In this document: positions 1 to 63,606 of the stretch, piece after piece
Layout: each line of letters begins with the position of its first letter
How positions within the stretch are numbered: position 1 is the stretch's first letter
Assembly (NCBI GenBank): GCA_021163775.1
Contig: JAGGTI010000030.1
Span: forward strand, 1 to 63,606
Origin: Candidatus Zixiibacteriota bacterium
GTDB lineage: Bacteria; Zixibacteria; MSB-5A5; GN15; FEB-12
Length of the DNA: 63,606 nucleotides
Reading direction: 5' to 3'
The notes under the pieces: model-generated
What the model saw: the letters and a program-made list of their open reading frames with translations, nothing else
Told to the model about the DNA's origin: nothing
Database searches by the model: none
Made by a program: the position numbers and the translations under genes

Positions 1-323
1 GCCATGTTTACCTCGGACGAAATGAACACATTAAAAAGGTCACGATCTTCGTGAGTCTGGCCATAAATTTCAATTTTTACACGAGGTGTTATGCCATCGA
101 GAGCTTCCAGATACTTCACCAGTTCCGAATAGCGCAATGGCCACTGACCAATCGGGTCATCAAGCAGGTCGTTTGGATGTGGTACATTTGGATTGTACGT
201 TCCATCGGCGTAAAACGGCACCGTGTCTACAATTGCCTTTGACGAATACGATGGGTCAAGTCCGGCGACAACCGAACCAGCTAACAGTACAAATAGCGAT
301 AAAGAGATTAACAAGCGTGTCAT
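1..323 (-). CDS. Secreted M14-family zinc carboxypeptidase, N-terminal part (runs off the left edge; not in ORF track)
   Basis: ATG at 323 with GGAG RBS. Manual translation MTRLLISLSLFVLLAGSVVA...YNPNVPHPNDLLDDPIGQWPLRYSELVKYLEALDGITPRVKIEIYGQTHEDRDLFNVFISSEVNM shows a signal peptide and resembles the N-terminus of bacterial M14 peptidases (YGxTxExRxL...ISS). Catalytic motifs lie outside the window. Confidence 0.7.
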   Translation of the reverse strand, partial: MTRLLISLSLFVLLAGSVVAGLDPSYSSKAIVDTVPFYADGTYNPNVPHPNDLLDDPIGQWPLRYSELVKYLEALDGITPRVKIEIYGQTHEDRDLFNVFISSEVNM

Positions 324-412
324 GTGAGACTCCTATCACACAGGTTGATGGGTCATGACAATAAAGCGGGAGCAGAGCCGAGAGTAAAGTGGTAATTCGG
401 GCGACTGAGTGA

Positions 413-1504
413 TCATATTTCGGTCTTGGCGAGCTTCCCGTTGTTCTCATTTTCATCGGGGTGGAGCCGCATTTCAAATACGCGTAACAGGATTGTGAAC
501 GCGGCCGCAATCATCGGCCCGACCACAATACCCAACAAACCAAACATGGAGATTCCACCTAGAATAGTGAAGAAGAGCAACAACGGATGAAGGCTGGTTT
601 TCCCGGATATCAACAGCGGCCGCACCACGTTATCCACCTGGCTAATTATTATCATGCCGATAGCAATGATTACAAGCCCCTTGATCATCGAACCACTAAC
701 CATCATAATTATACCAGCCGGAACGTAGACAATGAATGCTCCCACCAGTGGAATCAGCGCCAGGAATGCCATCACCGCCCCCCAGAATACCGATGAAGGA
801 ATGCCCATCACCGCGAACAAAATACCGCCCAGCACACCCTGGAGCAGGGCAATAACCAATCCGCCATACATAGTAGCCTGGACAACATCGCGAAGCTCGC
901 TGAATGTGGTTTCAATCTGCGAATTATTCAGTGGTAGCAGGCGACGGATTTTCGCTATAATCTTCTCACCATCACGGAAAAAATAGAACATGGCGAAAAT
1001 CATCAGACCGAAATAGAACACAGCTTTGGTGCCGTTGGCGACCAGCCAGGTGGTCTGATTGAGTACCACGCCGCTGACTTTATTAATTGCATCCCTGGCT
1101 ATCTCATCGAACTTTATCTGCGAGATATCATAGTACTGCGACAGCTTTTCCTTGCCCGCCTGCCACATAGGAATATCAATATTGAGCCATTGGTTCAACT
1201 CGCCACTGTTGTAGAGTTCGTTGACCTTGGTCACCGCGCCCGCCGCCTGGTAGACTACCGCTACAAACAGATAAGTGATAGGTCCGATTATCAGCACGAC
1301 AATCAACACACACATCGTCACCGCGGTCAATCCTTTGCGCTTTATCCGAGCAAGCAGTTTCTCATATAGCGGGTAGAAGATAATCACAAAAACTGCCGCC
1401 CAAGTGATCGGGGCGAAAAACGGTACAATAATTTGATAGAAAAGAGTCAGGATTGCGGCCGCGATCAGAAAAAAAAGTGAGATTAAAAAGTATTCGCGTT
1501 TCAT
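413..1504 (-). CDS. AI-2E family (PerM/TqsA-like) transporter
   Basis: 363 aa with multiple TM helices; motifs FYFFRDG, IPLVG, DNVVRP, FGLLGIVVGP typical of AI-2E proteins. Confidence 0.9.
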   Translation of the reverse strand: MKREYFLISLFFLIAAAILTLFYQIIVPFFAPITWAAVFVIIFYPLYEKLLARIKRKGLTAVTMCVLIVVLIIGPITYLFVAVVYQAAGAVTKVNELYNSGELNQWLNIDIPMWQAGKEKLSQYYDISQIKFDEIARDAINKVSGVVLNQTTWLVANGTKAVFYFGLMIFAMFYFFRDGEKIIAKIRRLLPLNNSQIETTFSELRDVVQATMYGGLVIALLQGVLGGILFAVMGIPSSVFWGAVMAFLALIPLVGAFIVYVPAGIIMMVSGSMIKGLVIIAIGMIIISQVDNVVRPLLISGKTSLHPLLLFFTILGGISMFGLLGIVVGPMIAAAFTILLRVFEMRLHPDENENNGKLAKTEI

Positions 1505-1907
1505 AGTATTTATAGTTTATAAAACCTGTTCCAGGCTACAAAGCCATTCGCTTTGAAGCAACTATATTTACTGACCCAATTAACCTATTAGGACACCACA
1601 AATCCATCGTGTAGCGTAAGCTATTGTCTTACCACAGGATAGGTTGTTCTGGTGATACCTGGAAGGGATATGCAGATTCCAGCCTTGAAAACGGTGTCTC
1701 AGCTTTCAACGAAAATCGGGATAGAAAATGGTAACTCCTGTCAATCAACAACCGATGAGGTTCAACCCTGAATGTCCAAAATGTTAATCGATTGGTATTA
1801 AGTATCTTAGGTAAATGACGATCTAATTATCAAGCCTATTAGTAAAAGCCGGCGAGTGCTAAGCCATGGTCTTGCCGGCATGGTAATACTCAAACAAGGA
1901 GTACATA

Positions 1908-2318
1908 ATGGCTACAAGAAAACCTAAGAGCAGAGTTCGTCGCGCGGTAACTCGTCGTCCTGCCATTCGTCGCACACGCCGTGCGTCAAATGGTGGCAAC
2001 GTCTGGACCCGCCAAGAGATCAGCTTCATGCGGAAGCACTACCGTAAGTTCCCGACGGAATGGATTGCCCGTCAGTTGGGTCGTACGGTTTATTCCGTTC
2101 GCTACAAAGCCTCTGATCTCAGTATCAAAAAGGCTCGTCCGTCAGTCTGGAGAGAGAATTCCACTACGACTCGTCGGAAGACCACCCGCAAAGCGGCTCC
2201 GCGCAAAAGAGTGGCTCGCACCACTAAGACGCGTCGGCCCGCTCGTCGCGCCACTGCGACACGTCGCAAAATGACCCGCCGCGCCAAACCGCGTCGGACC
2301 ATGAAGCGTAGTCGCTAG
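1908..2318 (+). CDS. Arg/Lys-rich basic protein with central Myb/SANT-like HTH (putative nucleoid protein)
   Basis: AAGGAG RBS; core WTRQEISFMRKHY...IARQLGRTVYSVRYKA flanked by protamine-like R/K/T/A tails; followed by its own terminator. Confidence 0.75.
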   Translation: MATRKPKSRVRRAVTRRPAIRRTRRASNGGNVWTRQEISFMRKHYRKFPTEWIARQLGRTVYSVRYKASDLSIKKARPSVWRENSTTTRRKTTRKAAPRKRVARTTKTRRPARRATATRRKMTRRAKPRRTMKRSR

Positions 2319-2363
2319 TTGATTTTATCAACTACTAGCCCATTGGATTTGGGCGATAGAAAT

Positions 2364-2397
2364 AGAAACCCGCTCTCGTAAGAGAGCGGGTTTTCTG
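2364..2397. terminator. Bidirectional intrinsic terminator
   Basis: AAACCCGCTCTC-GTAA-GAGAGCGGGTTT hairpin with T-rich 3' flank, between convergent genes. Confidence 0.85.
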
Positions 2398-2427
2398 TTT
2401 GGTTGGGAGGAATTGCAACAATGTTAC

Positions 2428-3303
2428 TCAGAAGCAATCGTCCAACCCCAACGATGAACCCGTGATAAACAGGTAATCCTGCAAGATTGCTATATCGCCC
2501 ATCGTGATGTCATCACAAGTTGGATCAGCACCGCCCGACAGGTTGATATCCGCCTCAGCTAAACAGGCGATGATACCATCGCAGTAACCCGAAATAAACT
2601 TGGCGTCGATCATGACTGTCAAATCGCCGATAGTCGGCTCGTCGCCGTTCAAGCCGTCGGCATCCCCGACCCGCTGGACACAGCATGTTTGAGAGGGTGT
2701 GTCGTAGACCACTTTTGGCCCGGTCCACATCGGCTTGTGTTCACTATAGTCCCCCAGTGCGCCAGCCCCACGACCACTGCTGAGAACAAGGATTGTTCCG
2801 GCACTATAAGTCATGGTATCAAAGACAATCGTGTCATTGGCGCTCCATTCGTCAACGGTGAAGTAGTAGCTAACCAAAAGATTTCGCTCAGCCTGCGGAG
2901 CCAGGTATGGCCAGGTCATACTCAAACCTACGAATGGAAACCTCCTATAGTGGTTGGTAGTGTCCAGCGTGTTCTTGTCATAGCAGAAGGTAGCGAAATT
3001 GAAGGCGCTACTCGCCAGTGGTGACAGCACGGCGCTATCCATTCGCAGGTGGGGGTTATCCCAAGCATATCCCCCAGCCATAGCGATAAGGTTATTGCCG
3101 TCGTTGAAGAGATACAGGTCCAATTGGACGTTAAACAGCCCAGACCCGGCATCGGGCGCGACCGAAATGACCATATCCATAGTATCCGCAGCAAGGTTGT
3201 CGCCAGCATCCTGCACAAATTCGGCCTGTGCACCGGCATGCGGCACAACCAGAATCGACAGTAGCAGTAATAACATAGTCTTATTCATATCTGATTTCCT
3301 CAT
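2428..3303 (-). CDS. Secreted protein: cohesin-like beta-sandwich plus C-terminal dockerin-like domain
   Basis: Signal peptide (MNKTMLLLLLSILVVPHAGA; start may be 3288). C-terminus has a duplicated Ca-loop/helix: CCVQRVGDADG...TIGDLTVMID and EADINLSG...TMGDIAILQDYLF. The cohesin assignment is by pattern only. Confidence 0.7.
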   Translation of the reverse strand: MRKSDMNKTMLLLLLSILVVPHAGAQAEFVQDAGDNLAADTMDMVISVAPDAGSGLFNVQLDLYLFNDGNNLIAMAGGYAWDNPHLRMDSAVLSPLASSAFNFATFCYDKNTLDTTNHYRRFPFVGLSMTWPYLAPQAERNLLVSYYFTVDEWSANDTIVFDTMTYSAGTILVLSSGRGAGALGDYSEHKPMWTGPKVVYDTPSQTCCVQRVGDADGLNGDEPTIGDLTVMIDAKFISGYCDGIIACLAEADINLSGGADPTCDDITMGDIAILQDYLFITGSSLGLDDCF

Positions 3304-3347
3304 ATCATATTAGGTCTTTATCTCTCATGACAATTACTGGCACATGA

Positions 3348-6218
3348 TTAGGGTACACAGGGGCAGTCTACCAAAGGTGTTGTCGGATTGATAAACAAAT
3401 GTTCAATCAGTAGGGTGACGTCACCTATGCTTATTTTTTCTCCGGCCGAATTGAGAAGACCGTTCGCATTCGCTTCCTCGACGCACGCTGGAAGGGGTGT
3501 CTGGTATATGAACAGATGATCAATTAACACAGCAACATCTCCAATGGTCGGTGTGTCGCCGCCGAGACCGTTGGCATTACCCCGCTTGCCTACACAGCAA
3601 GCTATGCCGTGCTCGTAATAGACGTCCTGCATTCCTGATGGCCGCCCGCTGTTGGGCGCATTTAGCCAGGCTTCTTGAAACTCGTTTATGTCGTCCGCCA
3701 GATATCCGTCATCGGCATTCTTGGTTAACAGTACATTGAGAATCGTAGCAATATCAAACTGCACAGAATCCAGCACGTCATCGGTGTTTGTCCACGGCCA
3801 GTTGTCGGCAGTCTGGTAGCAGGCGCTGTAGTTGTCGTCCTGCGAGTCATAAAGATCCCAAAGAATCCCGGCCACTCTGCACTCCGTGCTGTCAAGATGA
3901 TTTGCAGAACCGTATGTTGTATCCGGCCATCCCGTTCTATGTAGGCCCCACTCACCATTTTCTACATTATACCACCAACCATCGGCAAAATCAAAGTATC
4001 GGTTTTGTAACTCATTGTTCCCTCGCATGAAGCAGGAGACAAAATGGGCAAATCCTTCGTGAGCCGCAAGAACAGGCGAAACAGTCTGGTTCCAGCGATG
4101 ATCAGCGCCACTCACGGTCGTATCGAGAATATCGAACTCATACTCCAGATGGTGACCGTACTCATGGAGGATTATATCCCGATCATACGTGTCAGGATAG
4201 GAGCTGTCCGGTAGATCGCGTATGTCGAGCACTATTGCGCTACTACTGGGACTATAACCAGTGCCATATTGGGCAGCATGTTCTACATTCACCTGATTGG
4301 GGGTTGGCAAGCCCAAATCAGTCCAGAACTTGTACCCGTCGAGCACTACATCGGAGGAATAAAAAGGCCCACTGTTTAATGGATTCTTGGGGACCACCAG
4401 CGTGGTGTCGTAAACACCACCGGGCAGGTCTTCGCCAACATTCGATTCCCAATACGATTCCTGGTTCACCACCTTAGATTCGGCCGCGGCGTTCTCAGAG
4501 TGAATTCGGAAGAAAATATCACGAAGGCCTGTTACGTCCGGTGGATCGTCAGAATTGTCCACCGATGGGAAGCTGAAATACCCGTAGGCATCTGTTGTGG
4601 TCGTGGCAACCAACTCGGGGTTGTCCGGATCGTCGGATTCATAGTCTAACATTTCGATTACCGCGTTGCGAATCGGTAGAGTGGAATCGGCCTCGGGATT
4701 CATGTCCCAGTAACGAGCGTACCCGCTGAACTCGATTGTGGGACTCACAATAGTAAAGCAGTGTGGTCCGTACCAATAGGGACGGTGCTTCATATCGATA
4801 ATATCAATCCATTCCCACTTTCCACTTAGTCCAAAAAAAGAAGAGTCGAGACAGATGGTACGTCCGGCATACATCTCGTCGATCGGCCCAATGGTTATGG
4901 TGTAAGATATCTCATCAAAGTACTCCGGCATTTGCGTATCGACCCCACCCCACCCGGAGAAGCCAACAGTATCAGAGCCGGAACCTGTGGCGCTACCATA
5001 ATTGATGAAAAACCAGTCAAACATATGGGGCGGACCGCCAAAGTCGCCCTCCCATCCAAGACTGATAGTGTCCCCTGCAATCGAACCCCACTCGGCCCCG
5101 TCAGGCGAGTAAATACGGAAACCGTTGACGATATGTCGCATATGGAAGAAGTGGTTATATATCCGCAAATAGAACGTAATTGGCTGACCGGTAGATATCT
5201 CGCCGGGGGATAATTCCCCGTCAACATGGTGCAACGTTATACCCTCAGGCCAGGCTTGGGGAGAACTATCTTCACCTCGAGTGTCGCCACCCGACTCCTT
5301 CATCTTTCTATCCGACTGTGGCTCGGTCTCTCCGCTGTCATCCGGGTTGATCGGTTGCTGGTGCGGCTGTTGGTTCCGCCCAGGATTTCGGGAGGCCGTG
5401 TATCGAAAGAAGTACACCTTCCGCTCGACAAGCGCCAATCCGGTTTCCTTGTTGATCCGGGCACGAAAGTAGCCGGGTAGATTGGTCGCGGTCATTTCGG
5501 TTATCAATCCCCGCACCGCGCTCTCGACATCGGGGTCTCTCAAGTCAATTACCACCTCGAATGGTTTCTTTGCCGGAACGGTTTCAAGAAAGCTCGTCGT
5601 CGCACCCATGTAATCCTCATAGGTGGTCGTCAAATCCGAAGACTCCAGGCCGGTATGCTCATCATATTGGATACAATCCTGTCCGTCTATTCTGATAAAC
5701 TGCTCTTTAGTAGCCACTACCGGCTTCTGTCCCGGCGATCTCCGGATGACTCGCTGTGGCCTGGCCGGCTCAGGAACGGACGTAGGAACATAATCGAGCA
5801 CTGCTATCGAGTCACCAGTGGTAATGAACGTCTTGGTAAGCCCTTGTTGCCCTCGTCCCCGGCACCCCAGCCAGATCTTGATCGCCGAAGTATCGTTGGG
5901 CGGAACTATTACCGATAAAGTGGTCGAATACTCTCCGGTCTCGGCCAGCGAGACCCAGAACTCTGCAGGACCGTCGTAGACCAGATCCTTCCATGCACCA
6001 ATCTGCACCAGGACCGAGTCGCACTCGTCTACTTGTGGTTTCAACTTGAAAGTAAGTACCAGTTCTATCGGCCCACTCTTGTCGGGCAATGAGTTAGGCT
6101 CCAAAGTATAGTCAAAGTACTGCGGTGTTGTGGGCATGGTTGCAACCAACGGCTGTGCCATCAGCGTGACCAGCCCGGCGGCCACAGCGACCGCAATGAC
6201 ACGGGGATGAATTCTCAT
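3348..6218 (-). CDS. Large secreted multidomain zinc metalloprotease-like protein with C-terminal dockerin-like domain
   Basis: GGAGG RBS and signal peptide. ILHEYGHH (HExxH) plus downstream HEGFAHF third-ligand motif (gluzincin-like). C-terminus CCVGKRGNANG...TIGDVAVLIDHLF / ANANG...SIGDVTLLIEHLF. Confidence 0.75.
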   Translation of the reverse strand: MRIHPRVIAVAVAAGLVTLMAQPLVATMPTTPQYFDYTLEPNSLPDKSGPIELVLTFKLKPQVDECDSVLVQIGAWKDLVYDGPAEFWVSLAETGEYSTTLSVIVPPNDTSAIKIWLGCRGRGQQGLTKTFITTGDSIAVLDYVPTSVPEPARPQRVIRRSPGQKPVVATKEQFIRIDGQDCIQYDEHTGLESSDLTTTYEDYMGATTSFLETVPAKKPFEVVIDLRDPDVESAVRGLITEMTATNLPGYFRARINKETGLALVERKVYFFRYTASRNPGRNQQPHQQPINPDDSGETEPQSDRKMKESGGDTRGEDSSPQAWPEGITLHHVDGELSPGEISTGQPITFYLRIYNHFFHMRHIVNGFRIYSPDGAEWGSIAGDTISLGWEGDFGGPPHMFDWFFINYGSATGSGSDTVGFSGWGGVDTQMPEYFDEISYTITIGPIDEMYAGRTICLDSSFFGLSGKWEWIDIIDMKHRPYWYGPHCFTIVSPTIEFSGYARYWDMNPEADSTLPIRNAVIEMLDYESDDPDNPELVATTTTDAYGYFSFPSVDNSDDPPDVTGLRDIFFRIHSENAAAESKVVNQESYWESNVGEDLPGGVYDTTLVVPKNPLNSGPFYSSDVVLDGYKFWTDLGLPTPNQVNVEHAAQYGTGYSPSSSAIVLDIRDLPDSSYPDTYDRDIILHEYGHHLEYEFDILDTTVSGADHRWNQTVSPVLAAHEGFAHFVSCFMRGNNELQNRYFDFADGWWYNVENGEWGLHRTGWPDTTYGSANHLDSTECRVAGILWDLYDSQDDNYSACYQTADNWPWTNTDDVLDSVQFDIATILNVLLTKNADDGYLADDINEFQEAWLNAPNSGRPSGMQDVYYEHGIACCVGKRGNANGLGGDTPTIGDVAVLIDHLFIYQTPLPACVEEANANGLLNSAGEKISIGDVTLLIEHLFINPTTPLVDCPCVP

Positions 6219-6447
6219 ATACTACCCTCCTATTGTATTATACAATTGACGTTCAGGGCCGCCGAAATGTCAAACGGCGTCCACGTATACTAGTTCTCTT
6301 GCAATCGTTACCGAGCACACCTCCCTTTGCACAGAATCACGAAGTCATAAACTGTCTGACCGTAAGAAAGATATGCAGTTACACGCTCGGCGTCAAGCAA
6401 AAACGCATTGTTCCGAGTGCGAAAGGTAGAGCTACTGCAATGCGCGT

Positions 6448-7680
6448 TTAGTTTTGATCGGACGTCGTATCCGCCGGCGGCATCGTATCAAACAGACTAT
6501 CGACCGGAATTCGTTCAAAGAACAACGTATCTTCGATACCGTCATAGTAAAATAACCCCTCTTCGGTCTCGAACAGATCAATCGGTTGGATCAGTACGGT
6601 CATATTCTCACCTTCACGCTGAATCGCCAGCGTTGCCCCGCCCTGATCGTACCCTTCAAGGATATACTCGATCATCTGTTTATGCGTACGCAGACGCTTG
6701 CCATCAACCGAGCGAATCTGATCACCCTCTCGTAAACCGCAAGCATAGGCTAAACGATACATATCAATCTGACTCACCGTCAGGCGATTGTTGTCACCAA
6801 CTGTAATGGAGAAACCAAACTCGCCTTTCAATGGTAAACCTTCGATATACACTCGCCGACGGTTCTCAATTTGGCCCGATGGTCGTGATGGTGGACGGGT
6901 AATCGCCACCAGTCGTGAATTGTACGGCTCGTCGATGATCCACTGCGCCAAAGGACGTTCAGCGGACAGAATCCATTCCGGCAGGAGATACTGTTCGAAT
7001 ATCTGTCGACCGGGTGTTTTGTCTTTCCAGAACGCCGACTGATAAGCGACCAGGGTCGAATCCATACCGATAATATGCTGAGCAGTTACCAGCGCCAATA
7101 GCATGGCCAGGTTGTCACGACGGTAAACTCCCAAACGCATAAGCGGATGACTTGCCATAGCTTTGTAAAATGGATCATCGGCTCGCTCGGCCTGAGAGAG
7201 CATCCTATGAGCTAATTGATAAATCAGATTGAGTTGCATCACCGCGCCTTCGGGAGCCGCCATCGCAAGCACTCCCTGACGTTTGCCGCCCATTGGAATC
7301 ACCAGCGGGTCGGAACCACCAAACGACGGGTAATATCTCAAGGCATAGATGTCAAATCGATCCTCTACCCAGTCAAGACCAGACAGTTTAGCTAACAGAA
7401 AAAGACTACTGTCGCCTTTAACCTGCCAGAATTCTGTAAGGGCGGAGTCGTGGTGCTTTAACCAGCGCATATCGCCCCGTACCGAATTTGTTTGATAGAA
7501 ATCGGGGTAGAGACTGGCCTGAAATGCAACCGCCCGATCGTTAATTCTGACATCGGGAACCGGTAGATTGTACTCGACTACAGCATCACTCTGGCGGGTG
7601 CTGTCTTCATAAAAGGACTGGCCCCAGACTGATCCAGTACCGATCAGGAATAACGCAAAGATAGTAAATAATCGTTTCAT
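6448..7680 (-). CDS. Secreted PDZ domain-containing protein
   Basis: Likely start MKRLFTIFALFLIG (signal peptide); C-terminal PDZ signature FGFSI...AYACGLREGDQIRSVDG. The ORF-track extension to 7926 reads through repeats. Confidence 0.75.
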   Translation of the reverse strand: MKRLFTIFALFLIGTGSVWGQSFYEDSTRQSDAVVEYNLPVPDVRINDRAVAFQASLYPDFYQTNSVRGDMRWLKHHDSALTEFWQVKGDSSLFLLAKLSGLDWVEDRFDIYALRYYPSFGGSDPLVIPMGGKRQGVLAMAAPEGAVMQLNLIYQLAHRMLSQAERADDPFYKAMASHPLMRLGVYRRDNLAMLLALVTAQHIIGMDSTLVAYQSAFWKDKTPGRQIFEQYLLPEWILSAERPLAQWIIDEPYNSRLVAITRPPSRPSGQIENRRRVYIEGLPLKGEFGFSITVGDNNRLTVSQIDMYRLAYACGLREGDQIRSVDGKRLRTHKQMIEYILEGYDQGGATLAIQREGENMTVLIQPIDLFETEEGLFYYDGIEDTLFFERIPVDSLFDTMPPADTTSDQN

Positions 7681-7770
7681 CAGGGTGGAATAAACGAGAG
7701 TTATGGTGTCGTAGCAAGGCAAAAACGAGATGGTTGTTGGCCAAGCACAAACCAAGTCACCATGAGCTAC

Positions 7771-7926
7771 GCCTGCCCTAAGCTTGCCGAAGGGTCGAAG
7801 GGTTCTTTTACCCGTTATACGCCAGACTTCGACAGGCTTAGTATAACGTAACAGCAGATGTGGACATCTGCCGGGCACTCTTAGTAGACATCTGTCGGAC
7901 ACTCTCAATAGACATCTACCGGGCAC
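7771..7926. repeat. REP-like mosaic including 3 x 24-bp tandem units
   Basis: Reverse-strand CCCTTCGGCAAGCTTAGGGCAGGC (7771-7794); CTTCGACAGGCTTAG near 7827; GCAGATG-TGGA-CATCTGC hairpin; GACATCT... units starting at 7863, 7887 and 7911. Confidence 0.85.
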
Positions 7927-7957
7927 AAGATAATCTGGTACTCCTGCGCTTGCGTTC

Positions 7958-8866
7958 CTAAGCTACGGGATCGGCCGGCGTCACAGCCTCAACCACCGAC
8001 TGCGGCTCAACCAATCCAAAATAGAACTGTACATACATAGCGTTGAAAAACGTTCCAGTGTAACCACCGAGGACAATCGCTACCGGCAGGCCAATAAACA
8101 ACGCCAGTATCAGAATGCCTATCAGGCTACCAGTCATAGCATAAATCAGCAAGTTTATCGGCAGATACAGAATCAATGCCGCCATGAAAATTACGATCGC
8201 AAACGCAATTCCCAGTCCGATCAAGACCAGAGTCATCAGAAAACAGTTCCCGAGGTTGTTCTTGACTAAACCCCATCCTTCGGCAACAGCATCGCCGATT
8301 TGGTTATCCCGCGCCACCATAGCCACTTCGGCTAGTCCAAAAGTGTGATAGGCAAAGAAAAAGAATATCAATCCAGCTGGTATGGTAAGTAGCAGGCTCA
8401 GCGGGGTTAACGCAATGGCGAGGATTACTATCATCACCACTGCCGCGATCCCGACAAATATCTCTATCAGCGTGATGCCGAAAAACCGCCAAAAGAAATC
8501 GGTGCCGCGCGAAAATGACGAGGCAAACGTGTATTGTCCCCCTCGAGTGATACGGTTGACACCATCGATGATAGCCGGTTGGGCAATAAGATAGCAGATG
8601 AAAAACAACAGTGCGAGTGCCGCCAACCAGACCACTAACCCGCCCAGCATGGCTAACTTGGGGGGTATCAGGTCGTACGACCAGTCCATGTAGTCAAACA
8701 GGTCATGCATGATAGACATGTCGGCCGGTTCTCGGTCGATCTTGTCCAGCCAGTCAAAATTGAAACCTTCTACGCCACCGGCAAAAAGTCCGAATATCCA
8801 GAGAGTTTTGTGTCGCCAGACGACCTTAAACGAATTTTGAATTAAGCTACCGAAATCCACGTTCAT
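7958..8866 (-). CDS. Integral membrane protein of unknown function
   Basis: 302 aa with about 6 TM segments; begins MNVDFGSLIQNSFKVVWRHKTLWIFG; GGAG RBS. Confidence 0.8.
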   Translation of the reverse strand: MNVDFGSLIQNSFKVVWRHKTLWIFGLFAGGVEGFNFDWLDKIDREPADMSIMHDLFDYMDWSYDLIPPKLAMLGGLVVWLAALALLFFICYLIAQPAIIDGVNRITRGGQYTFASSFSRGTDFFWRFFGITLIEIFVGIAAVVMIVILAIALTPLSLLLTIPAGLIFFFFAYHTFGLAEVAMVARDNQIGDAVAEGWGLVKNNLGNCFLMTLVLIGLGIAFAIVIFMAALILYLPINLLIYAMTGSLIGILILALFIGLPVAIVLGGYTGTFFNAMYVQFYFGLVEPQSVVEAVTPADPVA

Positions 8867-8945
8867 ATCGGTCTCCGTATTAGAGTATCACCTAATATGC
8901 CGGATTGATCACAACCACAGCAACAAACAAATCGATCGATAAATC

Positions 8946-9020
8946 CAGCAGATATGGACATCTGCCGGGCACTCTTAGTAGACATCTGTCGGACACGTTT
9001 AATAGACATCTGTCGGGCAC
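8946..9020. repeat. Second copy of the hairpin plus 24-bp tandem repeat
   Basis: 8946-8996 matches 7852-7902 at 50 of 51 bp; units start at 8957, 8981 and 9005. Confidence 0.9.
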
Positions 9021-9113
9021 GTTACGCGATTACTCCGGGTCGGGGCACTTCCGTGTGCCCGTAACCGATGTTAGAGCTTGCGGCATCCATCCGCACATAT
9101 TACTTGTTACGTT

Positions 9114-9476
9114 ATGAATCTATTCAAAGTTTGCTTCATAATATCAACCGCACTACTTTTGACCGCCTGCGGCGGCGACCAACCGGATCCAGAGACAGCA
9201 AAAACAGCTCCAGACGGGTTTTCCGACAGCTTAGTAATCGAACTGGCAGGAGCCGATTCCGTTACGGTTCTTGATTTAGTTCGCGAATCTCACCAGGTGG
9301 CCTACCGCACCACACTGAGCGGAGCATTTGTGACCGCGATTGACTCGGTTGAAAACGGTGGCGGTTATTTCTGGGTTTACACGGTCAATGACATTCAGGT
9401 ATCGTTGGCTTGCAATGACTGTTTTACATCCGATGACGACCGCGTGAAATGGCATTTCCGAAAGTTTGGAGAATAA
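9114..9476 (+). CDS. Lipoprotein with DUF4430 (transcobalamin-like C-terminal) domain
   Basis: Lipobox LLLTA-C; GAFVTAIDSVEN...FWVYTVND...DRVKWHF resembles DUF4430. Confidence 0.7.
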   Translation: MNLFKVCFIISTALLLTACGGDQPDPETAKTAPDGFSDSLVIELAGADSVTVLDLVRESHQVAYRTTLSGAFVTAIDSVENGGGYFWVYTVNDIQVSLACNDCFTSDDDRVKWHFRKFGE

Positions 9477-9493
9477 CAAACCGGTTGATCTAC

Positions 9494-9573
9494 CGTAGGT
9501 CTGGTTGCTTGCAACCTGACAGATGGTTTCGACATTGATGATATATTGTGGGCGGCAGATGTTCCATCTGCCG
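9494..9573. repeat. REP-like palindromes
   Basis: CGTAGGTCTGGTTGCTTGCAACCTGAC (GTAG-headed; recurs near 21296, 57467, 59449) and CGGCAGATG-TTC-CATCTGCCG. Confidence 0.75.
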
Positions 9574-9579
9574 ATCCGA

Positions 9580-9885
9580 TCAGACTTTCACGGTCGGGAT
9601 TTTGTCCGTCGCCTTCTTGACCATCTTTTTCATAGCCATTGAATTGTCGAAATTCTTTTTGAGATAGTCATCGATCGCTTTGTCCAACAGTGCTTCAATT
9701 TTAGTTTCCTGGAAATGCGCCATCACTTTCAGCTTGCCCAGGTGCTCCTGTTTGATCCACAAGTTCTTGCGTTTCCACTCGTTGCCAGCCCGATCGATTC
9801 GTGCATCAGAAACTATGATCGAATTTTCCGACTGATCAACCGATTCATTTGTTTTCTGCTCTTTTTTGCTCCCAAAGATACCCAC
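9580..9885 (-). CDS. Small protein with ribbon-helix-helix-like segment
   Basis: Probable GTG start at 9885 after GAGG RBS; RKNLWIKQEHLGKLKVMAHFQETKIEALLDKAIDDYL fits a beta-alpha-alpha pattern. Confidence 0.55.
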   Translation of the reverse strand: MGIFGSKKEQKTNESVDQSENSIIVSDARIDRAGNEWKRKNLWIKQEHLGKLKVMAHFQETKIEALLDKAIDDYLKKNFDNSMAMKKMVKKATDKIPTVKV

Positions 9886-10019
9886 GGGAATTTCCTCGCT
9901 TGAGTTGATCTCTTTACCGCTATTATCGACATTCTCAGGCCCAGTCGTTAAGGTGTGATAAAATATTGACAAACTGGCTCATCGCTTGTTTGTTTACAAT
10001 ACAGTGAAAGGAGGCCTAT

Positions 10020-10112
10020 ATGGCTAAGGGAAGAGATGCCCGGAAAAAAGAGACCAAGAAGCCAAAGAAGAAAAAGAAGAAGGTCGAAAAACCAGTAGAA
10101 AAGCCGAAATAG
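10020..10112 (+). CDS. 30-aa Lys-rich small protein (not in ORF track)
   Basis: AAAGGAGG RBS directly upstream; MAKGRDARKKETKKPKKKKKKVEKPVEKPK*. Confidence 0.65.
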   Translation: MAKGRDARKKETKKPKKKKKKVEKPVEKPK

Positions 10113-10184
10113 CGATTTGGCCCATCTACGGCAAATCGAATTTCCACTGGCAATCCGGCCCACCCGGATTATATTCGGGCTATC

Positions 10185-10979
10185 ATGAATGATACCTTGA
10201 AACAAGTCGAGGCCGGAAAGTTTTTTCTCATTGCTGGGCCGTGCGCGGCCGAGTCCGAACAGCTATGTCTTGATGTTGCTGAAAAAGTCGCCGCGCTGGC
10301 CGACAAGTTCTGTCTGCCGTACATTTTCAAATCGTCATTTACCAAAGCGAATCGCACTTCGGCCGGGTCATACACCGGCCCGGGGCTTGACGAAGGCCTG
10401 CGCATACTGCAAAAAGTCAAAGACGAGTTCGATCTGCCAGTCCTTACCGATATTCACGAAACCAATCAGATCGAAGCGGTCGCGCAGGTCGCCGATATCC
10501 TTCAAATACCGGCGTTTCTCTGCCGCCAGACTAACCTGATCGAGCAGGCGGCGGCAACCGGCAAGTGGATCAATATCAAGAAAGGCCAATTCCTCGCTCC
10601 TGATGATATGGCCAAGACTGCGGCAAAAGCGAATTCAAATAAAATCATGCTGACTGAACGCGGCTCGACATTCGGCTATCACAACTTAGTTGTCGATTTC
10701 CGCGCACTACTCATCATGCGTGAAACCGGACATAAGATTGTCTTTGATGCTACCCACTCGTTGCAACTTCCCGGTGGCGGCGGAGCAGTATCGGCTGGCC
10801 AACCGCAACTGGTGATACCGATGGCCCGCGCGGCGGCGGCTATTGGAATCGATGGTCTGTTTGTCGAAACACACCCGAACCCATCCGAGGCGCTCTGCGA
10901 TGCCAGCGTAATGTTACCACTCAACCAAATGGAAAAACTGTTGGCATCGGTGACGAAAATCCGGGAGGCTTTGAAATAA
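10185..10979 (+). CDS. kdsA: 3-deoxy-8-phosphooctulonate (KDO8P) synthase
   Basis: IAGPC, KSSFTKANRTS, QIPAFLCRQT, KKGQFLAP, ERGSTFGY and DATHS motifs. Confidence 0.97.
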   Translation: MNDTLKQVEAGKFFLIAGPCAAESEQLCLDVAEKVAALADKFCLPYIFKSSFTKANRTSAGSYTGPGLDEGLRILQKVKDEFDLPVLTDIHETNQIEAVAQVADILQIPAFLCRQTNLIEQAAATGKWINIKKGQFLAPDDMAKTAAKANSNKIMLTERGSTFGYHNLVVDFRALLIMRETGHKIVFDATHSLQLPGGGGAVSAGQPQLVIPMARAAAAIGIDGLFVETHPNPSEALCDASVMLPLNQMEKLLASVTKIREALK

Positions 10980-10982
10980 ACG

Positions 10983-11513
10983 ATGGCCAGGCTCACGCAC
11001 GAACAATTTATCGAACGATTCAAATCAATCAAGTTACTGGCACTTGATGTTGATGGCGTTCTGACCGATGACTCGATCTTTTTCGGTTCCGGCGGACAGG
11101 AGTTCAAACGGTTCAACATCTCCGATGGATTCTACATGGTGATTGGAATGAAATCAGGGTTGGAACTGGCGATTGTCTCCGGTCGTTACTCGGCCGCTAC
11201 TGACAGCCGAATGAAAGATCTGGGCGTCAAATATGTGCTTCAGGCAAGAAAAGACAAAGTCGAACAGATCGCACCACTGTTAGATGAGTTGGGCCTTACG
11301 TTTGATGATGTCGCTTTTGTCGGCAACGAAATCCTTGACATAAAACTGGCCCGCAAAGTCGGACTTTCAATCGCGGTGGCCGATTCATCACCCGACCTTA
11401 TTGACGAAGTCAACTACGTCACCGAACGGGCCGGCGGCAAAGGGGCGGTGCGTGAAGTGATCGAGTGCTATTTCGAAGCGGTAGACATCAACCCGAAAGA
11501 TCTGGTGATCTGA
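10983..11513 (+). CDS. kdsC: KDO8P phosphatase (HAD family)
   Basis: LDVDGVLTD and GGKGAVRE motifs; lies between kdsA and kdsD. Confidence 0.93.
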   Translation: MARLTHEQFIERFKSIKLLALDVDGVLTDDSIFFGSGGQEFKRFNISDGFYMVIGMKSGLELAIVSGRYSAATDSRMKDLGVKYVLQARKDKVEQIAPLLDELGLTFDDVAFVGNEILDIKLARKVGLSIAVADSSPDLIDEVNYVTERAGGKGAVREVIECYFEAVDINPKDLVI

Positions 11514-12481
11514 TGAATCTGGTCAAGTACGCGCAGGATGTTATCCGCCTTGAAGCCGAAGCTGTCAATGCGTTGGCCGACCGTTTGGACGAAAATTTCC
11601 AGGTAGCGGTTGATGCTATTCTCAACTGCAAGGGACGCGTGATTGTCGCCGGACTTGGCAAATCCGGTCTGGTCGGGCGCAAAATCGTGGCTACGTTCAA
11701 CTCGACCGGGATCTCATCGTTCTTTTTGCATCCGGCTGAAGCGTTGCACGGTGATCTTGGGTTGATCCGTTCCGAAGATATCCTGATGATTCTCTCCAAA
11801 TCGGGACGCCAGGAAGAACTCGAACTGATAATCGGTGCCGCACGAAGATTAGGTGTAAAGATTGTGGTTCTCGGGGGCAATCCTGAATCAACATTATACA
11901 ACAGGGCCGATATCGCACTCGACTGTTCGGTTGAAACCGAGGCCTCCCCCGATAACTTAGTGCCGACTTCATCGTCAACTGTTACGCTTGTTATGGGCGA
12001 TGCACTGGCGGTGGCACTGCTCAAGGCACGCAATTTCACTAAAGAAGATTTCGCACAGTTGCACCCGGGTGGGTTCCTGGGTCAACGACTGCTCAAACGG
12101 GTTTCCGAAGTACACCATATCAACAGCGAGATACCGCTGGTTGATGCCGACGCGAGTTTCTCGCGGATGATGGTCGAGATGAGTCGCAAACGCCTGGGGT
12201 GTGTAATTACACTTACCGCCGAAAAAAAAGTGGCCGGGATTTTCTGCGATGGCGACCTTCGGCGACTAATGGATAAAGACGGCGAATTTGATTTGCGGTC
12301 GCTGACAGCCGACGACACGATGCTCAAAAATCCCAAAACGATTTCGCAGGACGCGGTACTTGATGCGGCCCTGGCGATGATGGAACAACACGGAATCACG
12401 GTCCTCCCGACTGTAGACGACAACGACCACCTCACTGGCGTAATCCATTTGCACGACATTTTGAAGTCGAAGCTGGTGTAA
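11513..12481 (+). CDS. kdsD: Arabinose-5-phosphate isomerase (KpsF/GutQ; SIS plus CBS domains)
   Basis: GLGKSG, HPAEALHGDLG, PTSSS, HPGGFLG and a C-terminal CBS pair; ATG overlaps the kdsC stop. Confidence 0.95.
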   Translation: MNLVKYAQDVIRLEAEAVNALADRLDENFQVAVDAILNCKGRVIVAGLGKSGLVGRKIVATFNSTGISSFFLHPAEALHGDLGLIRSEDILMILSKSGRQEELELIIGAARRLGVKIVVLGGNPESTLYNRADIALDCSVETEASPDNLVPTSSSTVTLVMGDALAVALLKARNFTKEDFAQLHPGGFLGQRLLKRVSEVHHINSEIPLVDADASFSRMMVEMSRKRLGCVITLTAEKKVAGIFCDGDLRRLMDKDGEFDLRSLTADDTMLKNPKTISQDAVLDAALAMMEQHGITVLPTVDDNDHLTGVIHLHDILKSKLV

Positions 12482-12483
12482 CA

Positions 12484-12518
12484 GTAGGGCGGAACCCCTT
12501 AGCGGTTCCGCCATTAAC
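12484..12518. repeat. GTAG-headed REP-like palindrome
   Basis: GTAG-GGCGGAACC-CCTTAGC-GGTTCCGCC; variants near 13795, 21118 and 54083. Confidence 0.75.
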
Positions 12519-12663
12519 CACTGCTGGGTATCTCCAGTCGCTGGCATACCTGTCGGAACATCGACCTACATGATCTGGATGGAATATAAAACGAAGAAAG
12601 AATCGCTGGACAGGATTGGCATGCTGAAATCGCTTAGCTGACCCGAGACGTGAGGATGCTACT

Positions 12664-13701
12664 ATGAAGGCAAGGCCAAGACTGACCGGTAACCGCGTGA
12701 CAGCAACAGTCCAATATGCAATCGTCGTCCTGTGTTTGGTAACGAATCAAATCCCCAGCAATCTGCAGGCGGCCGACAATCCATTCGGCTTCATAGAGAC
12801 CCGTAGCCAATCACCAGTACAACAACTTAGGTGTGGTCCGATTCATCATGTTCCCTGGGTGATACCAGCAGATACCTACACTCTGAGTATTCGCCACAAC
12901 TGGAAAAACATGTGGCTGTACCGCCATGATATTTGTCGTATAGATGCCGAAGTCCACGAAGTCATCACTCGGTTGCGTATTGGTCTCGGCAGAGGGCTTG
13001 AAATCGAAGGAGAATTACCGGTAAGATACGTTTCGGGTGGAATAATGGATGGTCTGATAGAAGGTTTTCATGACTCTTTCAATATAGATAATGCAGGGCG
13101 AGATGATTTTCCTCGCGATGACTTTGCTTTCAACATTCGCAATGGAAGCGGTGACGATGGCTGGTCTCACAGCGGTGCTGAGCAGACGGGCTGGAACCTG
13201 GGTAACGCGACTCTCGCACTGAGCTTTGATGTTGGCACAATTGCTTCAATCAAGCCTCGCTTGATCATGACGCTGGGACTGAAGTTCCCAACTGGCACAA
13301 GGACTGAGTTCTTTGGGAATCAGTCGATGGATATAACTTTATCCATGAGTGGCGGTATCAATGTCGGATCGTTGCACTGGTACGCAAGTTCAGCAGTCAG
13401 CTACTATGGTGATAAAAAAATGATTGGTATTAAACTGCGTCAATGGCGTATCAGCAATCTAGTCGGGCTTGAGTATAAGGGCGAGAAGAGTAATCATGCT
13501 TGGACAGCTCAGATTCTGCATGAGAATGGCGTTGCCCACAATTACGATGTGTTCTCAGATGCCACATATGAAGTGATGTTTGGATATCAATGCCGTCTGT
13601 TTCCACGGGTCTTGATGGAGTTCAGTATCTTGGAAAACGTTTTCATATTCGATAACAGTCCCGATTTTGGATTTCATACGGCACTTACTCATAGTTTATA
13701 G
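12664..13701 (+). CDS. Putative outer-membrane beta-barrel protein (DUF3187-like)
   Basis: Signal-like N-terminus; GGIMDGLIEGFHDSF, LKFPTG and ENVFIFDNSPDFGFH motifs. Confidence 0.65.
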   Translation: MKARPRLTGNRVTATVQYAIVVLCLVTNQIPSNLQAADNPFGFIETRSQSPVQQLRCGPIHHVPWVIPADTYTLSIRHNWKNMWLYRHDICRIDAEVHEVITRLRIGLGRGLEIEGELPVRYVSGGIMDGLIEGFHDSFNIDNAGRDDFPRDDFAFNIRNGSGDDGWSHSGAEQTGWNLGNATLALSFDVGTIASIKPRLIMTLGLKFPTGTRTEFFGNQSMDITLSMSGGINVGSLHWYASSAVSYYGDKKMIGIKLRQWRISNLVGLEYKGEKSNHAWTAQILHENGVAHNYDVFSDATYEVMFGYQCRLFPRVLMEFSILENVFIFDNSPDFGFHTALTHSL

Positions 13702-13770
13702 AATGATATAAACCGTACAAAGTTAGGTAAAACAGGTCCATCTTTGGACCCGCCACCTGAAGTAAGCCAC

Positions 13771-13946
13771 CCTTCGACAGGCTCAGGGTGACAATGCTGG
13801 AACCCCTGCGGTTCCAACATTGACATCCGGAACCAATCCCGACGCAAATTGGCTCACGAGGATGTACACCCCACATAATCTTGTTTCGTCATGCTTGCGG
13901 AAGCAAGCATGACAGATATGTATCCGGCGGATGTCCACATCTGCAG
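13771..13946. repeat. Intergenic REP-like mosaic
   Basis: CCTTCGACAGGCTCAGG (also at 59270), TGCTGGAACC...GGTTCCAACA, and an inverted copy of the GCAGATGTGGACATC.GCCGGA element. Confidence 0.75.
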
Positions 13947-13978
13947 AAAAAAGCCGGCGCACGAAAACGTACGCCGGC
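13947..13978 (-). terminator. Intrinsic terminator after the YkgJ-family gene
   Basis: GCCGGCG...CGCCGGC stem preceded on + by A6 (U-tract on -). Confidence 0.7.
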
Positions 13979-14021
13979 CACAAACTTATCCAATAATGTC
14001 ATCAAGAAAACACAGGTATCG

Positions 14022-14849
14022 TTACTTCAACTTACCTTTCAAGCGAAGCTCTTTCTCCTTGTCCTCAGCAATCTCGTCTTTGATCTTCATCGTGTCTTCA
14101 CCAAAGATAGCGAATCTGATCCAGCGAAAACCAAAACGCAATAGCGCTACATCATCGGCTTTGATCCGGTCCTGCTCAGTCTGATCAACAATGAACTTAC
14201 GGAGAAAACTACTATTGAATACAAAGTCACGGAACTTATCGACATTGTAGCATGCCATGAAGAACATCTCTACCTGCTTTGGGGTAATTCCCTGACCCTC
14301 CCTGAAGAAAGGGTGCAGAGTGACATCTTTGAACTCGCGTCCCATAGCATCGTATTCATCAACGCCCTGGTTGCGCATCCAGCTGTCAACTGTCCACTTG
14401 TTCGATTCTTTGAAACCCTCACAAATAGGGTCGCGCATCAGAAAGTAGAAATCTTTATCGGTCGATTCTCCAGTCTCACCCGGTGACGCCAATCCGAGCG
14501 GATACATACGACAGGCCCAGGGACGATCTTCATAGACTGTACAACCCTTGTCGCCAACCAACTGGCAGGCCTTCTTGTCATCATCACTCATCCGAAACAT
14601 AACCACCGGATAAGGCAGATTCTTGTCGAACGGCATAATGGTATATTTCTTTAGGAACTCCTCGGATGTAATCTCCAACCGTTTCTTGAGTCGTACAATA
14701 TCGTACGGTGTCAGAAAGATATTCACATCGGCGCAACAACCGTTGAAGCACTTTACGCCCGGATGACAACCGAACGAAAACTCGGCATCACGGTCGAGAC
14801 GAGGATACTCTTTTAGAATCTCTTCTTTGAGACGTTGAATTTCGCTCAT
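14022..14849 (-). CDS. YkgJ-family (CxxxCC) Zn/Fe-S cysteine cluster protein
   Basis: FGCHPGVKCFNGCCADV...LTPYD...GCTVYEDRPWACRMYPL. Confidence 0.88.
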   Translation of the reverse strand: MSEIQRLKEEILKEYPRLDRDAEFSFGCHPGVKCFNGCCADVNIFLTPYDIVRLKKRLEITSEEFLKKYTIMPFDKNLPYPVVMFRMSDDDKKACQLVGDKGCTVYEDRPWACRMYPLGLASPGETGESTDKDFYFLMRDPICEGFKESNKWTVDSWMRNQGVDEYDAMGREFKDVTLHPFFREGQGITPKQVEMFFMACYNVDKFRDFVFNSSFLRKFIVDQTEQDRIKADDVALLRFGFRWIRFAIFGEDTMKIKDEIAEDKEKELRLKGKLK

Positions 14850-15130
14850 TCGGTCTCTTCTCTCTCCTCGACGATCCGGTCACGGTGGGCCATCGCCGAC
14901 CAGACCGGCAACGGGCCGGATTCATTTGTTTCCGGATTAAGTCGGTGCCTATAAGACGCCTTCTGGTTATACTTGTCTTTCATGCGAACCCACCCCTTGA
15001 CGTAGTATGAACACTCATCATTGAAGCAAACGTACTGGGAATTGATACCCCACGATGACTCCAGTGGAGGTTTCCACAATTTCATTTTTGCGCCACAGTG
15101 CGGGCACAGAGTCTTGTCTTCATTTTCCAC
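14846..15130 (-). CDS. Small zinc-ribbon protein
   Basis: CPHCG...CFNDECSYY; GTG start; 4-bp overlap with the YkgJ gene. Confidence 0.8.
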   Translation of the reverse strand: MENEDKTLCPHCGAKMKLWKPPLESSWGINSQYVCFNDECSYYVKGWVRMKDKYNQKASYRHRLNPETNESGPLPVWSAMAHRDRIVEEREETE

Positions 15131-15186
15131 AGTAACTGCTTTCTAAAAGGTTTGCAGAATCTCCACCTGATTGCTCAGGTTTTATG

Positions 15187-15214
15187 AAGATACTACTTGA
15201 GCGGCTCTTGTCAA
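15187..15214 (-). promoter_or_regulatory. Putative sigma70 promoter for the zinc-ribbon/YkgJ pair
   Basis: TTGACA-16 bp-TATCTT on the minus strand, just downstream of the aprA terminator. Confidence 0.5.
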
Positions 15215-15227
15215 CCTCCCGGAAATC

Positions 15228-15257
15228 AAAGCCCCCCTGGTAAAACCGGGAGGGCTT
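15228..15257 (-). terminator. Terminator-like hairpin after aprA
   Basis: AAGCCC.CCTGG-TAAAA-CCGGG.GGGCTT with a short U-run on the minus strand. Confidence 0.65.
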
Positions 15258-15286
15258 AAGGTACTCAAAAGCAACCAGTCTCTCGA

Positions 15287-17197
15287 CTAGGCGTGCTCAG
15301 CAGCGTTGGGATAGACGTGCAGCATAGGCCGCTTGATCATTTCCCATTCGTCCGTCGCCGGGATCCACTTGCAGTTGGCAAACGCGTGCCAGTTTTCCTC
15401 GTCCATGGTCGGACAATCGGAACGGCGGTAGTAGCCAGGCCAGCGGGTCTCTTCACGGAACAGGATAGTGCGAGTATGGGCTTCAGCCTGCCACATGCGC
15501 TGGATATTCTCAAAGCAACGCAGTAACTCGTGGAGGTCGGCCGCGGCCAAATTCGCGCTGTCTTCCTTCAGCATACCGAGCAGTTCCATAGCACGATCAA
15601 GGTGGGCCTTGTTCGTCGAGAACTGAGCGGATACACCAGCCACATATTCATCCATCATCTTCTGCAGACGGAACATGAACATCTTAGGCTTGATGTAGTT
15701 CGGGTTGATTTCCGGATCCGTGGTCTCCTTGGAATGCTTCTCAAAAAGCTCGAGTGGCTTAAGGATGGCGGCTATATAAGCGTCAACCTGAGCCTGATCG
15801 ACCTTCGGAAGGCTATTGTTGTCAACGATGTAACGAATGGCAGACTTACCCGCAATACGACCCTCGGCATGTGAACCGGAGGAGAATTTGTGGGAGGAAG
15901 CACCCGAGGCATCACCGGTACAGAACAGACCATTTACGGTCGACATGCATTCGTAACCCCAGAAGTACTCAGCCTTGGTCTCGTCGCTCTGGAGATCTTC
16001 CGGACCAGAAACCCAGGCACCCGAAGCGCCGGAGTGAGAACCGATGAAATACGGCTCGGCGGCGGCAATTTCAGAATGCTTCTTTTCCGGTTCTACGTTG
16101 GAAGCGGCCCAGAGAATAGCCTGTGAGATCGTCATATCCAGGAAGTCTTCCCAAGCCTCAGTTTCGAGTTCTTTCAGCTTCTTCTTGGCGGCTTTTTCGT
16201 CACCGGCTTCAGCGGCGATCTTCTGGATGGCTACTTCCGTCTTCATGAAGATCGGACCCTTGCCTTCCATCACATCCATCATACCAAGCCAGTTACGCAG
16301 GTTGGCCGGGATCGGCTTAACCAAACCGTAAGGTTTCCATCTTTCGAGTTCGTCGCGACGTTCCAGCATGTAGTTTCCGCCCTCGGAGTTCAGAGCCGCG
16401 GACTTAAACAGGAGGAACCAGGCACCGACCGGACCATAGGCATCCTTGAAACGAACCGGGATGAAACGAACTTCCTGAGAAGTCATCTCGGCACCGGCGC
16501 GAAGTGTGAAATAGGCCGAAGAACCGGAGTTCCACGGCGGATACCAGGCGCGACCCAGACCTTCACCGGTTGAGCGAGGTTTGAAGACGTGCACAGCACC
16601 ACCCATGTTACAAATGGTGGCCTTGGCGTTAAAGACGTATATCTTGTTTTCACGAGTCGAGAAACCAACAGCTCCAGCAACTCTATCGCCATCCATCAGC
16701 GGCTCGGTAATAAAAATGCGCTCAAAGTATTCGCCACCGGCTTCAGTCAAAGCGTTCTTGGCGGCTTCCGAGACAATTACCTTGTAGGATTCGCCGTTGA
16801 TCATCAACTGCCAGCGACCTTCATGGACATAGTTGCCATCGTCGTCTTTCCAGATCGGCAGACCCCATTTTTCAAAGAGGTGCACACTGGAATCGACGTG
16901 GCGGGCAATCGAAGCCACGAGATCTTCACGAATAATACCCATCAAGTCCATGCGAACATAGTTCACATAGTCCTCAATGGTGTTGTTACCGGACGTCAGA
17001 TCAACGTACTGGTTGATAGCTGACAGACCCATAGCCACAGCGCCGGAGCGATCCATGGAGGCCTTATCAATAAGCGTAACCTTCAGACCATTTTTCTTGG
17101 CCCAGTATGACGCTTCTACTGCGGCGCCACAGGCACCCATACCACCACCCAAAATCAGGAGATCAGTGGTGACGTTTACAGTTTCAAATTTCTGCAT
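15287..17197 (-). CDS. aprA: Dissimilatory adenylylsulfate reductase alpha subunit
   Basis: RSGAVAMGLSAIN, WQLMINGESYK, GRAWYPPWNSGS, RFKDAYGPVGAWFL, HKFSSGSHAEGR, EETRWPGYY. Confidence 0.99.
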   Translation of the reverse strand: MQKFETVNVTTDLLILGGGMGACGAAVEASYWAKKNGLKVTLIDKASMDRSGAVAMGLSAINQYVDLTSGNNTIEDYVNYVRMDLMGIIREDLVASIARHVDSSVHLFEKWGLPIWKDDDGNYVHEGRWQLMINGESYKVIVSEAAKNALTEAGGEYFERIFITEPLMDGDRVAGAVGFSTRENKIYVFNAKATICNMGGAVHVFKPRSTGEGLGRAWYPPWNSGSSAYFTLRAGAEMTSQEVRFIPVRFKDAYGPVGAWFLLFKSAALNSEGGNYMLERRDELERWKPYGLVKPIPANLRNWLGMMDVMEGKGPIFMKTEVAIQKIAAEAGDEKAAKKKLKELETEAWEDFLDMTISQAILWAASNVEPEKKHSEIAAAEPYFIGSHSGASGAWVSGPEDLQSDETKAEYFWGYECMSTVNGLFCTGDASGASSHKFSSGSHAEGRIAGKSAIRYIVDNNSLPKVDQAQVDAYIAAILKPLELFEKHSKETTDPEINPNYIKPKMFMFRLQKMMDEYVAGVSAQFSTNKAHLDRAMELLGMLKEDSANLAAADLHELLRCFENIQRMWQAEAHTRTILFREETRWPGYYRRSDCPTMDEENWHAFANCKWIPATDEWEMIKRPMLHVYPNAAEHA

Positions 17198-17216
17198 TGT
17201 AACCTTTCTTCTGATC

Positions 17217-17657
17217 CTATTTAAGGGTGTACATTTTGTCGAGTTTCAACGCTTCCGGCTCTTGGGCCAGAATGCAGTCGTTAAGATTGTCATGAGCCGT
17301 GGCGTAACCACCGCTCGGAACCGCTTTACCCTCTTCCGTAGTACGGATGGGGAACTTGAACCGTTTGAGCATACCGTTACGGAACTTGACTGTCCACATG
17401 ATAGCGTCCGTAGAACGCATCGGTGTTACAGTAGCACCCATGGGAACAAAGTCGGCGTAACCCCGAACCTCGATTGCCTGTACCGGGCAAATCTTGACGC
17501 AACTGTAACATTCCCAGCACATCTCTGGTTCCTGGTTGTAAGCCTTCATCGAGTCTTTGTTCAGCACCATGAGATCGTTAGGACATACGTACTGGCAAGC
17601 TGTCTTGTCCAGTGCCTTACATCCATCACACTTCTCAGTGATCACAAAACTTGGCAT
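17217..17657 (-). CDS. aprB: Adenylylsulfate reductase beta subunit
   Basis: MPSFV...CDGCK...CQYVCPNDLM...CWECYSCVKICP...KRFKFPIRTT. Confidence 0.99.
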   Translation of the reverse strand: MPSFVITEKCDGCKALDKTACQYVCPNDLMVLNKDSMKAYNQEPEMCWECYSCVKICPVQAIEVRGYADFVPMGATVTPMRSTDAIMWTVKFRNGMLKRFKFPIRTTEEGKAVPSGGYATAHDNLNDCILAQEPEALKLDKMYTLK

Positions 17658-17732
17658 TAATACCTCCTGATTCGCGGCCTGTTACCAGGCTCAAATCAAC
17701 TTCAGCGTTTAAGTACTTAGCACTTATTATTC

Positions 17733-18962
17733 TTATTTCTTTATCTTAGCATCACCAGTGGCATGGCCGTGCAGTTTGACCTCCACCTTGTCTTCATCTT
17801 TCAAACTACCGTAGTACTCACGCAAAATCTTAAGTACTTCGGGACGACTAAACTCGGCCGGCACATCACCACCCTCGGACAGTGACTTGCGTAACGCCGT
17901 ACCGCTAAGGAACAACCGATCTTCCTTGGCATGTGGACAGGTCTTCATCGAAGCCATACCACCGCACTTGTAACACCAGAAAGTCCAGTCAATCGGCAAC
18001 ATCTTGCACTCCAGAGCACCTTCCCACAACTGGAAGAATATTTCCTGAGCATCAAACGGGCCGTAGTAGTTGCCCACGCCAGCATGGTCACGACCAATAA
18101 TCATATGGCTACAGCCAAAGTTCTGACGAAATACAGCATGCAACAGGCCTTCACGAGGACCGGCATAGCGCATATCGAGCGGATAACCACCCATCACTAC
18201 CCTATTCTTGTCAAAGTAGTATTCTACCAGAGTGTTGATGCAGTTGACACGCACATCAGCCGGAATATCGCCCGGTTTCAGTTTGCCAACCAACTGGTGA
18301 ATATACAGGCCATCAGATACTTCAATAGCGATCTTGGCCAGATACTCGTGACTGCGGTGCATCGGGTTGCGAAGCTGTAACGCGGCAATCGTCTTCCAGC
18401 CCTTTTCCTCGAAAATCTTGCGGCTCTCGGCTGGGCGCTGGTAGACATCCCCAAACTCTTGGGGGAAGTAGCTCTCGGATAAAACTTTCACCGGACCGGC
18501 AATATTCCAGTCCTTCTGCGCCATCACCATCTTGACACCCGGATGCTCTTCATCGGTAGTGGTGTAAACGTGCTGGCATTCAAAAGCCTTGTCGATCTGA
18601 TACGACTCGGTCACCTTCATGGTGCCCATGATTTCTTTGGTCTCACCAGAAATCAGACAGATCTCGGTACCCGGATCGAGTTTTTTATCATGCGACAAAG
18701 TAACCGGGATCGGCCAGAAAATGCCATTGGACATTTTCATGTCGGCACAGACGCCCTTCCAGTCATCATGTCCCATGAAACCTTCCAGCGGCGTGAAGCC
18801 ACCAATACCCATGAAAATCAGGTCGCCGGTCTCGCGGCTAGTCATCACTACCTTGGGCAGTGACTCCGCGCGCTTGAGCTCAGCATCGCGCTCCGCACCT
18901 TCCAGCAACAAAATCTTCAGCTTGTCACTGCCATGCGGAGATATCAGGTTGGATTTGGCCAT
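17733..18962 (-). CDS. sat: Sulfate adenylyltransferase
   Basis: [24 protein letters not shown] and [10 protein letters not shown] motifs; start MAKSN after GAGGG RBS. Confidence 0.99.
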
Positions 18963-19034
18963 ATTCGTTACCCTCATCTCTCTATTATGTAAAACTTATT
19001 ATATGTATTCACAATAACACCATGCAATTTAAGC

Positions 19035-19052
19035 ATGTTAAATAATTCACAA
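19035..19052. promoter_or_regulatory. Rex-like operator (sat leader)
   Basis: ATGTTAA-ATAA-TTCACAA versus Rex consensus TTGTGAA-N4-TTCACAA. Confidence 0.7.
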
Positions 19053-19144
19053 GACATCTTATTAAAAAACGTGTAATAAATCCGTTACTTAACTTTCTCT
19101 AAACCTGAAATAAACCTGTAATTACTAACAAAGTCCGCTTTAGA

Positions 19145-19162
19145 ACGTGAAATCTTTAACAA
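19145..19162. promoter_or_regulatory. Rex-like operator (sat leader)
   Basis: ACGTGAA-ATCT-TTAACAA. Confidence 0.65.
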
Positions 19163-19190
19163 TCTCCGCTTACAATATTCAGCTATATCA

Positions 19191-19219
19191 ATAGTACCTT
19201 TTTTCACAAGAACTGTCAA
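19191..19219 (-). promoter_or_regulatory. sigma70 promoter of sat-aprBA
   Basis: TTGACA-17 bp-TACTAT; the spacer contains a TTGTGAA Rex half-site. Confidence 0.75.
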
Positions 19220-19597
19220 GAGGAAAATAGGTGGTTTCTGTACCCTCGATTACGATTAATACTCAACTACAATATACTCTTATCTACAAATAAGTTATCA
19301 GAACAATACAAAATTAAATAGGTCAAAAAAGGTAGGGTATCGGGTCTATGGAAAAGATTTGATCCGTGTCATCCCCTCTCTTCCGAGCCGAGGGATTGTC
19401 CTGCAACAAGATAGGAACATGTCAATTTGTAAACTACCAAGCCGTATCTCTTCCGGAACACAAATTGACCAATTTGAGACAATATTTCGCCTCGCTATAT
19501 GTCGGTGAAAATACTAAGATATGGGTATTCTTTGATCCTTGCAGTGCTAACTGAGCAAAAAACGAGGCGTAAATAATGTTTGGGATAATATGATAGA

Positions 19598-19650
19598 TTG
19601 TGAAAAAAGTAACGAAAATGCTTTACACATTATGGCTTCTCGCTTATTAT
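19598..19650 (+). promoter_or_regulatory. qmoC promoter with upstream Rex-like box
   Basis: TTGTGAA-AAAA-GTAACGA (19598-19615), 6-bp gap, TTTACA (19622-19627)-17 bp-TATTAT (19645-19650). Confidence 0.7.
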
Positions 19651-19710
19651 TGAGGTCTAAATTCCGGTCATGGGACCGGACGAGACCGACACAAGAAGTG
19701 GAGAAGCCCG

Positions 19711-20904
19711 ATGGCTGAACATCGATTGATCGAACCCGATTTAGATTTCATTCGTGAGGTCAAGCAAGCTGGCGGTGATACGCTCAAAAAGTGTTACCAA
19801 TGCGCCACCTGCTCGGTCGTCTGCAACCTGTCACCTTCTGATAAGCCGTTTCCGCGCAAGGAAATGATCATGGCTGGCTGGGGTCAGACCGACGAACTAA
19901 TCCGCGACCCAGATCTCTGGCTTTGCTACCAGTGCAACGACTGCAGTGTCAGTTGCCCACGCGAGGCCAAACCGGGCGATGTGCTGGCGGCGATCCGTGC
20001 CTGGGTTTACCGAAAATACTCGTTCCCGTCATTTATGGGCAAGGCGATGGTCACGCCTACGGCACTACCGCTATTGATTGGCATCCCGGCGCTCATTCTA
20101 CTCGCCTGCATCTTCATGTTCGCCCCAACCAACCCGGATGGCAGTTTTGTGTTCACCACCAGCGAGGTTGTTGATTTCAATCTGTTCCTGCCACATAGCG
20201 CGGTCGATGCCGTATTTGTAGTTGGCAATATCTTGATTTTCCTGTTTGCGGCGATCGGATTCAATCGGTTCTGGAAAGCACTTCAAACTCGGGATGAGAC
20301 TAAACAGGTCAGCTTAATTCCGGCGGCGATTTCCACGCTCAAGGAGATCTTGACCCATTCGCGGTTCCGCCAGTGCGACGCCAACAAAGACCGCAACATC
20401 GGACATATGTTGCTCGTGTATGGTTTCCTGGGTGCGATGATCACTACCGGCTGTGTGTTTGTGTTCGTATTCATTCCGCACTATCTGAATATGCTCGGAC
20501 TGGAATCGCTACATAGCTGGTTTACGGTTCCGATTGACTTGCCACACCCAGTAAAAATCCTCGGTGCGCTGAGTGGCGTTTCTCTGGTTATCGGTGGTGC
20601 CATACTGATAATGCGTCACCGGACCGATCCGGAAACTGTTGGAGCTAACGGTTACCCTGACAATTTCTTCATTACGATTATTTTCCTGAATGGTCTGACC
20701 GGCATGTTGTCGTGGATACTCCGCATATCGGTTCTGATCTGGCCGGCTTATGTAATGTACTACCTGCATTTGGTTTGTGTCTGGATGCTTTTGTGGTACA
20801 TGCCGTACTCGAAGTTCGCGCATATGATTTACCGCACCATGGCCCTAACCTACGCCAAAATGATAGGCCGTACACCTCGCTCGGAAATAGACCAAGCGGC
20901 ATAG
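19711..20904 (+). CDS. qmoC: Quinone-interacting membrane-bound oxidoreductase subunit C
   Basis: IEPDLDFI...KKCYQCATCSVVC...WLCYQCNDCSVSCPR Fe-S domain plus cytochrome b TM domain ending PYSKFAHMIYR. Confidence 0.96.
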   Translation: MAEHRLIEPDLDFIREVKQAGGDTLKKCYQCATCSVVCNLSPSDKPFPRKEMIMAGWGQTDELIRDPDLWLCYQCNDCSVSCPREAKPGDVLAAIRAWVYRKYSFPSFMGKAMVTPTALPLLIGIPALILLACIFMFAPTNPDGSFVFTTSEVVDFNLFLPHSAVDAVFVVGNILIFLFAAIGFNRFWKALQTRDETKQVSLIPAAISTLKEILTHSRFRQCDANKDRNIGHMLLVYGFLGAMITTGCVFVFVFIPHYLNMLGLESLHSWFTVPIDLPHPVKILGALSGVSLVIGGAILIMRHRTDPETVGANGYPDNFFITIIFLNGLTGMLSWILRISVLIWPAYVMYYLHLVCVWMLLWYMPYSKFAHMIYRTMALTYAKMIGRTPRSEIDQAA

Positions 20905-20949
20905 GAACTTAGGATTATTTCGCACTGACACCCCGGACCGACAACTTCC

Positions 20950-20985
20950 CGGCCCGTCGCGCCCCACAGCGACGGGCCGTTTTTT
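20950..20985 (+). terminator. Intrinsic terminator of qmoC
   Basis: CGGCCCGTCGC-8 nt-GCGACGGGCCG followed by T6. Confidence 0.85.
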
Positions 20986-21002
20986 GTATGGTTTGTTTGG
21001 AG

Positions 21003-21323
21003 TGTTGTCGGACGACTCTGCCCGACACCCAATTTGTGGGCGGCAGACTTTGTGGGTGTCAGACAGAGTCGCCTGACAGCACAAGAATCGTGTTTTTGAG
21101 AAATGGATAATTTACAATGTCGGAACCGCCAAGGGGTTCCGACCTACTAGTACCCCACCCAGAGCAAAGCGACGGGTGGGAAGCAACCTTGATACCGGAA
21201 GTAACGTAGGTCGAATCCAGACCGCTTCGGGCGGTTTCGACATCCAAGATTGCATGAGCGCGGCGTATGTGAACATACACCGCGCACAAATCATTGTCAG
21301 GTTGCAAGCAACCTGACCTACGG
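21003..21323. repeat. Intergenic REP-like mosaic between convergent qmoC and hemB
   Basis: TGTCGGAC..CTCTGCCCGACA, TGTCAGACAGAGTCGCCTGACA, GTCGGAACC...GGTTCCGACCTAC and GTCAGGTTGCAAGCAACCTGACCTAC; each recurs elsewhere in the window. Confidence 0.8.
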
Positions 21324-21330
21324 TCAACAC

Positions 21331-22305
21331 CTACTCCCGGAGCCAGCGGGCGGCGTCTAACGCGTGGTACGTGATAATTATATCCGCGCCAGCGCGCTTG
21401 ATCGATGTCAGCACTTCCAGCGTCAGCCGTTTTTCATCCGCCAATCCGGACGAAACCATCTGTTTGACCATCGCGTACTCACCGGAGACATTGTAAGCCG
21501 CTAACGGCTCGTCGAACTGAATCCGCGCCCGGTTGATAATGTCCAGATACGCCAGCGCCGGTTTGACCATCAGGATATCCGCCCCCTCGTCCATATCTTC
21601 TTCGATCTCACGAAGCGCCTCACGGGCATTGGGCGGATCCATCTGGTAGGTCTTCCGGTCGCCGAACTTCGGCGCCGAATTAACCGCCTCCCGAAACGGC
21701 CCATAAAACGCCGAACAGAACTTGGCGGCGTATGACATAATAGGCAATGACTCAAAACCGCCGTAGTCGAGCGCCTGGCGAATTGCTTCCACCCGACCAT
21801 CCATCATATCCGATGGTGCCACCATGTCGGTACCCGCCTCGGCATAACTGAGCGCCTGGCGTGCCAGCAGGTCGATAGTAGCATCGTTGTCAACATCGGC
21901 ATCTCTTATAATCCCGCAATGTCCGTGATCGGTGTACTCGCACAAGCAGACATCGGTAATTACCACCAGCTCCGGAACCGCATTCTTGATCTCGGCTACT
22001 GCTTTTTGGATGATCCCGTCCGGCTTGAGCGACTCTGACCCGGTGGCATCTTTTTTCGATGGCGTCCCGAACAAAAGTACAGCCGGAATACCTAACTCGT
22101 ATGCCCGTTTAGCTTCGGCCGCCACCTTGCCGAGCGGGTAATTGAAAATACCCGGCATCGACTTGATCTCTTCCGGCTCGGACACTATCTCGCTGACAAA
22201 AATCGGATAGACAAAATCGGTCGGATGTAAACGTGTTTCGGTTACGAGGGTTCGCAAACCGTTGGTCTTTCTTAAACGCCGGAAACGATTCTCAGGAAAG
22301 CTCAT
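21331..22305 (-). CDS. hemB: Porphobilinogen synthase
   Basis: DVCLCEYTDHGHCG, APSDMMDGRV, FYGPFREA, MVKPAL. Confidence 0.98.
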   Translation of the reverse strand: MSFPENRFRRLRKTNGLRTLVTETRLHPTDFVYPIFVSEIVSEPEEIKSMPGIFNYPLGKVAAEAKRAYELGIPAVLLFGTPSKKDATGSESLKPDGIIQKAVAEIKNAVPELVVITDVCLCEYTDHGHCGIIRDADVDNDATIDLLARQALSYAEAGTDMVAPSDMMDGRVEAIRQALDYGGFESLPIMSYAAKFCSAFYGPFREAVNSAPKFGDRKTYQMDPPNAREALREIEEDMDEGADILMVKPALAYLDIINRARIQFDEPLAAYNVSGEYAMVKQMVSSGLADEKRLTLEVLTSIKRAGADIIITYHALDAARWLRE

Positions 22306-23861
22306 TTCTTCCTCCCGATAGGATTTTTTTGGTGGCAGGCCACCAGCTCGTCGATCATGGCCGGTATCGAATGGGTTTGGGCCTCCAGATCGACCGACAT
22401 CCCATGGAACTTGATTGTCTTTGAGGTCGATGGCCCGATCGACACAACAAACGCATGCTCAGTGACCTGCTTGAGACTTTCGCCGGACAAATGGGCCGCA
22501 AAACCTTCGGCGGTCGAACCGGAAGTGAACAGGATCACGTCGGGCGGGTAGGCCAACAGTTTTTCTTTGGCTTCGTCGGACCAGTCGGCAAAGAACGTGT
22601 CGTAGGTCCTGAGCGGGATAACCTCCGCACCAGTGTCGGCGATAGTTTTCTCCACCAGGTCATCGCCTAGATTGCCCCGCACTCGGACGACAGTAGCATC
22701 CTTGAAATCGAGTTGGTCGGCCATCTGTTTGGCAAACTCAACGGTAGTCGCCTTGCTCGGAATGAAATCCGGTTCGATCGCGTGCACTCCCAGCGCCCTT
22801 GCCGTTCCAAATCCGACCGCCGCAACACGATAGTCAGCCATCTTGCGCACATCACCGATCTGCTCCCGCCACTGCCGCATAAAATACCGCACACCGTTTT
22901 CACTGGAGAACACGAGCCATCGGTTGGTGGCTTTCAGGTTGCGAAGTTTATCCCAAACCGCCGAGTCGTGATGTTCTGTTGTTGCAATCGTTGGAAGCAC
23001 GATAACTTCAGCGCCGAAGTCGCGCAATGATTGATAAACCCAACCGGCCTGATCGGCTGGACGGCAGACCATCACGCGTAAACCGGAAAGTGGTTTTTTC
23101 TGAAACCAGGTTAGTTTCTCGTGCATACGAGCAACCTCGCCAATCACAAATAAGGCCGGTGGTCTGATTTGGGCGGTTTTACATCGTGTCGCAAGCTGGT
23201 AAAGTTTTGTGACAAGCACCCGTTGCGATGATAATGTCCCCCGCTCAATTACCGCGGCGGGAGTATCGGAAGCCAGGCCGTTCGCTATCAGTTTCTCGAC
23301 ATTCTGTTCCAGTTCGTTCACACCCATATAGATGACCAGCGTGGTGTGTTTCGCTTGCGCCACCCATTCCCAATCAACATCGGTTTTATCTTTGTCAGCC
23401 GCTTTGTGACCGGTTAGAAAAGTCACGCTTGAAGCATGGTCTCGATCTGTGCATGGAATTCCGGCGTAGGCTGGTCCGGCAATACCGGAAGTAACACCGG
23501 GTACGATTTCAAACGGGATGCCGTTGTCATTTAGAAAAATAGCTTCTTCACCACCACGTCCAAACACGAACGGGTCACCGCCTTTGAGACGAACCACGTT
23601 TTTCCCGGCACGGGCCAGATCGACCAACATTTGATTGATCTGATCCTGGGGCAACGAGTGGAGTGAGGCTTTCTTGCCAACATAGTGACGCTCGACATTA
23701 GCGGGTAACATGACAATTAGTTCATTCGGTATGAGATTGTCATAAACAACAGCGTCACATCCACCAAGTAAACGCGCACCACGAATTGTAATCAGCTCCG
23801 GGTCGCCCGGACCAGCGCCGACCAGATAGATCATTCCGATTTTGTCACTTACTTCAGCCAT
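22302..23861 (-). CDS. cobA: Fused uroporphyrinogen-III C-methyltransferase / uroporphyrinogen-III synthase (CobA-HemD)
   Basis: LVGAGPGDPELIT and RLKGGDPFVFGRGGEE; C-terminal HemD (VFSSENGV, FTSGST, SIGPSTS). Confidence 0.95.
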   Translation of the reverse strand: MAEVSDKIGMIYLVGAGPGDPELITIRGARLLGGCDAVVYDNLIPNELIVMLPANVERHYVGKKASLHSLPQDQINQMLVDLARAGKNVVRLKGGDPFVFGRGGEEAIFLNDNGIPFEIVPGVTSGIAGPAYAGIPCTDRDHASSVTFLTGHKAADKDKTDVDWEWVAQAKHTTLVIYMGVNELEQNVEKLIANGLASDTPAAVIERGTLSSQRVLVTKLYQLATRCKTAQIRPPALFVIGEVARMHEKLTWFQKKPLSGLRVMVCRPADQAGWVYQSLRDFGAEVIVLPTIATTEHHDSAVWDKLRNLKATNRWLVFSSENGVRYFMRQWREQIGDVRKMADYRVAAVGFGTARALGVHAIEPDFIPSKATTVEFAKQMADQLDFKDATVVRVRGNLGDDLVEKTIADTGAEVIPLRTYDTFFADWSDEAKEKLLAYPPDVILFTSGSTAEGFAAHLSGESLKQVTEHAFVVSIGPSTSKTIKFHGMSVDLEAQTHSIPAMIDELVACHQKNPIGRKK

Positions 23862-23874
23862 AGAGAACTACAGT

Positions 23875-24558
23875 TTACTCGTATTCATTCGTTGGCGGGC
23901 TATCAGTTGTATTCTCTTCGCGCGGCTGGAGCATTTTCTCGAGTTCGGCTTCAACTATACTCTTGTCTTTTTCTTTCAGTAAATTTTGCCAGTCAGCCTC
24001 AAGAAACTGCGCAAAGCAAACAGTCTTCTGGTGCTTGTTGTCGGGCCAACGCTCCTGGACCATCTTGCGGAATTTGGCCGCCTGCTTCATCAGTTTATTC
24101 CAATGCGAGGGGAAAATATCTTCAAGAATCTTGCGGATATGCCCGGCCATAAACGGCACCTTGCCGTCGGTCGAGATCGCCGCCGTCAGACAATCACGCC
24201 GAATCACAGCAGGGAAAATCACATCGCACAACGCGGGAGCATCAACCGCATTAACCAGCCTTCCCGCGGCGCGGGCATCATCACTTGCCTGCCGGTTAAC
24301 ATCCATATCATCACTGGCGCAGATAATCATATGATATTCACCCGCTTCGGGTGACTGGTAGTTTCGCTGGTGAAGCGTAATTTTGTTTGATTCTCCAAAA
24401 TATGTTATTTTGTCTTGAACTTCAGGCGCCACTACCGTAACCCTGGCACCATATTCCATGATAGCTTCGATCTTTCGCAACGCCACTGCGCCGCCACCAA
24501 TCACCAACACCGGACGATCGGTCAAAGTAATACTAACTGGCATATAATCGTATGACAT
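23875..24558 (-). CDS. Precorrin-2 dehydrogenase / sirohydrochlorin ferrochelatase (Met8/SirC/CysG N-terminal type)
   Basis: VIGGGAVALRK, VNAVDAPALCDVIFPA, AISTDGKVP. Confidence 0.92.
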   Translation of the reverse strand: MSYDYMPVSITLTDRPVLVIGGGAVALRKIEAIMEYGARVTVVAPEVQDKITYFGESNKITLHQRNYQSPEAGEYHMIICASDDMDVNRQASDDARAAGRLVNAVDAPALCDVIFPAVIRRDCLTAAISTDGKVPFMAGHIRKILEDIFPSHWNKLMKQAAKFRKMVQERWPDNKHQKTVCFAQFLEADWQNLLKEKDKSIVEAELEKMLQPREENTTDSPPTNEYE

Positions 24559-24575
24559 ATTAATCCTCTCCAGAG

Positions 24576-25781
24576 TTAACCGCTTGTATTTCCGCTACCG
24601 ACTCGCGCCGCCCGTTCGGCAATGCGGCGAGCCGCCAGGCTCAATTCATTTCTAAGTTCGGGTGGACACTTGGCGAGCACGCTGTCCAATTCATCGGTGA
24701 CTATCGCGGCGATTCGCTCACCGTTTCCATTGTAAAGTGATTCTTCCTTAACGTGCCGCCACCAGTAATTAAACTCTTTCAATCTCTGTTCGATAATCTT
24801 TTCGGCCTGAGGAATCGCCTTCTGGCGTTTCTTCTGCTGACGTTCAACAAACGCCTTGATATCTTCCAGGTCGAGCACTTCAATTTCAGGTGATACCCCC
24901 TTGGGATAATCAACATCGCGTGGAATGGCCAAGTCCATGATTGTCAACCGACGACCATCGCGTTGTAACACCGCCGTATCGATCATCTCAGCATTGATTA
25001 TCGGTTCGGGCGACGAAGTGCAGGTGATCACCACATCAGTCAAGACCAATAATTCGTTCAGATGGTCAAGACTGTATGCTTCGCCCTCGAATTTGGTCGC
25101 GAAAGTTTCTGCTTTCTCGACAGTTCGGTTGGCAAAACGATAGGTTGAGTGATGAATCCGCCGACAGCGAGTAGCCGCTAAGCGGATCATCTTGTTCACA
25201 CCGATAAAAAGCAGGCTGGGCCGTTCATCAGTGCTGAATTTTTCCCGTAGCAATTCGACCGCCGCCGTGCTGACCGAGCAGGCTCCTTTACCCATCTCGG
25301 TATCGGTGCGAACCTGTTTGCCCGCCCTGAAAGCCTGGTGGAACAATCTATGGATCACCTTACCTGCCGATTTAACCGCACAGGCCGAACCATACGCCTC
25401 CTTGAGTTGCCCGAATATCTCGGTCTCTCCAAGCACCATCGAGTCAATCCCGGAGACAACCCTAAACAGATGTTGCGCGGCATGGGTGGCAGTTTTTGTT
25501 TTGAACAGGTCGCGGAAAGGCGTCAGATCAAGTTCATTGAAAGCCTGGTAGAAAGCAGTCACCGAGTCGAGCGGTTCCTGATCGCGGCCAGTGATAAAGT
25601 AAAATTCCACTCGGTTGCAGGTAGAAACAATAAGACCTTCCTGGACAGTCGAGAGCGAAGCAAACAGGCTGTTAGCGCGGGCCAGATCATCACGGTTGAT
25701 CCCCAGCGGTTCGCGCTCTTCGAGATTTGCAGTCTGGTGCGTAACACCACAGACAACCAATCTTTTACTCGAAGAATTCAT
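24576..25781 (-). CDS. hemA: Glutamyl-tRNA reductase
   Basis: STCNRVE, HLFRVVSGIDSMVLGETEI and DLAIPRDV motifs; atypical Rossmann motif (FIGVNKM). Confidence 0.93.
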   Translation of the reverse strand: MNSSSKRLVVCGVTHQTANLEEREPLGINRDDLARANSLFASLSTVQEGLIVSTCNRVEFYFITGRDQEPLDSVTAFYQAFNELDLTPFRDLFKTKTATHAAQHLFRVVSGIDSMVLGETEIFGQLKEAYGSACAVKSAGKVIHRLFHQAFRAGKQVRTDTEMGKGACSVSTAAVELLREKFSTDERPSLLFIGVNKMIRLAATRCRRIHHSTYRFANRTVEKAETFATKFEGEAYSLDHLNELLVLTDVVITCTSSPEPIINAEMIDTAVLQRDGRRLTIMDLAIPRDVDYPKGVSPEIEVLDLEDIKAFVERQQKKRQKAIPQAEKIIEQRLKEFNYWWRHVKEESLYNGNGERIAAIVTDELDSVLAKCPPELRNELSLAARRIAERAARVGSGNTSG

Positions 25782-25830
25782 AGACCATATTCCTTCATAT
25801 TCACCCTACAGCGGGCCGGAATATGCACAT

Positions 25831-27510
25831 TCAGAGTCGAGATTGCAACCCCCCAGACAGAATAGAAACGTCCTCAAACCCGACCGCTTTCAAAATCATC
25901 GCCGCCTGGTAGGATCTCGGCCCCCGCTTACAAATAACAACAGTTTTTTTCGAGATATCCAGATCGGCACTTCGTTCCCGAAGATCGTTGAGCGGAATAT
26001 TAATAACCTCCGACAGACCTTCAAAAGGTTCGCCCTTGAACTCATCCGGTTCCCGAACGTCGATAATTTGTGCGTCAGTTTCTGACAAATCGGTAGCAAG
26101 GTTCAAAAACTTAATACCCCGCTGTTGCGCCTGGGCCATAGCCGCCAGGTGATGAAGCGGATCGAGTGCCTCAGAAAACGGCGGCGCATAGCCGTGTTCA
26201 AACTCAAACAGGTCATTGACTCGCGCTTTACGGCCCAGGAACGACGCGAATACATCAATCCGCCGAAAGATATCACCAGCACCAGCCGCCTGCAGTCCGA
26301 GCAGTCGGTTGTTGCTGGCATCGTAGACCATCTTGAGCACAAAAGTCTGGTATTCGGGATAGTAATCCGGTTTGTCGGGGAAAGTCCCCCAGATAACATT
26401 AGGCTCAAGTCCGGCCTTACGTACCGCCTGTTCCGACAGACCGGTCGCGCCGACATTGATGTCGAATATCTTGACCAGGAATGTCCCCAGCACACCGGGG
26501 AATTCAGTTTCGTTTCCGGCCAGATTTTCAGCAATCACTCGTCCATGGCGATTAGCCAGCGAACCCATCGGCAAAAAAACCGGACGTTTTGTCAGTTGAT
26601 GTTGCGACTCAATACAGTCGCCACCGGCATAGATGTTTTCATCCGAAGTCTGTAGCCGAGAATTAACCGCAATGCCACCAGTTGGACCAAGCCGAAGACC
26701 ACAGGCGGCGGCGAGTGTTGTCTCTGGATACACCCCTAAACAGAGAAAAACGTAGTCGGTGGTAATTTTGTCACCACCGGCAATCGACACCACCGGATTA
26801 CCGGAGTCATTAAGTTCAATCTTTTCAATAGTCGCGCCGGTTTGAACGTCAACATTCTGTCTGGCCAGTTCGCGCTCGGCAATAGCAACCATCTCGGGAT
26901 CAAGAACATACGGAAGTATCTGATTTTCTTTTTCGATCAGGGTAACTTCAATTCCCCACAATCCGCCTGCCGCCTCGGCTACTTCACATCCAATAAACCC
27001 GCCACCGACAACCAACGCGGTTCCGATCTGGCCTTTCTCAGCCATTTTTCGAAATGCAATCGCATCATCCGGTCGAGTGAACGGTCGCACACGGGAAGTA
27101 GTGGTGGTGTCAGGAACTTCAAACGGCGGTCGGTTGGTCCCAGCACCGGTGGCGAGAACCAACTTGCCGTAGCCATGTTCGAAAGACTCGCCACTCTCAA
27201 GATCTTTCACTGTTACGGTGCGCAACTCGCGATTGATAGCAATCACTTCGTGTCCGGTCATCGCTCGGAAACCCTTGGTCTTATCGAAGTAATCCTTGTC
27301 GCGGGGCACGCCGTACGAAGTAAATGTGAGTTCTTCAAAACTACCGATATCACCCGAGGCATAGTACGGCAGACCACAATTGCCATACGAGAGTCTCGAT
27401 TCCTTCTGGAATAAAATAATACTCGCATTGGGCAATCGACGTGCCAGGGTCGCGGCTGTTTTAGGGCCGCAAGCCACACCGCCAACAATCACAAAATCAG
27501 ATATGTCCAT
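25831..27510 (-). CDS. CoA-disulfide/persulfide reductase-like flavoprotein with C-terminal rhodanese domain (Npsr/CoADR-RHD type)
   Basis: IVGGVACG, redox Cys in SYGNCGLPY, GGGFIG, YAPPFS; rhodanese IDVREPDE...CKRGPRS. Confidence 0.9.
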   Translation of the reverse strand: MDISDFVIVGGVACGPKTAATLARRLPNASIILFQKESRLSYGNCGLPYYASGDIGSFEELTFTSYGVPRDKDYFDKTKGFRAMTGHEVIAINRELRTVTVKDLESGESFEHGYGKLVLATGAGTNRPPFEVPDTTTTSRVRPFTRPDDAIAFRKMAEKGQIGTALVVGGGFIGCEVAEAAGGLWGIEVTLIEKENQILPYVLDPEMVAIAERELARQNVDVQTGATIEKIELNDSGNPVVSIAGGDKITTDYVFLCLGVYPETTLAAACGLRLGPTGGIAVNSRLQTSDENIYAGGDCIESQHQLTKRPVFLPMGSLANRHGRVIAENLAGNETEFPGVLGTFLVKIFDINVGATGLSEQAVRKAGLEPNVIWGTFPDKPDYYPEYQTFVLKMVYDASNNRLLGLQAAGAGDIFRRIDVFASFLGRKARVNDLFEFEHGYAPPFSEALDPLHHLAAMAQAQQRGIKFLNLATDLSETDAQIIDVREPDEFKGEPFEGLSEVINIPLNDLRERSADLDISKKTVVICKRGPRSYQAAMILKAVGFEDVSILSGGLQSRL

Positions 27511-27623
27511 AGGTCTCACTCATAACGACGGGGCCACATTGTCTGCGGCCCCGATCCCTGGTTCCATATTCTCATAGTCCGCATTCGGCTATTAAACGGG
27601 ACGAACACATTCTTTTCATATCA

Positions 27624-28775
27624 CTACAGTTGTTTCCGAACCGACAGCGCCACTTTGTACAAGCCAGTGACGACCAACAGTCCCATCGCATAGACGGCGG
27701 CTGATATCGCCAACTCCGGAAGGGTCGGTACATATTCGACCACATAGTGCAAAGGATTCGGTACGAAACCGGCAATGATCAGACACAAACCCTTGTCTAT
27801 CCAAAGAGAGATAAACAGCAGGATACAGGCCATAACCAGCGTCGTTTCGTTGCGACGGGTTTTCGGTACGATTAACAAGCCGAGCGCCACCAAACCAAAG
27901 ACAGTTGAAGTCCACATCCACGGTACCAGGTTGCCGTGACCATGCAGGCCAACAAACAGATACTGAAAATGCGACAGGTGCTCAGGCATATTGGCGTAGA
28001 CCGCGGTGAATACCTCCATCAACACAAAGAAGATATTGATCGCCAGGGCGTAAGTCACAATTATGGCCACTTTCTGAATCGGCTCCTTACCGACATTAAA
28101 TTTGGTAAGTTTTCGCAGAAGCAAACAAACCAGAATCAAAAGCGCTGGGCCGGCAGAAAACGCCGAAGCCAGAAACCGCGGTGCCAAAATAGCAGTCATC
28201 CAGAACGGACGAGCCGCCAGACCGGCATACAGAAACGCCGTCACGGTGTGAATCGATACCGCCCATGGAATCGACAAAATAATCACCGGCTTGATCCATT
28301 TCGGCGGCGCGATCCCTTTGCGTTCAGCCCCAAGCGTAATGTGACTGATCACGAAGTTCAACACCAGATAGCCGCTTAATGCGACCGCATCCCAGAACAT
28401 CATCGACTGCGGGCTCGGATACAGGAAGACGTTGATGATCCGAAACGGCTGGCCCATGTCGACGAAAATAAACGTCATACAGACCACCACCGAACCAATC
28501 GCCACGAACTCACCTAAGATCGTGATCTTGCCAAACTCCTTGAAATTATGCAGGTAATATGGCAACACGACCATGACCGCCGAAGCCGCCACCCCGACCA
28601 TGAACGTAAACTGGGCGATATAGAATCCCCAGCTCACATCACGACTAAGACCGGTGACAGTCAGACCCTCGTTGTATTGACGGAGATAGAAGAAGAAGCC
28701 GATCCCCATCACGGCCAATAGGGTAGCCACCCATGACCAGTAACGTTTATCACCTTTTAGAGCATGCTCTATCAT
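27624..28775 (-). CDS. dsrP: DsrP (NrfD/PsrC-family membrane subunit)
   Basis: TGLSRDVSWGFYIAQFTF, SIPWAVSIHTVTAFL, APRFLASAF. Confidence 0.97.
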   Translation of the reverse strand: MIEHALKGDKRYWSWVATLLAVMGIGFFFYLRQYNEGLTVTGLSRDVSWGFYIAQFTFMVGVAASAVMVVLPYYLHNFKEFGKITILGEFVAIGSVVVCMTFIFVDMGQPFRIINVFLYPSPQSMMFWDAVALSGYLVLNFVISHITLGAERKGIAPPKWIKPVIILSIPWAVSIHTVTAFLYAGLAARPFWMTAILAPRFLASAFSAGPALLILVCLLLRKLTKFNVGKEPIQKVAIIVTYALAINIFFVLMEVFTAVYANMPEHLSHFQYLFVGLHGHGNLVPWMWTSTVFGLVALGLLIVPKTRRNETTLVMACILLFISLWIDKGLCLIIAGFVPNPLHYVVEYVPTLPELAISAAVYAMGLLVVTGLYKVALSVRKQL

Positions 28776-28783
28776 TTTCTACC

Positions 28784-29587
28784 TCACAGCAAGTAATAGA
28801 CTTCGGGTTGGGTACCTGATCCTGGCTTACGACGCATTGAGAAGCGTTCAGCCAGGAGCTTGCGTACTTCGGATTCAGGATCTTCCAGATCACCGAAAAC
28901 CAACGCCCCTGCTTCGCACGCCTCGACACAGGCCGGAAGTTGGCCACGTGCCAGACGCTCATCGCAAAAAGTACACTTTTCCACTACGCCACGACTGCGA
29001 GTGGGGAAATCGGGCTGGATATCCTCGATGAACGGTCGCGGGTCGCGCCAGTTGAAACTACGCGAACCGTAAGGACAGGCCGCCATACAGTAACGACAGC
29101 CGATACAGCGATGCCAGTCTATCATGACCAGGCCGTCTTCTTCCCGTTTGAACGTAGCGCCAGTCGGACAGACTTTAACACAAGCCGGATCATCACAATG
29201 GTTACACAACACCGGCATATGGGCATGCTTGACAGCATCGTTGAGATACTCGTGATCCTGATCGCCCAGTGCATGCTCAAACGACTCTTTCCAAATCCAC
29301 TTCACTTCGTCCTTCGGGTTATCGAAATCAGGCACGTTATGCGTCAGATGACAGGCATCGAAACACTTGGTACACTCACCGGCCTCCTGACACTTGCGAA
29401 CGTCAATGACCATCGCCCACCGTTTGGCTGTCAGTGCCCCGGATCTTTCAATCGGCTTGACAACAGCCTCGGCGGCGGTATCTGCGAACGCATTGTCCTG
29501 ACCAAGAACTTTCGCCGGAGCACCTCCGGCCAGTCCGAGCGCCGTCAGTCCGGCCATCTTGAGGAATTTACGTCTTTCAACACTCAT
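28784..29587 (-). CDS. dsrO: DsrO periplasmic Fe-S subunit (Tat signal)
   Basis: MSVERRKFLK Tat motif; CNHCDDPACVKVCP, CIGCRYCMAACPY, EKCTFC. Confidence 0.96.
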   Translation of the reverse strand: MSVERRKFLKMAGLTALGLAGGAPAKVLGQDNAFADTAAEAVVKPIERSGALTAKRWAMVIDVRKCQEAGECTKCFDACHLTHNVPDFDNPKDEVKWIWKESFEHALGDQDHEYLNDAVKHAHMPVLCNHCDDPACVKVCPTGATFKREEDGLVMIDWHRCIGCRYCMAACPYGSRSFNWRDPRPFIEDIQPDFPTRSRGVVEKCTFCDERLARGQLPACVEACEAGALVFGDLEDPESEVRKLLAERFSMRRKPGSGTQPEVYYLL

Positions 29588-29970
29588 GGCTGAACCTCCT
29601 TCGGCACTATATGACATTCCCAGCAATACGGCTCGACACCTAAATAGTCGTGACACCGATCACAAAACTTGTCTTTGTTCTCGTGACAACTTAAACAGGT
29701 AAACGACAGGCTCCGTTCGTACTGCACACCATCGGACCCGATCTCAAACCGTTCATCATTGCGTACCACCTGATCCCGCCACTCGTTGAGAAGATCCATG
29801 TGGTTGGCCTTCATCCAAGCGCTGTCACGTACACAGTCATCACCGCGCACCGCTTTCTCCAGTTCGATTTGATAGTCAGAACCGTCCATCGCCATATTGT
29901 ACCAGAGCGGTGAGGATATCAAAACCAGGAAAACAAGTATACCGATAAGCACTTTACCACCGTTATACAT
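29584..29970 (-). CDS. dsrJ: DsrJ triheme cytochrome c
   Basis: MYNGGKV...HMDLLNEWRD...CLSCH, CDRCH, CWECH. Confidence 0.96.
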   Translation of the reverse strand: MYNGGKVLIGILVFLVLISSPLWYNMAMDGSDYQIELEKAVRGDDCVRDSAWMKANHMDLLNEWRDQVVRNDERFEIGSDGVQYERSLSFTCLSCHENKDKFCDRCHDYLGVEPYCWECHIVPKEVQP

Positions 29971-31597
29971 TGCTGTCACCCTCCTCTCCGTCATCTTCTA
30001 TTCCAGGGTATGGAGTGCCTCGCAGATCAGTCTTGCGTTTCCCTTCACCTTCCAGAATCAACGCGTTCCCGACCATCTCGTGAACCCCTCCAACTTCCAC
30101 GCCCGGTACCCAGTACTCAAGCAGTGGCGGCAGAGTTGCCTTGTCGATTGCGCACATGCACAAGAGGATATTGGCATCATTGTTCTCGTGAACAAACTTG
30201 ACCGCATTGGCCCGCGGCAAACCACCCCGAAGGCGTGTCTCCATATTCTCGTCAGTGCCCAGACCAGCGCCCGAACCACAGCAGAAAGTCTGCTCGCGAA
30301 TCGTGTTTTCCGGCATCTCGACAAAATTGTTGCACACTTTATTGATGATATACCGAGGTTCATCCAGCAGACCCATAGCACGTGCCGGGTTACACGAATC
30401 GTGGTAGGTAGTGTGCCAGTGGTCGTTGCGGGATGGATCCAGTTTCAGTTTATTGTGATAGATCAAGTCGGACGTGAACTCGCTGATATGAACCATCTTG
30501 GTCGATGTGGCGTTATCGAACCGGGTGCCGGTGATCGGCGAAACCGGAACTTCAAGGAAATCAGCAGGACCATTCATCGTGTCCATATACTGATGCACCA
30601 CCCGCCACATGTGACCGCACTCACCGCCGATGATATGTTTCACACCGAGCCGTTTCGCTTCCATATAAATCTTGGCGTTTAGCCGTTTCATCATATCCGA
30701 CGAATGGAATAAACCAAAGTTGCCGCCCTCGGATGCATATGTACTCCAGGTGTAATCAAGCCCGATCTCGTGGAACAACAACAGGTAACCCAACAGCGTG
30801 TAATAGTGCGGCGATGCAAAGTAGTCGGCCGATGGTGCCACAAAGAGAATCTCAGCCCCCTTGCGGTTTATCGGCGCGTCTACTTTGATGCCGGTTATCT
30901 CCTCGAGTTCATCAACAGCAAACTCGATACTGTCGGCAAAACCATGCGGTTGAATACCAAGATGGTTCCCAGTCCGGTAGCAATTCGACAGCGGCGTGTT
31001 GATCCACTCGATACTCAAACCGAGCAGGTTCAGTAGTTCGCGACCCATCATAGTGATTTCGGCCGTGTCGATCCCGTACGGACAGAAAACCGAACAGCGC
31101 CGACACTCGGTGCACTGCATAAAGTAGTAGAACCACTCCTTGATGACCTGTTTGGTCAGTTTGCGTCCACCACCGATTTTACCTAAGATCTTTCCAGCCG
31201 TCGTAAAGTCATTGCGGTAAACCGACCGGAGTAGTTCGGCACGCATGACCGGCATATTTTTCGGATCGCCACCACCGATGAAATAGTGACATTTGTCGGC
31301 ACAGGCACCACACCGCACACAGATATCCATGAAAATCTGAAGGGTGCGATATTTTTTGAGCCGCTCGCGCAGGCCTTCGTGAATGATTTCCTGCCAGTTC
31401 TCCGGCAACTGCCAGTCATCATCGGTCGGTCTCCATTTGCGCGGATTGGGTAGGTCCAGATACTCAAGCGTTTCCGGAACCGCAGTGAAGTTCCACGTTC
31501 CAGGGCGAAATTCAGTCGCGGGATCCATCCAACCATTGGCCGATGGCTCAAACTTAATGCGGGCCATCTCTTCAGGTGTCTTGATATTTTTTGACAT
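29963..31597 (-). CDS. dsrK: DsrK (HdrD-like catalytic subunit)
   Basis: CVRCGACADKC, CTECRRCSVFCP, GECGH, HDSCN, CCGSGAG. Confidence 0.97.
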   Translation of the reverse strand: MSKNIKTPEEMARIKFEPSANGWMDPATEFRPGTWNFTAVPETLEYLDLPNPRKWRPTDDDWQLPENWQEIIHEGLRERLKKYRTLQIFMDICVRCGACADKCHYFIGGGDPKNMPVMRAELLRSVYRNDFTTAGKILGKIGGGRKLTKQVIKEWFYYFMQCTECRRCSVFCPYGIDTAEITMMGRELLNLLGLSIEWINTPLSNCYRTGNHLGIQPHGFADSIEFAVDELEEITGIKVDAPINRKGAEILFVAPSADYFASPHYYTLLGYLLLFHEIGLDYTWSTYASEGGNFGLFHSSDMMKRLNAKIYMEAKRLGVKHIIGGECGHMWRVVHQYMDTMNGPADFLEVPVSPITGTRFDNATSTKMVHISEFTSDLIYHNKLKLDPSRNDHWHTTYHDSCNPARAMGLLDEPRYIINKVCNNFVEMPENTIREQTFCCGSGAGLGTDENMETRLRGGLPRANAVKFVHENNDANILLCMCAIDKATLPPLLEYWVPGVEVGGVHEMVGNALILEGEGKRKTDLRGTPYPGIEDDGEEGDSNV

Positions 31598-31600
31598 AGG

Positions 31601-32596
31601 CTACTCTTCCTTATCTACCGGAAGACCGGCCGCTTTCATCAGATCACGGTATTCATCTTCATACTCTTCGTAAGTATGTACCTTGACCTTGGGGTTCCAG
31701 GGATTGATATGCCTTCGCACCCGGTTGTTGTTGGCCAGGTTGCGCGTCGGGCTCATGAAAACACCGGCGAAATGCATCAGCTTGCTAAGCGGGATATAGG
31801 CCAGCAGTACACTCACCAAAAAGATGTGTACAAAGAATACCAGCCCAACTTCACTCGATACCACCGGACTGAAACTCACCAGACCGATAGCCAACTCTTT
31901 GATACTCACCAGGTCAGTCTTGGTGAAATAGCGCATAAACACACCCGAGACCGTGATCCCCAACAACAGAAAGAGTGGGAAATAGTCCGCCGGAAGTGAA
32001 AGATAACGCAGTTTCTGATCAACCACACGACGCAAAAACAAGAACGTCAACGATGCGACAATAACCACGTCAGTAGTCAAAATTATCGGCAAACCGATCT
32101 GGAAGAAACCATCCAGATTCTGCATGGTCACCAGCCACGAGGGCACCGGCTCAATGAAATACTTACAGTGCCGAATCAGTACGATCAGTAACGACCAGTG
32201 AAATGCCATCCCTGCCGCCCACAACCACTTGGTCGGAGAATACAGAATTCTTGGACCTTCGACTACCACCGACCGTGTGTTACGGAACAGGGACCGAAAG
32301 AAAAATACTTCCAGGAACATCCGACACAACACCCAGAATAAATTGTGTGGGTTATCGAGTTTACTGGATTTGATCCAGGGAAGCGTTTTCTGTTGTCCGC
32401 AGGTAGTTGGTATCCGAAACGGTACCGCCGAACGCGCCCACTTTAGAACCCGGTAGATGACACCAATTACAAACGCAACAACCGCCGCGTAGGGAATCAC
32501 AATACCGAATAAGTCACGCCAACCGGCAAGTTCCGTTCCCGCTACAGCGATCAGGATAAGCACCACCACTGCGAGAAGAGAGAACATCACGCCCAT
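31601..32596 (-). CDS. dsrM: DsrM (NarI-like cytochrome b)
   Basis: FRIPTTCGQQK, FFRSLFRNT, SKLMHFAGVFMSPTRN. Confidence 0.97.
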   Translation of the reverse strand: MGVMFSLLAVVVLILIAVAGTELAGWRDLFGIVIPYAAVVAFVIGVIYRVLKWARSAVPFRIPTTCGQQKTLPWIKSSKLDNPHNLFWVLCRMFLEVFFFRSLFRNTRSVVVEGPRILYSPTKWLWAAGMAFHWSLLIVLIRHCKYFIEPVPSWLVTMQNLDGFFQIGLPIILTTDVVIVASLTFLFLRRVVDQKLRYLSLPADYFPLFLLLGITVSGVFMRYFTKTDLVSIKELAIGLVSFSPVVSSEVGLVFFVHIFLVSVLLAYIPLSKLMHFAGVFMSPTRNLANNNRVRRHINPWNPKVKVHTYEEYEDEYRDLMKAAGLPVDKEE

Positions 32597-32608
32597 AAGC
32601 TGTCTCCT

Positions 32609-33169
32609 CTATATATTTGAATCATCCTTAGCTTCGCCTCCGATATCTGGTCCATCCGACACCGGACCAACGTAACGTTTATTCACCTGTTCCAGTAACT
32701 TGGCCGATCGCATCTGTACTTCCTTGGCTCGGATCTCGAATATCTTGTTCTGGCATTTCATATATTGATCGAAAACCATCAGTGACAAGCCATCGACTTT
32801 CGCCTCAAACTCCACTAACTCTTTCTGTAACCTGGAATCAGTCAACTCAGATTTCAACTGACGGCGCACAATGTTCTTTAACAAAAACACAAAGGCCACA
32901 GCCTGCGAGGGAGCGCTGGCCTGAACAGTGCGTATTTTCACCAGATCATCAATAGCCTCAGCCAATAACGACTGGTCACCGTTACTGTACAATTCAGCCA
33001 GGAGAACCGGAAGGCGTTCCTTGAAAGTATGACCTACCGGGTTTTGGAACTGATCCGCTTGATTTTTCAGATAGGTGGAAGTGTCCAGCGGATAGCTCTC
33101 AGCAACAGAGTCAAACCACTCATTGAGAATAGCCTCGCGCCGCTGTTCCAACAACTTGACCAATTTCAT
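32609..33169 (-). CDS. dsrT: DsrT (RsbRD N-terminal domain protein)
   Basis: ILNEWFD...DQFQNPVG...KIRTVQ...PSQAVAFVFLLK; lies immediately upstream of dsrM; start MKLVK. Confidence 0.9.
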   Translation of the reverse strand: MKLVKLLEQRREAILNEWFDSVAESYPLDTSTYLKNQADQFQNPVGHTFKERLPVLLAELYSNGDQSLLAEAIDDLVKIRTVQASAPSQAVAFVFLLKNIVRRQLKSELTDSRLQKELVEFEAKVDGLSLMVFDQYMKCQNKIFEIRAKEVQMRSAKLLEQVNKRYVGPVSDGPDIGGEAKDDSNI

Positions 33170-33222
33170 CTCAGCCCGTCCTTCCGAACGATCCTCTTCA
33201 ATATGATTCTGAGGATGATCGC

Positions 33223-33282
33223 TCGTTAAGAATTTCACAAAGTCAGACCATATATAATAATAAAGAGAGGCTATATTCTCAA
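33223..33282 (-). promoter_or_regulatory. dsrTMKJOP promoter and Rex-like operator
   Basis: TTGAGA (33282-33277)-17 bp-TATTAT (33259-33254); operator TCGTTAA-GAAT-TTCACAA at 33223-33240. Confidence 0.7.
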
Positions 33283-33619
33283 GAGTTGTTTTTGGTTTTC
33301 TGAAAATGGCAGAATAATCACCAGACACCCTAAATTGTGACCTTACACGTTACCCCCCAACGTAATACGGCTCATCACAAGCCCTCAGGAATCGCTCCGG
33401 CTCTCCTTTAATTGATTAAATACGGGAGCAAAAAGGTCTCTTACTGTTTTCTGCTTCCAAATCATCGACTTTCAAAGATATGGGCTTTATTGGTAATCGT
33501 TTACCCGCCCCCTTCCAGACTTGTTGAAACGACCCAACTTTCCTGCTCTTTTTCAGTTTGCCAGCCCGGTCTTCAATACTGTATGTTGTCTCAGAGATCA
33601 AACGCGGCACACATAACCT

Positions 33620-36295
33620 GTGCGAAGGGCCGGTCAATTGACTAACTCCGATGACGACAAGACCCAGACTCATCTCGTGTTGACCAAGGGCACGATGGTG
33701 GCACATTACCAGATCATCGAGAAAATTGGCGCCGGTGGGATGGGTGAAGTGTATCTGGCTGGGGATACCAAACTCCAGCGCCAAGTCGCCCTCAAATTCC
33801 TTCCCCCACATCTCTGCCAGGATAAAGACTGTCGCACACGGTTCACTCGTGAAGCCCAAGCCGCCGCCAAATTGGATCATCCCAATATCGTCACGATATA
33901 TGAAGTGGGCGAACATCAGGGACAGCCGTTCTTTGCCATGCAACATGTCGAAGGCAAATCGCTCGGCGATGCCATCAAGGACGAAAAATTTGATCTCGAC
34001 AAGGTCATCGAGCTGGCCGGGCAGATCTGCGAAGGATTGCAGAAAGCCCACGAAGCCGGGATTATACATCGTGATGTCAAGCCGTCGAGCATTGTCATCG
34101 ACGCCGATGGCCGACCTAAACTGCTTGATTTCGGACTGGCTTCGGTGGTAGGTGCCGAGCACCTTACCAGGACCGGTTCGACGATCGGAACGATTGGATA
34201 CATGTCCCCGGAGCAAATCGAAGGCAAAGAGACCGATGCCCGTTCCGATCTGTTTTCGTTTGGCTGTGTGATGCACGAAATGATCACCGGTCACCCGCCG
34301 TTCAAACGTGACGATCAGACCGCCACGCTCAAAGCCGTCTTGCAGGATACGCCCGAACCGCTCGCCCGCTACAAAGCCGATGTTCCGGACAACTTCCAAC
34401 TGGTAGTCAGTAAACTGCTGGAAAAAGATCCGGCGTTGCGCTATCAGTCCGCCGCCGGCGTGGTTGCTGACCTCAAGCGACTAGCGGTCACTTCCACCGA
34501 GCCGGAGGCCAAACCCAAGCGGAAAAGCTGGAAAAGTCTGCTGAACAAGTTCTGGTTCGGGTGTATTATCGGCATAACTTTCTATGTCGTCTCGGAATAT
34601 GTTATGCCGCTACTTCAGGATGCACCCTCCGAGTGCAAGATGCTGGCCGTGCTTCCGTTTGAAAATTTGGGTGACCCTGAAGATGAATATTTCGCTGATG
34701 GCATCACCGATGAGATAACCACCAACCTCGCCAAACTGTCCGGACTGGGCGTGATCTCCCGAACCAGCGCAATGCGGTATAAAGACACCAACAAGAGCGT
34801 GCGCGAGATTGGCAAGGAACTCGGTGTTGACTATGTGGTTGAAGGCACTATCCGGTGGGACAAGACCGGTGATGAGAATCGAGTGCGGATCAATCCGCAA
34901 CTTATTCAGGTCGACGGCGACGTACACCTTTGGGCCGATCGCTATGATACCGTGCTCACCGATATCTTCGAGGTACAATCCGGAATTGCCAGCGAGGTGG
35001 CGGCGGCGATGGATATCACGCTACTTCAATCGGAGCAGGAAGCTCTTTCACGCGAACGGACGATCGATCCCCAGGCGTATGATTTTTATCTGCGCGGAAA
35101 AAAATACTATGGTCCAGAGCGATATTTCAGTGCGGACTATGTTCTGGGGGAGCGGATGTTTCTTCGGGCTATCGAGTTGCAACCTGACTTCGCCCTGGCG
35201 TATGCCGAATTGAGTTCGCTTCACACCGACATATACTGGAACAAGGCTGATCCAGATATCTCCCGACTCGACACCGCCCTGGAATACTTGCGGTTCGCAG
35301 TCGAACTTGCACCTGATTTACCTGAGACACACCTGGCCGTCGGCTGGTACTACTATCACGGCCGTAAGGATTACGACAGTGCCCTGGCGGCTTTCGAACA
35401 AGTACTTCGCCAGCAACCAAACAACGCCCTGGCAGTCGCCAGTATCGCCTGGGTCAAGCGCAGACAGGGCGATTTTGATTTGGCAGTCGAGGCTATGCGC
35501 CGAGCCATAAAGCTTGATCCATGGAACCCCTGGTATCAATTCGAACTTGGCATGACACTCGTGAAGTCCCGGCGATTCGGCGAGGCTGTGGCGCATTTCG
35601 ATGAAACCATTGAAATGCAACCAGACAACCTATGGGCCTATCTGATGAAAGGCTTTGCGGTATTCAATCATACCGGAGACTATAAACAAACACACGCAGT
35701 GATTGAAACGGCACTCACAGTAAACGATCGCTCACCGCAACTAACGTTTACCGAGATTTACTATAACATGTGCTTTGAGCAGTATGACCACGCCCTCTCA
35801 CTACTGGCCGAAAGTAAGCCGGGTGATGTTTACCTCTACCCGGATCAGGACAGCGCCCAATACTATTTCATAAAGGGCACCGTCTTTCACATCTCTAACC
35901 GTCCTGAGCTGGCCCGTCCCTGCTTTGATTCCGCCCGGGTTATGCTGGAACGGCTGATCAACTCAACTCCTAATATCGCCAATTATCACAACTCTCTGGC
36001 CAAAGTATATGCGGGTCTGGGTATGAAGGCGTCGGCTATCAAATCAGCCAAACGAGCCATAGAACTTGAGCCGGTGGCCGCTGATGCCATGAGCGGTCCG
36101 GACCACTTGATCTGCCTGGTAATCGTATATGCCCAGGTAGGTGAGCTAGATTCGGCCCTCGCCATTCTCGAACAGCTTTCGGAGATTCCGTCTGACCTGT
36201 CAGTGCATATGTTGCGACTCTCGCCGGAATTCGCCCCCCTCCGTGATGATCCGCGCTTTAAGACACTGATTGAGAAATACAATACCCCCAACTGA
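33620..36295 (+). CDS. Hanks-type Ser/Thr protein kinase with TM helix, TolB-like/adenylate-cyclase-associated domain and TPRs
   Basis: IGAGGMGEVY, VALKFL, HRDVKPSS, DFG, GYMSPE; LAVLPFENLG...YFADGITDEI; TPR repeats; ends LRDDPRF. Start uncertain (possibly TTG near 33638). Confidence 0.92.
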   Translation: MRRAGQLTNSDDDKTQTHLVLTKGTMVAHYQIIEKIGAGGMGEVYLAGDTKLQRQVALKFLPPHLCQDKDCRTRFTREAQAAAKLDHPNIVTIYEVGEHQGQPFFAMQHVEGKSLGDAIKDEKFDLDKVIELAGQICEGLQKAHEAGIIHRDVKPSSIVIDADGRPKLLDFGLASVVGAEHLTRTGSTIGTIGYMSPEQIEGKETDARSDLFSFGCVMHEMITGHPPFKRDDQTATLKAVLQDTPEPLARYKADVPDNFQLVVSKLLEKDPALRYQSAAGVVADLKRLAVTSTEPEAKPKRKSWKSLLNKFWFGCIIGITFYVVSEYVMPLLQDAPSECKMLAVLPFENLGDPEDEYFADGITDEITTNLAKLSGLGVISRTSAMRYKDTNKSVREIGKELGVDYVVEGTIRWDKTGDENRVRINPQLIQVDGDVHLWADRYDTVLTDIFEVQSGIASEVAAAMDITLLQSEQEALSRERTIDPQAYDFYLRGKKYYGPERYFSADYVLGERMFLRAIELQPDFALAYAELSSLHTDIYWNKADPDISRLDTALEYLRFAVELAPDLPETHLAVGWYYYHGRKDYDSALAAFEQVLRQQPNNALAVASIAWVKRRQGDFDLAVEAMRRAIKLDPWNPWYQFELGMTLVKSRRFGEAVAHFDETIEMQPDNLWAYLMKGFAVFNHTGDYKQTHAVIETALTVNDRSPQLTFTEIYYNMCFEQYDHALSLLAESKPGDVYLYPDQDSAQYYFIKGTVFHISNRPELARPCFDSARVMLERLINSTPNIANYHNSLAKVYAGLGMKASAIKSAKRAIELEPVAADAMSGPDHLICLVIVYAQVGELDSALAILEQLSEIPSDLSVHMLRLSPEFAPLRDDPRFKTLIEKYNTPN

Positions 36296-36307
36296 ACCCC
36301 AAAAAAC

Positions 36308-36340
36308 AAAAAAAACCGGAGAGACCAAAGTCTCTCCGGT
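36308..36340 (-). terminator. Terminator of the dsrABDNLC operon (may also serve the kinase gene)
   Basis: ACCGGAGAGAC-CAAA-GTCTCTCCGGT preceded on + by a long A-run. Confidence 0.85.
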
Positions 36341-36360
36341 ATGCTTACAGCTACAAGATA

Positions 36361-36678
36361 TCATACGCAACCGGTCGGCTTGGACAAACCCGCGACTTTG
36401 CAGGCACCCTTGGCCGGACCAGATGGAAACAGCTCATAAATTTTCTTGAGCGGGAAACCGGTTTCTTTGCAGAGCTTCCGGATCATCGGGGCAATCCCAA
36501 ACTTCAGGTAATATTCCCGAAGATATCTCACGAGGTGCCAGTGCTCTTCGGTCAGATCATCAACACCTTCAGTGGTAGCAAGAGCTATAGCTATCGCATC
36601 ATTCCACTCTGAAGGATCATCCATGAAACCGTCTTCATCAACTTCGATCTTGACTTCACCGTGTTCAAATGTCGGCAT
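36361..36678 (-). CDS. dsrC: DsrC sulfur carrier protein
   Basis: VDEDGFM...LFPSGPAKGACKVAGLSKPTGCV; both C-terminal Cys present. Confidence 0.98.
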   Translation of the reverse strand: MPTFEHGEVKIEVDEDGFMDDPSEWNDAIAIALATTEGVDDLTEEHWHLVRYLREYYLKFGIAPMIRKLCKETGFPLKKIYELFPSGPAKGACKVAGLSKPTGCV

Positions 36679-36739
36679 AATTACTCCTCATTGTCTAATA
36701 TTGTTTATCGTGCTTTATTGTTATCTCTATCATTGCTCA

Positions 36740-38425
36740 CTAGTGCATTTCAATATAGCCACACGGACAGTTCTCAGCACATTTCTTACATCCGTTACAG
36801 TATTCCAGTTTGAACTTATACGGTTCGCCTTTGATCAAAGGCTTTATTACAGCATTATCCTGACAGTAACTCCAGCAATTAGTACAGTCAAAACACATAC
36901 CGCAACTCATGCAACGTTTGGCTTCCTGTATCGCCACATCCCTCGCCAGGGTAGCAACGATCTCAGCAGTCATACTCTTGAGCCGCTCATCGGGCACCAT
37001 CTCGGTAGCCTTGACCCGTTCCATACCTTCGTACCATTGCAACATTATTTTGTCCGCGGTTATTTTAGGCATACCGGATTTATCATCCGGCATCGCCTCA
37101 CCAGTGATCATCTCATGGATAGCAAAAGCCGCAACCCGACCGTGGGAGATAGCATCAATAGCCAGCGCAAGATTGATATTATCCCCACCAGCATAGACAG
37201 CATCGTCTTTGGTTTTGTACTTGTCATCGACCTTGATCCAGTCCCTACCCTCAATCAGGGATTCAAACCCGGTGAAATCCGGCTCCTGACTAATAGCTGC
37301 GATCAGAGTTGTAAACTTGAGGTCGTAGGTATCGCCTTCAATCGGCACCGGGCGACGGCGTCCGGAATCATCCGGTTCACCCAGTTCCATCCGCTGGCAT
37401 TTCATGCCGGTTGCCTTGCCGCTGTCATCGGTGTAGATTTCAATCGGCGCGGCAAGCAAATCGATCCGGACCCCTTCTTCTTCAGCTCCAACGATCTCTT
37501 CGTCAATCGCCGGCATCTCGGTCCGAGTACGACGGTACAGAATAGTCGCGTTGGCGCCCAACCGGCGCGCGATGCGAGCGGCATCAATGGCGGTATCACC
37601 ACCGCCGACCACCACCACTTGATCACCAACTTCGACAGTTTCGCCAGCGTTGACCTTGTGCAGGAAACCAGTACCGGTAAATACATTCGGTGCGTTTTCG
37701 CCTTCGACCCGAAGCAGGCGTCCCTGGTGCGCTCCCAGGCTGACAAAGATCACTTTGTATTCCTTGCGAAGGTCATCCATAGAAACATCTTTACCTACTG
37801 CGGTGTTGAGTTTCAATTCAACGCCCATATCACAAACCCGCTGAATCTCGGCATCGAGAATATCGGGTGGGAGACGGTAATCAGGAATACCGTAACGGAG
37901 CATACCGCCCGGTTTTTCAAACGCCTCAAAAACTGTAACCTGGTATCCACGACGCGCCAGATGATAAGCGCAAGTAATACCTGCAGGACCAGAACCAACT
38001 ACAGCGACTTTTTCCGCACGTACTTCATCAGTTAGTTTCTTCGGCACCAGTTTATGCTCCAGACCATAGTCACCGAGAAACCGTTCGATTTTGTTGATTC
38101 CTACAGCGCCGTCTTTTTCGTTCCGGTTACAACCGGTTTCGCATGGATGCGGACAGACTCGGCCACAGGTTGATGGAAACGGCGTGGTCTCCAGAAAAGT
38201 GTAGAATGCTTCTTCCATTGCCTGGTCGAGAGGTTTTTCGTGTTTCTCGGCCAGGGCAATAGTCATAAGTGCCAGCCTGATGTGATTGCCATTGGGACAA
38301 TTGTCACCGCACGGCGGCTTTTTCGGAACATGTTTTGGTCGAAGCGATGATGTTTCAACTGACGAGCCACCGCTACTCCTGAGACTCTTGAGCCCTTTTT
38401 TCTTTTTCTTAACTACTTTTACCAT
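36740..38425 (-). CDS. dsrL: DsrL NAD(P)H:acceptor oxidoreductase, DsrL-2 type
   Basis: GltD-like (CGRVCPHPCE, GSGPAG, GGMLRYGIP) with C-terminal ferredoxins (RCMSCGMCFDC, CNGCKKCAENCPCG); YRR NADP motif; inside the dsr operon. Confidence 0.9.
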   Translation of the reverse strand: MVKVVKKKKKGLKSLRSSGGSSVETSSLRPKHVPKKPPCGDNCPNGNHIRLALMTIALAEKHEKPLDQAMEEAFYTFLETTPFPSTCGRVCPHPCETGCNRNEKDGAVGINKIERFLGDYGLEHKLVPKKLTDEVRAEKVAVVGSGPAGITCAYHLARRGYQVTVFEAFEKPGGMLRYGIPDYRLPPDILDAEIQRVCDMGVELKLNTAVGKDVSMDDLRKEYKVIFVSLGAHQGRLLRVEGENAPNVFTGTGFLHKVNAGETVEVGDQVVVVGGGDTAIDAARIARRLGANATILYRRTRTEMPAIDEEIVGAEEEGVRIDLLAAPIEIYTDDSGKATGMKCQRMELGEPDDSGRRRPVPIEGDTYDLKFTTLIAAISQEPDFTGFESLIEGRDWIKVDDKYKTKDDAVYAGGDNINLALAIDAISHGRVAAFAIHEMITGEAMPDDKSGMPKITADKIMLQWYEGMERVKATEMVPDERLKSMTAEIVATLARDVAIQEAKRCMSCGMCFDCTNCWSYCQDNAVIKPLIKGEPYKFKLEYCNGCKKCAENCPCGYIEMH

Positions 38426-38559
38426 GACATCGCCTTCACATTGATGAACACTGCCGGAGATCAGTTGCGTGCCGGGTTTGTTTAAGCAACCCGGAATTAA
38501 CACTCATTCGGAAGGTTCGATTGTTTTTTGCTTTTTCCCAACAGTTTCCTTTGTTGCCA

Positions 38560-40062
38560 TCAGCAGTCCGACGCCAGCACGCCAGTTTCGACTCCGGACC
38601 GTCTGAAAACCTCCATTATATTTGTTTTCTCCAGTTGGCTTTGACAATCAGCCTCGGGCTGGCTGGTTCGCATCTGAAAGTCATTCGCCTGGAAAACAAA
38701 CGCGTCCGCCCATTCAGGGAGACCATCGACGTGCAAATGTGTATAGCAAGCCAGACAGTTCTTGTAAATCAGACCGTCACGTTTGTTCCCCAGCCCTACT
38801 CCGGTTCGGACCTGCATACAACCGTCAGTGTTGACCGGTTCGATAGATGGTCCGGTATAATGAAATTCATGTCCCCGAATAACTGTACCAATTTCAAAAT
38901 ATGGATTAGCGCGATCGACCACGATCTCAGTGTAGCCGTGACCAACCGGTTTCGAGTGCATCTGAAGATCAAAGTTGAAAATCCCCGCCAGGTCATAGCG
39001 CTGGTTATTGCAGGTAAGAGAACGACACAAGAAGATCAACCCACCACACTCGGCATAGATCGGTAGACCAGACTTGGCCGCCTTCCGAACCGACTGTAAC
39101 ATCGACAGATTATGTGACAATTTCTCGGCCTGAGTTTCAGGAAAACCTCCGCCAATATACAAACTGTCGATTTCGGGCAGTGATTCGTCTTCAAGCGAAG
39201 ATACCGGCACAAGTTCGGCCCCCCTGCTCTGAAGGGCGGCGAGATTCTCCGGATAGTAAAACGTAAACACCGAATCGCAAAAATAACCGATTCGAACCCT
39301 GCTCTTGATCGGAGTGATTTTGGGGCGTTTAGTCACAGCCAGAGATTCGGTGTCGCCGGCAATTTCAATCATGCGATCAATATCAAGATAATCTTCAGCA
39401 ATCGATATCAACCGCTCCTGCAACCCAGTATCCTCACCAAATTCCGATGGCGTAACCAGTCCGAGATGTCGTCCCGGAATCAGCGTAGAACCATCATCAA
39501 GTTTTGGAATAGCACCTAACACTGGCAAACCGCACGTTTGTTCAATCGCCTCGGTAATCACTCGTCTATGCCGGTTGCCTGCCACCCGGTTAAGAATTAC
39601 CCCGGCCAGCTTTAGCTCCGGCTCCAACACCTGACAACCTTTAACCAGCGCCGCTACGGTGCGCGTAACCTTGGTGCAGTTCACTACCAGCACCACCGGC
39701 GCTTTGAGCAGGCGAGCCAGACTCGCCGTACTGTGAGTACCGGAGGCGTCTCGACCATCAAGCAGACCACGGTTACCTTCTATAAGAGCCAGGTCAGATC
39801 CAGTCGTAGCCTCAGCAAACGATGCCGCAACCGTGTCCGGGGTAACCATATAAGTATCAAGGTTGCGACACTCTGTCTGCGCCGCCCACGCCAGCCAGGC
39901 CGCATCAATATAGTCCGGTCCTTTCTTGAACACGGAGAGGGACAGACCTCGACGCCGCAAAGCTGTTAGAAAACTGAGGCTGGTTATCGTCTTGCCTGCA
40001 TCTCCAGACAACCCGGCAATAACCAGCCTTGGACACTTCGTTACCATACAACCAACCGTCAT
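38560..40062 (-). CDS. dsrN: DsrN siroheme amidase (CbiA-like)
   Basis: FKKGPDYID, IEGNRGL, FYYPENL, IYAECGG, RGHEFHY; downstream of dsrD. Confidence 0.93.
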   Translation of the reverse strand: MTVGCMVTKCPRLVIAGLSGDAGKTITSLSFLTALRRRGLSLSVFKKGPDYIDAAWLAWAAQTECRNLDTYMVTPDTVAASFAEATTGSDLALIEGNRGLLDGRDASGTHSTASLARLLKAPVVLVVNCTKVTRTVAALVKGCQVLEPELKLAGVILNRVAGNRHRRVITEAIEQTCGLPVLGAIPKLDDGSTLIPGRHLGLVTPSEFGEDTGLQERLISIAEDYLDIDRMIEIAGDTESLAVTKRPKITPIKSRVRIGYFCDSVFTFYYPENLAALQSRGAELVPVSSLEDESLPEIDSLYIGGGFPETQAEKLSHNLSMLQSVRKAAKSGLPIYAECGGLIFLCRSLTCNNQRYDLAGIFNFDLQMHSKPVGHGYTEIVVDRANPYFEIGTVIRGHEFHYTGPSIEPVNTDGCMQVRTGVGLGNKRDGLIYKNCLACYTHLHVDGLPEWADAFVFQANDFQMRTSQPEADCQSQLEKTNIMEVFRRSGVETGVLASDC

Positions 40063-40088
40063 ACGATCAAAACCATGAAAACCAAGTC

Positions 40089-40334
40089 CTAATCGTTGGC
40101 GGCTCCTTCTTTGTGCGGTAGCTCAATGAAACTGCCACCAAAGTAGGTGTAAACACATCTCCCGGTGTCGATCAAATTCTTGATTGCTAACTTGCAAGTT
40201 TTCTTGTCGAACTCATCACCAAGAAGTTGTTTCATCGCCTTGGTCAAATCCATCGGCTTGAGCTTTTTGATGCCCTGGGCCTCTGAGATCATTTTATACA
40301 TCATCTCAGTAATTTCTTCGACCGTCTTAGCCAT
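40089..40334 (-). CDS. dsrD: DsrD
   Basis: 81-aa winged-helix protein, KKLKPMDL...CKLAIKNLIDTGRCVYTYFGGSF; directly after dsrB. Confidence 0.88.
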   Translation of the reverse strand: MAKTVEEITEMMYKMISEAQGIKKLKPMDLTKAMKQLLGDEFDKKTCKLAIKNLIDTGRCVYTYFGGSFIELPHKEGAAND

Positions 40335-40346
40335 ATCAAGACCTCC

Positions 40347-41429
40347 TTAGAAAGTAATATGCGTCGAGCGCTTATAGGTCAAACCGGCGTGCTTGAAATC
40401 GTCGACATGTTCCTTCTGGAACTCAATACCGGACATCTTGAAGAACTTCGGCCAACCTATACGCTCGATCCACTCGCCCATTCTCTCATATTTATTGGCG
40501 TTAGCCGCCCAAAGTTCAACGATGTTCTTAATTGCACTCGTCACTTCTGGCCAGCGTGGTGGATTGTTCGGCAGGAATGGGATTGCCAGCTTGGAAAACA
40601 TAGGTTCATGGCGCGCATTGGACACCTTGCCGCCTAACCAGATCGAAATACCATCGTTCAAAGGATCGGCGATAGGCATTGCGGGACAGACCGTAAAACA
40701 GTTGGCACAGAACATACACTGCTCTTCAATAATCTCAACCGACTCAAAACCGTCAACTGTCGCCGGACGAACCGCCGCAGTCGGACATGAAGCACTGACA
40801 TTTGGAATTTCGCACATCTTCTTGACTTTGTCATGCATGATTTTCGGTGGGCGCCGGTGAATACCAAGAATAGCGATATCCGAGCAGTGCACCGCACCGC
40901 ACATATTCAGGCAACAGGCCAGGGCGATACGCAGTTTGCCCGGCAATATCATATTCTCAAAGTACTCAATCAACTCGTCCATTGTAGCCTTGACGACACC
41001 GGACGCATCGGTGGCCGCCGAGTGACAGTGAATCCAGCCCTGAGTGTGAACGATAGCGGAAATTGAGTTGCCAATACCACCAATCGGGTGGCCCATTTCC
41101 TTGAGGTCAGCGATCAGTGGCTCAATGTTCTCCTGCTTGTCCATCAGAAACTCGACATTGTGGCGACTGGTGAATCTCAGATAACCGTCACAATACTTGT
41201 CCGCCAGGTCACAATACATGCGAATCTTCTGGATACTGGTCAGACGACCGGAGGCCGCCCTTACGGTGAACAGTTTAGCACCACTGTGGGAAACATGAAC
41301 CATGACACCCGGCTTGAGAACTTCGTGGTACTTCCACTTACCGTAGTTTTCTTTGATTATGGGCGGCAGAAACTGGTCATGATGTGGCGGCCCGTAATCT
41401 GTCCGTCTTTCGTGTACTGCATCAGCCAT
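40347..41429 (-). CDS. dsrB: Dissimilatory sulfite reductase beta subunit
   Basis: [54 protein letters not shown]. Confidence 0.99.
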
Positions 41430-41468
41430 TTTATATACCTCTAATTAGTATCAATTCCAGGTTTAGGG

Positions 41469-42671
41469 TTAGTCTTCGGAGCCATCATCCTCTTCGAAGT
41501 ATTCTTCGTAGAACACGTACGGGTTCTCACGAGGATGAGCGACCATCTCCGGTATCGGTTCCACCTCAATAGCTTCGAGGAAGTTGCCCAGACCGACGCG
41601 CTGAATGAATTCACCCACACGCTCACGGTTCTTACCTTCTTCACACCAGACATCCCAGATGCGTTCCGTCAGATCCTTGATTTCCTGATATGGCGGTTCC
41701 ATCTTGATGAATGGGATAATCACTGAAGACAACAGAGCACCTTCAACGATCGGAGCCTTGGCACCCAACAGAATCGTAGCACCCCGGTCTTTACCAGGAG
41801 CCAGAGCTTTAGGCATAACATTGATACAGTGCATACAATGACGACAGTAGCTGTTCTCAATCGTCAGTTCTTTACCGTTCCAGTCCATACACTTGGCCGG
41901 ACAGTTGTCAACCACGTCAGCCTTGATATCCATCCCGCCATCGGCATATTCCTTGATCGCATCTTTATCCATCTGGATATCGTCACGCCACATACCAATG
42001 ATAGACATATCAGAACGGGCAATCGAGGCTACACAGTCATTCGGACAGCCGGAAAATTTGAATTTGAACTTATATGGAAACGCCGGGCGATGTAACTCAT
42101 CCTGGTAAGCCATAGTGAAGTCATAGCAGGCGCCCATAGTGTCGTAGCAGGCCCATTCGCAACGCGCCTGACCACAGCAACAACTGGGGGTACGCACATC
42201 GGAACCAGATCCACCAATATCAAAATTGATCTTCTGCAGTTCGTCGAAAGTCGGCTCCAGTTCGTCGGTGGTTGTCCCCAGCAAAATGATATCGCCTGTG
42301 GAACCGTGCATGTTGGTCAGTCCGGAACCATGCTTTTCCCAGATGTCGCAGATTTTCCGCAACGCTTCGGTGGTATAGAACCAGCCAGCTGGTTGGTTGA
42401 TGCGCATGGTGTGAAAGTGCGAAATGTTCGGGTACTCATCCGGCAGGTCATTGTAACGACCAATTACACCACCGCCATAGCCCATCACTCCGACGATACC
42501 ACCATGTTTCCAATGGCCTATCTTTTCTCTGTATGACCGTTCCAGCAAACCCAGTAGGTCTTTACCCATCGGGTTATCCGCCGCAGCCATTTTGATTTCC
42601 GTGACAAAACTCGGCCACTTCCCCTTCTCAAGTTCGTCAAGCATTGGGGTTTTAGGATATGCGTCTGCCAT
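41469..42671 (-). CDS. dsrA: Dissimilatory sulfite reductase alpha subunit
   Basis: [50 protein letters not shown]. Confidence 0.99.
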
Positions 42672-42798
42672 CTTTGCTCCTCAACTCGAATTGTATCTTA
42701 AGTTATTGTAATTTCTTTCTTTATCCGACATCTAACCTGCACACCCGGTAGGCCGCTTAGCCATTCAGCCTGCGAACGTCTGCCGAGCAGGTCGGACT

Positions 42799-42890
42799 TC
42801 GTTACATTTTTCACTAACGCATACTCTATTTATTGATTTTTCCCCCATATGTCAAGGCCAATCAAAGCTAAAATGTGAAAAAATTCATTA
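42799..42890 (-). promoter_or_regulatory. dsrA promoter region with two Rex-like boxes
   Basis: TCGTTAC-ATTT-TTCACTA (42799-42816) and ATGTGAA-AAAA-TTCATTA (42873-42890) flank a minus-strand TTGACA (42850-42855); the -10 match is weak. Confidence 0.6.
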
Positions 42891-43098
42891 ACTCCCCGCT
42901 TTTATAGGGAAAGTAAACAAATATGACCCCACATCAACAATCCCCCTAACCAGCTATTACACAACATATTAACGGCTTCCATGAAATGCGTAAACATAAA
43001 AGTCAGGATTCTTGTTGAGGTTAAAAGATATTGAAGTTGCCCATAATCTTATTAATTTAATTTTAACAGCATTTCATACGCCAATAATTGAGTTGTAG

Positions 43099-43170
43099 AA
43101 AAAGCCCCCCTATTAGGGGGGCTTTTGATTTTCCTGCCTGTTACTGGAAGGGCACTACATACCCTTGTAC
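43099..43170. repeat. Direct-repeat copy of the qmoB 3' end plus terminator
   Basis: 65/72 identical to 46031-46102; encodes ...YKGM* on the minus strand and contains the AAAAGCCCCCC/GGGGGGCTTTT hairpin. Confidence 0.92.
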
Positions 43171-43253
43171 AAATTCGAACTTGCGATGCCTGCTATAAGC
43201 AGGATTCCCGACCGACCCAAGGATCAAGAGGCCGGTCGAGATGCGAGAAACCG

Positions 43254-45593
43254 CTATTTCAACAGAATCATCTTCTGCGACTCGGTGTAGTCACCAGCCT
43301 GGATCCGGTACAGATATATACCGCTGGCGAACCCGGCACCATCCCAAGTCACTGAATGCCACCCAGCCTCCATCCGCTCGGCCACAAGAGTCTCTACCAG
43401 TTGGCCGGCAATGTTGTAAATCGACAGTTCCACCTGACAAGCGTTCGGCAAACCGAAAGCTATTTCGGTGGAGGGGTTGAACGGGTTGGGGTAGTTCTGA
43501 AGCAGTTCAAAATCCTCCGGCAGTTGCGACCCAAACAGGAGTTGGTTGACATCGTAGGTAACCCACCATTTGGATACTACCGTGCCGCCTATCGCAACGA
43601 CGTGGTGCTCCAGATCGGTTGACGCTTCCGCCATGTAGAATTCTCCCGGTGAGTCGTATTCGAAGCTTACGGTTGACGTTCTCGTCTCCCAGTGGCCATA
43701 ATTACCAGGGCCGGGAAGGGAGGGTTCATCAGGGGCGCCAGCGGTCTCTTTTGCCACCAAGTTGCTCCCACCTGAACGGGTGTAAGTAATGTTGGCAAAC
43801 GCAGTTCTCTCCTCGGTCGGAGCCTGTTCAAACGACGGATCCGCAACCGTACTCAGAATCACCCATTTGTAGCCCAATGTATCAAAACTCTCTACTGCCA
43901 CACCCTCTATCGGAATGACTTCATACATATAGTGTGGCCCGGAGACTTCAATCTTAACCCTGAAATCGTCCAGCGTGAAATTGTGTTGAGTATAATAAGT
44001 CTGGGTGATATTGCAGTCGCCAGCTTGGACGCAGGGACAGTAGTACTCACCCATCAGGAATTCAATCGGGTCAGGCTGAATCCAAGTAAGGCCCGCACCT
44101 TCAGACAAGTTGACTCCACCAGTGGTATCAACTACCTTGGCGGAAAACTGCGGTTCACCATCCCACGGCGCAACGCAGGTAAAATAAGTGAATCGATTAT
44201 CATATTCGGTTGGCACAGTGAAATTTTCAGACTTGTCCATTCTGAAACTAACCATCGGCTGTGGATCGGAAAAAATCTCCATAAAGCCCGGATCGAAATA
44301 TCTCCGCAAAGACAGTTCTTCCGGATCTACGGGGCCTCCCCCAAAGCTGGACATTCCAAAGTCAATCGCTTCCCATGTTATCCACTTGGCTTCCAAATCC
44401 ATCCCCAGATTGAAATTGGCAATGATTGAGTTCTGATCCAGACCGGCCGGGAAATTATTGGTCAAACTTACCTGAACTTCAGCTTGATCGTCGTAGAGCG
44501 AAAAGTAACCATCCAACAGCTCGGTTGAGTAACTCGCCGCATACGCATCAATGGCAATAGCGCCACCATTGAAGGTGTGATCAAGCGGGTCTAGAAATTC
44601 ACACCAACCGGCACCATCACCCACGTGCATCTCGGGTGGAGTTACGAGGCTGGATATCGTCAGCGGACATTCATCCCCCTGCCAATTTCCCTTAACAGTA
44701 AAGCCAACTCTTATTTCCTCGGTCGGATCATTGAACTGATGGGCATTATTATACTCCACTAACGCGACGCGAATCATGCCCGGGCCAACATTGGATAAGA
44801 CATAATTCAGGTAGAAATGATCACCGACAACCTCGAAGTCACCATAGGCATAACTCAGCTTGGCGGTGTCGTACTCAATATATACGTCCACAAACCCCAA
44901 CCTGAAATTAGACTGTAGCAGAATAGGCACAAAGATATGCTCCCCTAATATACCCTCGTACTCTATGAGTCCATCGGTATCCACCACCCAGAATTCGCCG
45001 TTGTAGGACTCGTTGGTCACCGAGCCGTGATCAATACGATCAAGCGGGGTGTTCACGACGTAGTTGCCCGCCGTAGTCGAGACATGTGTCAACTCCTGCG
45101 CATACAGGATGTTCACGTCATTCACCTGATCGGATGGCTGACACAATAGAGTAAAATCAAACTCCGCCAGAGCAACTACCCCGCCCATTACTGCGAAAGG
45201 GTAGGCGGTAATGATGTCGTAGACGATAGTATCTTCGTTTTCCGGCTCGTCATCCCACACGCGTGCCGGTTGGGCCGTTACTCCCTCCGTACCCCATGCG
45301 TCGGTTGGCCGGGCCTCAATGAAATCCATCTCGCTGGGATCAAACACCAGCCGAATATAGGTGCCGGTCACAACTCCTGTGACACCGGGGTCAAATTCGA
45401 ATTCAAAGTTAAGAGTCGCCAACTCGTTCGCCGGCGTATCGGTACTACCGGCTATGAATATGGTTGATTCGGTCAGGTTGAAATTGACCGCGTCTGGTAT
45501 GCTTTCCACACCGGCTAGCGCCACCCCTCCAGAAAGACCTATGAATGCTAATGTAAGAACAGACAGCAGTAAGAACATTTTGCAGTTAGACAT
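43254..45593 (-). CDS. Secreted acidic beta-rich protein with cohesin-like domains and a FlgD-Ig/T9SS-type C-terminal domain
   Basis: AAGGAG RBS and signal peptide; IFVPILLQSNFRLGFVDVYIEYDTAKLSY is cohesin-like; C-terminus LLQNYPNPFNPSTEI...IYNIAGQLV...SGIYLYRI...KMILLK. Confidence 0.8.
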   Translation of the reverse strand: MSNCKMFLLLSVLTLAFIGLSGGVALAGVESIPDAVNFNLTESTIFIAGSTDTPANELATLNFEFEFDPGVTGVVTGTYIRLVFDPSEMDFIEARPTDAWGTEGVTAQPARVWDDEPENEDTIVYDIITAYPFAVMGGVVALAEFDFTLLCQPSDQVNDVNILYAQELTHVSTTAGNYVVNTPLDRIDHGSVTNESYNGEFWVVDTDGLIEYEGILGEHIFVPILLQSNFRLGFVDVYIEYDTAKLSYAYGDFEVVGDHFYLNYVLSNVGPGMIRVALVEYNNAHQFNDPTEEIRVGFTVKGNWQGDECPLTISSLVTPPEMHVGDGAGWCEFLDPLDHTFNGGAIAIDAYAASYSTELLDGYFSLYDDQAEVQVSLTNNFPAGLDQNSIIANFNLGMDLEAKWITWEAIDFGMSSFGGGPVDPEELSLRRYFDPGFMEIFSDPQPMVSFRMDKSENFTVPTEYDNRFTYFTCVAPWDGEPQFSAKVVDTTGGVNLSEGAGLTWIQPDPIEFLMGEYYCPCVQAGDCNITQTYYTQHNFTLDDFRVKIEVSGPHYMYEVIPIEGVAVESFDTLGYKWVILSTVADPSFEQAPTEERTAFANITYTRSGGSNLVAKETAGAPDEPSLPGPGNYGHWETRTSTVSFEYDSPGEFYMAEASTDLEHHVVAIGGTVVSKWWVTYDVNQLLFGSQLPEDFELLQNYPNPFNPSTEIAFGLPNACQVELSIYNIAGQLVETLVAERMEAGWHSVTWDGAGFASGIYLYRIQAGDYTESQKMILLK

Positions 45594-46028
45594 GTTGATC
45601 TCCTTATCGAGTTACATGATAATTGTTCCGCAGGCATTCCTCGACGCCCGCGGTATATCTCATGATTCAAGTGGAGGTGGCGGTCTGGCCTTGTTATCTA
45701 ATTCCCATCCAAATAACATACATAACCACTAACCAGCAGTTTTGAGGTCACACACAAGTGAATAATGAAGTCGATTGTCCCTGTTGAGGCTTCGCCTGTT
45801 AGAAATCACGCCATCTGCTAAATATGACACAGTCTGAATCTCTCAGATCGGCCAAAAAAAACGGTAACTCTCGGTGTTTCCCTATGAACTGCTCAACAAA
45901 ATCTCTGGTTGCATGATAGCCGCTGGACTGTGTGATGTAAAGTCTTTTTTGTCATGCGGTCTATTCATTCTCAACCAGACCAATTCAGTCTGTGCGAACT
46001 CCACACCCTACCATTCATCGCACACCAC

Positions 46029-46058
46029 AAAAAAAGCCCCCCTATCGGGGGGGCTTTT
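46029..46058 (-). terminator. qmoAB terminator (part of the duplicated 72-bp segment)
   Basis: AAAAGCCCCCC-TATCG-GGGGGGCTTTT. Confidence 0.85.
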
Positions 46059-46086
46059 GATATTCCTGCCTGCTATCCGAAGGGCA

Positions 46087-48372
46087 CTACATACCCTTGT
46101 ACGGGTTCGGGCCCACTGTTTCGATAACTTCCAGAAAGTCATCGAAAATCTTCGGGATCTTCTCACCATCGGTGATCGCGACATCATGCACCTCGACCCG
46201 CTCTTCCTCGAGTACAAGCTGTTTGAGTTTCTCTTGCACGTTGCCCATTCGGTAATCTGCCAATTCCGAGCCACGAACAAAGTGACACTGATAGTCATCA
46301 CCCTTGGCACAACCCAGAAGAATAACCCCATCGAAACCGGACGCCAGCGCATCGCTGATCCAGACAGTGTTAATCGAACCGAGACAGCGCAACGGGATAA
46401 TCCTGATCATTGCATTGTACTGCATCCGTTTACGGGCCGCCTGCTCCAGCGCGGGAAGCGCATCGTTTTCACACACAAAAGCGAGAATACGTGGTTTTTC
46501 CTCGAATTCGTCAGGTACATCAATCGCCTTGATCATTGATGAGACCATATTGATACTATAGTTGGCGAACGAGATAATCCGTTCCGGACAGGCACCCATA
46601 CAAATTCCACACCGCCGGCAACGAAGCGGGTTAAGTTCCGGTGTCCCCTTTTCGTCTTCATCAATAGCCCCGAACGGACATTCCTCGGTGCACCGCTTAC
46701 ACTGGGTACAACGTTGCAGAGCAAATTCGGGAGTACTGGTATCACCAGCCCGAGGGTGAACCGCTTTGCCCTGTGCTATAGCCTCAACTGCCTGAATCGA
46801 CTTGAAAGCGGCACCATAGGCATCATTGACACTCGAAGCGAGATCCATCGGTGCCCGCACAGCTCCAGCGGCATAAATCCCAGTTCGACGGGTTTCATAT
46901 GGAAAACAAATGAAATGTGAGTCAGGAAAACCATACTTGAGGGTGGGCAGGTCAGTACCCTGACGGTAGGTTAGATTGAGGATCATCGCACCTTTTTCGG
47001 CGCTTTCCGCCTCTTTCTTGCCGTCAGCAGTTTCGCCTTCAGCCGGAGCAGACTCGGTCGCATCCTCACCCTCGGCTTCGGCCTCACCATCGGTCTCGGC
47101 CTCGACCTCGGTATTAGTAGGAATCGGATCGTCTACTTGAGTCGATGGCACCATACCGGTAGCCAGCACAACCATATCGGCCTTGATACGGATATCCTCA
47201 CCCAACAAAGTCTCTTCAACATCAACTGCGATCTTGCCGTCGGTATCCTTAGTCACCCCGACAATTTCACCTTTGGTAAAGAAAACCCCTTCATCGTCCT
47301 GAACCGAGGCATAGAACCTCTCGAACTGAGCCGGTGAGCGGAGATCTTTGTATATAACGTATATCTTAGCATCGGGATACTGTTCCCGTACATACTTAAC
47401 CTGCTTCAACGATACCCTACAACAAACGGCCGAACAGTACGGCAAATGATCCTGATCGCGAGAGCCGGCGCACTGAATAAAAGCAATGCTGTCAATCGGT
47501 TTGCCGTCCGATGGCCGTTTAATACCACCGTTTTGGGCCATCTCTTCGATAGTGATATTCGTAACGATGTCCGGTGAACTGCCATAGCCGAGATGAGTCA
47601 GCTTGGTGGCATCGTACGGACGGAATCCAGTAGCCTGAATGATTGAGCCAACGGTCAGCTCAGTAGTGCCCTGGCCGTTTTTCAAAGTCACAGCCAACTG
47701 GCCCGGCTGGCCGGAGGTCCGCTCCACTTCGGTCGACAGATGCACCGTGATGCCCTCGTTGGCCTCAATTTCGCTGATCAGAGTCTCATAGCCGGAGTCT
47801 TCCAAATCTTTATACGGCGGGTGCTTGGGAAACACTTTCTTGAACTTGGTCGCCCAGCCGCCTAAGCGGTCTTCTTTTTCAACTATAATAACTTTGTACC
47901 CGGCGGTAGCCGCGGCCTTAGCCGCCGTCATACCGGTCATTCCACCACCGACTACCAAAATATCTTTGCTGGTTTCCTCAATCAGCGGGGTAGGCGGCGC
48001 GGTAGCTCTGAGCTTGGCTACCCCCATACGGATATAATCCTCCGCCAACATCTGAGTATCTTCATCATTGGCCGGATGACACCAGGCAACCTGCTCACGC
48101 AGTGGCGTGCGATCGACCAGAATATTGGGACCAAAATCAAACAATTCCGGAAAAACACGCTGAGAACAAGCGGCAACTACAACCCGATTGATCCCTTCGT
48201 TCTTGATATCATTCTGGATAAGAGCAACACCCTCGGAGCTACAGAGGATATCATGTTCGCGGCAAATCTCGGCCTTGGCTTCGCCGGTAGCTACCTTGGC
48301 AACTTTTTCACAATCGAACGATTTGCCAAGATTACAGCCCTTGCAGATATATACACCAACTTTGGTTTCCAT
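46087..48372 (-). CDS. qmoB: QmoB (HdrA-like flavoprotein fused to MvhD-like domain)
   Basis: FIQCAGSRD, PYCSAVCC, YGFPDSHFICFPYETRRTGIY, CTQCKRCTEECP, MvhD-like C-terminus ending GPNPYKGM. Confidence 0.97.
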   Translation of the reverse strand: METKVGVYICKGCNLGKSFDCEKVAKVATGEAKAEICREHDILCSSEGVALIQNDIKNEGINRVVVAACSQRVFPELFDFGPNILVDRTPLREQVAWCHPANDEDTQMLAEDYIRMGVAKLRATAPPTPLIEETSKDILVVGGGMTGMTAAKAAATAGYKVIIVEKEDRLGGWATKFKKVFPKHPPYKDLEDSGYETLISEIEANEGITVHLSTEVERTSGQPGQLAVTLKNGQGTTELTVGSIIQATGFRPYDATKLTHLGYGSSPDIVTNITIEEMAQNGGIKRPSDGKPIDSIAFIQCAGSRDQDHLPYCSAVCCRVSLKQVKYVREQYPDAKIYVIYKDLRSPAQFERFYASVQDDEGVFFTKGEIVGVTKDTDGKIAVDVEETLLGEDIRIKADMVVLATGMVPSTQVDDPIPTNTEVEAETDGEAEAEGEDATESAPAEGETADGKKEAESAEKGAMILNLTYRQGTDLPTLKYGFPDSHFICFPYETRRTGIYAAGAVRAPMDLASSVNDAYGAAFKSIQAVEAIAQGKAVHPRAGDTSTPEFALQRCTQCKRCTEECPFGAIDEDEKGTPELNPLRCRRCGICMGACPERIISFANYSINMVSSMIKAIDVPDEFEEKPRILAFVCENDALPALEQAARKRMQYNAMIRIIPLRCLGSINTVWISDALASGFDGVILLGCAKGDDYQCHFVRGSELADYRMGNVQEKLKQLVLEEERVEVHDVAITDGEKIPKIFDDFLEVIETVGPNPYKGM

Positions 48373-48377
48373 GATTC

Positions 48378-49664
48378 TTACCTCCCTCCGCCCTGGTTAA
48401 TCGCTTTCAAGGCCGCCCCGGTAGCATCCTGAACTGTGGTCGCTACATCAGAGGGTTGCATTGTGGTTCCGGCACCGATGACACCTTTGCCGGTATCAGG
48501 CGCAATGAACCCGAATTCATCGAGCTGGGTGTCAAGCGGGGGTGGCGTATCGGCCGTATTCGGCACCATACCGATGGCCAAAACCGCCATATCGACCTCG
48601 GTCTGTGTGATCTGACCGGTGAGGGTGTTCTCGGCTTCGAGAATGACGTTCTTGTTGTCCGGATTCTCCAAAATTTGAGCCACTTTGCCCCGATGGAAGA
48701 AAAACTTCTCGTCTTTCTGAACCTTGATATAGAAATCTTCCATCCGGCCAGGCGAGCGAACATCTATATAGAACAGGTGAATTTCTGCCTCCGGGTAGCG
48801 CTCACGCACATAAGTGGCCTGCTTCATTGAAGCCAGACAACATATCGCCGAACAGTACGGCAGGTGGTTTTCATCGCGTGAACCGGCACACTGTACAAAC
48901 CCGACCTTCTTGACCTCGGCACCATCTGATGGCCGTACAATTTCGCCACCAGTAGGTCCGGATTCGGAAGCGTACCGTTCCATCATAACATTCGTGATAA
49001 CGTTCGGATACTGGCCAAAACCGAGAGTGTCAAGCTTGGTAGCATCATACGGTCTCCAGCCAGTTGCCCAAACAATCGCACCAGTCTTGACCGTAATTGT
49101 GCGCTCTTTTTGATTGAGGTCGATCGCGTCGTATTCACACGCTTCGACGCATTTCTTCATCCGTGCATCACCCGCAAACTGCGGATCAACCACATAACGA
49201 GGCGGATAAGCCAATTGGTGCGGCAGGTAGATCGCCTTGGTCTTGCCTATACCGTAGTTGAAGTCGTCGTCGCGCTCTATTTCACAGACCTTCTCGCATT
49301 CACCGCACGCGGTGCATTTCTCTGTCACAAAGCGTGGTGAAAGCTTGATCTTGACTTCGAAATCACCCGGGCCACCGGAAACCGAAACGACTTCCGCCAA
49401 AGTAAGAACGCGAACAAATGGGTTTATGCGCATCCGCTTGAGATTGATCTCCATACCACAGGAGGGTGGACATAATTTGGGGAAATACTGGTTCATCGCG
49501 GCGACCCGCCCACCAAGCGAGGGCAGTTTTTCCACGAGAACCACCTGCTTGCCGACTTCGGCGGATTCAATCGCGGTAGTCATACCCGCAATCCCGCCGC
49601 CAACGACCAGCGTATCCGCCTTGATCGGTTCGTCGGTGCCTGCAACTGGTTCAAATTGGGCCAT
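48378..49664 (-). CDS. qmoA: QmoA (HdrA-like flavoprotein)
   Basis: VGGGIAG, YFPKLCPPSCG, FVQCAGSRDENHLPYCSAICC, VQDATGAALKAI. Confidence 0.97.
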   Translation of the reverse strand: MAQFEPVAGTDEPIKADTLVVGGGIAGMTTAIESAEVGKQVVLVEKLPSLGGRVAAMNQYFPKLCPPSCGMEINLKRMRINPFVRVLTLAEVVSVSGGPGDFEVKIKLSPRFVTEKCTACGECEKVCEIERDDDFNYGIGKTKAIYLPHQLAYPPRYVVDPQFAGDARMKKCVEACEYDAIDLNQKERTITVKTGAIVWATGWRPYDATKLDTLGFGQYPNVITNVMMERYASESGPTGGEIVRPSDGAEVKKVGFVQCAGSRDENHLPYCSAICCLASMKQATYVRERYPEAEIHLFYIDVRSPGRMEDFYIKVQKDEKFFFHRGKVAQILENPDNKNVILEAENTLTGQITQTEVDMAVLAIGMVPNTADTPPPLDTQLDEFGFIAPDTGKGVIGAGTTMQPSDVATTVQDATGAALKAINQGGGR

Positions 49665-49729
49665 CTGGGGACTCCCTATGTCGAAATATCACTATATTTG
49701 TCAAATAGCTACTTTTCCAATTAGCATCG

Positions 49730-49782
49730 ATAATACCCCCCAAGATGACTTCTGTCAAGAATCTTTGTTATTTTTTTCACAA
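49730..49782 (-). promoter_or_regulatory. qmoAB promoter with upstream Rex-like box
   Basis: TTGACA (49758-49753)-17 bp-TATTAT (49735-49730); box TTGTTAT-TTTT-TTCACAA at 49765-49782, 6 bp upstream of the -35. Confidence 0.75.
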
Positions 49783-50054
49783 AATGTCGCCCCAAAGCCC
49801 TAAGGATTCTGCGGTAACTGGTTCGCTTTCAGAAAGAAGGCCGTATCTATCTTGATCCTGACCCAACCCCGGTACCACCCTTCACCAGCCGACTTCATCA
49901 GCAGGTTTTTACCCTCCAGCGTCTGTAAGCGTACACTATAGAGCCTTTCGAGTATCTCAGATAACTGCAATCTGCGCAATAATTCTGAATCGTGAAGCTG
50001 TCATTCTTTGACATCCCGGTATCCTCCAACGATATTGTGAACGAGGTTCATTTA

Positions 50055-50912
50055 ATGCAAAATCCGATAATTATCCGTACTATGCGACCAACCGATCTTG
50101 ACTTTTGCCTTAAGTGTGTTACCCACGAAGGCTGGTTGAGCGAAACCCGCCAGACGTTTGAGATGTTCCTCGCCAACGACCACAACGGCTGTTTTGTGGC
50201 CGAAATTCGTGGCGCGCCTATCGGTATGTGCATCGCCACCACCTACGAAATTTCTGGATTTCTGGGCGAACTCATAGTTGTTCCTGAACGTCGCGGGCAT
50301 GGTTTTGGCCATCAACTGATGGAACACGCTATCGGCTATCTGCGTAGTCGCAACTGCGTAAGTATCTATCTTGATAGTGACCTTCCAGCGATACCGCTTT
50401 ATGAGCGACTCGGTTTCAGAACATTATGCGATTCGCTGAGATTTCTCGGCAGAATCGAATCTCAAACCCGTAAACAAATGCGACCCCTTACCGCGTCTGA
50501 TCTGCCAATCATAAACACACTTGATCAAGAGGCTTTTGGGGCTGATCGCTCGTTTCTTATCCGACACAGACTTGAGCAGTATCCCACCTTGGCGCGCGGA
50601 TTGGAGCGCGAAGGTGACCTTATCGGCTACATAATGGGACAGTCCGGCCACGACATAGTTTCGGTAGGTCCCTGGTTAGCAGACACTTCGACTTGCGACC
50701 CAATTGACCTTCTGCAAGATCTGGCTTGTCATGCAAAAGATGTTAATCTTCGGATTGGCGTGCTTGAAACCAATTCCGAGGCGGTTGCACGCCTGCGTGC
50801 GATTGAGACCTTCGAAGAAACCCAACCGTGTCGACGCATGGTACTCGGACCAAAAAACGATCTTGGTCGCTCTAACCGTTTGTGGGCCTTGAGTTCTGGG
50901 GCCGCTGGCTAA
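50055..50912 (+). CDS. GNAT family N-acetyltransferase (YitH-like, two domains)
   Basis: VVPERRGHGFG (motif A) and AIPLYERLGF; GAGG RBS before MQNP. Confidence 0.88.
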   Translation: MQNPIIIRTMRPTDLDFCLKCVTHEGWLSETRQTFEMFLANDHNGCFVAEIRGAPIGMCIATTYEISGFLGELIVVPERRGHGFGHQLMEHAIGYLRSRNCVSIYLDSDLPAIPLYERLGFRTLCDSLRFLGRIESQTRKQMRPLTASDLPIINTLDQEAFGADRSFLIRHRLEQYPTLARGLEREGDLIGYIMGQSGHDIVSVGPWLADTSTCDPIDLLQDLACHAKDVNLRIGVLETNSEAVARLRAIETFEETQPCRRMVLGPKNDLGRSNRLWALSSGAAG

Positions 50913-51086
50913 TTGCCACCGCGCCGGTATCGTACAATCTAAATCCGCTTGCTTTTTCCAGACAAAAAAACGATATTTGCATCACCGAATACAGAAGTAA
51001 AAAACCGTAGAGCATTTCAATCATGTCACACCCCTATTAACCGACATGGTTGTTCTCTGCCGATTTTCAGACAAGGAGATTCTGTC

Positions 51087-53906
51087 ATGCCAAACCGTTT
51101 TAACCAAGTTCGGATCGGATCCCTCACAACCGCAGTACTGCTGGTCCTGGCACTGGGAGCAATCCCGGTCACATCAGCTACCCTGACCGGCCTGGTGACC
51201 GATCAGACCGATGGCCAACCCTTGCTCGGCGCGACCATCACCGCACGACCGACCAATCCCGCGCTGGATGTTATCGGCACCGCAACCACTGAAGACGGTG
51301 CCTACGAACTTGATCTGCCATCGGGCAAGTACACGGTGGCGATATCCTTTGTAGGTTACACTACTGTAACTCTCACCGTAGCCAACAATGACCCGGAAGG
51401 TATATCTGTTGAAACCAGTCTGATACCAAAAGTAATTGACTTGAATACAATCTCCGTTACCACTTCGCGTCGACCGGAAAAAGTCAATGACGCTCCCGCT
51501 TCAGTGAGCGTGGTTGAAGCGGAAGCAATCGCCGAACGCACCGCCCTGACTGTTACCGATCACGTCAAAGGTCTTCCGGCTATCGACATGGCCCGCACTG
51601 GCTTAAACCAGACCAACATGGTCACCCGTGGGTTTAACAATATCTTTTCCGGTGCGCTACTGGTACTGACCGACAATCGGATGGTGCGAGTGCCATCGCT
51701 GAGATTCAACGCCTACAATTTTATCCCGACGGTCAGTGACGATATTGAACGGATCGAAATCGTCTCCGGCCCCGGCTCTGCTCTGTATGGCCCGAACTCA
51801 GCCGCTGGTGTGATGCACATTGTAACCAAATCACCTTTCGGATCGGAAGGTACCACTGTCAGCATAGGCGGTGGCGAACGCGACCTGATGTTAGGTTCGT
51901 TCCGTCACGCCGGGAACGTCAATAATCGGATTGGCTACAAAATTACCGGTCAATACTATCAGGGCAACGACTGGGAACACACGGAGCCTACCGAGCCGGC
52001 GACTGTCTACAAATACCGGCCGACGGCGGATGGCGCCGACACTATCTCCGCGGCTCCGGTCGATAATGCACGCGACTACGACACCAGGAAACTGGCGGGT
52101 GAAGCACGAGTTGATTTCCTGATCAACGAAAACACTTCGCTCATTCTCAACGGCGGCTACAATCGAGGCAGTGGTATTGAACTCACCGGTCTCAGTGCGG
52201 CCCAGGCAATTGATTGGGCCTACAGCTATGGCCAGGCACGTCTCAAATACAAAGATCTGTTTGTCCAGGGGTTTGTGAATACTTCCAACGCCGGCGATAC
52301 TTACTTGCTCAACACCGGCCAGTTGATCGTTGATAAATCCCGAGTCTGGTCGGGACAGGTTCAGCACAGCTACCAAGCAAACGACAAATGGCTGTTCACC
52401 TACGGTGCCGATGCTATCCTGACCCGCCCTAACACCGATGCCACCATCAACGGGCGCAACGAAGATGATGACAACATCAACGAGTATGGCGTTTACCTGC
52501 AAGCTGAGAACCAGTTGACCGACAAACTGAAATTTGTCGGCGCGGCCAGAGTTGACGATCACAGTCGGTTGGAAAAAATGAACTTCTCGCCGAGGGCGGC
52601 GCTGGTCTTTCATCCGAATGATCGGAGCAGTTGGCGGTTCACCTACAACCGCGCTTTCGCCACCCCGGACAATAACAACCTGTTTTTGGATATTATGCAA
52701 TCCGCCGATCCGTTCCACACCGGCATTAACATACGCGTACAGGGTGTCCCGGAAACTGGCTTCCATTGGCAGTACGATGGTGCTGGTGATCCGATGTTCC
52801 GGTCACAGTTCTCGCCTTACGTCGGAAACAGTTCGACTCACTACTACTCACAGGGTTATCTCAGTCCACAGTTGACAAACGTGGCCTGGGGTGCTGGAGT
52901 TCAACTTACTCGTGGCAGTGTGATCCAAGGCCTGATGGGTCAGGGGGTCGATGCTGGCACCGCCATTGCGATCGGTGATGCAGTGGCATCGGTAGCACCG
53001 ACAAGCATCAGTCCACAGGAGACGATAACACGAGTACTTGATCTTGATACGGGAGCACCAATTGAAGTTAATGCGTCCGATTATATACAGGATATTGACC
53101 AGCTCGAACCGGCTATCACCCAAACATTCGAACTTGGCTACAAAGGGATGTTAGGCGATCGCTTGCGTTTCTCGGTCGACGCCTACCGCACCAAGAAGGA
53201 CAACTTTGTCGGTCCGCTCACTGTCGAAACACCCAATGTGTTCATGGACATTGATGCATCTCTGGCGGCAGAGATTGCGCCTGCGGTAACAGCCAACTAC
53301 ATGAATGCCGACCCACAGACACAGGCAATGCTGGATCAGTTAGACGCTAACAGCAACGGCCCGATCGACGAGTTGATCACGATGTACATAACTGGCGGTG
53401 CCAGCACAGCACTTGGTACCTTCACTCCCAATGAAGCCCTTAATCCGAATGATGTAATGGTCACATACCGCAACTTCGGTGATATCACTTACTACGGGAT
53501 TGACTTTTCGTTTGCTTATCATCTTGATCGTCACTGGAACTTCGGTGGCAGTTATTCGTACATCTCAAGGAACTTCTTCGCCAAAAATGATGAACAAGTC
53601 CATGACATCCGACTTAACGCTCCGCGCAACAAAGCAGGTCTGTTTGTGCAGTACAACCATCCGAACCAGAATCTGTCGGTTGGCCTGCGGGGTCGCTATG
53701 TTGATGCTTTCGACATGGACAGCCCATTCTTCGGAAGCCGGGTTGAATCGTACATCGTTACCGATCTGAACACCGGAATTAACATCATTCCTGACCTGCG
53801 TTTCACGGTCACGGTGCAGAACGTCTCAAACAACAAACATATCGAGTTCATCGGCGCACCTGCGCTGGGACGCCTGGCGACCGCTCGCCTGACACAGACA
53901 TTCTAG
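51087..53906 (+). CDS. TonB-dependent receptor with N-terminal carboxypeptidase-regulatory-like domain
   Basis: AAGGAG RBS; signal peptide; plug motif IERIEIVSGPGSALYG; beta-barrel ending in Phe. Confidence 0.93.
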   Translation: MPNRFNQVRIGSLTTAVLLVLALGAIPVTSATLTGLVTDQTDGQPLLGATITARPTNPALDVIGTATTEDGAYELDLPSGKYTVAISFVGYTTVTLTVANNDPEGISVETSLIPKVIDLNTISVTTSRRPEKVNDAPASVSVVEAEAIAERTALTVTDHVKGLPAIDMARTGLNQTNMVTRGFNNIFSGALLVLTDNRMVRVPSLRFNAYNFIPTVSDDIERIEIVSGPGSALYGPNSAAGVMHIVTKSPFGSEGTTVSIGGGERDLMLGSFRHAGNVNNRIGYKITGQYYQGNDWEHTEPTEPATVYKYRPTADGADTISAAPVDNARDYDTRKLAGEARVDFLINENTSLILNGGYNRGSGIELTGLSAAQAIDWAYSYGQARLKYKDLFVQGFVNTSNAGDTYLLNTGQLIVDKSRVWSGQVQHSYQANDKWLFTYGADAILTRPNTDATINGRNEDDDNINEYGVYLQAENQLTDKLKFVGAARVDDHSRLEKMNFSPRAALVFHPNDRSSWRFTYNRAFATPDNNNLFLDIMQSADPFHTGINIRVQGVPETGFHWQYDGAGDPMFRSQFSPYVGNSSTHYYSQGYLSPQLTNVAWGAGVQLTRGSVIQGLMGQGVDAGTAIAIGDAVASVAPTSISPQETITRVLDLDTGAPIEVNASDYIQDIDQLEPAITQTFELGYKGMLGDRLRFSVDAYRTKKDNFVGPLTVETPNVFMDIDASLAAEIAPAVTANYMNADPQTQAMLDQLDANSNGPIDELITMYITGGASTALGTFTPNEALNPNDVMVTYRNFGDITYYGIDFSFAYHLDRHWNFGGSYSYISRNFFAKNDEQVHDIRLNAPRNKAGLFVQYNHPNQNLSVGLRGRYVDAFDMDSPFFGSRVESYIVTDLNTGINIIPDLRFTVTVQNVSNNKHIEFIGAPALGRLATARLTQTF

Positions 53907-53914
53907 CCGACATA

Positions 53915-54172
53915 CAGCAGATGTGGACATCTGCCGGATACTTCAATAATAATAAACCTCCCGACTGTTACCGGTCGGGAGGTTTCAATTTTCTTAGAGA
54001 CGTACAACTGTACCCCATCCAACGGGTGGGTTTTCTTAATTCGGGTCGCCGCCCACCCGACGCTTCCAGAAAAGTTCTTCTAATGGCAGAACCCCCAAGG
54101 GGTTCTGCCATTAGAACATCGACGGATGTTGACATCTGCTGGTCACGCTTGCGCGGACATTTGCCGGACACG
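53915..54172. repeat. REP-like mosaic surrounding a terminator
   Basis: CAGCAGATGTGGACATCTGCCGG (identical to 7852-7874), ATGGCAGAACC...GGTTCTGCCAT, GGACATTTGCCGGACAC. Confidence 0.8.
53954..53992 (+). terminator. Intrinsic terminator of the TonB-dependent receptor gene
   Basis: AAACCTCCCGACTG-TTAC-CGGTCGGGAGGTTT. Confidence 0.8.
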
Positions 54173-54193
54173 TTTGTGTGATGCCTACAACAC

Positions 54194-54892
54194 TCAAAGC
54201 AGGTCGAGCCCGACTAAGTAGATCAACACCAAATACAGGCCAACCAACACGAAAATAACCCCGGTTACCCGTCGCGCCCAGCGTTCGATAACGGCCAGTT
54301 TGCCTAAAACCTGACCGGCATAGCGCGACCCGGTGGCAATTAGAATCGCCACGCCGACAACCGGAAGCGCAGTCCCCACACCGTAGACTGTAGGCAACAG
54401 CAAACGTGATTCATGTTCGACCGCCAACGGCAATAGGCTACCAAAATAAAGCGCCGCCGACACGGGGCAGAACGACAACGCAAAAACCAATCCGAGAAGG
54501 CCGGCACCCCAAACTCCTCCCCGACCGAGCCGTTCCTGACGAGCGTTACTCAAACTGAGACCGGGTAAACGCAAGCGAATCAGGTTCAACAACACCAGGC
54601 CGGTGAGTATAAGAACCGGCCCAAGCATCTGATTCATATATCGCTGGAGAAAACGGGCCAGCTCCGGAATCGACCAAATACTCGTGACAATGATAACAGT
54701 CAGTCCAACGTAGCAGACTGTCCTTCCCAGGGTGTAAGCCAGCCCGGACCACAGTGCCTGGCTTGGCCGACCCACACGCCGACCGATGTAGGAAATGGCG
54801 GCAACATTCGTCGCCAACGGACAGGGTGAGACGGAAGTCATAATACCCAGCCAACAGGCCGAACCGATCGCCACCCAGAGAGAATCTATCAT
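54194..54892 (-). CDS. ArsG-family / CcdA-like membrane protein
   Basis: TSVSPCPLATN and ALSFCPVSA membrane Cys-Pro motifs; in the ArsR operon. Confidence 0.8.
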   Translation of the reverse strand: MIDSLWVAIGSACWLGIMTSVSPCPLATNVAAISYIGRRVGRPSQALWSGLAYTLGRTVCYVGLTVIIVTSIWSIPELARFLQRYMNQMLGPVLILTGLVLLNLIRLRLPGLSLSNARQERLGRGGVWGAGLLGLVFALSFCPVSAALYFGSLLPLAVEHESRLLLPTVYGVGTALPVVGVAILIATGSRYAGQVLGKLAVIERWARRVTGVIFVLVGLYLVLIYLVGLDLL

Positions 54893-55395
54893 TCGGTATC
54901 TTCGCTTAGAAAGGCTTTGGTTTCGGCCTTGACGTACTCAATGAACTTCTCCTTATCACCAACCAGATCCCAAATCTTGTCGAGGTTTTTCCAGCCAGTC
55001 TCCTGACCATCTGAGATGTGCGAAAGGATCACCGCCTTGGTGAACAAGGCGTAGGTGTCGGCGTAGTGTTCGTTACCCTCTTCTTCATAGTCCACCACGC
55101 GCCACTCAAGGCCACCCTGTTCCAGTTCTTCCTCAAAGCCGGTTTCAATCGCCTCTTTCGAATAAGCTTCCAGCTTGATACAGGTTGCGCACCGCCGGTG
55201 ACCGTGAAGATAATACACGATGACTTTGTCGGTCAGTTCGGCGGTTACGGTGTCGGTTGTTGTCTCTACGGAATCGACAACTACTTTAGCCGGAGGAACT
55301 TCATCAACACTACCTGCCCAGACCACCGAAACAACTACTGATAAAATTACCACCAGTATCGTGGTCACAAAGTTTGCTTTCTTCAATACAATCAT
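54889..55395 (-). CDS. ArsF-family thioredoxin-fold exported protein
   Basis: Signal peptide; VYYLHGHRRCATC; WKNLDKIW. Confidence 0.8.
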   Translation of the reverse strand: MIVLKKANFVTTILVVILSVVVSVVWAGSVDEVPPAKVVVDSVETTTDTVTAELTDKVIVYYLHGHRRCATCIKLEAYSKEAIETGFEEELEQGGLEWRVVDYEEEGNEHYADTYALFTKAVILSHISDGQETGWKNLDKIWDLVGDKEKFIEYVKAETKAFLSEDTE

Positions 55396-55418
55396 TGAAT
55401 GTCTCCTGTTGTGTTACA

Positions 55419-55667
55419 CTATGCTTTTTGCGCCAACAAAGCCTTGATTTCATCTACCGATGGAACCTTGCCAGACACCACAATCTGACCATCGATCACC
55501 AGAGCCGGGGTCATCATCACTCCATACGATGAAATCTGCATAAGGTCGGTCACTTTTTGCACCTCGCTTTTCCACTGCAATTCATCGGCGGCCTGTTGGG
55601 CCCGTTCGAGAAGTTTTACACAGTTGGCGCATCCGGGTCCTAACACTTTAATATCTTTCAAGGTCAT
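55419..55667 (-). CDS. Small redox-active disulfide protein (MTH895-like thioredoxin)
   Basis: IKVLGPGCANC...GVMMTPALVIDG...GKVP. Confidence 0.92.
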   Translation of the reverse strand: MTLKDIKVLGPGCANCVKLLERAQQAADELQWKSEVQKVTDLMQISSYGVMMTPALVIDGQIVVSGKVPSVDEIKALLAQKA

Positions 55668-56971
55668 ATCCTTTCTACGATAATTCCAAAAATCGTTCCA
55701 CTCACTGTTGCCATGGCGATCACCAGGGCCACAAACACCGCAGTCTTTTTCGTACCGATCACCGAACGGATAACCAGCATGTTCGGTAGCGATAGCGCCG
55801 GTCCGGCCAACAACAGCGCCAAGGCTGGCCCCTGCCCCATACCGTTGGCAATCAATCCTTGAAGGATGGGCACTTCGGTCAGTGTCGCAAAATACATAAA
55901 TGCACCAGCCGTTGATGCCAGCAGGTTGGCGCTAATCGAATTCCCCCCGACCGCTTGCGCCACCCACTCTGCCGGGATGAGACCTTCACCCCCAGGACGG
56001 CCTAACAACAGGCCGGCAATCAGAACACCATAAAACAAAAGCGGCAACATCTTCTTTGCAAATCCCCACGATTGACTTAACCACTCGCGCGACTCACGAC
56101 CTCCGGTTCCGATAACTATCCCGAGCGACACAACCGCCACACTAAACGGTATCACAGGATCAGCGGGAAACACAAAGGCGGCCAAAACGGTCATAAGGCC
56201 AATTCCCAGAATAGACATGGCTCTGATTCGTATTACATAGACAAGACCCAGGCCAAGCAAAACAGCCGCCCCCGAAGTAAGCATCCACTTGTTTCGACCA
56301 ACCCAGTTGAATAAACCGGTGCCCACGCCAGGATCGGCCCAGTTAGCCGCCACCAAAACAGCGACCATAGCCCCCATCAACCATCCTGATTGCCAAAGCG
56401 GTCGCGCTGATTCGCCATCAGGAAGAACCATCGCTGTTTTTGCGCGGTCAGCTTCTTCCTTCCGATATAGAAAATGCATCAAGCCACCGATTACCAGACT
56501 GAACAGTATAGCGCCCACCGCCCGTGCCACTCCTAATTCAACTCCTAACACACGTGCGGTCAGTATGATCGCCAGGACATTTATCGCCGGTCCGGCATAC
56601 AGAAATGCCACCGCCGGTCCCAAACCAGCACCGACCCGGTAGATCCCGGCAAACAGCGGTAAAACCGTGCAGGAACATACGGCCAAAATTGATCCGGAAA
56701 CCGAAGCTACTCCGTACGACACCGCCTTGTTGGCGTCGGCACCGAGATATTTCATCACCGTAGCCTGATTGAGAAGCACCGCAATAGCCCCGGCTATAAA
56801 AAAGGCCGGTATCAAACACAGCAGAACATGTTCACGGGCATACCAGGTGGCCAGCCCCACAGCCTCGCCAATCGGGCCAGTCAAACGCTCCGCCTGCGGG
56901 GCGTAATAGTAAAGAATACCAAAGACCCCGGATATCGCCGCCGCCGCTTTCCATTCCGTTCGCCAGGTCAT
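55664..56971 (-). CDS. ArsP/DUF318-family permease
   Basis: HVLLCLIPAFFIAG, AVCSCTVLPLF, YFATLTEVP, GPALSLP. Confidence 0.9.
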   Translation of the reverse strand: MTWRTEWKAAAAISGVFGILYYYAPQAERLTGPIGEAVGLATWYAREHVLLCLIPAFFIAGAIAVLLNQATVMKYLGADANKAVSYGVASVSGSILAVCSCTVLPLFAGIYRVGAGLGPAVAFLYAGPAINVLAIILTARVLGVELGVARAVGAILFSLVIGGLMHFLYRKEEADRAKTAMVLPDGESARPLWQSGWLMGAMVAVLVAANWADPGVGTGLFNWVGRNKWMLTSGAAVLLGLGLVYVIRIRAMSILGIGLMTVLAAFVFPADPVIPFSVAVVSLGIVIGTGGRESREWLSQSWGFAKKMLPLLFYGVLIAGLLLGRPGGEGLIPAEWVAQAVGGNSISANLLASTAGAFMYFATLTEVPILQGLIANGMGQGPALALLLAGPALSLPNMLVIRSVIGTKKTAVFVALVIAMATVSGTIFGIIVERI

Positions 56972-57303
56972 AATTTACATCGCCCAACACAACATCCAAC
57001 CGGCGACGAACCGGTCGATTTGATAACCGACTCAATACAGTCGAAGAAATTCATCACACAGGGTGTTCTCAAACGATACCACACCTGCAAACCGCGTTTA
57101 TCAGCTTCGACCAAACCGGCCGTCCGAAGCACGGTCAGATGTTTGGAGACGGTCGAAATATCAGCGCCGACCATCTCGGTCAACTCGCAGACACATTTCT
57201 CGTTCCGCGAGAGAACATCCACAAGAAAAAGACGGGTCGGATGAGCCAGCGCCTTGATAACTGCGGCCCGGGTTTCAAATCTGATTCTGGTTTTCTTATC
57301 CAT
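56968..57303 (-). CDS. arsR: ArsR/SmtB-family metalloregulator
   Basis: KALAHPTRL, EKCVCEL, STVSKHL. Confidence 0.92.
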   Translation of the reverse strand: MDKKTRIRFETRAAVIKALAHPTRLFLVDVLSRNEKCVCELTEMVGADISTVSKHLTVLRTAGLVEADKRGLQVWYRLRTPCVMNFFDCIESVIKSTGSSPVGCCVGRCKL

Positions 57304-57328
57304 CTATCTATTCTCACTTATACATAAC

Positions 57329-57350
57329 TATTTGGCAATATCGCCAAATA
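57329..57350. promoter_or_regulatory. Putative ArsR operator
   Basis: Perfect inverted repeat TATTTGGC-AATATC-GCCAAATA about 25 bp upstream of the arsR start, downstream of a minus-strand TTGACT. Confidence 0.75.
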
Positions 57351-57791
57351 CTTTTGAAAGTCAAGCGGTTCTTGATAAACCGGCAGTCCGCCGGATTGGC
57401 CCCAATAGTCTCGTAGGACAGAACCAACCAACCTGTGGTTGCCTTGGCGGTTCTGCCATCCCCATTTGACAGGTTGCAATCAACCGTGACCTACATGTCT
57501 ACATTACGCCACCCCCGCGCCTACACGTCCCACCCGCGCAAGCGGGTGGCTATGTCCACTCGCATCACACCAGAGAGATAATTGTGTTCTTGAGAGAAGA
57601 GTTTCATTTGAGGATTTTATCAATCGTGAGGGCCGATGGTTTTCACGATAGATCCAAACCTCGAATGAATCTCTTATCTCAAGAGGACCACAACTACACA
57701 ATACCCTTGCACTCGTTTGCCGTTCTGTTTGACACCGTAGGGTTCACGACTTAGGTTGATCCCGAACTAGATAGACTGAAAGGTGCTTCGT

Positions 57792-59246
57792 ATGAGTAAG
57801 AGGCCTGATAATATTCGCAAACCGGCGGTCGCCGGAAGCTGGTACCCCGGCAAGGTATCGGATCTTGTTAAACAAATTGCCGGATTTTACGCGGAGGTTG
57901 ATAAAGTTGCCCTGTCGGGGCGACCCCAGGCATTGATTTGTCCGCATGCCGGTTATCAGTACTCCGGTAAAGTAGCGGCATCTGCTTTCAAGCTACTTGA
58001 AGGCGAAGAGTATGACACCGTAGTGATCGTAGCGCCATATCATCGGCCGGAGTTTTTCCAGGGTTGCTCGGTGTACGATGGTGATGGTTACCAGACACCT
58101 ATCGGCGTAATTGAAACCGACCACGAACTAGCCGAACGAATCGCCGGTATCAATCCGTTAGTTTATCGCTCGCGCCAGGGTCATGGGACCGGTGCCTCAC
58201 GCGCTGAACATGCCCTTGAGATTCAACTGCCGTTTTTACAAGTTGTGTTAGGTGATTTCAGGCTGGTGCCGATTATTATGGGCGATCAGGACGAAGCATC
58301 GGTACACGCACTTGGCGAAGTGTTAGGCTCAGTGTTGCGGGAGCGCAACTGCCTCATGGTTGCTTCGACCGACCTGTCGCATTTCCACAACGACAAACAA
58401 GCGCGCGAACTTGACGGCCGGGTGCAGAAAGCGATTGAAGCATTTGATCCTGACGGTCTGCTTGATTTGTTGTCATCCGGCGAAGGTGAAGCGTGTGGTG
58501 GTGGTCCAACCGCGGCAGTGATGCTGGCCGCCAAACGTCTCGGTAGTACCGAAGTGCGCACGGTTGACTATGCGACTTCGGGTAACACCACCGGTGATTT
58601 CAGCGAAGTGGTCGGGTATCTTTCGGCGGCCATTGTGATGGGTACTAAAGCGCAGACAAAATTGGAAGACCATCAGAATTCACAAATCGGTATGACCGCG
58701 GCGCGTAAACGTGACGAAACCTTGCCCGATGATCTCAAACCGATACTGCGCCGTATTGCCCGAAAAGCGATCTCGGCCCGGCTAAAGGGGTTTGAGCATA
58801 CCCCGGAGTATAGCGAGTCACTTGATATCCGACGCGGTGCGTTTGTGACGCTCAAGATTGACGGGAAATTGCGCGGGTGTATCGGTCAGACTCACGCGCG
58901 TGAACCCCTGTACCAGTTGATTGCCGAGATGGCGGTGGCGGCGGCGTTTGATGATCCCAGGTTCCCGGCTCTGACCGAAGAAGAGTGGGATCGGCTTGAG
59001 TATGAAATTTCGGTGTTGACGCCGCTACAGCGGGTGAAGGATTTCAAGCAGATCAAAATCGGTCGCGATGGCTTGATCGTTAAACTCGATGTACACACCG
59101 GACTGCTTCTACCGCAGGTCGCAACTGAGTACGGCTGGAACACGACCCAGTTTTTGGAACAGACCTGCCTGAAAGCCGGCCTTCCGAAAGAGAGTTATAA
59201 AGACAAGTACGCTGAAGTGTACCGGTTCTCGGCGGAAGTGTTTTAG
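57792..59246 (+). CDS. Fused AmmeMemoRadiSam protein B (MEMO1-like) and protein A (AMMECR1-like)
   Basis: RKPAVAGSWYP, PHAGYQYSG, EHALEIQLPFL, STDLSHF; then GAFVTL...LRGCIG...DPRFP...LLLPQVA. Confidence 0.93.
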   Translation: MSKRPDNIRKPAVAGSWYPGKVSDLVKQIAGFYAEVDKVALSGRPQALICPHAGYQYSGKVAASAFKLLEGEEYDTVVIVAPYHRPEFFQGCSVYDGDGYQTPIGVIETDHELAERIAGINPLVYRSRQGHGTGASRAEHALEIQLPFLQVVLGDFRLVPIIMGDQDEASVHALGEVLGSVLRERNCLMVASTDLSHFHNDKQARELDGRVQKAIEAFDPDGLLDLLSSGEGEACGGGPTAAVMLAAKRLGSTEVRTVDYATSGNTTGDFSEVVGYLSAAIVMGTKAQTKLEDHQNSQIGMTAARKRDETLPDDLKPILRRIARKAISARLKGFEHTPEYSESLDIRRGAFVTLKIDGKLRGCIGQTHAREPLYQLIAEMAVAAAFDDPRFPALTEEEWDRLEYEISVLTPLQRVKDFKQIKIGRDGLIVKLDVHTGLLLPQVATEYGWNTTQFLEQTCLKAGLPKESYKDKYAEVYRFSAEVF

Positions 59247-59269
59247 GCAAGATGTCGAAACCGCCCGTC

Positions 59270-59471
59270 CTTCGACAGGCTCAGGATGGACCGGTATCGA
59301 CCTACGGTACTGATCACTATTTTGTGCGTGGTGTACGCCCCCGTGCGCCACGAGTGTCGTATCGGTTTCTATGTGGTGTCGGGTGGTGACTCTGCCCGAC
59401 ACTGGCAGTCCAAACCGTCAGGCAGGGTCGCCTGACGGCACTGGTTCTGTTGCAAGCAACCTGACCTACGG
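59270..59471. repeat. Intergenic REP-like mosaic
   Basis: CCTTCGACAGGCTCAGG, TGTCGGG...CTCTGCCCGACA, GTCAGGCAGGGTCGCCTGAC, GTTGCAAGCAACCTGACCTACGG. Confidence 0.8.
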
Positions 59472-59546
59472 AACTTCACAATTGTCGGGTTTTTCACTCA
59501 ATGGGTCATTGTTCGGAACCCGACCTGCTTGCTATCTACCGCTCCA

Positions 59547-60215
59547 TCAGTTCCCGACTTCGTCCTCGGCGACACCTTTGAGTTTGTCGTTGGCAAACAC
59601 CGCGATATCTACCCGACGGTTTTGCTGTCGGCCCGAGGCAGTCGCGTTGTCGGCCACCGGTTGGTCTTCGCCATAACCCATAATTGTAAACCGGGTCGGG
59701 TTGACCTGCTGACCGGACAAGTGCGTTGCCACCGACTGTGCTCGTCTGATCGACAGGTCGCGGTTGTGTTCGTCCGGGCCGGAGGCGTCAGTGTGCCCTT
59801 CGATTAGCACCTCGGTTTCTTCGTACTTGTTGAGAATAGCCGCCAGCTTTTCCAGGTTGACCTTGGCTTCGTATTGCAATGAAGATTTGTCGATGTCAAA
59901 TAGAATTCCGGAATCGAAAGTGATCTTTATCCCTTCGCCGATTCGCTCAATCGTGGCACCTTCAATATCTCGCCGCATCTCTTCGGCCTGTCGGTCCATG
60001 TAATTACCAATATACGCCCCGGCCGCACCGCCGACCGCCGCACCGATAATCGCACCCACCGCTGTGTTACCTGCTTGGTCGCCGATGATACCACCTATCA
60101 CCGCCCCGGCCCCGGCACCGATCAACGCTCCCTGGTCACGTTTTTTCATTGACCCACAGCCTAACAAACCGACCAAAACGAGACCGATGGCGACGTACTG
60201 AAAGATTCTCTTCAT
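59547..60215 (-). CDS. OmpA-family lipoprotein with glycine zipper (YiaD-like)
   Basis: AAGGAG RBS; lipobox LLG-C; Gly-zipper; IEGHTD...LSIRRAQSV...GRQQNRRVDI. Confidence 0.93.
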   Translation of the reverse strand: MKRIFQYVAIGLVLVGLLGCGSMKKRDQGALIGAGAGAVIGGIIGDQAGNTAVGAIIGAAVGGAAGAYIGNYMDRQAEEMRRDIEGATIERIGEGIKITFDSGILFDIDKSSLQYEAKVNLEKLAAILNKYEETEVLIEGHTDASGPDEHNRDLSIRRAQSVATHLSGQQVNPTRFTIMGYGEDQPVADNATASGRQQNRRVDIAVFANDKLKGVAEDEVGN

Positions 60216-60396
60216 TTTATCTCCTTTGTCCGAATTAAGCTCTGTCACTGGATAATGTGAGGTGTGTAACAGGGCGATGTCAACAACTGAAAATTACCGA
60301 AATTGTAACGTGGACCGGGCTTCCCTCGCGACGATCATGTACTAACTACGCCGCGTTCGATATCTACTTGCCGATTGAATTACAATTCGCTATCTT

Positions 60397-61398
60397 GTGT
60401 CTGTGACGGATAACAAGCCTTTAGCCCTGGTCACCGGCGCAAATGGATTTGTCGGCTCGCGACTCTGTCGCCACCTACAGCAGATCGGCTACCATGTTAT
60501 TGCCGGAATACGCGAGGGGGCCGACCGATCGTTATTGCGTGATCTTGAGCTTGATTTTCGATTTGGCGACATAAACAAGCCCGAAACCTTACCGGAGATG
60601 GTTAAAGCGGTTGATTACATTGTGCACAACGCTGGGATTACAAAAACGACTCACAAGCCGAACTTCTTTACCGTCAACGAGCAAGGTGCGAGAAATCTGA
60701 TGGAAGCTGTTGCGGAACACAATCCCGATGTGAAACGGGTCGTGCATATTTCTTCGGTAGCGGCGGCGGGGTCATCATGGCCCGGCAAGCCTATTCGTGA
60801 ATCGGATCAACCTCGTCCGATCACCACTTATGGTGAATCGAAACTGGCGGGGGAAAAAGCGGCGCTTTCTTTTGCTGATCGGATCAATGTGATTTCTATA
60901 CGCCCACCCGGTGTCTACGGACCTGGCGACAAAGCGATTTTCGAGATTTTTAAGACGGTGCATATGCATATCAAACCAATGCTCGGCAACCCGCATCGCA
61001 AATTGCAATTGGTGCATGTGGATGACCTCTGTTATGGGGTTGAGCGGGGGTTGATCGCTGATGTCAAACCGGGCGGCGCATATTTTATCTGCGAGAAGGA
61101 ATCATACACTTATCGTGAACTGATCAACACTGTGGTGGTCGCTGTGGGACGTTGGACCGTACCGTTGATTTTGCCCTCGCCGTTGTTCCGAGCGGTGGCG
61201 ACTGTCTCGGAGTTTCTGTTTAAAGCCTTGGGTGCTGTCCCCAGGCTGACCCGGGAGAAGGCCAGCGAACTCAATTCTTTCTGGGAAATGGATGTCACCA
61301 AGGCGCGGGACGAACTGGGTTATGAGTCGCGCATTCCGTTCGATGAAGGTGCGGCATCGACATATCGGTGGTATGTCGATCAGGGGTGGTTGTCATGA
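60397..61398 (+). CDS. NAD-dependent epimerase/dehydratase (extended SDR)
   Basis: VTGANGFVG, YGESK, RPPGVYGPGD. Confidence 0.92.
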   Translation: MSVTDNKPLALVTGANGFVGSRLCRHLQQIGYHVIAGIREGADRSLLRDLELDFRFGDINKPETLPEMVKAVDYIVHNAGITKTTHKPNFFTVNEQGARNLMEAVAEHNPDVKRVVHISSVAAAGSSWPGKPIRESDQPRPITTYGESKLAGEKAALSFADRINVISIRPPGVYGPGDKAIFEIFKTVHMHIKPMLGNPHRKLQLVHVDDLCYGVERGLIADVKPGGAYFICEKESYTYRELINTVVVAVGRWTVPLILPSPLFRAVATVSEFLFKALGAVPRLTREKASELNSFWEMDVTKARDELGYESRIPFDEGAASTYRWYVDQGWLS

Positions 61399-61814
61399 TT
61401 TCATATGAGTTGTTGCTATACTGTGTGTTGGCCGCCGGGGCGTACTTGTTGAGTATGTCGCTCCTGTTAGACTGGCTTGAACGGAAACTCAAGCTGTCGT
61501 CAGGTGTACCGGAGGAGATGGTAGAAACTACCGGAGTGCGTTGGACTTTGGCTAATTTCACGATGGAACTTCTGTTCTATGTAGCGATACCGATGATAGT
61601 TTACAGTTTCTTTTACTATTTGTTGCCATTTTACGGTGTGCGGGCCGGAATAGCATCGGCCCTGTTCGCCTTTGGTTTGGGAGCGGTACCGGCGATGATT
61701 GGTCTGGCGGTGCGTATCAAACTCCCGATGCCGTACTTGATGTATATATTATTTTCAATTCTATTGAAGCTGATTGGTTGCCTGGCGATCATCGGTTACC
61801 TCTATACCTTATAG
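61395..61814 (+). CDS. Small 4-TM membrane protein
   Basis: ATGA overlap with the upstream gene; four hydrophobic segments. Confidence 0.7.
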   Translation: MISYELLLYCVLAAGAYLLSMSLLLDWLERKLKLSSGVPEEMVETTGVRWTLANFTMELLFYVAIPMIVYSFFYYLLPFYGVRAGIASALFAFGLGAVPAMIGLAVRIKLPMPYLMYILFSILLKLIGCLAIIGYLYTL

Positions 61815-61825
61815 GAGTCCTGGCC

Positions 61826-62992
61826 ATGAAGGCACAGACTGCCGCTCACATCGAAGAAGCCCGTCGGCTTTTTCCACATACCAAGAAGATTGCTTATTTT
61901 AATTCGGCGTCGTACTGTCCGTTCTGTACGCCAGTCCGAGAGGCGATTGTGTCCAATGTTGATCAACGCGTTGCGGCCGAACAAGACGATTCCCACGATG
62001 CCTTTGATGTTGCTGATGAACTGCGTGGCATCTACGCTAAGATGATTGGTGCTACGAAGCGCTCGGTCGGAATCGGGCTTAATACCAGTCACGGTTTGAA
62101 CATCGCCGCTTTCGGTTTGCCACTCAAGAAGGACGATGAAATATTGGTGTCCGATATTGAGTTTCCGGCCGTGATCTACTGTTTCAAAGCGGCCGCCGAG
62201 GCGCGCGATCTTAAGATGAAATTCATCAAATCGCACGATCACTGTTTTGATATCGGGGAATTCGAGAAAGCAATTACCAAACGTACCCGCGTGCTGGCAC
62301 TGTCATACGTTCAGTACTTTAACGGTTTCAAAAACGACCTGAAAACTATTGCCGATATATGTCACAAGCATAATATCTATCTGGTGGTCGATGGTATCCA
62401 GGGGATGGGAGTGGAACCGATCAACGTGCGTAAGTTTGGAATCGATGTGTTTGCTTCCGGTTGTCAGAAATGGATGCTTTCGCCGCAAGGGTGTGGGTTT
62501 TTCTACTTGTCGGATGAGATCCGTGAGAAGATCAAACCACCGTTCATGAGCTGGTTGGGCGTAGATTGGAAAATGCAGTTCTCCGATCTGTTCCATTATG
62601 ACCGTGACTATTTTGACTCGGCACAGAAGTACGAATTTGGTTACTATGCTGTGCTGAACCTGATGGGCATGAAAGCGGCGGCGCAGATAATCCAGGATCT
62701 TGGAATCGGCAACATTCGCCAACATAATCACGGTCTGATTGATCGTCTGGCTTCGTATATCCGATCGAACTCGTTCTATCAGATTACGTCATCGATGGAG
62801 AGCCTTTATCGTTCATCAATAACCACGTTTACGTGCAAGGATGTGAAAGGTCTGCATCGGGAATTGCTCAAGGACAAAATTATCCTGGTGAATCGCGAAG
62901 GTTCAATCCGGGTGTCGGTGCATCTGTTCAACGATGAGAGCGACATTGACAAACTGATCGGGGTGTTAGAGAAATTCGCGAAGGATAAATAG
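61826..62992 (+). CDS. PLP-dependent aminotransferase class V enzyme
   Basis: AGGAG RBS; YFNSAS, NTSHG, VVDGIQ, SGCQKW (PLP Lys), IRVSVHLFN; no catalytic-Cys loop. Confidence 0.88.
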   Translation: MKAQTAAHIEEARRLFPHTKKIAYFNSASYCPFCTPVREAIVSNVDQRVAAEQDDSHDAFDVADELRGIYAKMIGATKRSVGIGLNTSHGLNIAAFGLPLKKDDEILVSDIEFPAVIYCFKAAAEARDLKMKFIKSHDHCFDIGEFEKAITKRTRVLALSYVQYFNGFKNDLKTIADICHKHNIYLVVDGIQGMGVEPINVRKFGIDVFASGCQKWMLSPQGCGFFYLSDEIREKIKPPFMSWLGVDWKMQFSDLFHYDRDYFDSAQKYEFGYYAVLNLMGMKAAAQIIQDLGIGNIRQHNHGLIDRLASYIRSNSFYQITSSMESLYRSSITTFTCKDVKGLHRELLKDKIILVNREGSIRVSVHLFNDESDIDKLIGVLEKFAKDK

Positions 62993-63016
62993 CCAATAAC
63001 ATAACAGGAGATACCC

Positions 63017-63451
63017 ATGCGCCAGCTTGTTCTGCTAGTCTGCGTGGCAACATCGCTACTGATTACTGGCGTGGCAAACGCCGGGAACATTATCCCCACC
63101 TTGGAATCGAAATCGGGCAAGATCGGTTTCTATCCAATTTCCAACGAAATCTCGTATTATCGCAACTATGATGACACCGGCGAGAGTCGCGGTCAGACAC
63201 TTCAGATAGTCGCCATCAACGGTTTCAAGCTAATAACCGATTTTACCTTTGAGTTCACAGCCGACTACAACTGGGACTATTCTTACGCCGATCCGTTTGA
63301 TCTTGCCGCTGGTATGAATGCCCGTGATCATTATGTCGAATTATCACTGGTCAAGCCGGTGACATCGTTTGTCAGCCTGAATATCCAGCGGGTGATCTCG
63401 ACTTTCGAGTTGGAGCCTATCAACCAGTTCGGGGTGCGGCTGGTGTTTTAG
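63017..63451 (+). CDS. Secreted/outer-membrane hypothetical protein
   Basis: AGGAG RBS; signal peptide; amphipathic beta-strands ending QFGVRLVF. Confidence 0.7.
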   Translation: MRQLVLLVCVATSLLITGVANAGNIIPTLESKSGKIGFYPISNEISYYRNYDDTGESRGQTLQIVAINGFKLITDFTFEFTADYNWDYSYADPFDLAAGMNARDHYVELSLVKPVTSFVSLNIQRVISTFELEPINQFGVRLVF

Positions 63452-63487
63452 GTCTTATTATACTTTGTGGTCTCAAAGCCTCAAAGT

Positions 63488-63606
63488 AGATACCGTCTTG
63501 TCAGTCAATGAGAATATTGCGGATTAAACGGTTTTTTTGCAATCAGCATAGCTCGGCTGATAAGCAATAGCTTTCGCATTGCCGCCACCAGAGCCAGCTT
63601 TTTGGG
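63488..63606 (-). mobile_element. IS110-family insertion sequence: transposase C-terminus and right end (truncated by window edge)
   Basis: Minus-strand frame 63606-63505 reads PKKLALVAAMRKLLLISRAMLIAKKPFNPQYSH*, matching the IS110 C-terminal K..ALVAxMRKLL motif. It overlaps/is followed by TTGACTGACAAGACGGTATCT, similar to right ends of IS621-like elements. Confidence 0.75.

Follow-up and report, generated by a model that had tools for sequence, protein, structure and literature searches.

Cysteine-clamped dockerin tails and cohesin-fold modules as a candidate protein-docking system in Zixibacteria

We analysed a stretch of 63,606 nt (hereafter the window) from contig JAGGTI010000030.1 of a Candidatus Zixiibacteriota genome (assembly GCA_021163775.1, 77% complete). 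The only public runs containing this DNA carry the label hydrothermal vent metagenome, and these runs may be where it comes from. Both dsrA and dsrB were found in the genome, in agreement with the first-pass annotation, which had attributed the DNA to a Gram-negative sulfate reducer. This annotation had singled out three ORFs encoding secreted proteins, here called P1, P2 and P3, all of which are present as described. These proteins, their domains and a gene fragment at the left edge lie as follows:

3..323, minus strand: N-terminal part (107 aa) of a secreted protein truncated at the contig end, probably an M14 carboxypeptidase (from its orthologue)
2428..3303, minus strand: P1, secreted protein of 291 aa composed of leader, cohesin-fold module and Cys-clamped dockerin (ORF)
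2431..2700, minus strand: C-terminal Cys-clamped dockerin of P1, residues 202-291 (AlphaFold2, Foldseek, VIA-align, hhalign)
2692..3237, minus strand: predicted cohesin-fold N-module of P1, residues 23-204 (AlphaFold2 and Foldseek)
3348..6218, minus strand: P2, secreted multidomain protein of 956 aa with a hydrophobic N-terminal leader, a repeated module, an HExxH region and a Cys-clamped dockerin (ORF)
3351..3608, minus strand: C-terminal Cys-clamped dockerin of P2, residues 871-956 (E = 1.5e-13 and 43% identity to the P1 tail)
3609..4760, minus strand: putative zinc metalloprotease region of P2, residues 487-870 (alignment A3)
4152..4166, minus strand: HEYGH (HExxH) motif of P2, residues 685-689 (located in the sequence)
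4704..5303, minus strand: repeated family module of P2, residues 306-505 (many matches, query residues ~320-495)
43254..45593, minus strand: P3, secreted T9SS cargo of 779 aa (Pfam, NCBIfam)
43266..43493, minus strand: T9SS type A C-terminal sorting domain of P3, residues 701-776 (PF18962, TIGR04183)
44688..44954, minus strand: probable cohesin-like domain of P3, residues 214-302 (hhalign)

P1 and P2 end in a dockerin-family tail of ~87 residues that Pfam misses. The tail consists of two tandem segments, each a lengthened calcium-type loop followed by a helix, with the consensus GDANGxGGDEPTIGDxSxLID... and then EADINQSGGxxPxxDDITIGDISILIDYLF. The AlphaFold2 model of the P1 tail (pLDDT 89.8) places the helices at residues 24-37 and 67-79. 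When searched with Foldseek, this model has dockerins at ranks 1-14 and 16, with E of 0.08-0.95 and none at E <= 0.001, and the 16 entries listed by VIA-align are all dockerins (Z 5.5-8.9, rmsd 1.9-2.9 A), their whole chains being covered. Profile comparison points the same way: hhalign matched the tail alignment (A1) to dockerin tails of this genome (four sequences, three over the Pfam cut-off and one just under) over 62 columns spanning both repeats, with P = 3.1e-10 and a probability of 96.8%. The dockerin fold is thus recovered, though below the Pfam threshold. Dockerin_1 (PF00404) does not match P1, P2 or the isolated tails even at E <= 10, none of its 10 matches in the genome falls on a Cys-clamped tail, and a PDB sequence-profile search with the tail found no dockerin. 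The P2 tail is the most divergent of the 30 such tails in this genome and can be aligned with those of all 6 other P2-family proteases; among the 17 tails aligned with it (A4), 2 reach Dockerin_1 at E <= 0.1 (best 4.7e-6). On the evidence of profiles and predicted fold, the tails of P1 and P2 are dockerin homologues, as their duplicated loop-helix pattern had led the first-pass annotation to propose.

The gaps in the hhalign alignment indicate that loop 1 is ~2 residues and loop 2 ~7 residues longer than in the genome's own Pfam-type dockerins. The canonical EF-hand-like loop of a dockerin has a spacing of 12 residues, from which the Cys-clamped tails depart. Because their loops exceed this length, calcium binding by the tail is assumed. 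The extra cysteines noticed earlier are a genuine family trait. A CC pair opens the tail, and further Cys lie midway and among its last residues, where most copies have an invariant Cys one or two positions before the end. In 242 tails, four positions hold Cys at a frequency of 99-100%, and a fifth and a sixth covary (both Cys in 194 tails, both absent in 47, split in 1). This pattern fits the disulfide-stabilised dockerin variant that had been suggested.

P1 follows P2 on the same strand, 44 nt further downstream, and has five near-full-length orthologues (72-42% identical). Its N-module was modelled with AlphaFold2 from an 18-row alignment (A2; pLDDT 83.8, pTM 0.82), and Foldseek returned 61 PDB matches at E <= 0.001. 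All but one among the matches listed are cohesins, the best being 5lxv (7.6e-8), then 4ums, 6kgf and 3ul4. The single beta-sandwich seen ahead of the tail is therefore a predicted cohesin fold, which would give P1 the cohesin-plus-dockerin layout of an adaptor scaffoldin, as first proposed. Pfam Cohesin (PF00963) does not match P1 or P3, nor anything on the window's contig at E <= 1, and a local cohesin profile compared with P1 gave P = 0.008. A cohesin is combined with a Cys-clamped tail in 2 other ORFs of this genome and in 5 among the 120 database relatives listed. The pair of P2-like and P1-like genes, with order and strand kept, recurs in two other genera (G160:C301 and G153:C210).

Homologues of parts of P2 occur in 58 of the 61 family genomes. 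Pfam and NCBIfam gave nothing over threshold on this protein. Residues 306-505 hold a module of ~170 aa that is found many times in the family genomes; the last third of this module is similar to the end of the cohesin-fold module in P1 (hhalign against A2, P = 1.3e-4 over 53 columns). Further on comes the HExxH motif to which the metalloprotease likeness proposed earlier refers; it is intact in 6 of the 7 aligned family members, the remaining one reading EEFGH. In the alignment of these 7 members (A3), the columns E, H, H and E are invariant, and the downstream invariant Glu, in an EGFAHF-like motif, may be a third zinc ligand (HExxH...E, gluzincin-like). Two P2 relatives have no Pfam match, and neither the single sequence nor the profile of this region found a PDB sequence match. 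Residues 487-870 thus form a putative zinc metalloprotease region outside any curated family. The fragment at the left edge has no family match itself. Its orthologue in a genome of the same genus (G098; 54% identity, 958-aa frame) matches Pfam Peptidase_M14 with E = 1.4e-15, and it is on this orthologue, rather than on the fragment, that the earlier identification of a secreted M14 peptidase stands.

The Cys-clamped tail is frequent in this lineage. The 30 tail ORFs of this genome (E from 3e-57 to 1.5e-13) include 28 outside the window. Among these 28, nine carry a Pfam peptidase domain (three of family C1, two of C10, two of S8, one M1 and one M14) and none matches a glycoside hydrolase family at E <= 0.001, which agrees with the dockerin-tagged peptidases envisaged at first; in the strict sense of dockerin-tagged glycoside hydrolases on a scaffoldin, these ORFs do not make up a cellulosome. 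The cargo also includes FG-GAP or PKD proteins. The tail is present in 55/55 genomes of the same family, of which 52 have Pfam Cohesin, and a library of 1.84 billion proteins contains 2,604 cluster representatives that match its profile at E <= 0.001. For ten of the 30 tail genes, another cohesin-fold gene is found no more than 5 kb away, against a random mean of 1.6 and a maximum of 7 in 2000 draws, a test that is inflated by the clustering of tail genes among themselves. Four canonical dockerins in the genome exceed the Pfam cut-off, and the Pfam-type cohesins may in fact pair with these.

The genome also encodes candidate anchors and the machinery to sort them. SprA (537.8 bits) and PorU (691.8 bits) both exceed their cut-offs, and there are 33 matches to T9SS sorting domains. 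Pfam Cohesin and Por_Secre_tail occur in one frame on two contigs (C1 and C32), and three further proteins, on C14 (299 aa), C40 and C6, combine a P1-type module with a T9SS tail. Secretin genes are present, none of which reaches the GspD cut-off.

We lean towards the view that P1 and P2 belong to a protein-docking system specific to the Zixibacteria lineage, in which the dockerin enters cohesin-fold modules. The two proteins are part of a large unannotated kit, which probably brings protein-cutting enzymes together at the cell surface. Once exported by Sec, the dockerin would fold with calcium in the periplasm, where two or three disulfides would then lock it. The locked dockerin would plug into cohesin-fold modules, with T9SS-sorted cohesin proteins as the cell-surface anchors and P1 as an adaptor adding one more socket, possibly for P2. 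Peptidases and adhesin-like proteins would thereby be held at the surface, digesting protein near the cell. Some observations count against docking. The P1-type module is found in only 37/55 family genomes; one genome (G059) combines 26 tails with 5 P1-type modules but lacks any match to Pfam Cohesin; and no T9SS sorting domain is found on any of the 30 tail-bearing ORFs, P1 and P2 included, which bears on how they would cross the outer membrane.

The first-pass annotation had wired these parts differently, with P3 as a dedicated scaffold collecting P1 and P2, a reading that we now find very doubtful. P3 does carry the T9SS-type C-terminal domain that had been recognised (TIGR04183, 41.6 bits vs a cut-off of 23, E = 9.3e-11; Por_Secre_tail PF18962, 35.5 bits vs 27, E = 1.2e-8), which in a genome with the machinery makes it T9SS cargo, and it falls in no recognisable catalytic family of Pfam. 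However, the "several cohesin-like beta-domains" attributed to it come down to residues ~214-302, matched moderately by a 5-row P3 alignment to small Zixibacteria cohesin+CTD proteins (hhalign, P = 1e-4, probability 57%) and to the genome's own cohesin profile (P = 4.7e-4); profile comparison showed no cohesin likeness in the remaining three quarters. The ESM Atlas neighbours of P3 include cohesin clusters, a lead only. The gene is surrounded by dsr and hdr-like genes, with dsrA on one side and an HdrA-like gene on the other. It has one full-length database homologue (51% identity) and no paralogue in this genome, and its family occurs in only 5 of the 61 family genomes searched, against 55/55 for the tails. 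In the genomes G160 and G153, where the P2-P1 pair recurs, the P3 query found no homologue. Being largely genus-restricted, fast-evolving and 37 kb away from P1 and P2, P3 makes a poor candidate for the scaffold. The better candidates for anchors are encoded outside the window, and P3 may be one more socket rather than a general scaffold. The early description of the locus therefore holds for the tails, the P1 beta-sandwich, the cysteines and the P3 sorting domain, and its interpretation is supported as far as folds and gene content go, but the multiple cohesin-like domains of P3 are not confirmed and its role as scaffold is not supported.

The tail itself could be read in other ways. It could mainly be an export or anchoring signal for a secretion or attachment machine, without cohesin docking, which the first-pass annotation had named as the case that would refute it. 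The position of the tails, 230/242 of which end <=10 residues from the C-terminus, their conserved last residues, a copy number (~30 per genome) near that of the 33 T9SS sorting-domain matches, and the absence of both tags on one ORF (0/30), as expected for alternative sorting signals, would all suit such a signal. We nevertheless consider it improbable, as the tail is homologous to dockerins in profile and fold, is N-terminal or internal in 12/242 copies as well as in one copy of this genome, is also found on cohesin-carrying proteins and has genes that cluster with cohesin-fold genes; no dedicated machine was identified. We also think it rather unlikely that the tail is a dockerin-like calcium module of a non-cellulosomal kind, which would either just stabilise the enzyme or have some ligand other than cohesin (for example a mineral surface, an exopolysaccharide or a glycan of the cell envelope), with the cohesin-fold modules serving other purposes. 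Peer and colleagues are said to have described, in 2009, cohesin- and dockerin-like modules outside cellulosome-forming organisms, and the excess of tails over cohesin-fold domains in this genome (~30 vs ~18), as well as lengthened loops and extra disulfides unlike those of any characterised cohesin-binding dockerin, would be in line with this. Against it stand the co-occurrence and clustering of dockerin and cohesin-fold genes, the adaptor-like fusions and the conserved P2-P1 pair. Finally, the Cys-clamped dockerin might be a hitch-hiking tag for type IX secretion: peptidases would fold and become disulfide-locked in the periplasm, plug into cohesin-fold modules of T9SS-sorted proteins and cross the outer membrane as preformed complexes. 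This is a long shot, which would explain why no protein has both tags, why their copy numbers are alike (30 and 33) and why the dockerin needs periplasm-type disulfides.

The docking system that we favour resembles the type I cohesin-dockerin pairs and adaptor scaffoldins of the clostridial cellulosome in several respects. The best structural matches come from C. thermocellum, A. cellulolyticus, R. flavefaciens and C. acetobutylicum (4fl4, 3ul4, 5nrk, 5m2s, 6kgf, 5lxv). Shared features are the dockerin fold with its two loop-helix repeats (Z up to 8.9 over whole chains), the cohesin fold (Foldseek E down to 7.6e-8), many dockerin-tagged enzymes against few cohesins, and proteins with the adaptor layout of cohesin plus dockerin. 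There are also differences. The host is Gram-negative-type, and the candidate anchors carry T9SS sorting domains, whereas in clostridia anchoring is by SLH domains or sortase. The cargo consists of peptidases and FG-GAP/PKD proteins, with a glycoside hydrolase on 0/28 scanned, the dockerin has lengthened loops and, over the whole module, 4-6 conserved Cys, and the modules fall below the Pfam Dockerin_1 and Cohesin thresholds. If docking is true, the cohesin-dockerin principle of the polysaccharide-degrading Firmicutes would extend to a Gram-negative candidate phylum; its cargo would come to include peptidases besides glycosidases, and its anchors type IX secretion besides SLH domains or sortase. 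Two modules would also gain a name, the one missed by curated libraries and the second, Pfam-negative cohesin-fold module, and it would be suggested how dsrAB-carrying Zixibacteria get peptides from particulate protein. Protein-assembly engineering would gain a useful part in a disulfide-locked dockerin.

Surface display of proteases by the T9SS is familiar from the gingipains of Porphyromonas gingivalis, which depend on a C-terminal sorting domain and PorU. As in that system, P3 and the Zixibacteria cohesin proteins carry a T9SS domain, and PorU and SprA are present. Unlike gingipains, the Pfam peptidases among the tail ORFs carry the dockerin and not the T9SS domain, so that their attachment would be indirect, through a cohesin protein.

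The closest precedent is Candidatus Stygibacter (Cloacimonadota), for which a cellulosome-like complex was inferred in silico (Williams et al. 2021, PMC8542988). As set out in that paper's account of the complex, enzymes with signal peptides and C-terminal dockerins, including S8/S53 and C25 peptidases, are accompanied by a cohesin scaffoldin whose conserved C-terminal domain would attach it to the cell surface, with a T9SS review cited, and the complex is proposed to degrade polypeptides and polysaccharides (PMC8542988). The idea of dockerin-tagged peptidases on a surface scaffold is therefore already in print for Cloacimonadota, and dockerin-tagged peptidases with cohesin proteins that would attach to the surface are common to both systems (PMC8542988). 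Set against the same account, in which the dockerins and cohesins were identified by InterProScan and a single scaffoldin has 3,755 aa (PMC8542988), the Zixibacteria, which belong to another phylum, have an unannotated Cys-clamped dockerin in ~30 copies per genome, sockets that include a second, Pfam-negative cohesin-fold module, and several candidate anchors, among them small single- and double-cohesin proteins.

The genome that carries the window (2.37 Mb in 130 contigs, 77% complete; the window makes up all of its contig C4) encodes a real cohesin-dockerin kit, part of which is unannotated and in which docking is predicted. The first-pass annotation had proposed that three proteins of the window, P1, P2 and P3, form a proteolytic complex of this type, with P3 as the scaffold. 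All three have a hydrophobic leader at the N-terminus, as judged by inspection of the sequence, and database relatives carry the name Candidatus Zixiibacteriota. No RNA run was found among the public sequencing runs listed as containing DNA of the window.

Features of the window
1908-2318, plus strand: ORF of 136 aa with an extreme Arg/Lys/Thr content and no Pfam family, just past the 3' end of P1 and in the opposite orientation
2428-3303, minus strand: P1, 291 aa, separated from P2 by 44 nt
3348-6218, minus strand: P2, 956 aa
6448-8866, minus strand: two proteins upstream of P2 and in its orientation, one of 492 aa that has one PDZ domain but nothing recognisable as a protease domain, and a multi-pass membrane protein of 302 aa that weakly matches DUF7544
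40347-41429: dsrB, above the equivalog cut-off
41469-42671: dsrA, above the equivalog cut-off
43254-45593, minus strand: P3, 779 aa, 37 kb from P1 and P2

P1 and P2 end in the same module of about 87 residues, which we call the Cys-clamped tail. Neither Pfam nor NCBIfam detected a dockerin or a cohesin in P1, in P2 or in their tails searched alone; for dockerins, this holds up to E ≤ 10. With the tail of P1 as a query, the census of such proteins proposed in the first-pass annotation returned 30 ORFs in the genome (E from 3e-57 to 1.5e-13), the most divergent tail being that of P2 (43% identity to that of P1). The tail ends at most 5 residues from the stop codon in 28 of these ORFs and 16 residues before it in another one. 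The last one (contig C15, 33042-34367) has the Cys-clamped dockerin directly after the leader, followed by two Cys-rich repeats of about 140 aa without a Pfam family. The consensus of the tail is CCxGRVGDANGxGGDEPTIGDxSxLIDxxFI...C..EADINQSGGxxPxxDDITIGDISILIDYLFITGxSLGLPDC[LF]. In a library of 1.84 billion proteins, a profile of the 30 tails matched 2,604 cluster representatives at E ≤ 0.001; 752 of them pass E ≤ 1e-10, and 295 pass E ≤ 1e-30. It was found in 70 of 151 Zixibacteria genomes, with all 55 genomes of the family of the window and 14 of 95 elsewhere among them, and the family genomes mostly have from 20 to at least 35 matches each.

The cysteines of the tail follow a strict pattern. 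In 242 tails of database proteins, four positions are Cys in 99-100%: the CC pair, one in the middle and one near the end. Two more positions vary together, with Cys at both in 194 tails, at neither in 47, and at one of the two in a single tail. This pattern corresponds to two fixed disulfides and one optional disulfide; the predicted pairing joins the two covarying Cys to each other, and the CC pair to the middle and terminal Cys. The proposal of a disulfide-stabilised dockerin variant is well founded in view of this conservation and covariation.

Is the tail a dockerin? The AlphaFold2 model built on the alignment of the 30 tails has two main helices (pLDDT 89.8). Searched against the PDB with Foldseek, it matched nothing at E ≤ 0.001, and the ranks 1 to 14 and 16 are all dockerin modules (E 0.08-0.95, identity 18-26%, target-normalised TM 0.34-0.77). 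In VIA-align, dockerins make up 16 of 16 among the matches listed (Z 5.5-8.9, rmsd 1.9-2.9 Å over 57-72 residues), and the alignment often spans the entire solved dockerin, e.g., 63 of 63 and 62 of 62 residues. Since Z values below 8 can reflect a common arrangement, we did not rest the call on the fold alone. The genome also has canonical dockerins (10 Pfam matches at E ≤ 1, of which 4 exceed the Pfam cut-off). When the tail alignment was compared by hhalign with four of these canonical dockerins (three above the cut-off and one just below it), the probability was 96.8% (P = 3.1e-10) over 62 columns that cover both repeats. Six other proteases of the P2 family have tails that align with that of P2 behind the same catalytic region, and 2 of the 17 tails in the resulting alignment reach Pfam Dockerin_1 at E ≤ 0.1, the best at 4.7e-6. 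The search of the tail profile against PDB sequences gave no dockerin, only a chance match to ribosomal protein S8 (E = 0.06), so the kinship is remote. Taken from profile comparison and modelled fold, the Cys-clamped tail is a dockerin, with a remote relationship to the canonical ones. A 406-aa protein (contig C61, 10984-12201) carries two short dockerin-like repeats, one immediately behind the leader and one at the C-terminus with PDCR as its last residues, and looks intermediate between canonical and Cys-clamped dockerins.

The first-pass annotation described P1 as a beta-sandwich followed by a dockerin, in an adaptor layout, and this description holds. Residues 23-204 have no Pfam match, and the comparison of this N-terminal module with a cohesin profile built within the genome gives P = 0.008. 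Its AlphaFold2 model (18-row alignment, pLDDT 83.8) has 61 Foldseek matches in the PDB at E ≤ 0.001. The top one is the cohesin 5lxv (E = 7.6e-8), followed by 4ums, 6kgf, 3ul4, 1g1k, 5nrm and 2zf9, with one non-cohesin among the matches listed. The modelled N-terminal domain of P1 therefore has a cohesin fold, and its combination with the dockerin tail makes the adaptor layout. Relatives of the module were found in 43 of 61 family genomes with the single sequence; a profile found them in 37 of the 55 genomes of the family and in 5 of the other 95 of the phylum. The module also heads four other proteins of the genome: one of 808 aa that ends in Pfam Dockerin_1, and three that end in a T9SS sorting domain, on contigs C14 (299 aa), C40 (1439 aa) and C6 (1529 aa). 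Small cohesin proteins (about 285 aa) of other family genomes were considered as P1 orthologues and set aside; they have a T9SS-type end motif and lack the Cys-clamped tail.

P2 has the motif HEYGH at residues 685-689. The HExxH is intact in 6 of 7 aligned members of its family and a Glu further downstream, within an EGFAHF-like motif, is present in all of them; together they form what we take to be a gluzincin-type site (putative). No match was found for P2, two of its relatives or the family profile in Pfam, NCBIfam and PDB sequences, nor for the catalytic region against the PDB, either as a single sequence or as a profile. Residues ~320-495 form a module with many copies in the family genomes (at least 15 scored matches in several), and the last third of this module resembles the end of the P1 module (hhalign, P = 1.3e-4). 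Residues 306-505 (4704-5303 in the window) possibly adopt a further cohesin-related fold. A 135-aa frame on contig C80 (5870-6232) is 82% identical to residues 1-122 of P2 and represents either a paralogue or part of one.

The strongest ground for a joint action of P1 and P2 is that the pair is conserved. In two genomes of different genera (contig C301 of G160 and contig C210 of G153), the gene of a P2-family protease has, immediately downstream and in the same orientation, a small neighbour (271 and 267 residues from stop to stop) encoding a P1-type module and a Cys-clamped tail. A predicted complex of the P1 cohesin-fold module and the P2 tail with two Ca scored 0.15 against a mark of 0.32, without controls, which is no verdict and counts neither for nor against binding. 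P1 and P2 are well supported as an enzyme-plus-adaptor pair, in which the docking itself is predicted.

The cargo of the tail is diverse. Outside the window, 28 ORFs bear the tail, and 9 of them have Pfam peptidase domains (three C1, two C10, two S8, one M1 and one M14), which with P2 makes 10 putative peptidases out of 30. FG-GAP repeats occur in 4 of the 28, including one C1 peptidase; further ORFs have Sortilin-Vps10, DUF7901, TSP_3 or MopE motifs, and 10 have no family. Pfam identified no glycoside hydrolase in any of the 28. The notion of a proteolytic complex thus fits about a third of the tagged set, but not the whole of it. The protein fragment at the left edge of the window matched neither the M14 protein of the genome nor the PDB; its earlier assignment as an M14 peptidase stands through an orthologue, and not from the fragment itself.

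The case of P3 is different. Its T9SS-type C-terminal domain was confirmed by solid matches in both Pfam and NCBIfam. The body has one full-length database homologue (51% identity) and no paralogue in the genome. In a genome of the same genus (G014), the orthologue (locus L114) occupies the same site between an HdrA-like gene and dsrA; it is only ~40% identical while these neighbours are 82% and 90% identical, which indicates that P3 evolves fast. Of the several cohesin-like domains attributed to it, one is probable, at residues 214-302. With an alignment of five members of the P3 family, hhalign related this segment to small Zixibacteria cohesins (probability 57%, P = 1e-4) and to the cohesin profile of the genome (P = 4.7e-4); two other stretches give P = 0.02-0.1. 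P3 did not match the P1-module profile (P = 0.14-0.25), and neither P3 nor the P1 N-terminal module was picked up when a cohesin HMM was iterated inside the genome. The ESM Atlas neighbours of both proteins include cohesin-bearing clusters, all under the bar of the tool and thus a lead only. P3 has homologues in 5 of the 61 family genomes searched, a narrow range that argues against the role of general scaffold it had been given, and P3 is weakly linked to the P1/P2 system.

Other proteins of the genome combine cohesins with T9SS sorting domains. The genome contains 12 Pfam Cohesin matches at E ≤ 1 (6 above the cut-off), none of them on the contig of the window, and across the phylum Pfam Cohesin occurs in 141 of 151 genomes (52 of 55 in the family). 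A local profile, iterated to convergence, collected 13 domains from 11 ORFs, and two of these ORFs also end in a Cys-clamped tail. Cohesin and Por_Secre_tail share a frame on contigs C1 (457 aa) and C32 (1679 aa), with weaker cases on C17, C56 and C90. Por_Secre_tail has 33 matches at E ≤ 0.01, none on tail-bearing ORFs, and SprA and PorU are both above their cut-offs. The GspD cut-off was reached by neither of the two secretin genes of the genome, nor by the 3-4 secretin-like frames in each of four relatives. Small cohesin proteins of other family genomes end in an NYPNPFNP...KMVLLK-type motif, as in the sorting domain of P3 (read in four sequences of 288-310 residues from stop to stop). In eight family genomes (loci L049:1237-5746 in G012, and L050-L056), the same gene order recurs around a small cohesin protein that has a T9SS-type tail: it lies between a ~500-aa PDZ-bearing HtrA-like protein and a ~590-aa protein with an apparent tandem Ser/Thr kinase and a C-terminal membrane helix.

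For 10 of the 30 tail genes, another cohesin-fold gene is located at most 5 kb away, against a random mean of 1.6 and a maximum of 7 in 2000 draws, a test that overstates independence given that tail genes cluster among themselves. The genes of contig C120 were excluded from the counts of cohesin-fold genes, because they differ in style from the other genes of the genome and the contig may be mis-binned. This 2.1-kb contig (1-2135) has three small genes, whose features are Pfam cohesins, a canonical dockerin, linkers rich in Pro and Thr, and a membrane helix at the C-terminus.

What the analysis shows are the homologies and folds, the conserved gene pair, the census of the cargo, and cohesin proteins with T9SS sorting domains. 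In the mechanism that we propose, the tail would dock in a Ca-dependent manner into cohesin-fold modules, disulfides would lock the dockerin, P1 would serve as an adaptor for P2, and the tagged proteins would be located at the surface. In the library searched, no paper mentions Zixibacteria along with dockerin or cohesin. For Cloacimonadota, Williams et al. 2021 (PMC8542988) inferred a complex resembling a cellulosome, made of dockerin-tagged peptidases and glycosidases, and a cohesin scaffoldin with a conserved C-terminal domain for surface attachment. The concept is therefore already in print, for a different phylum.
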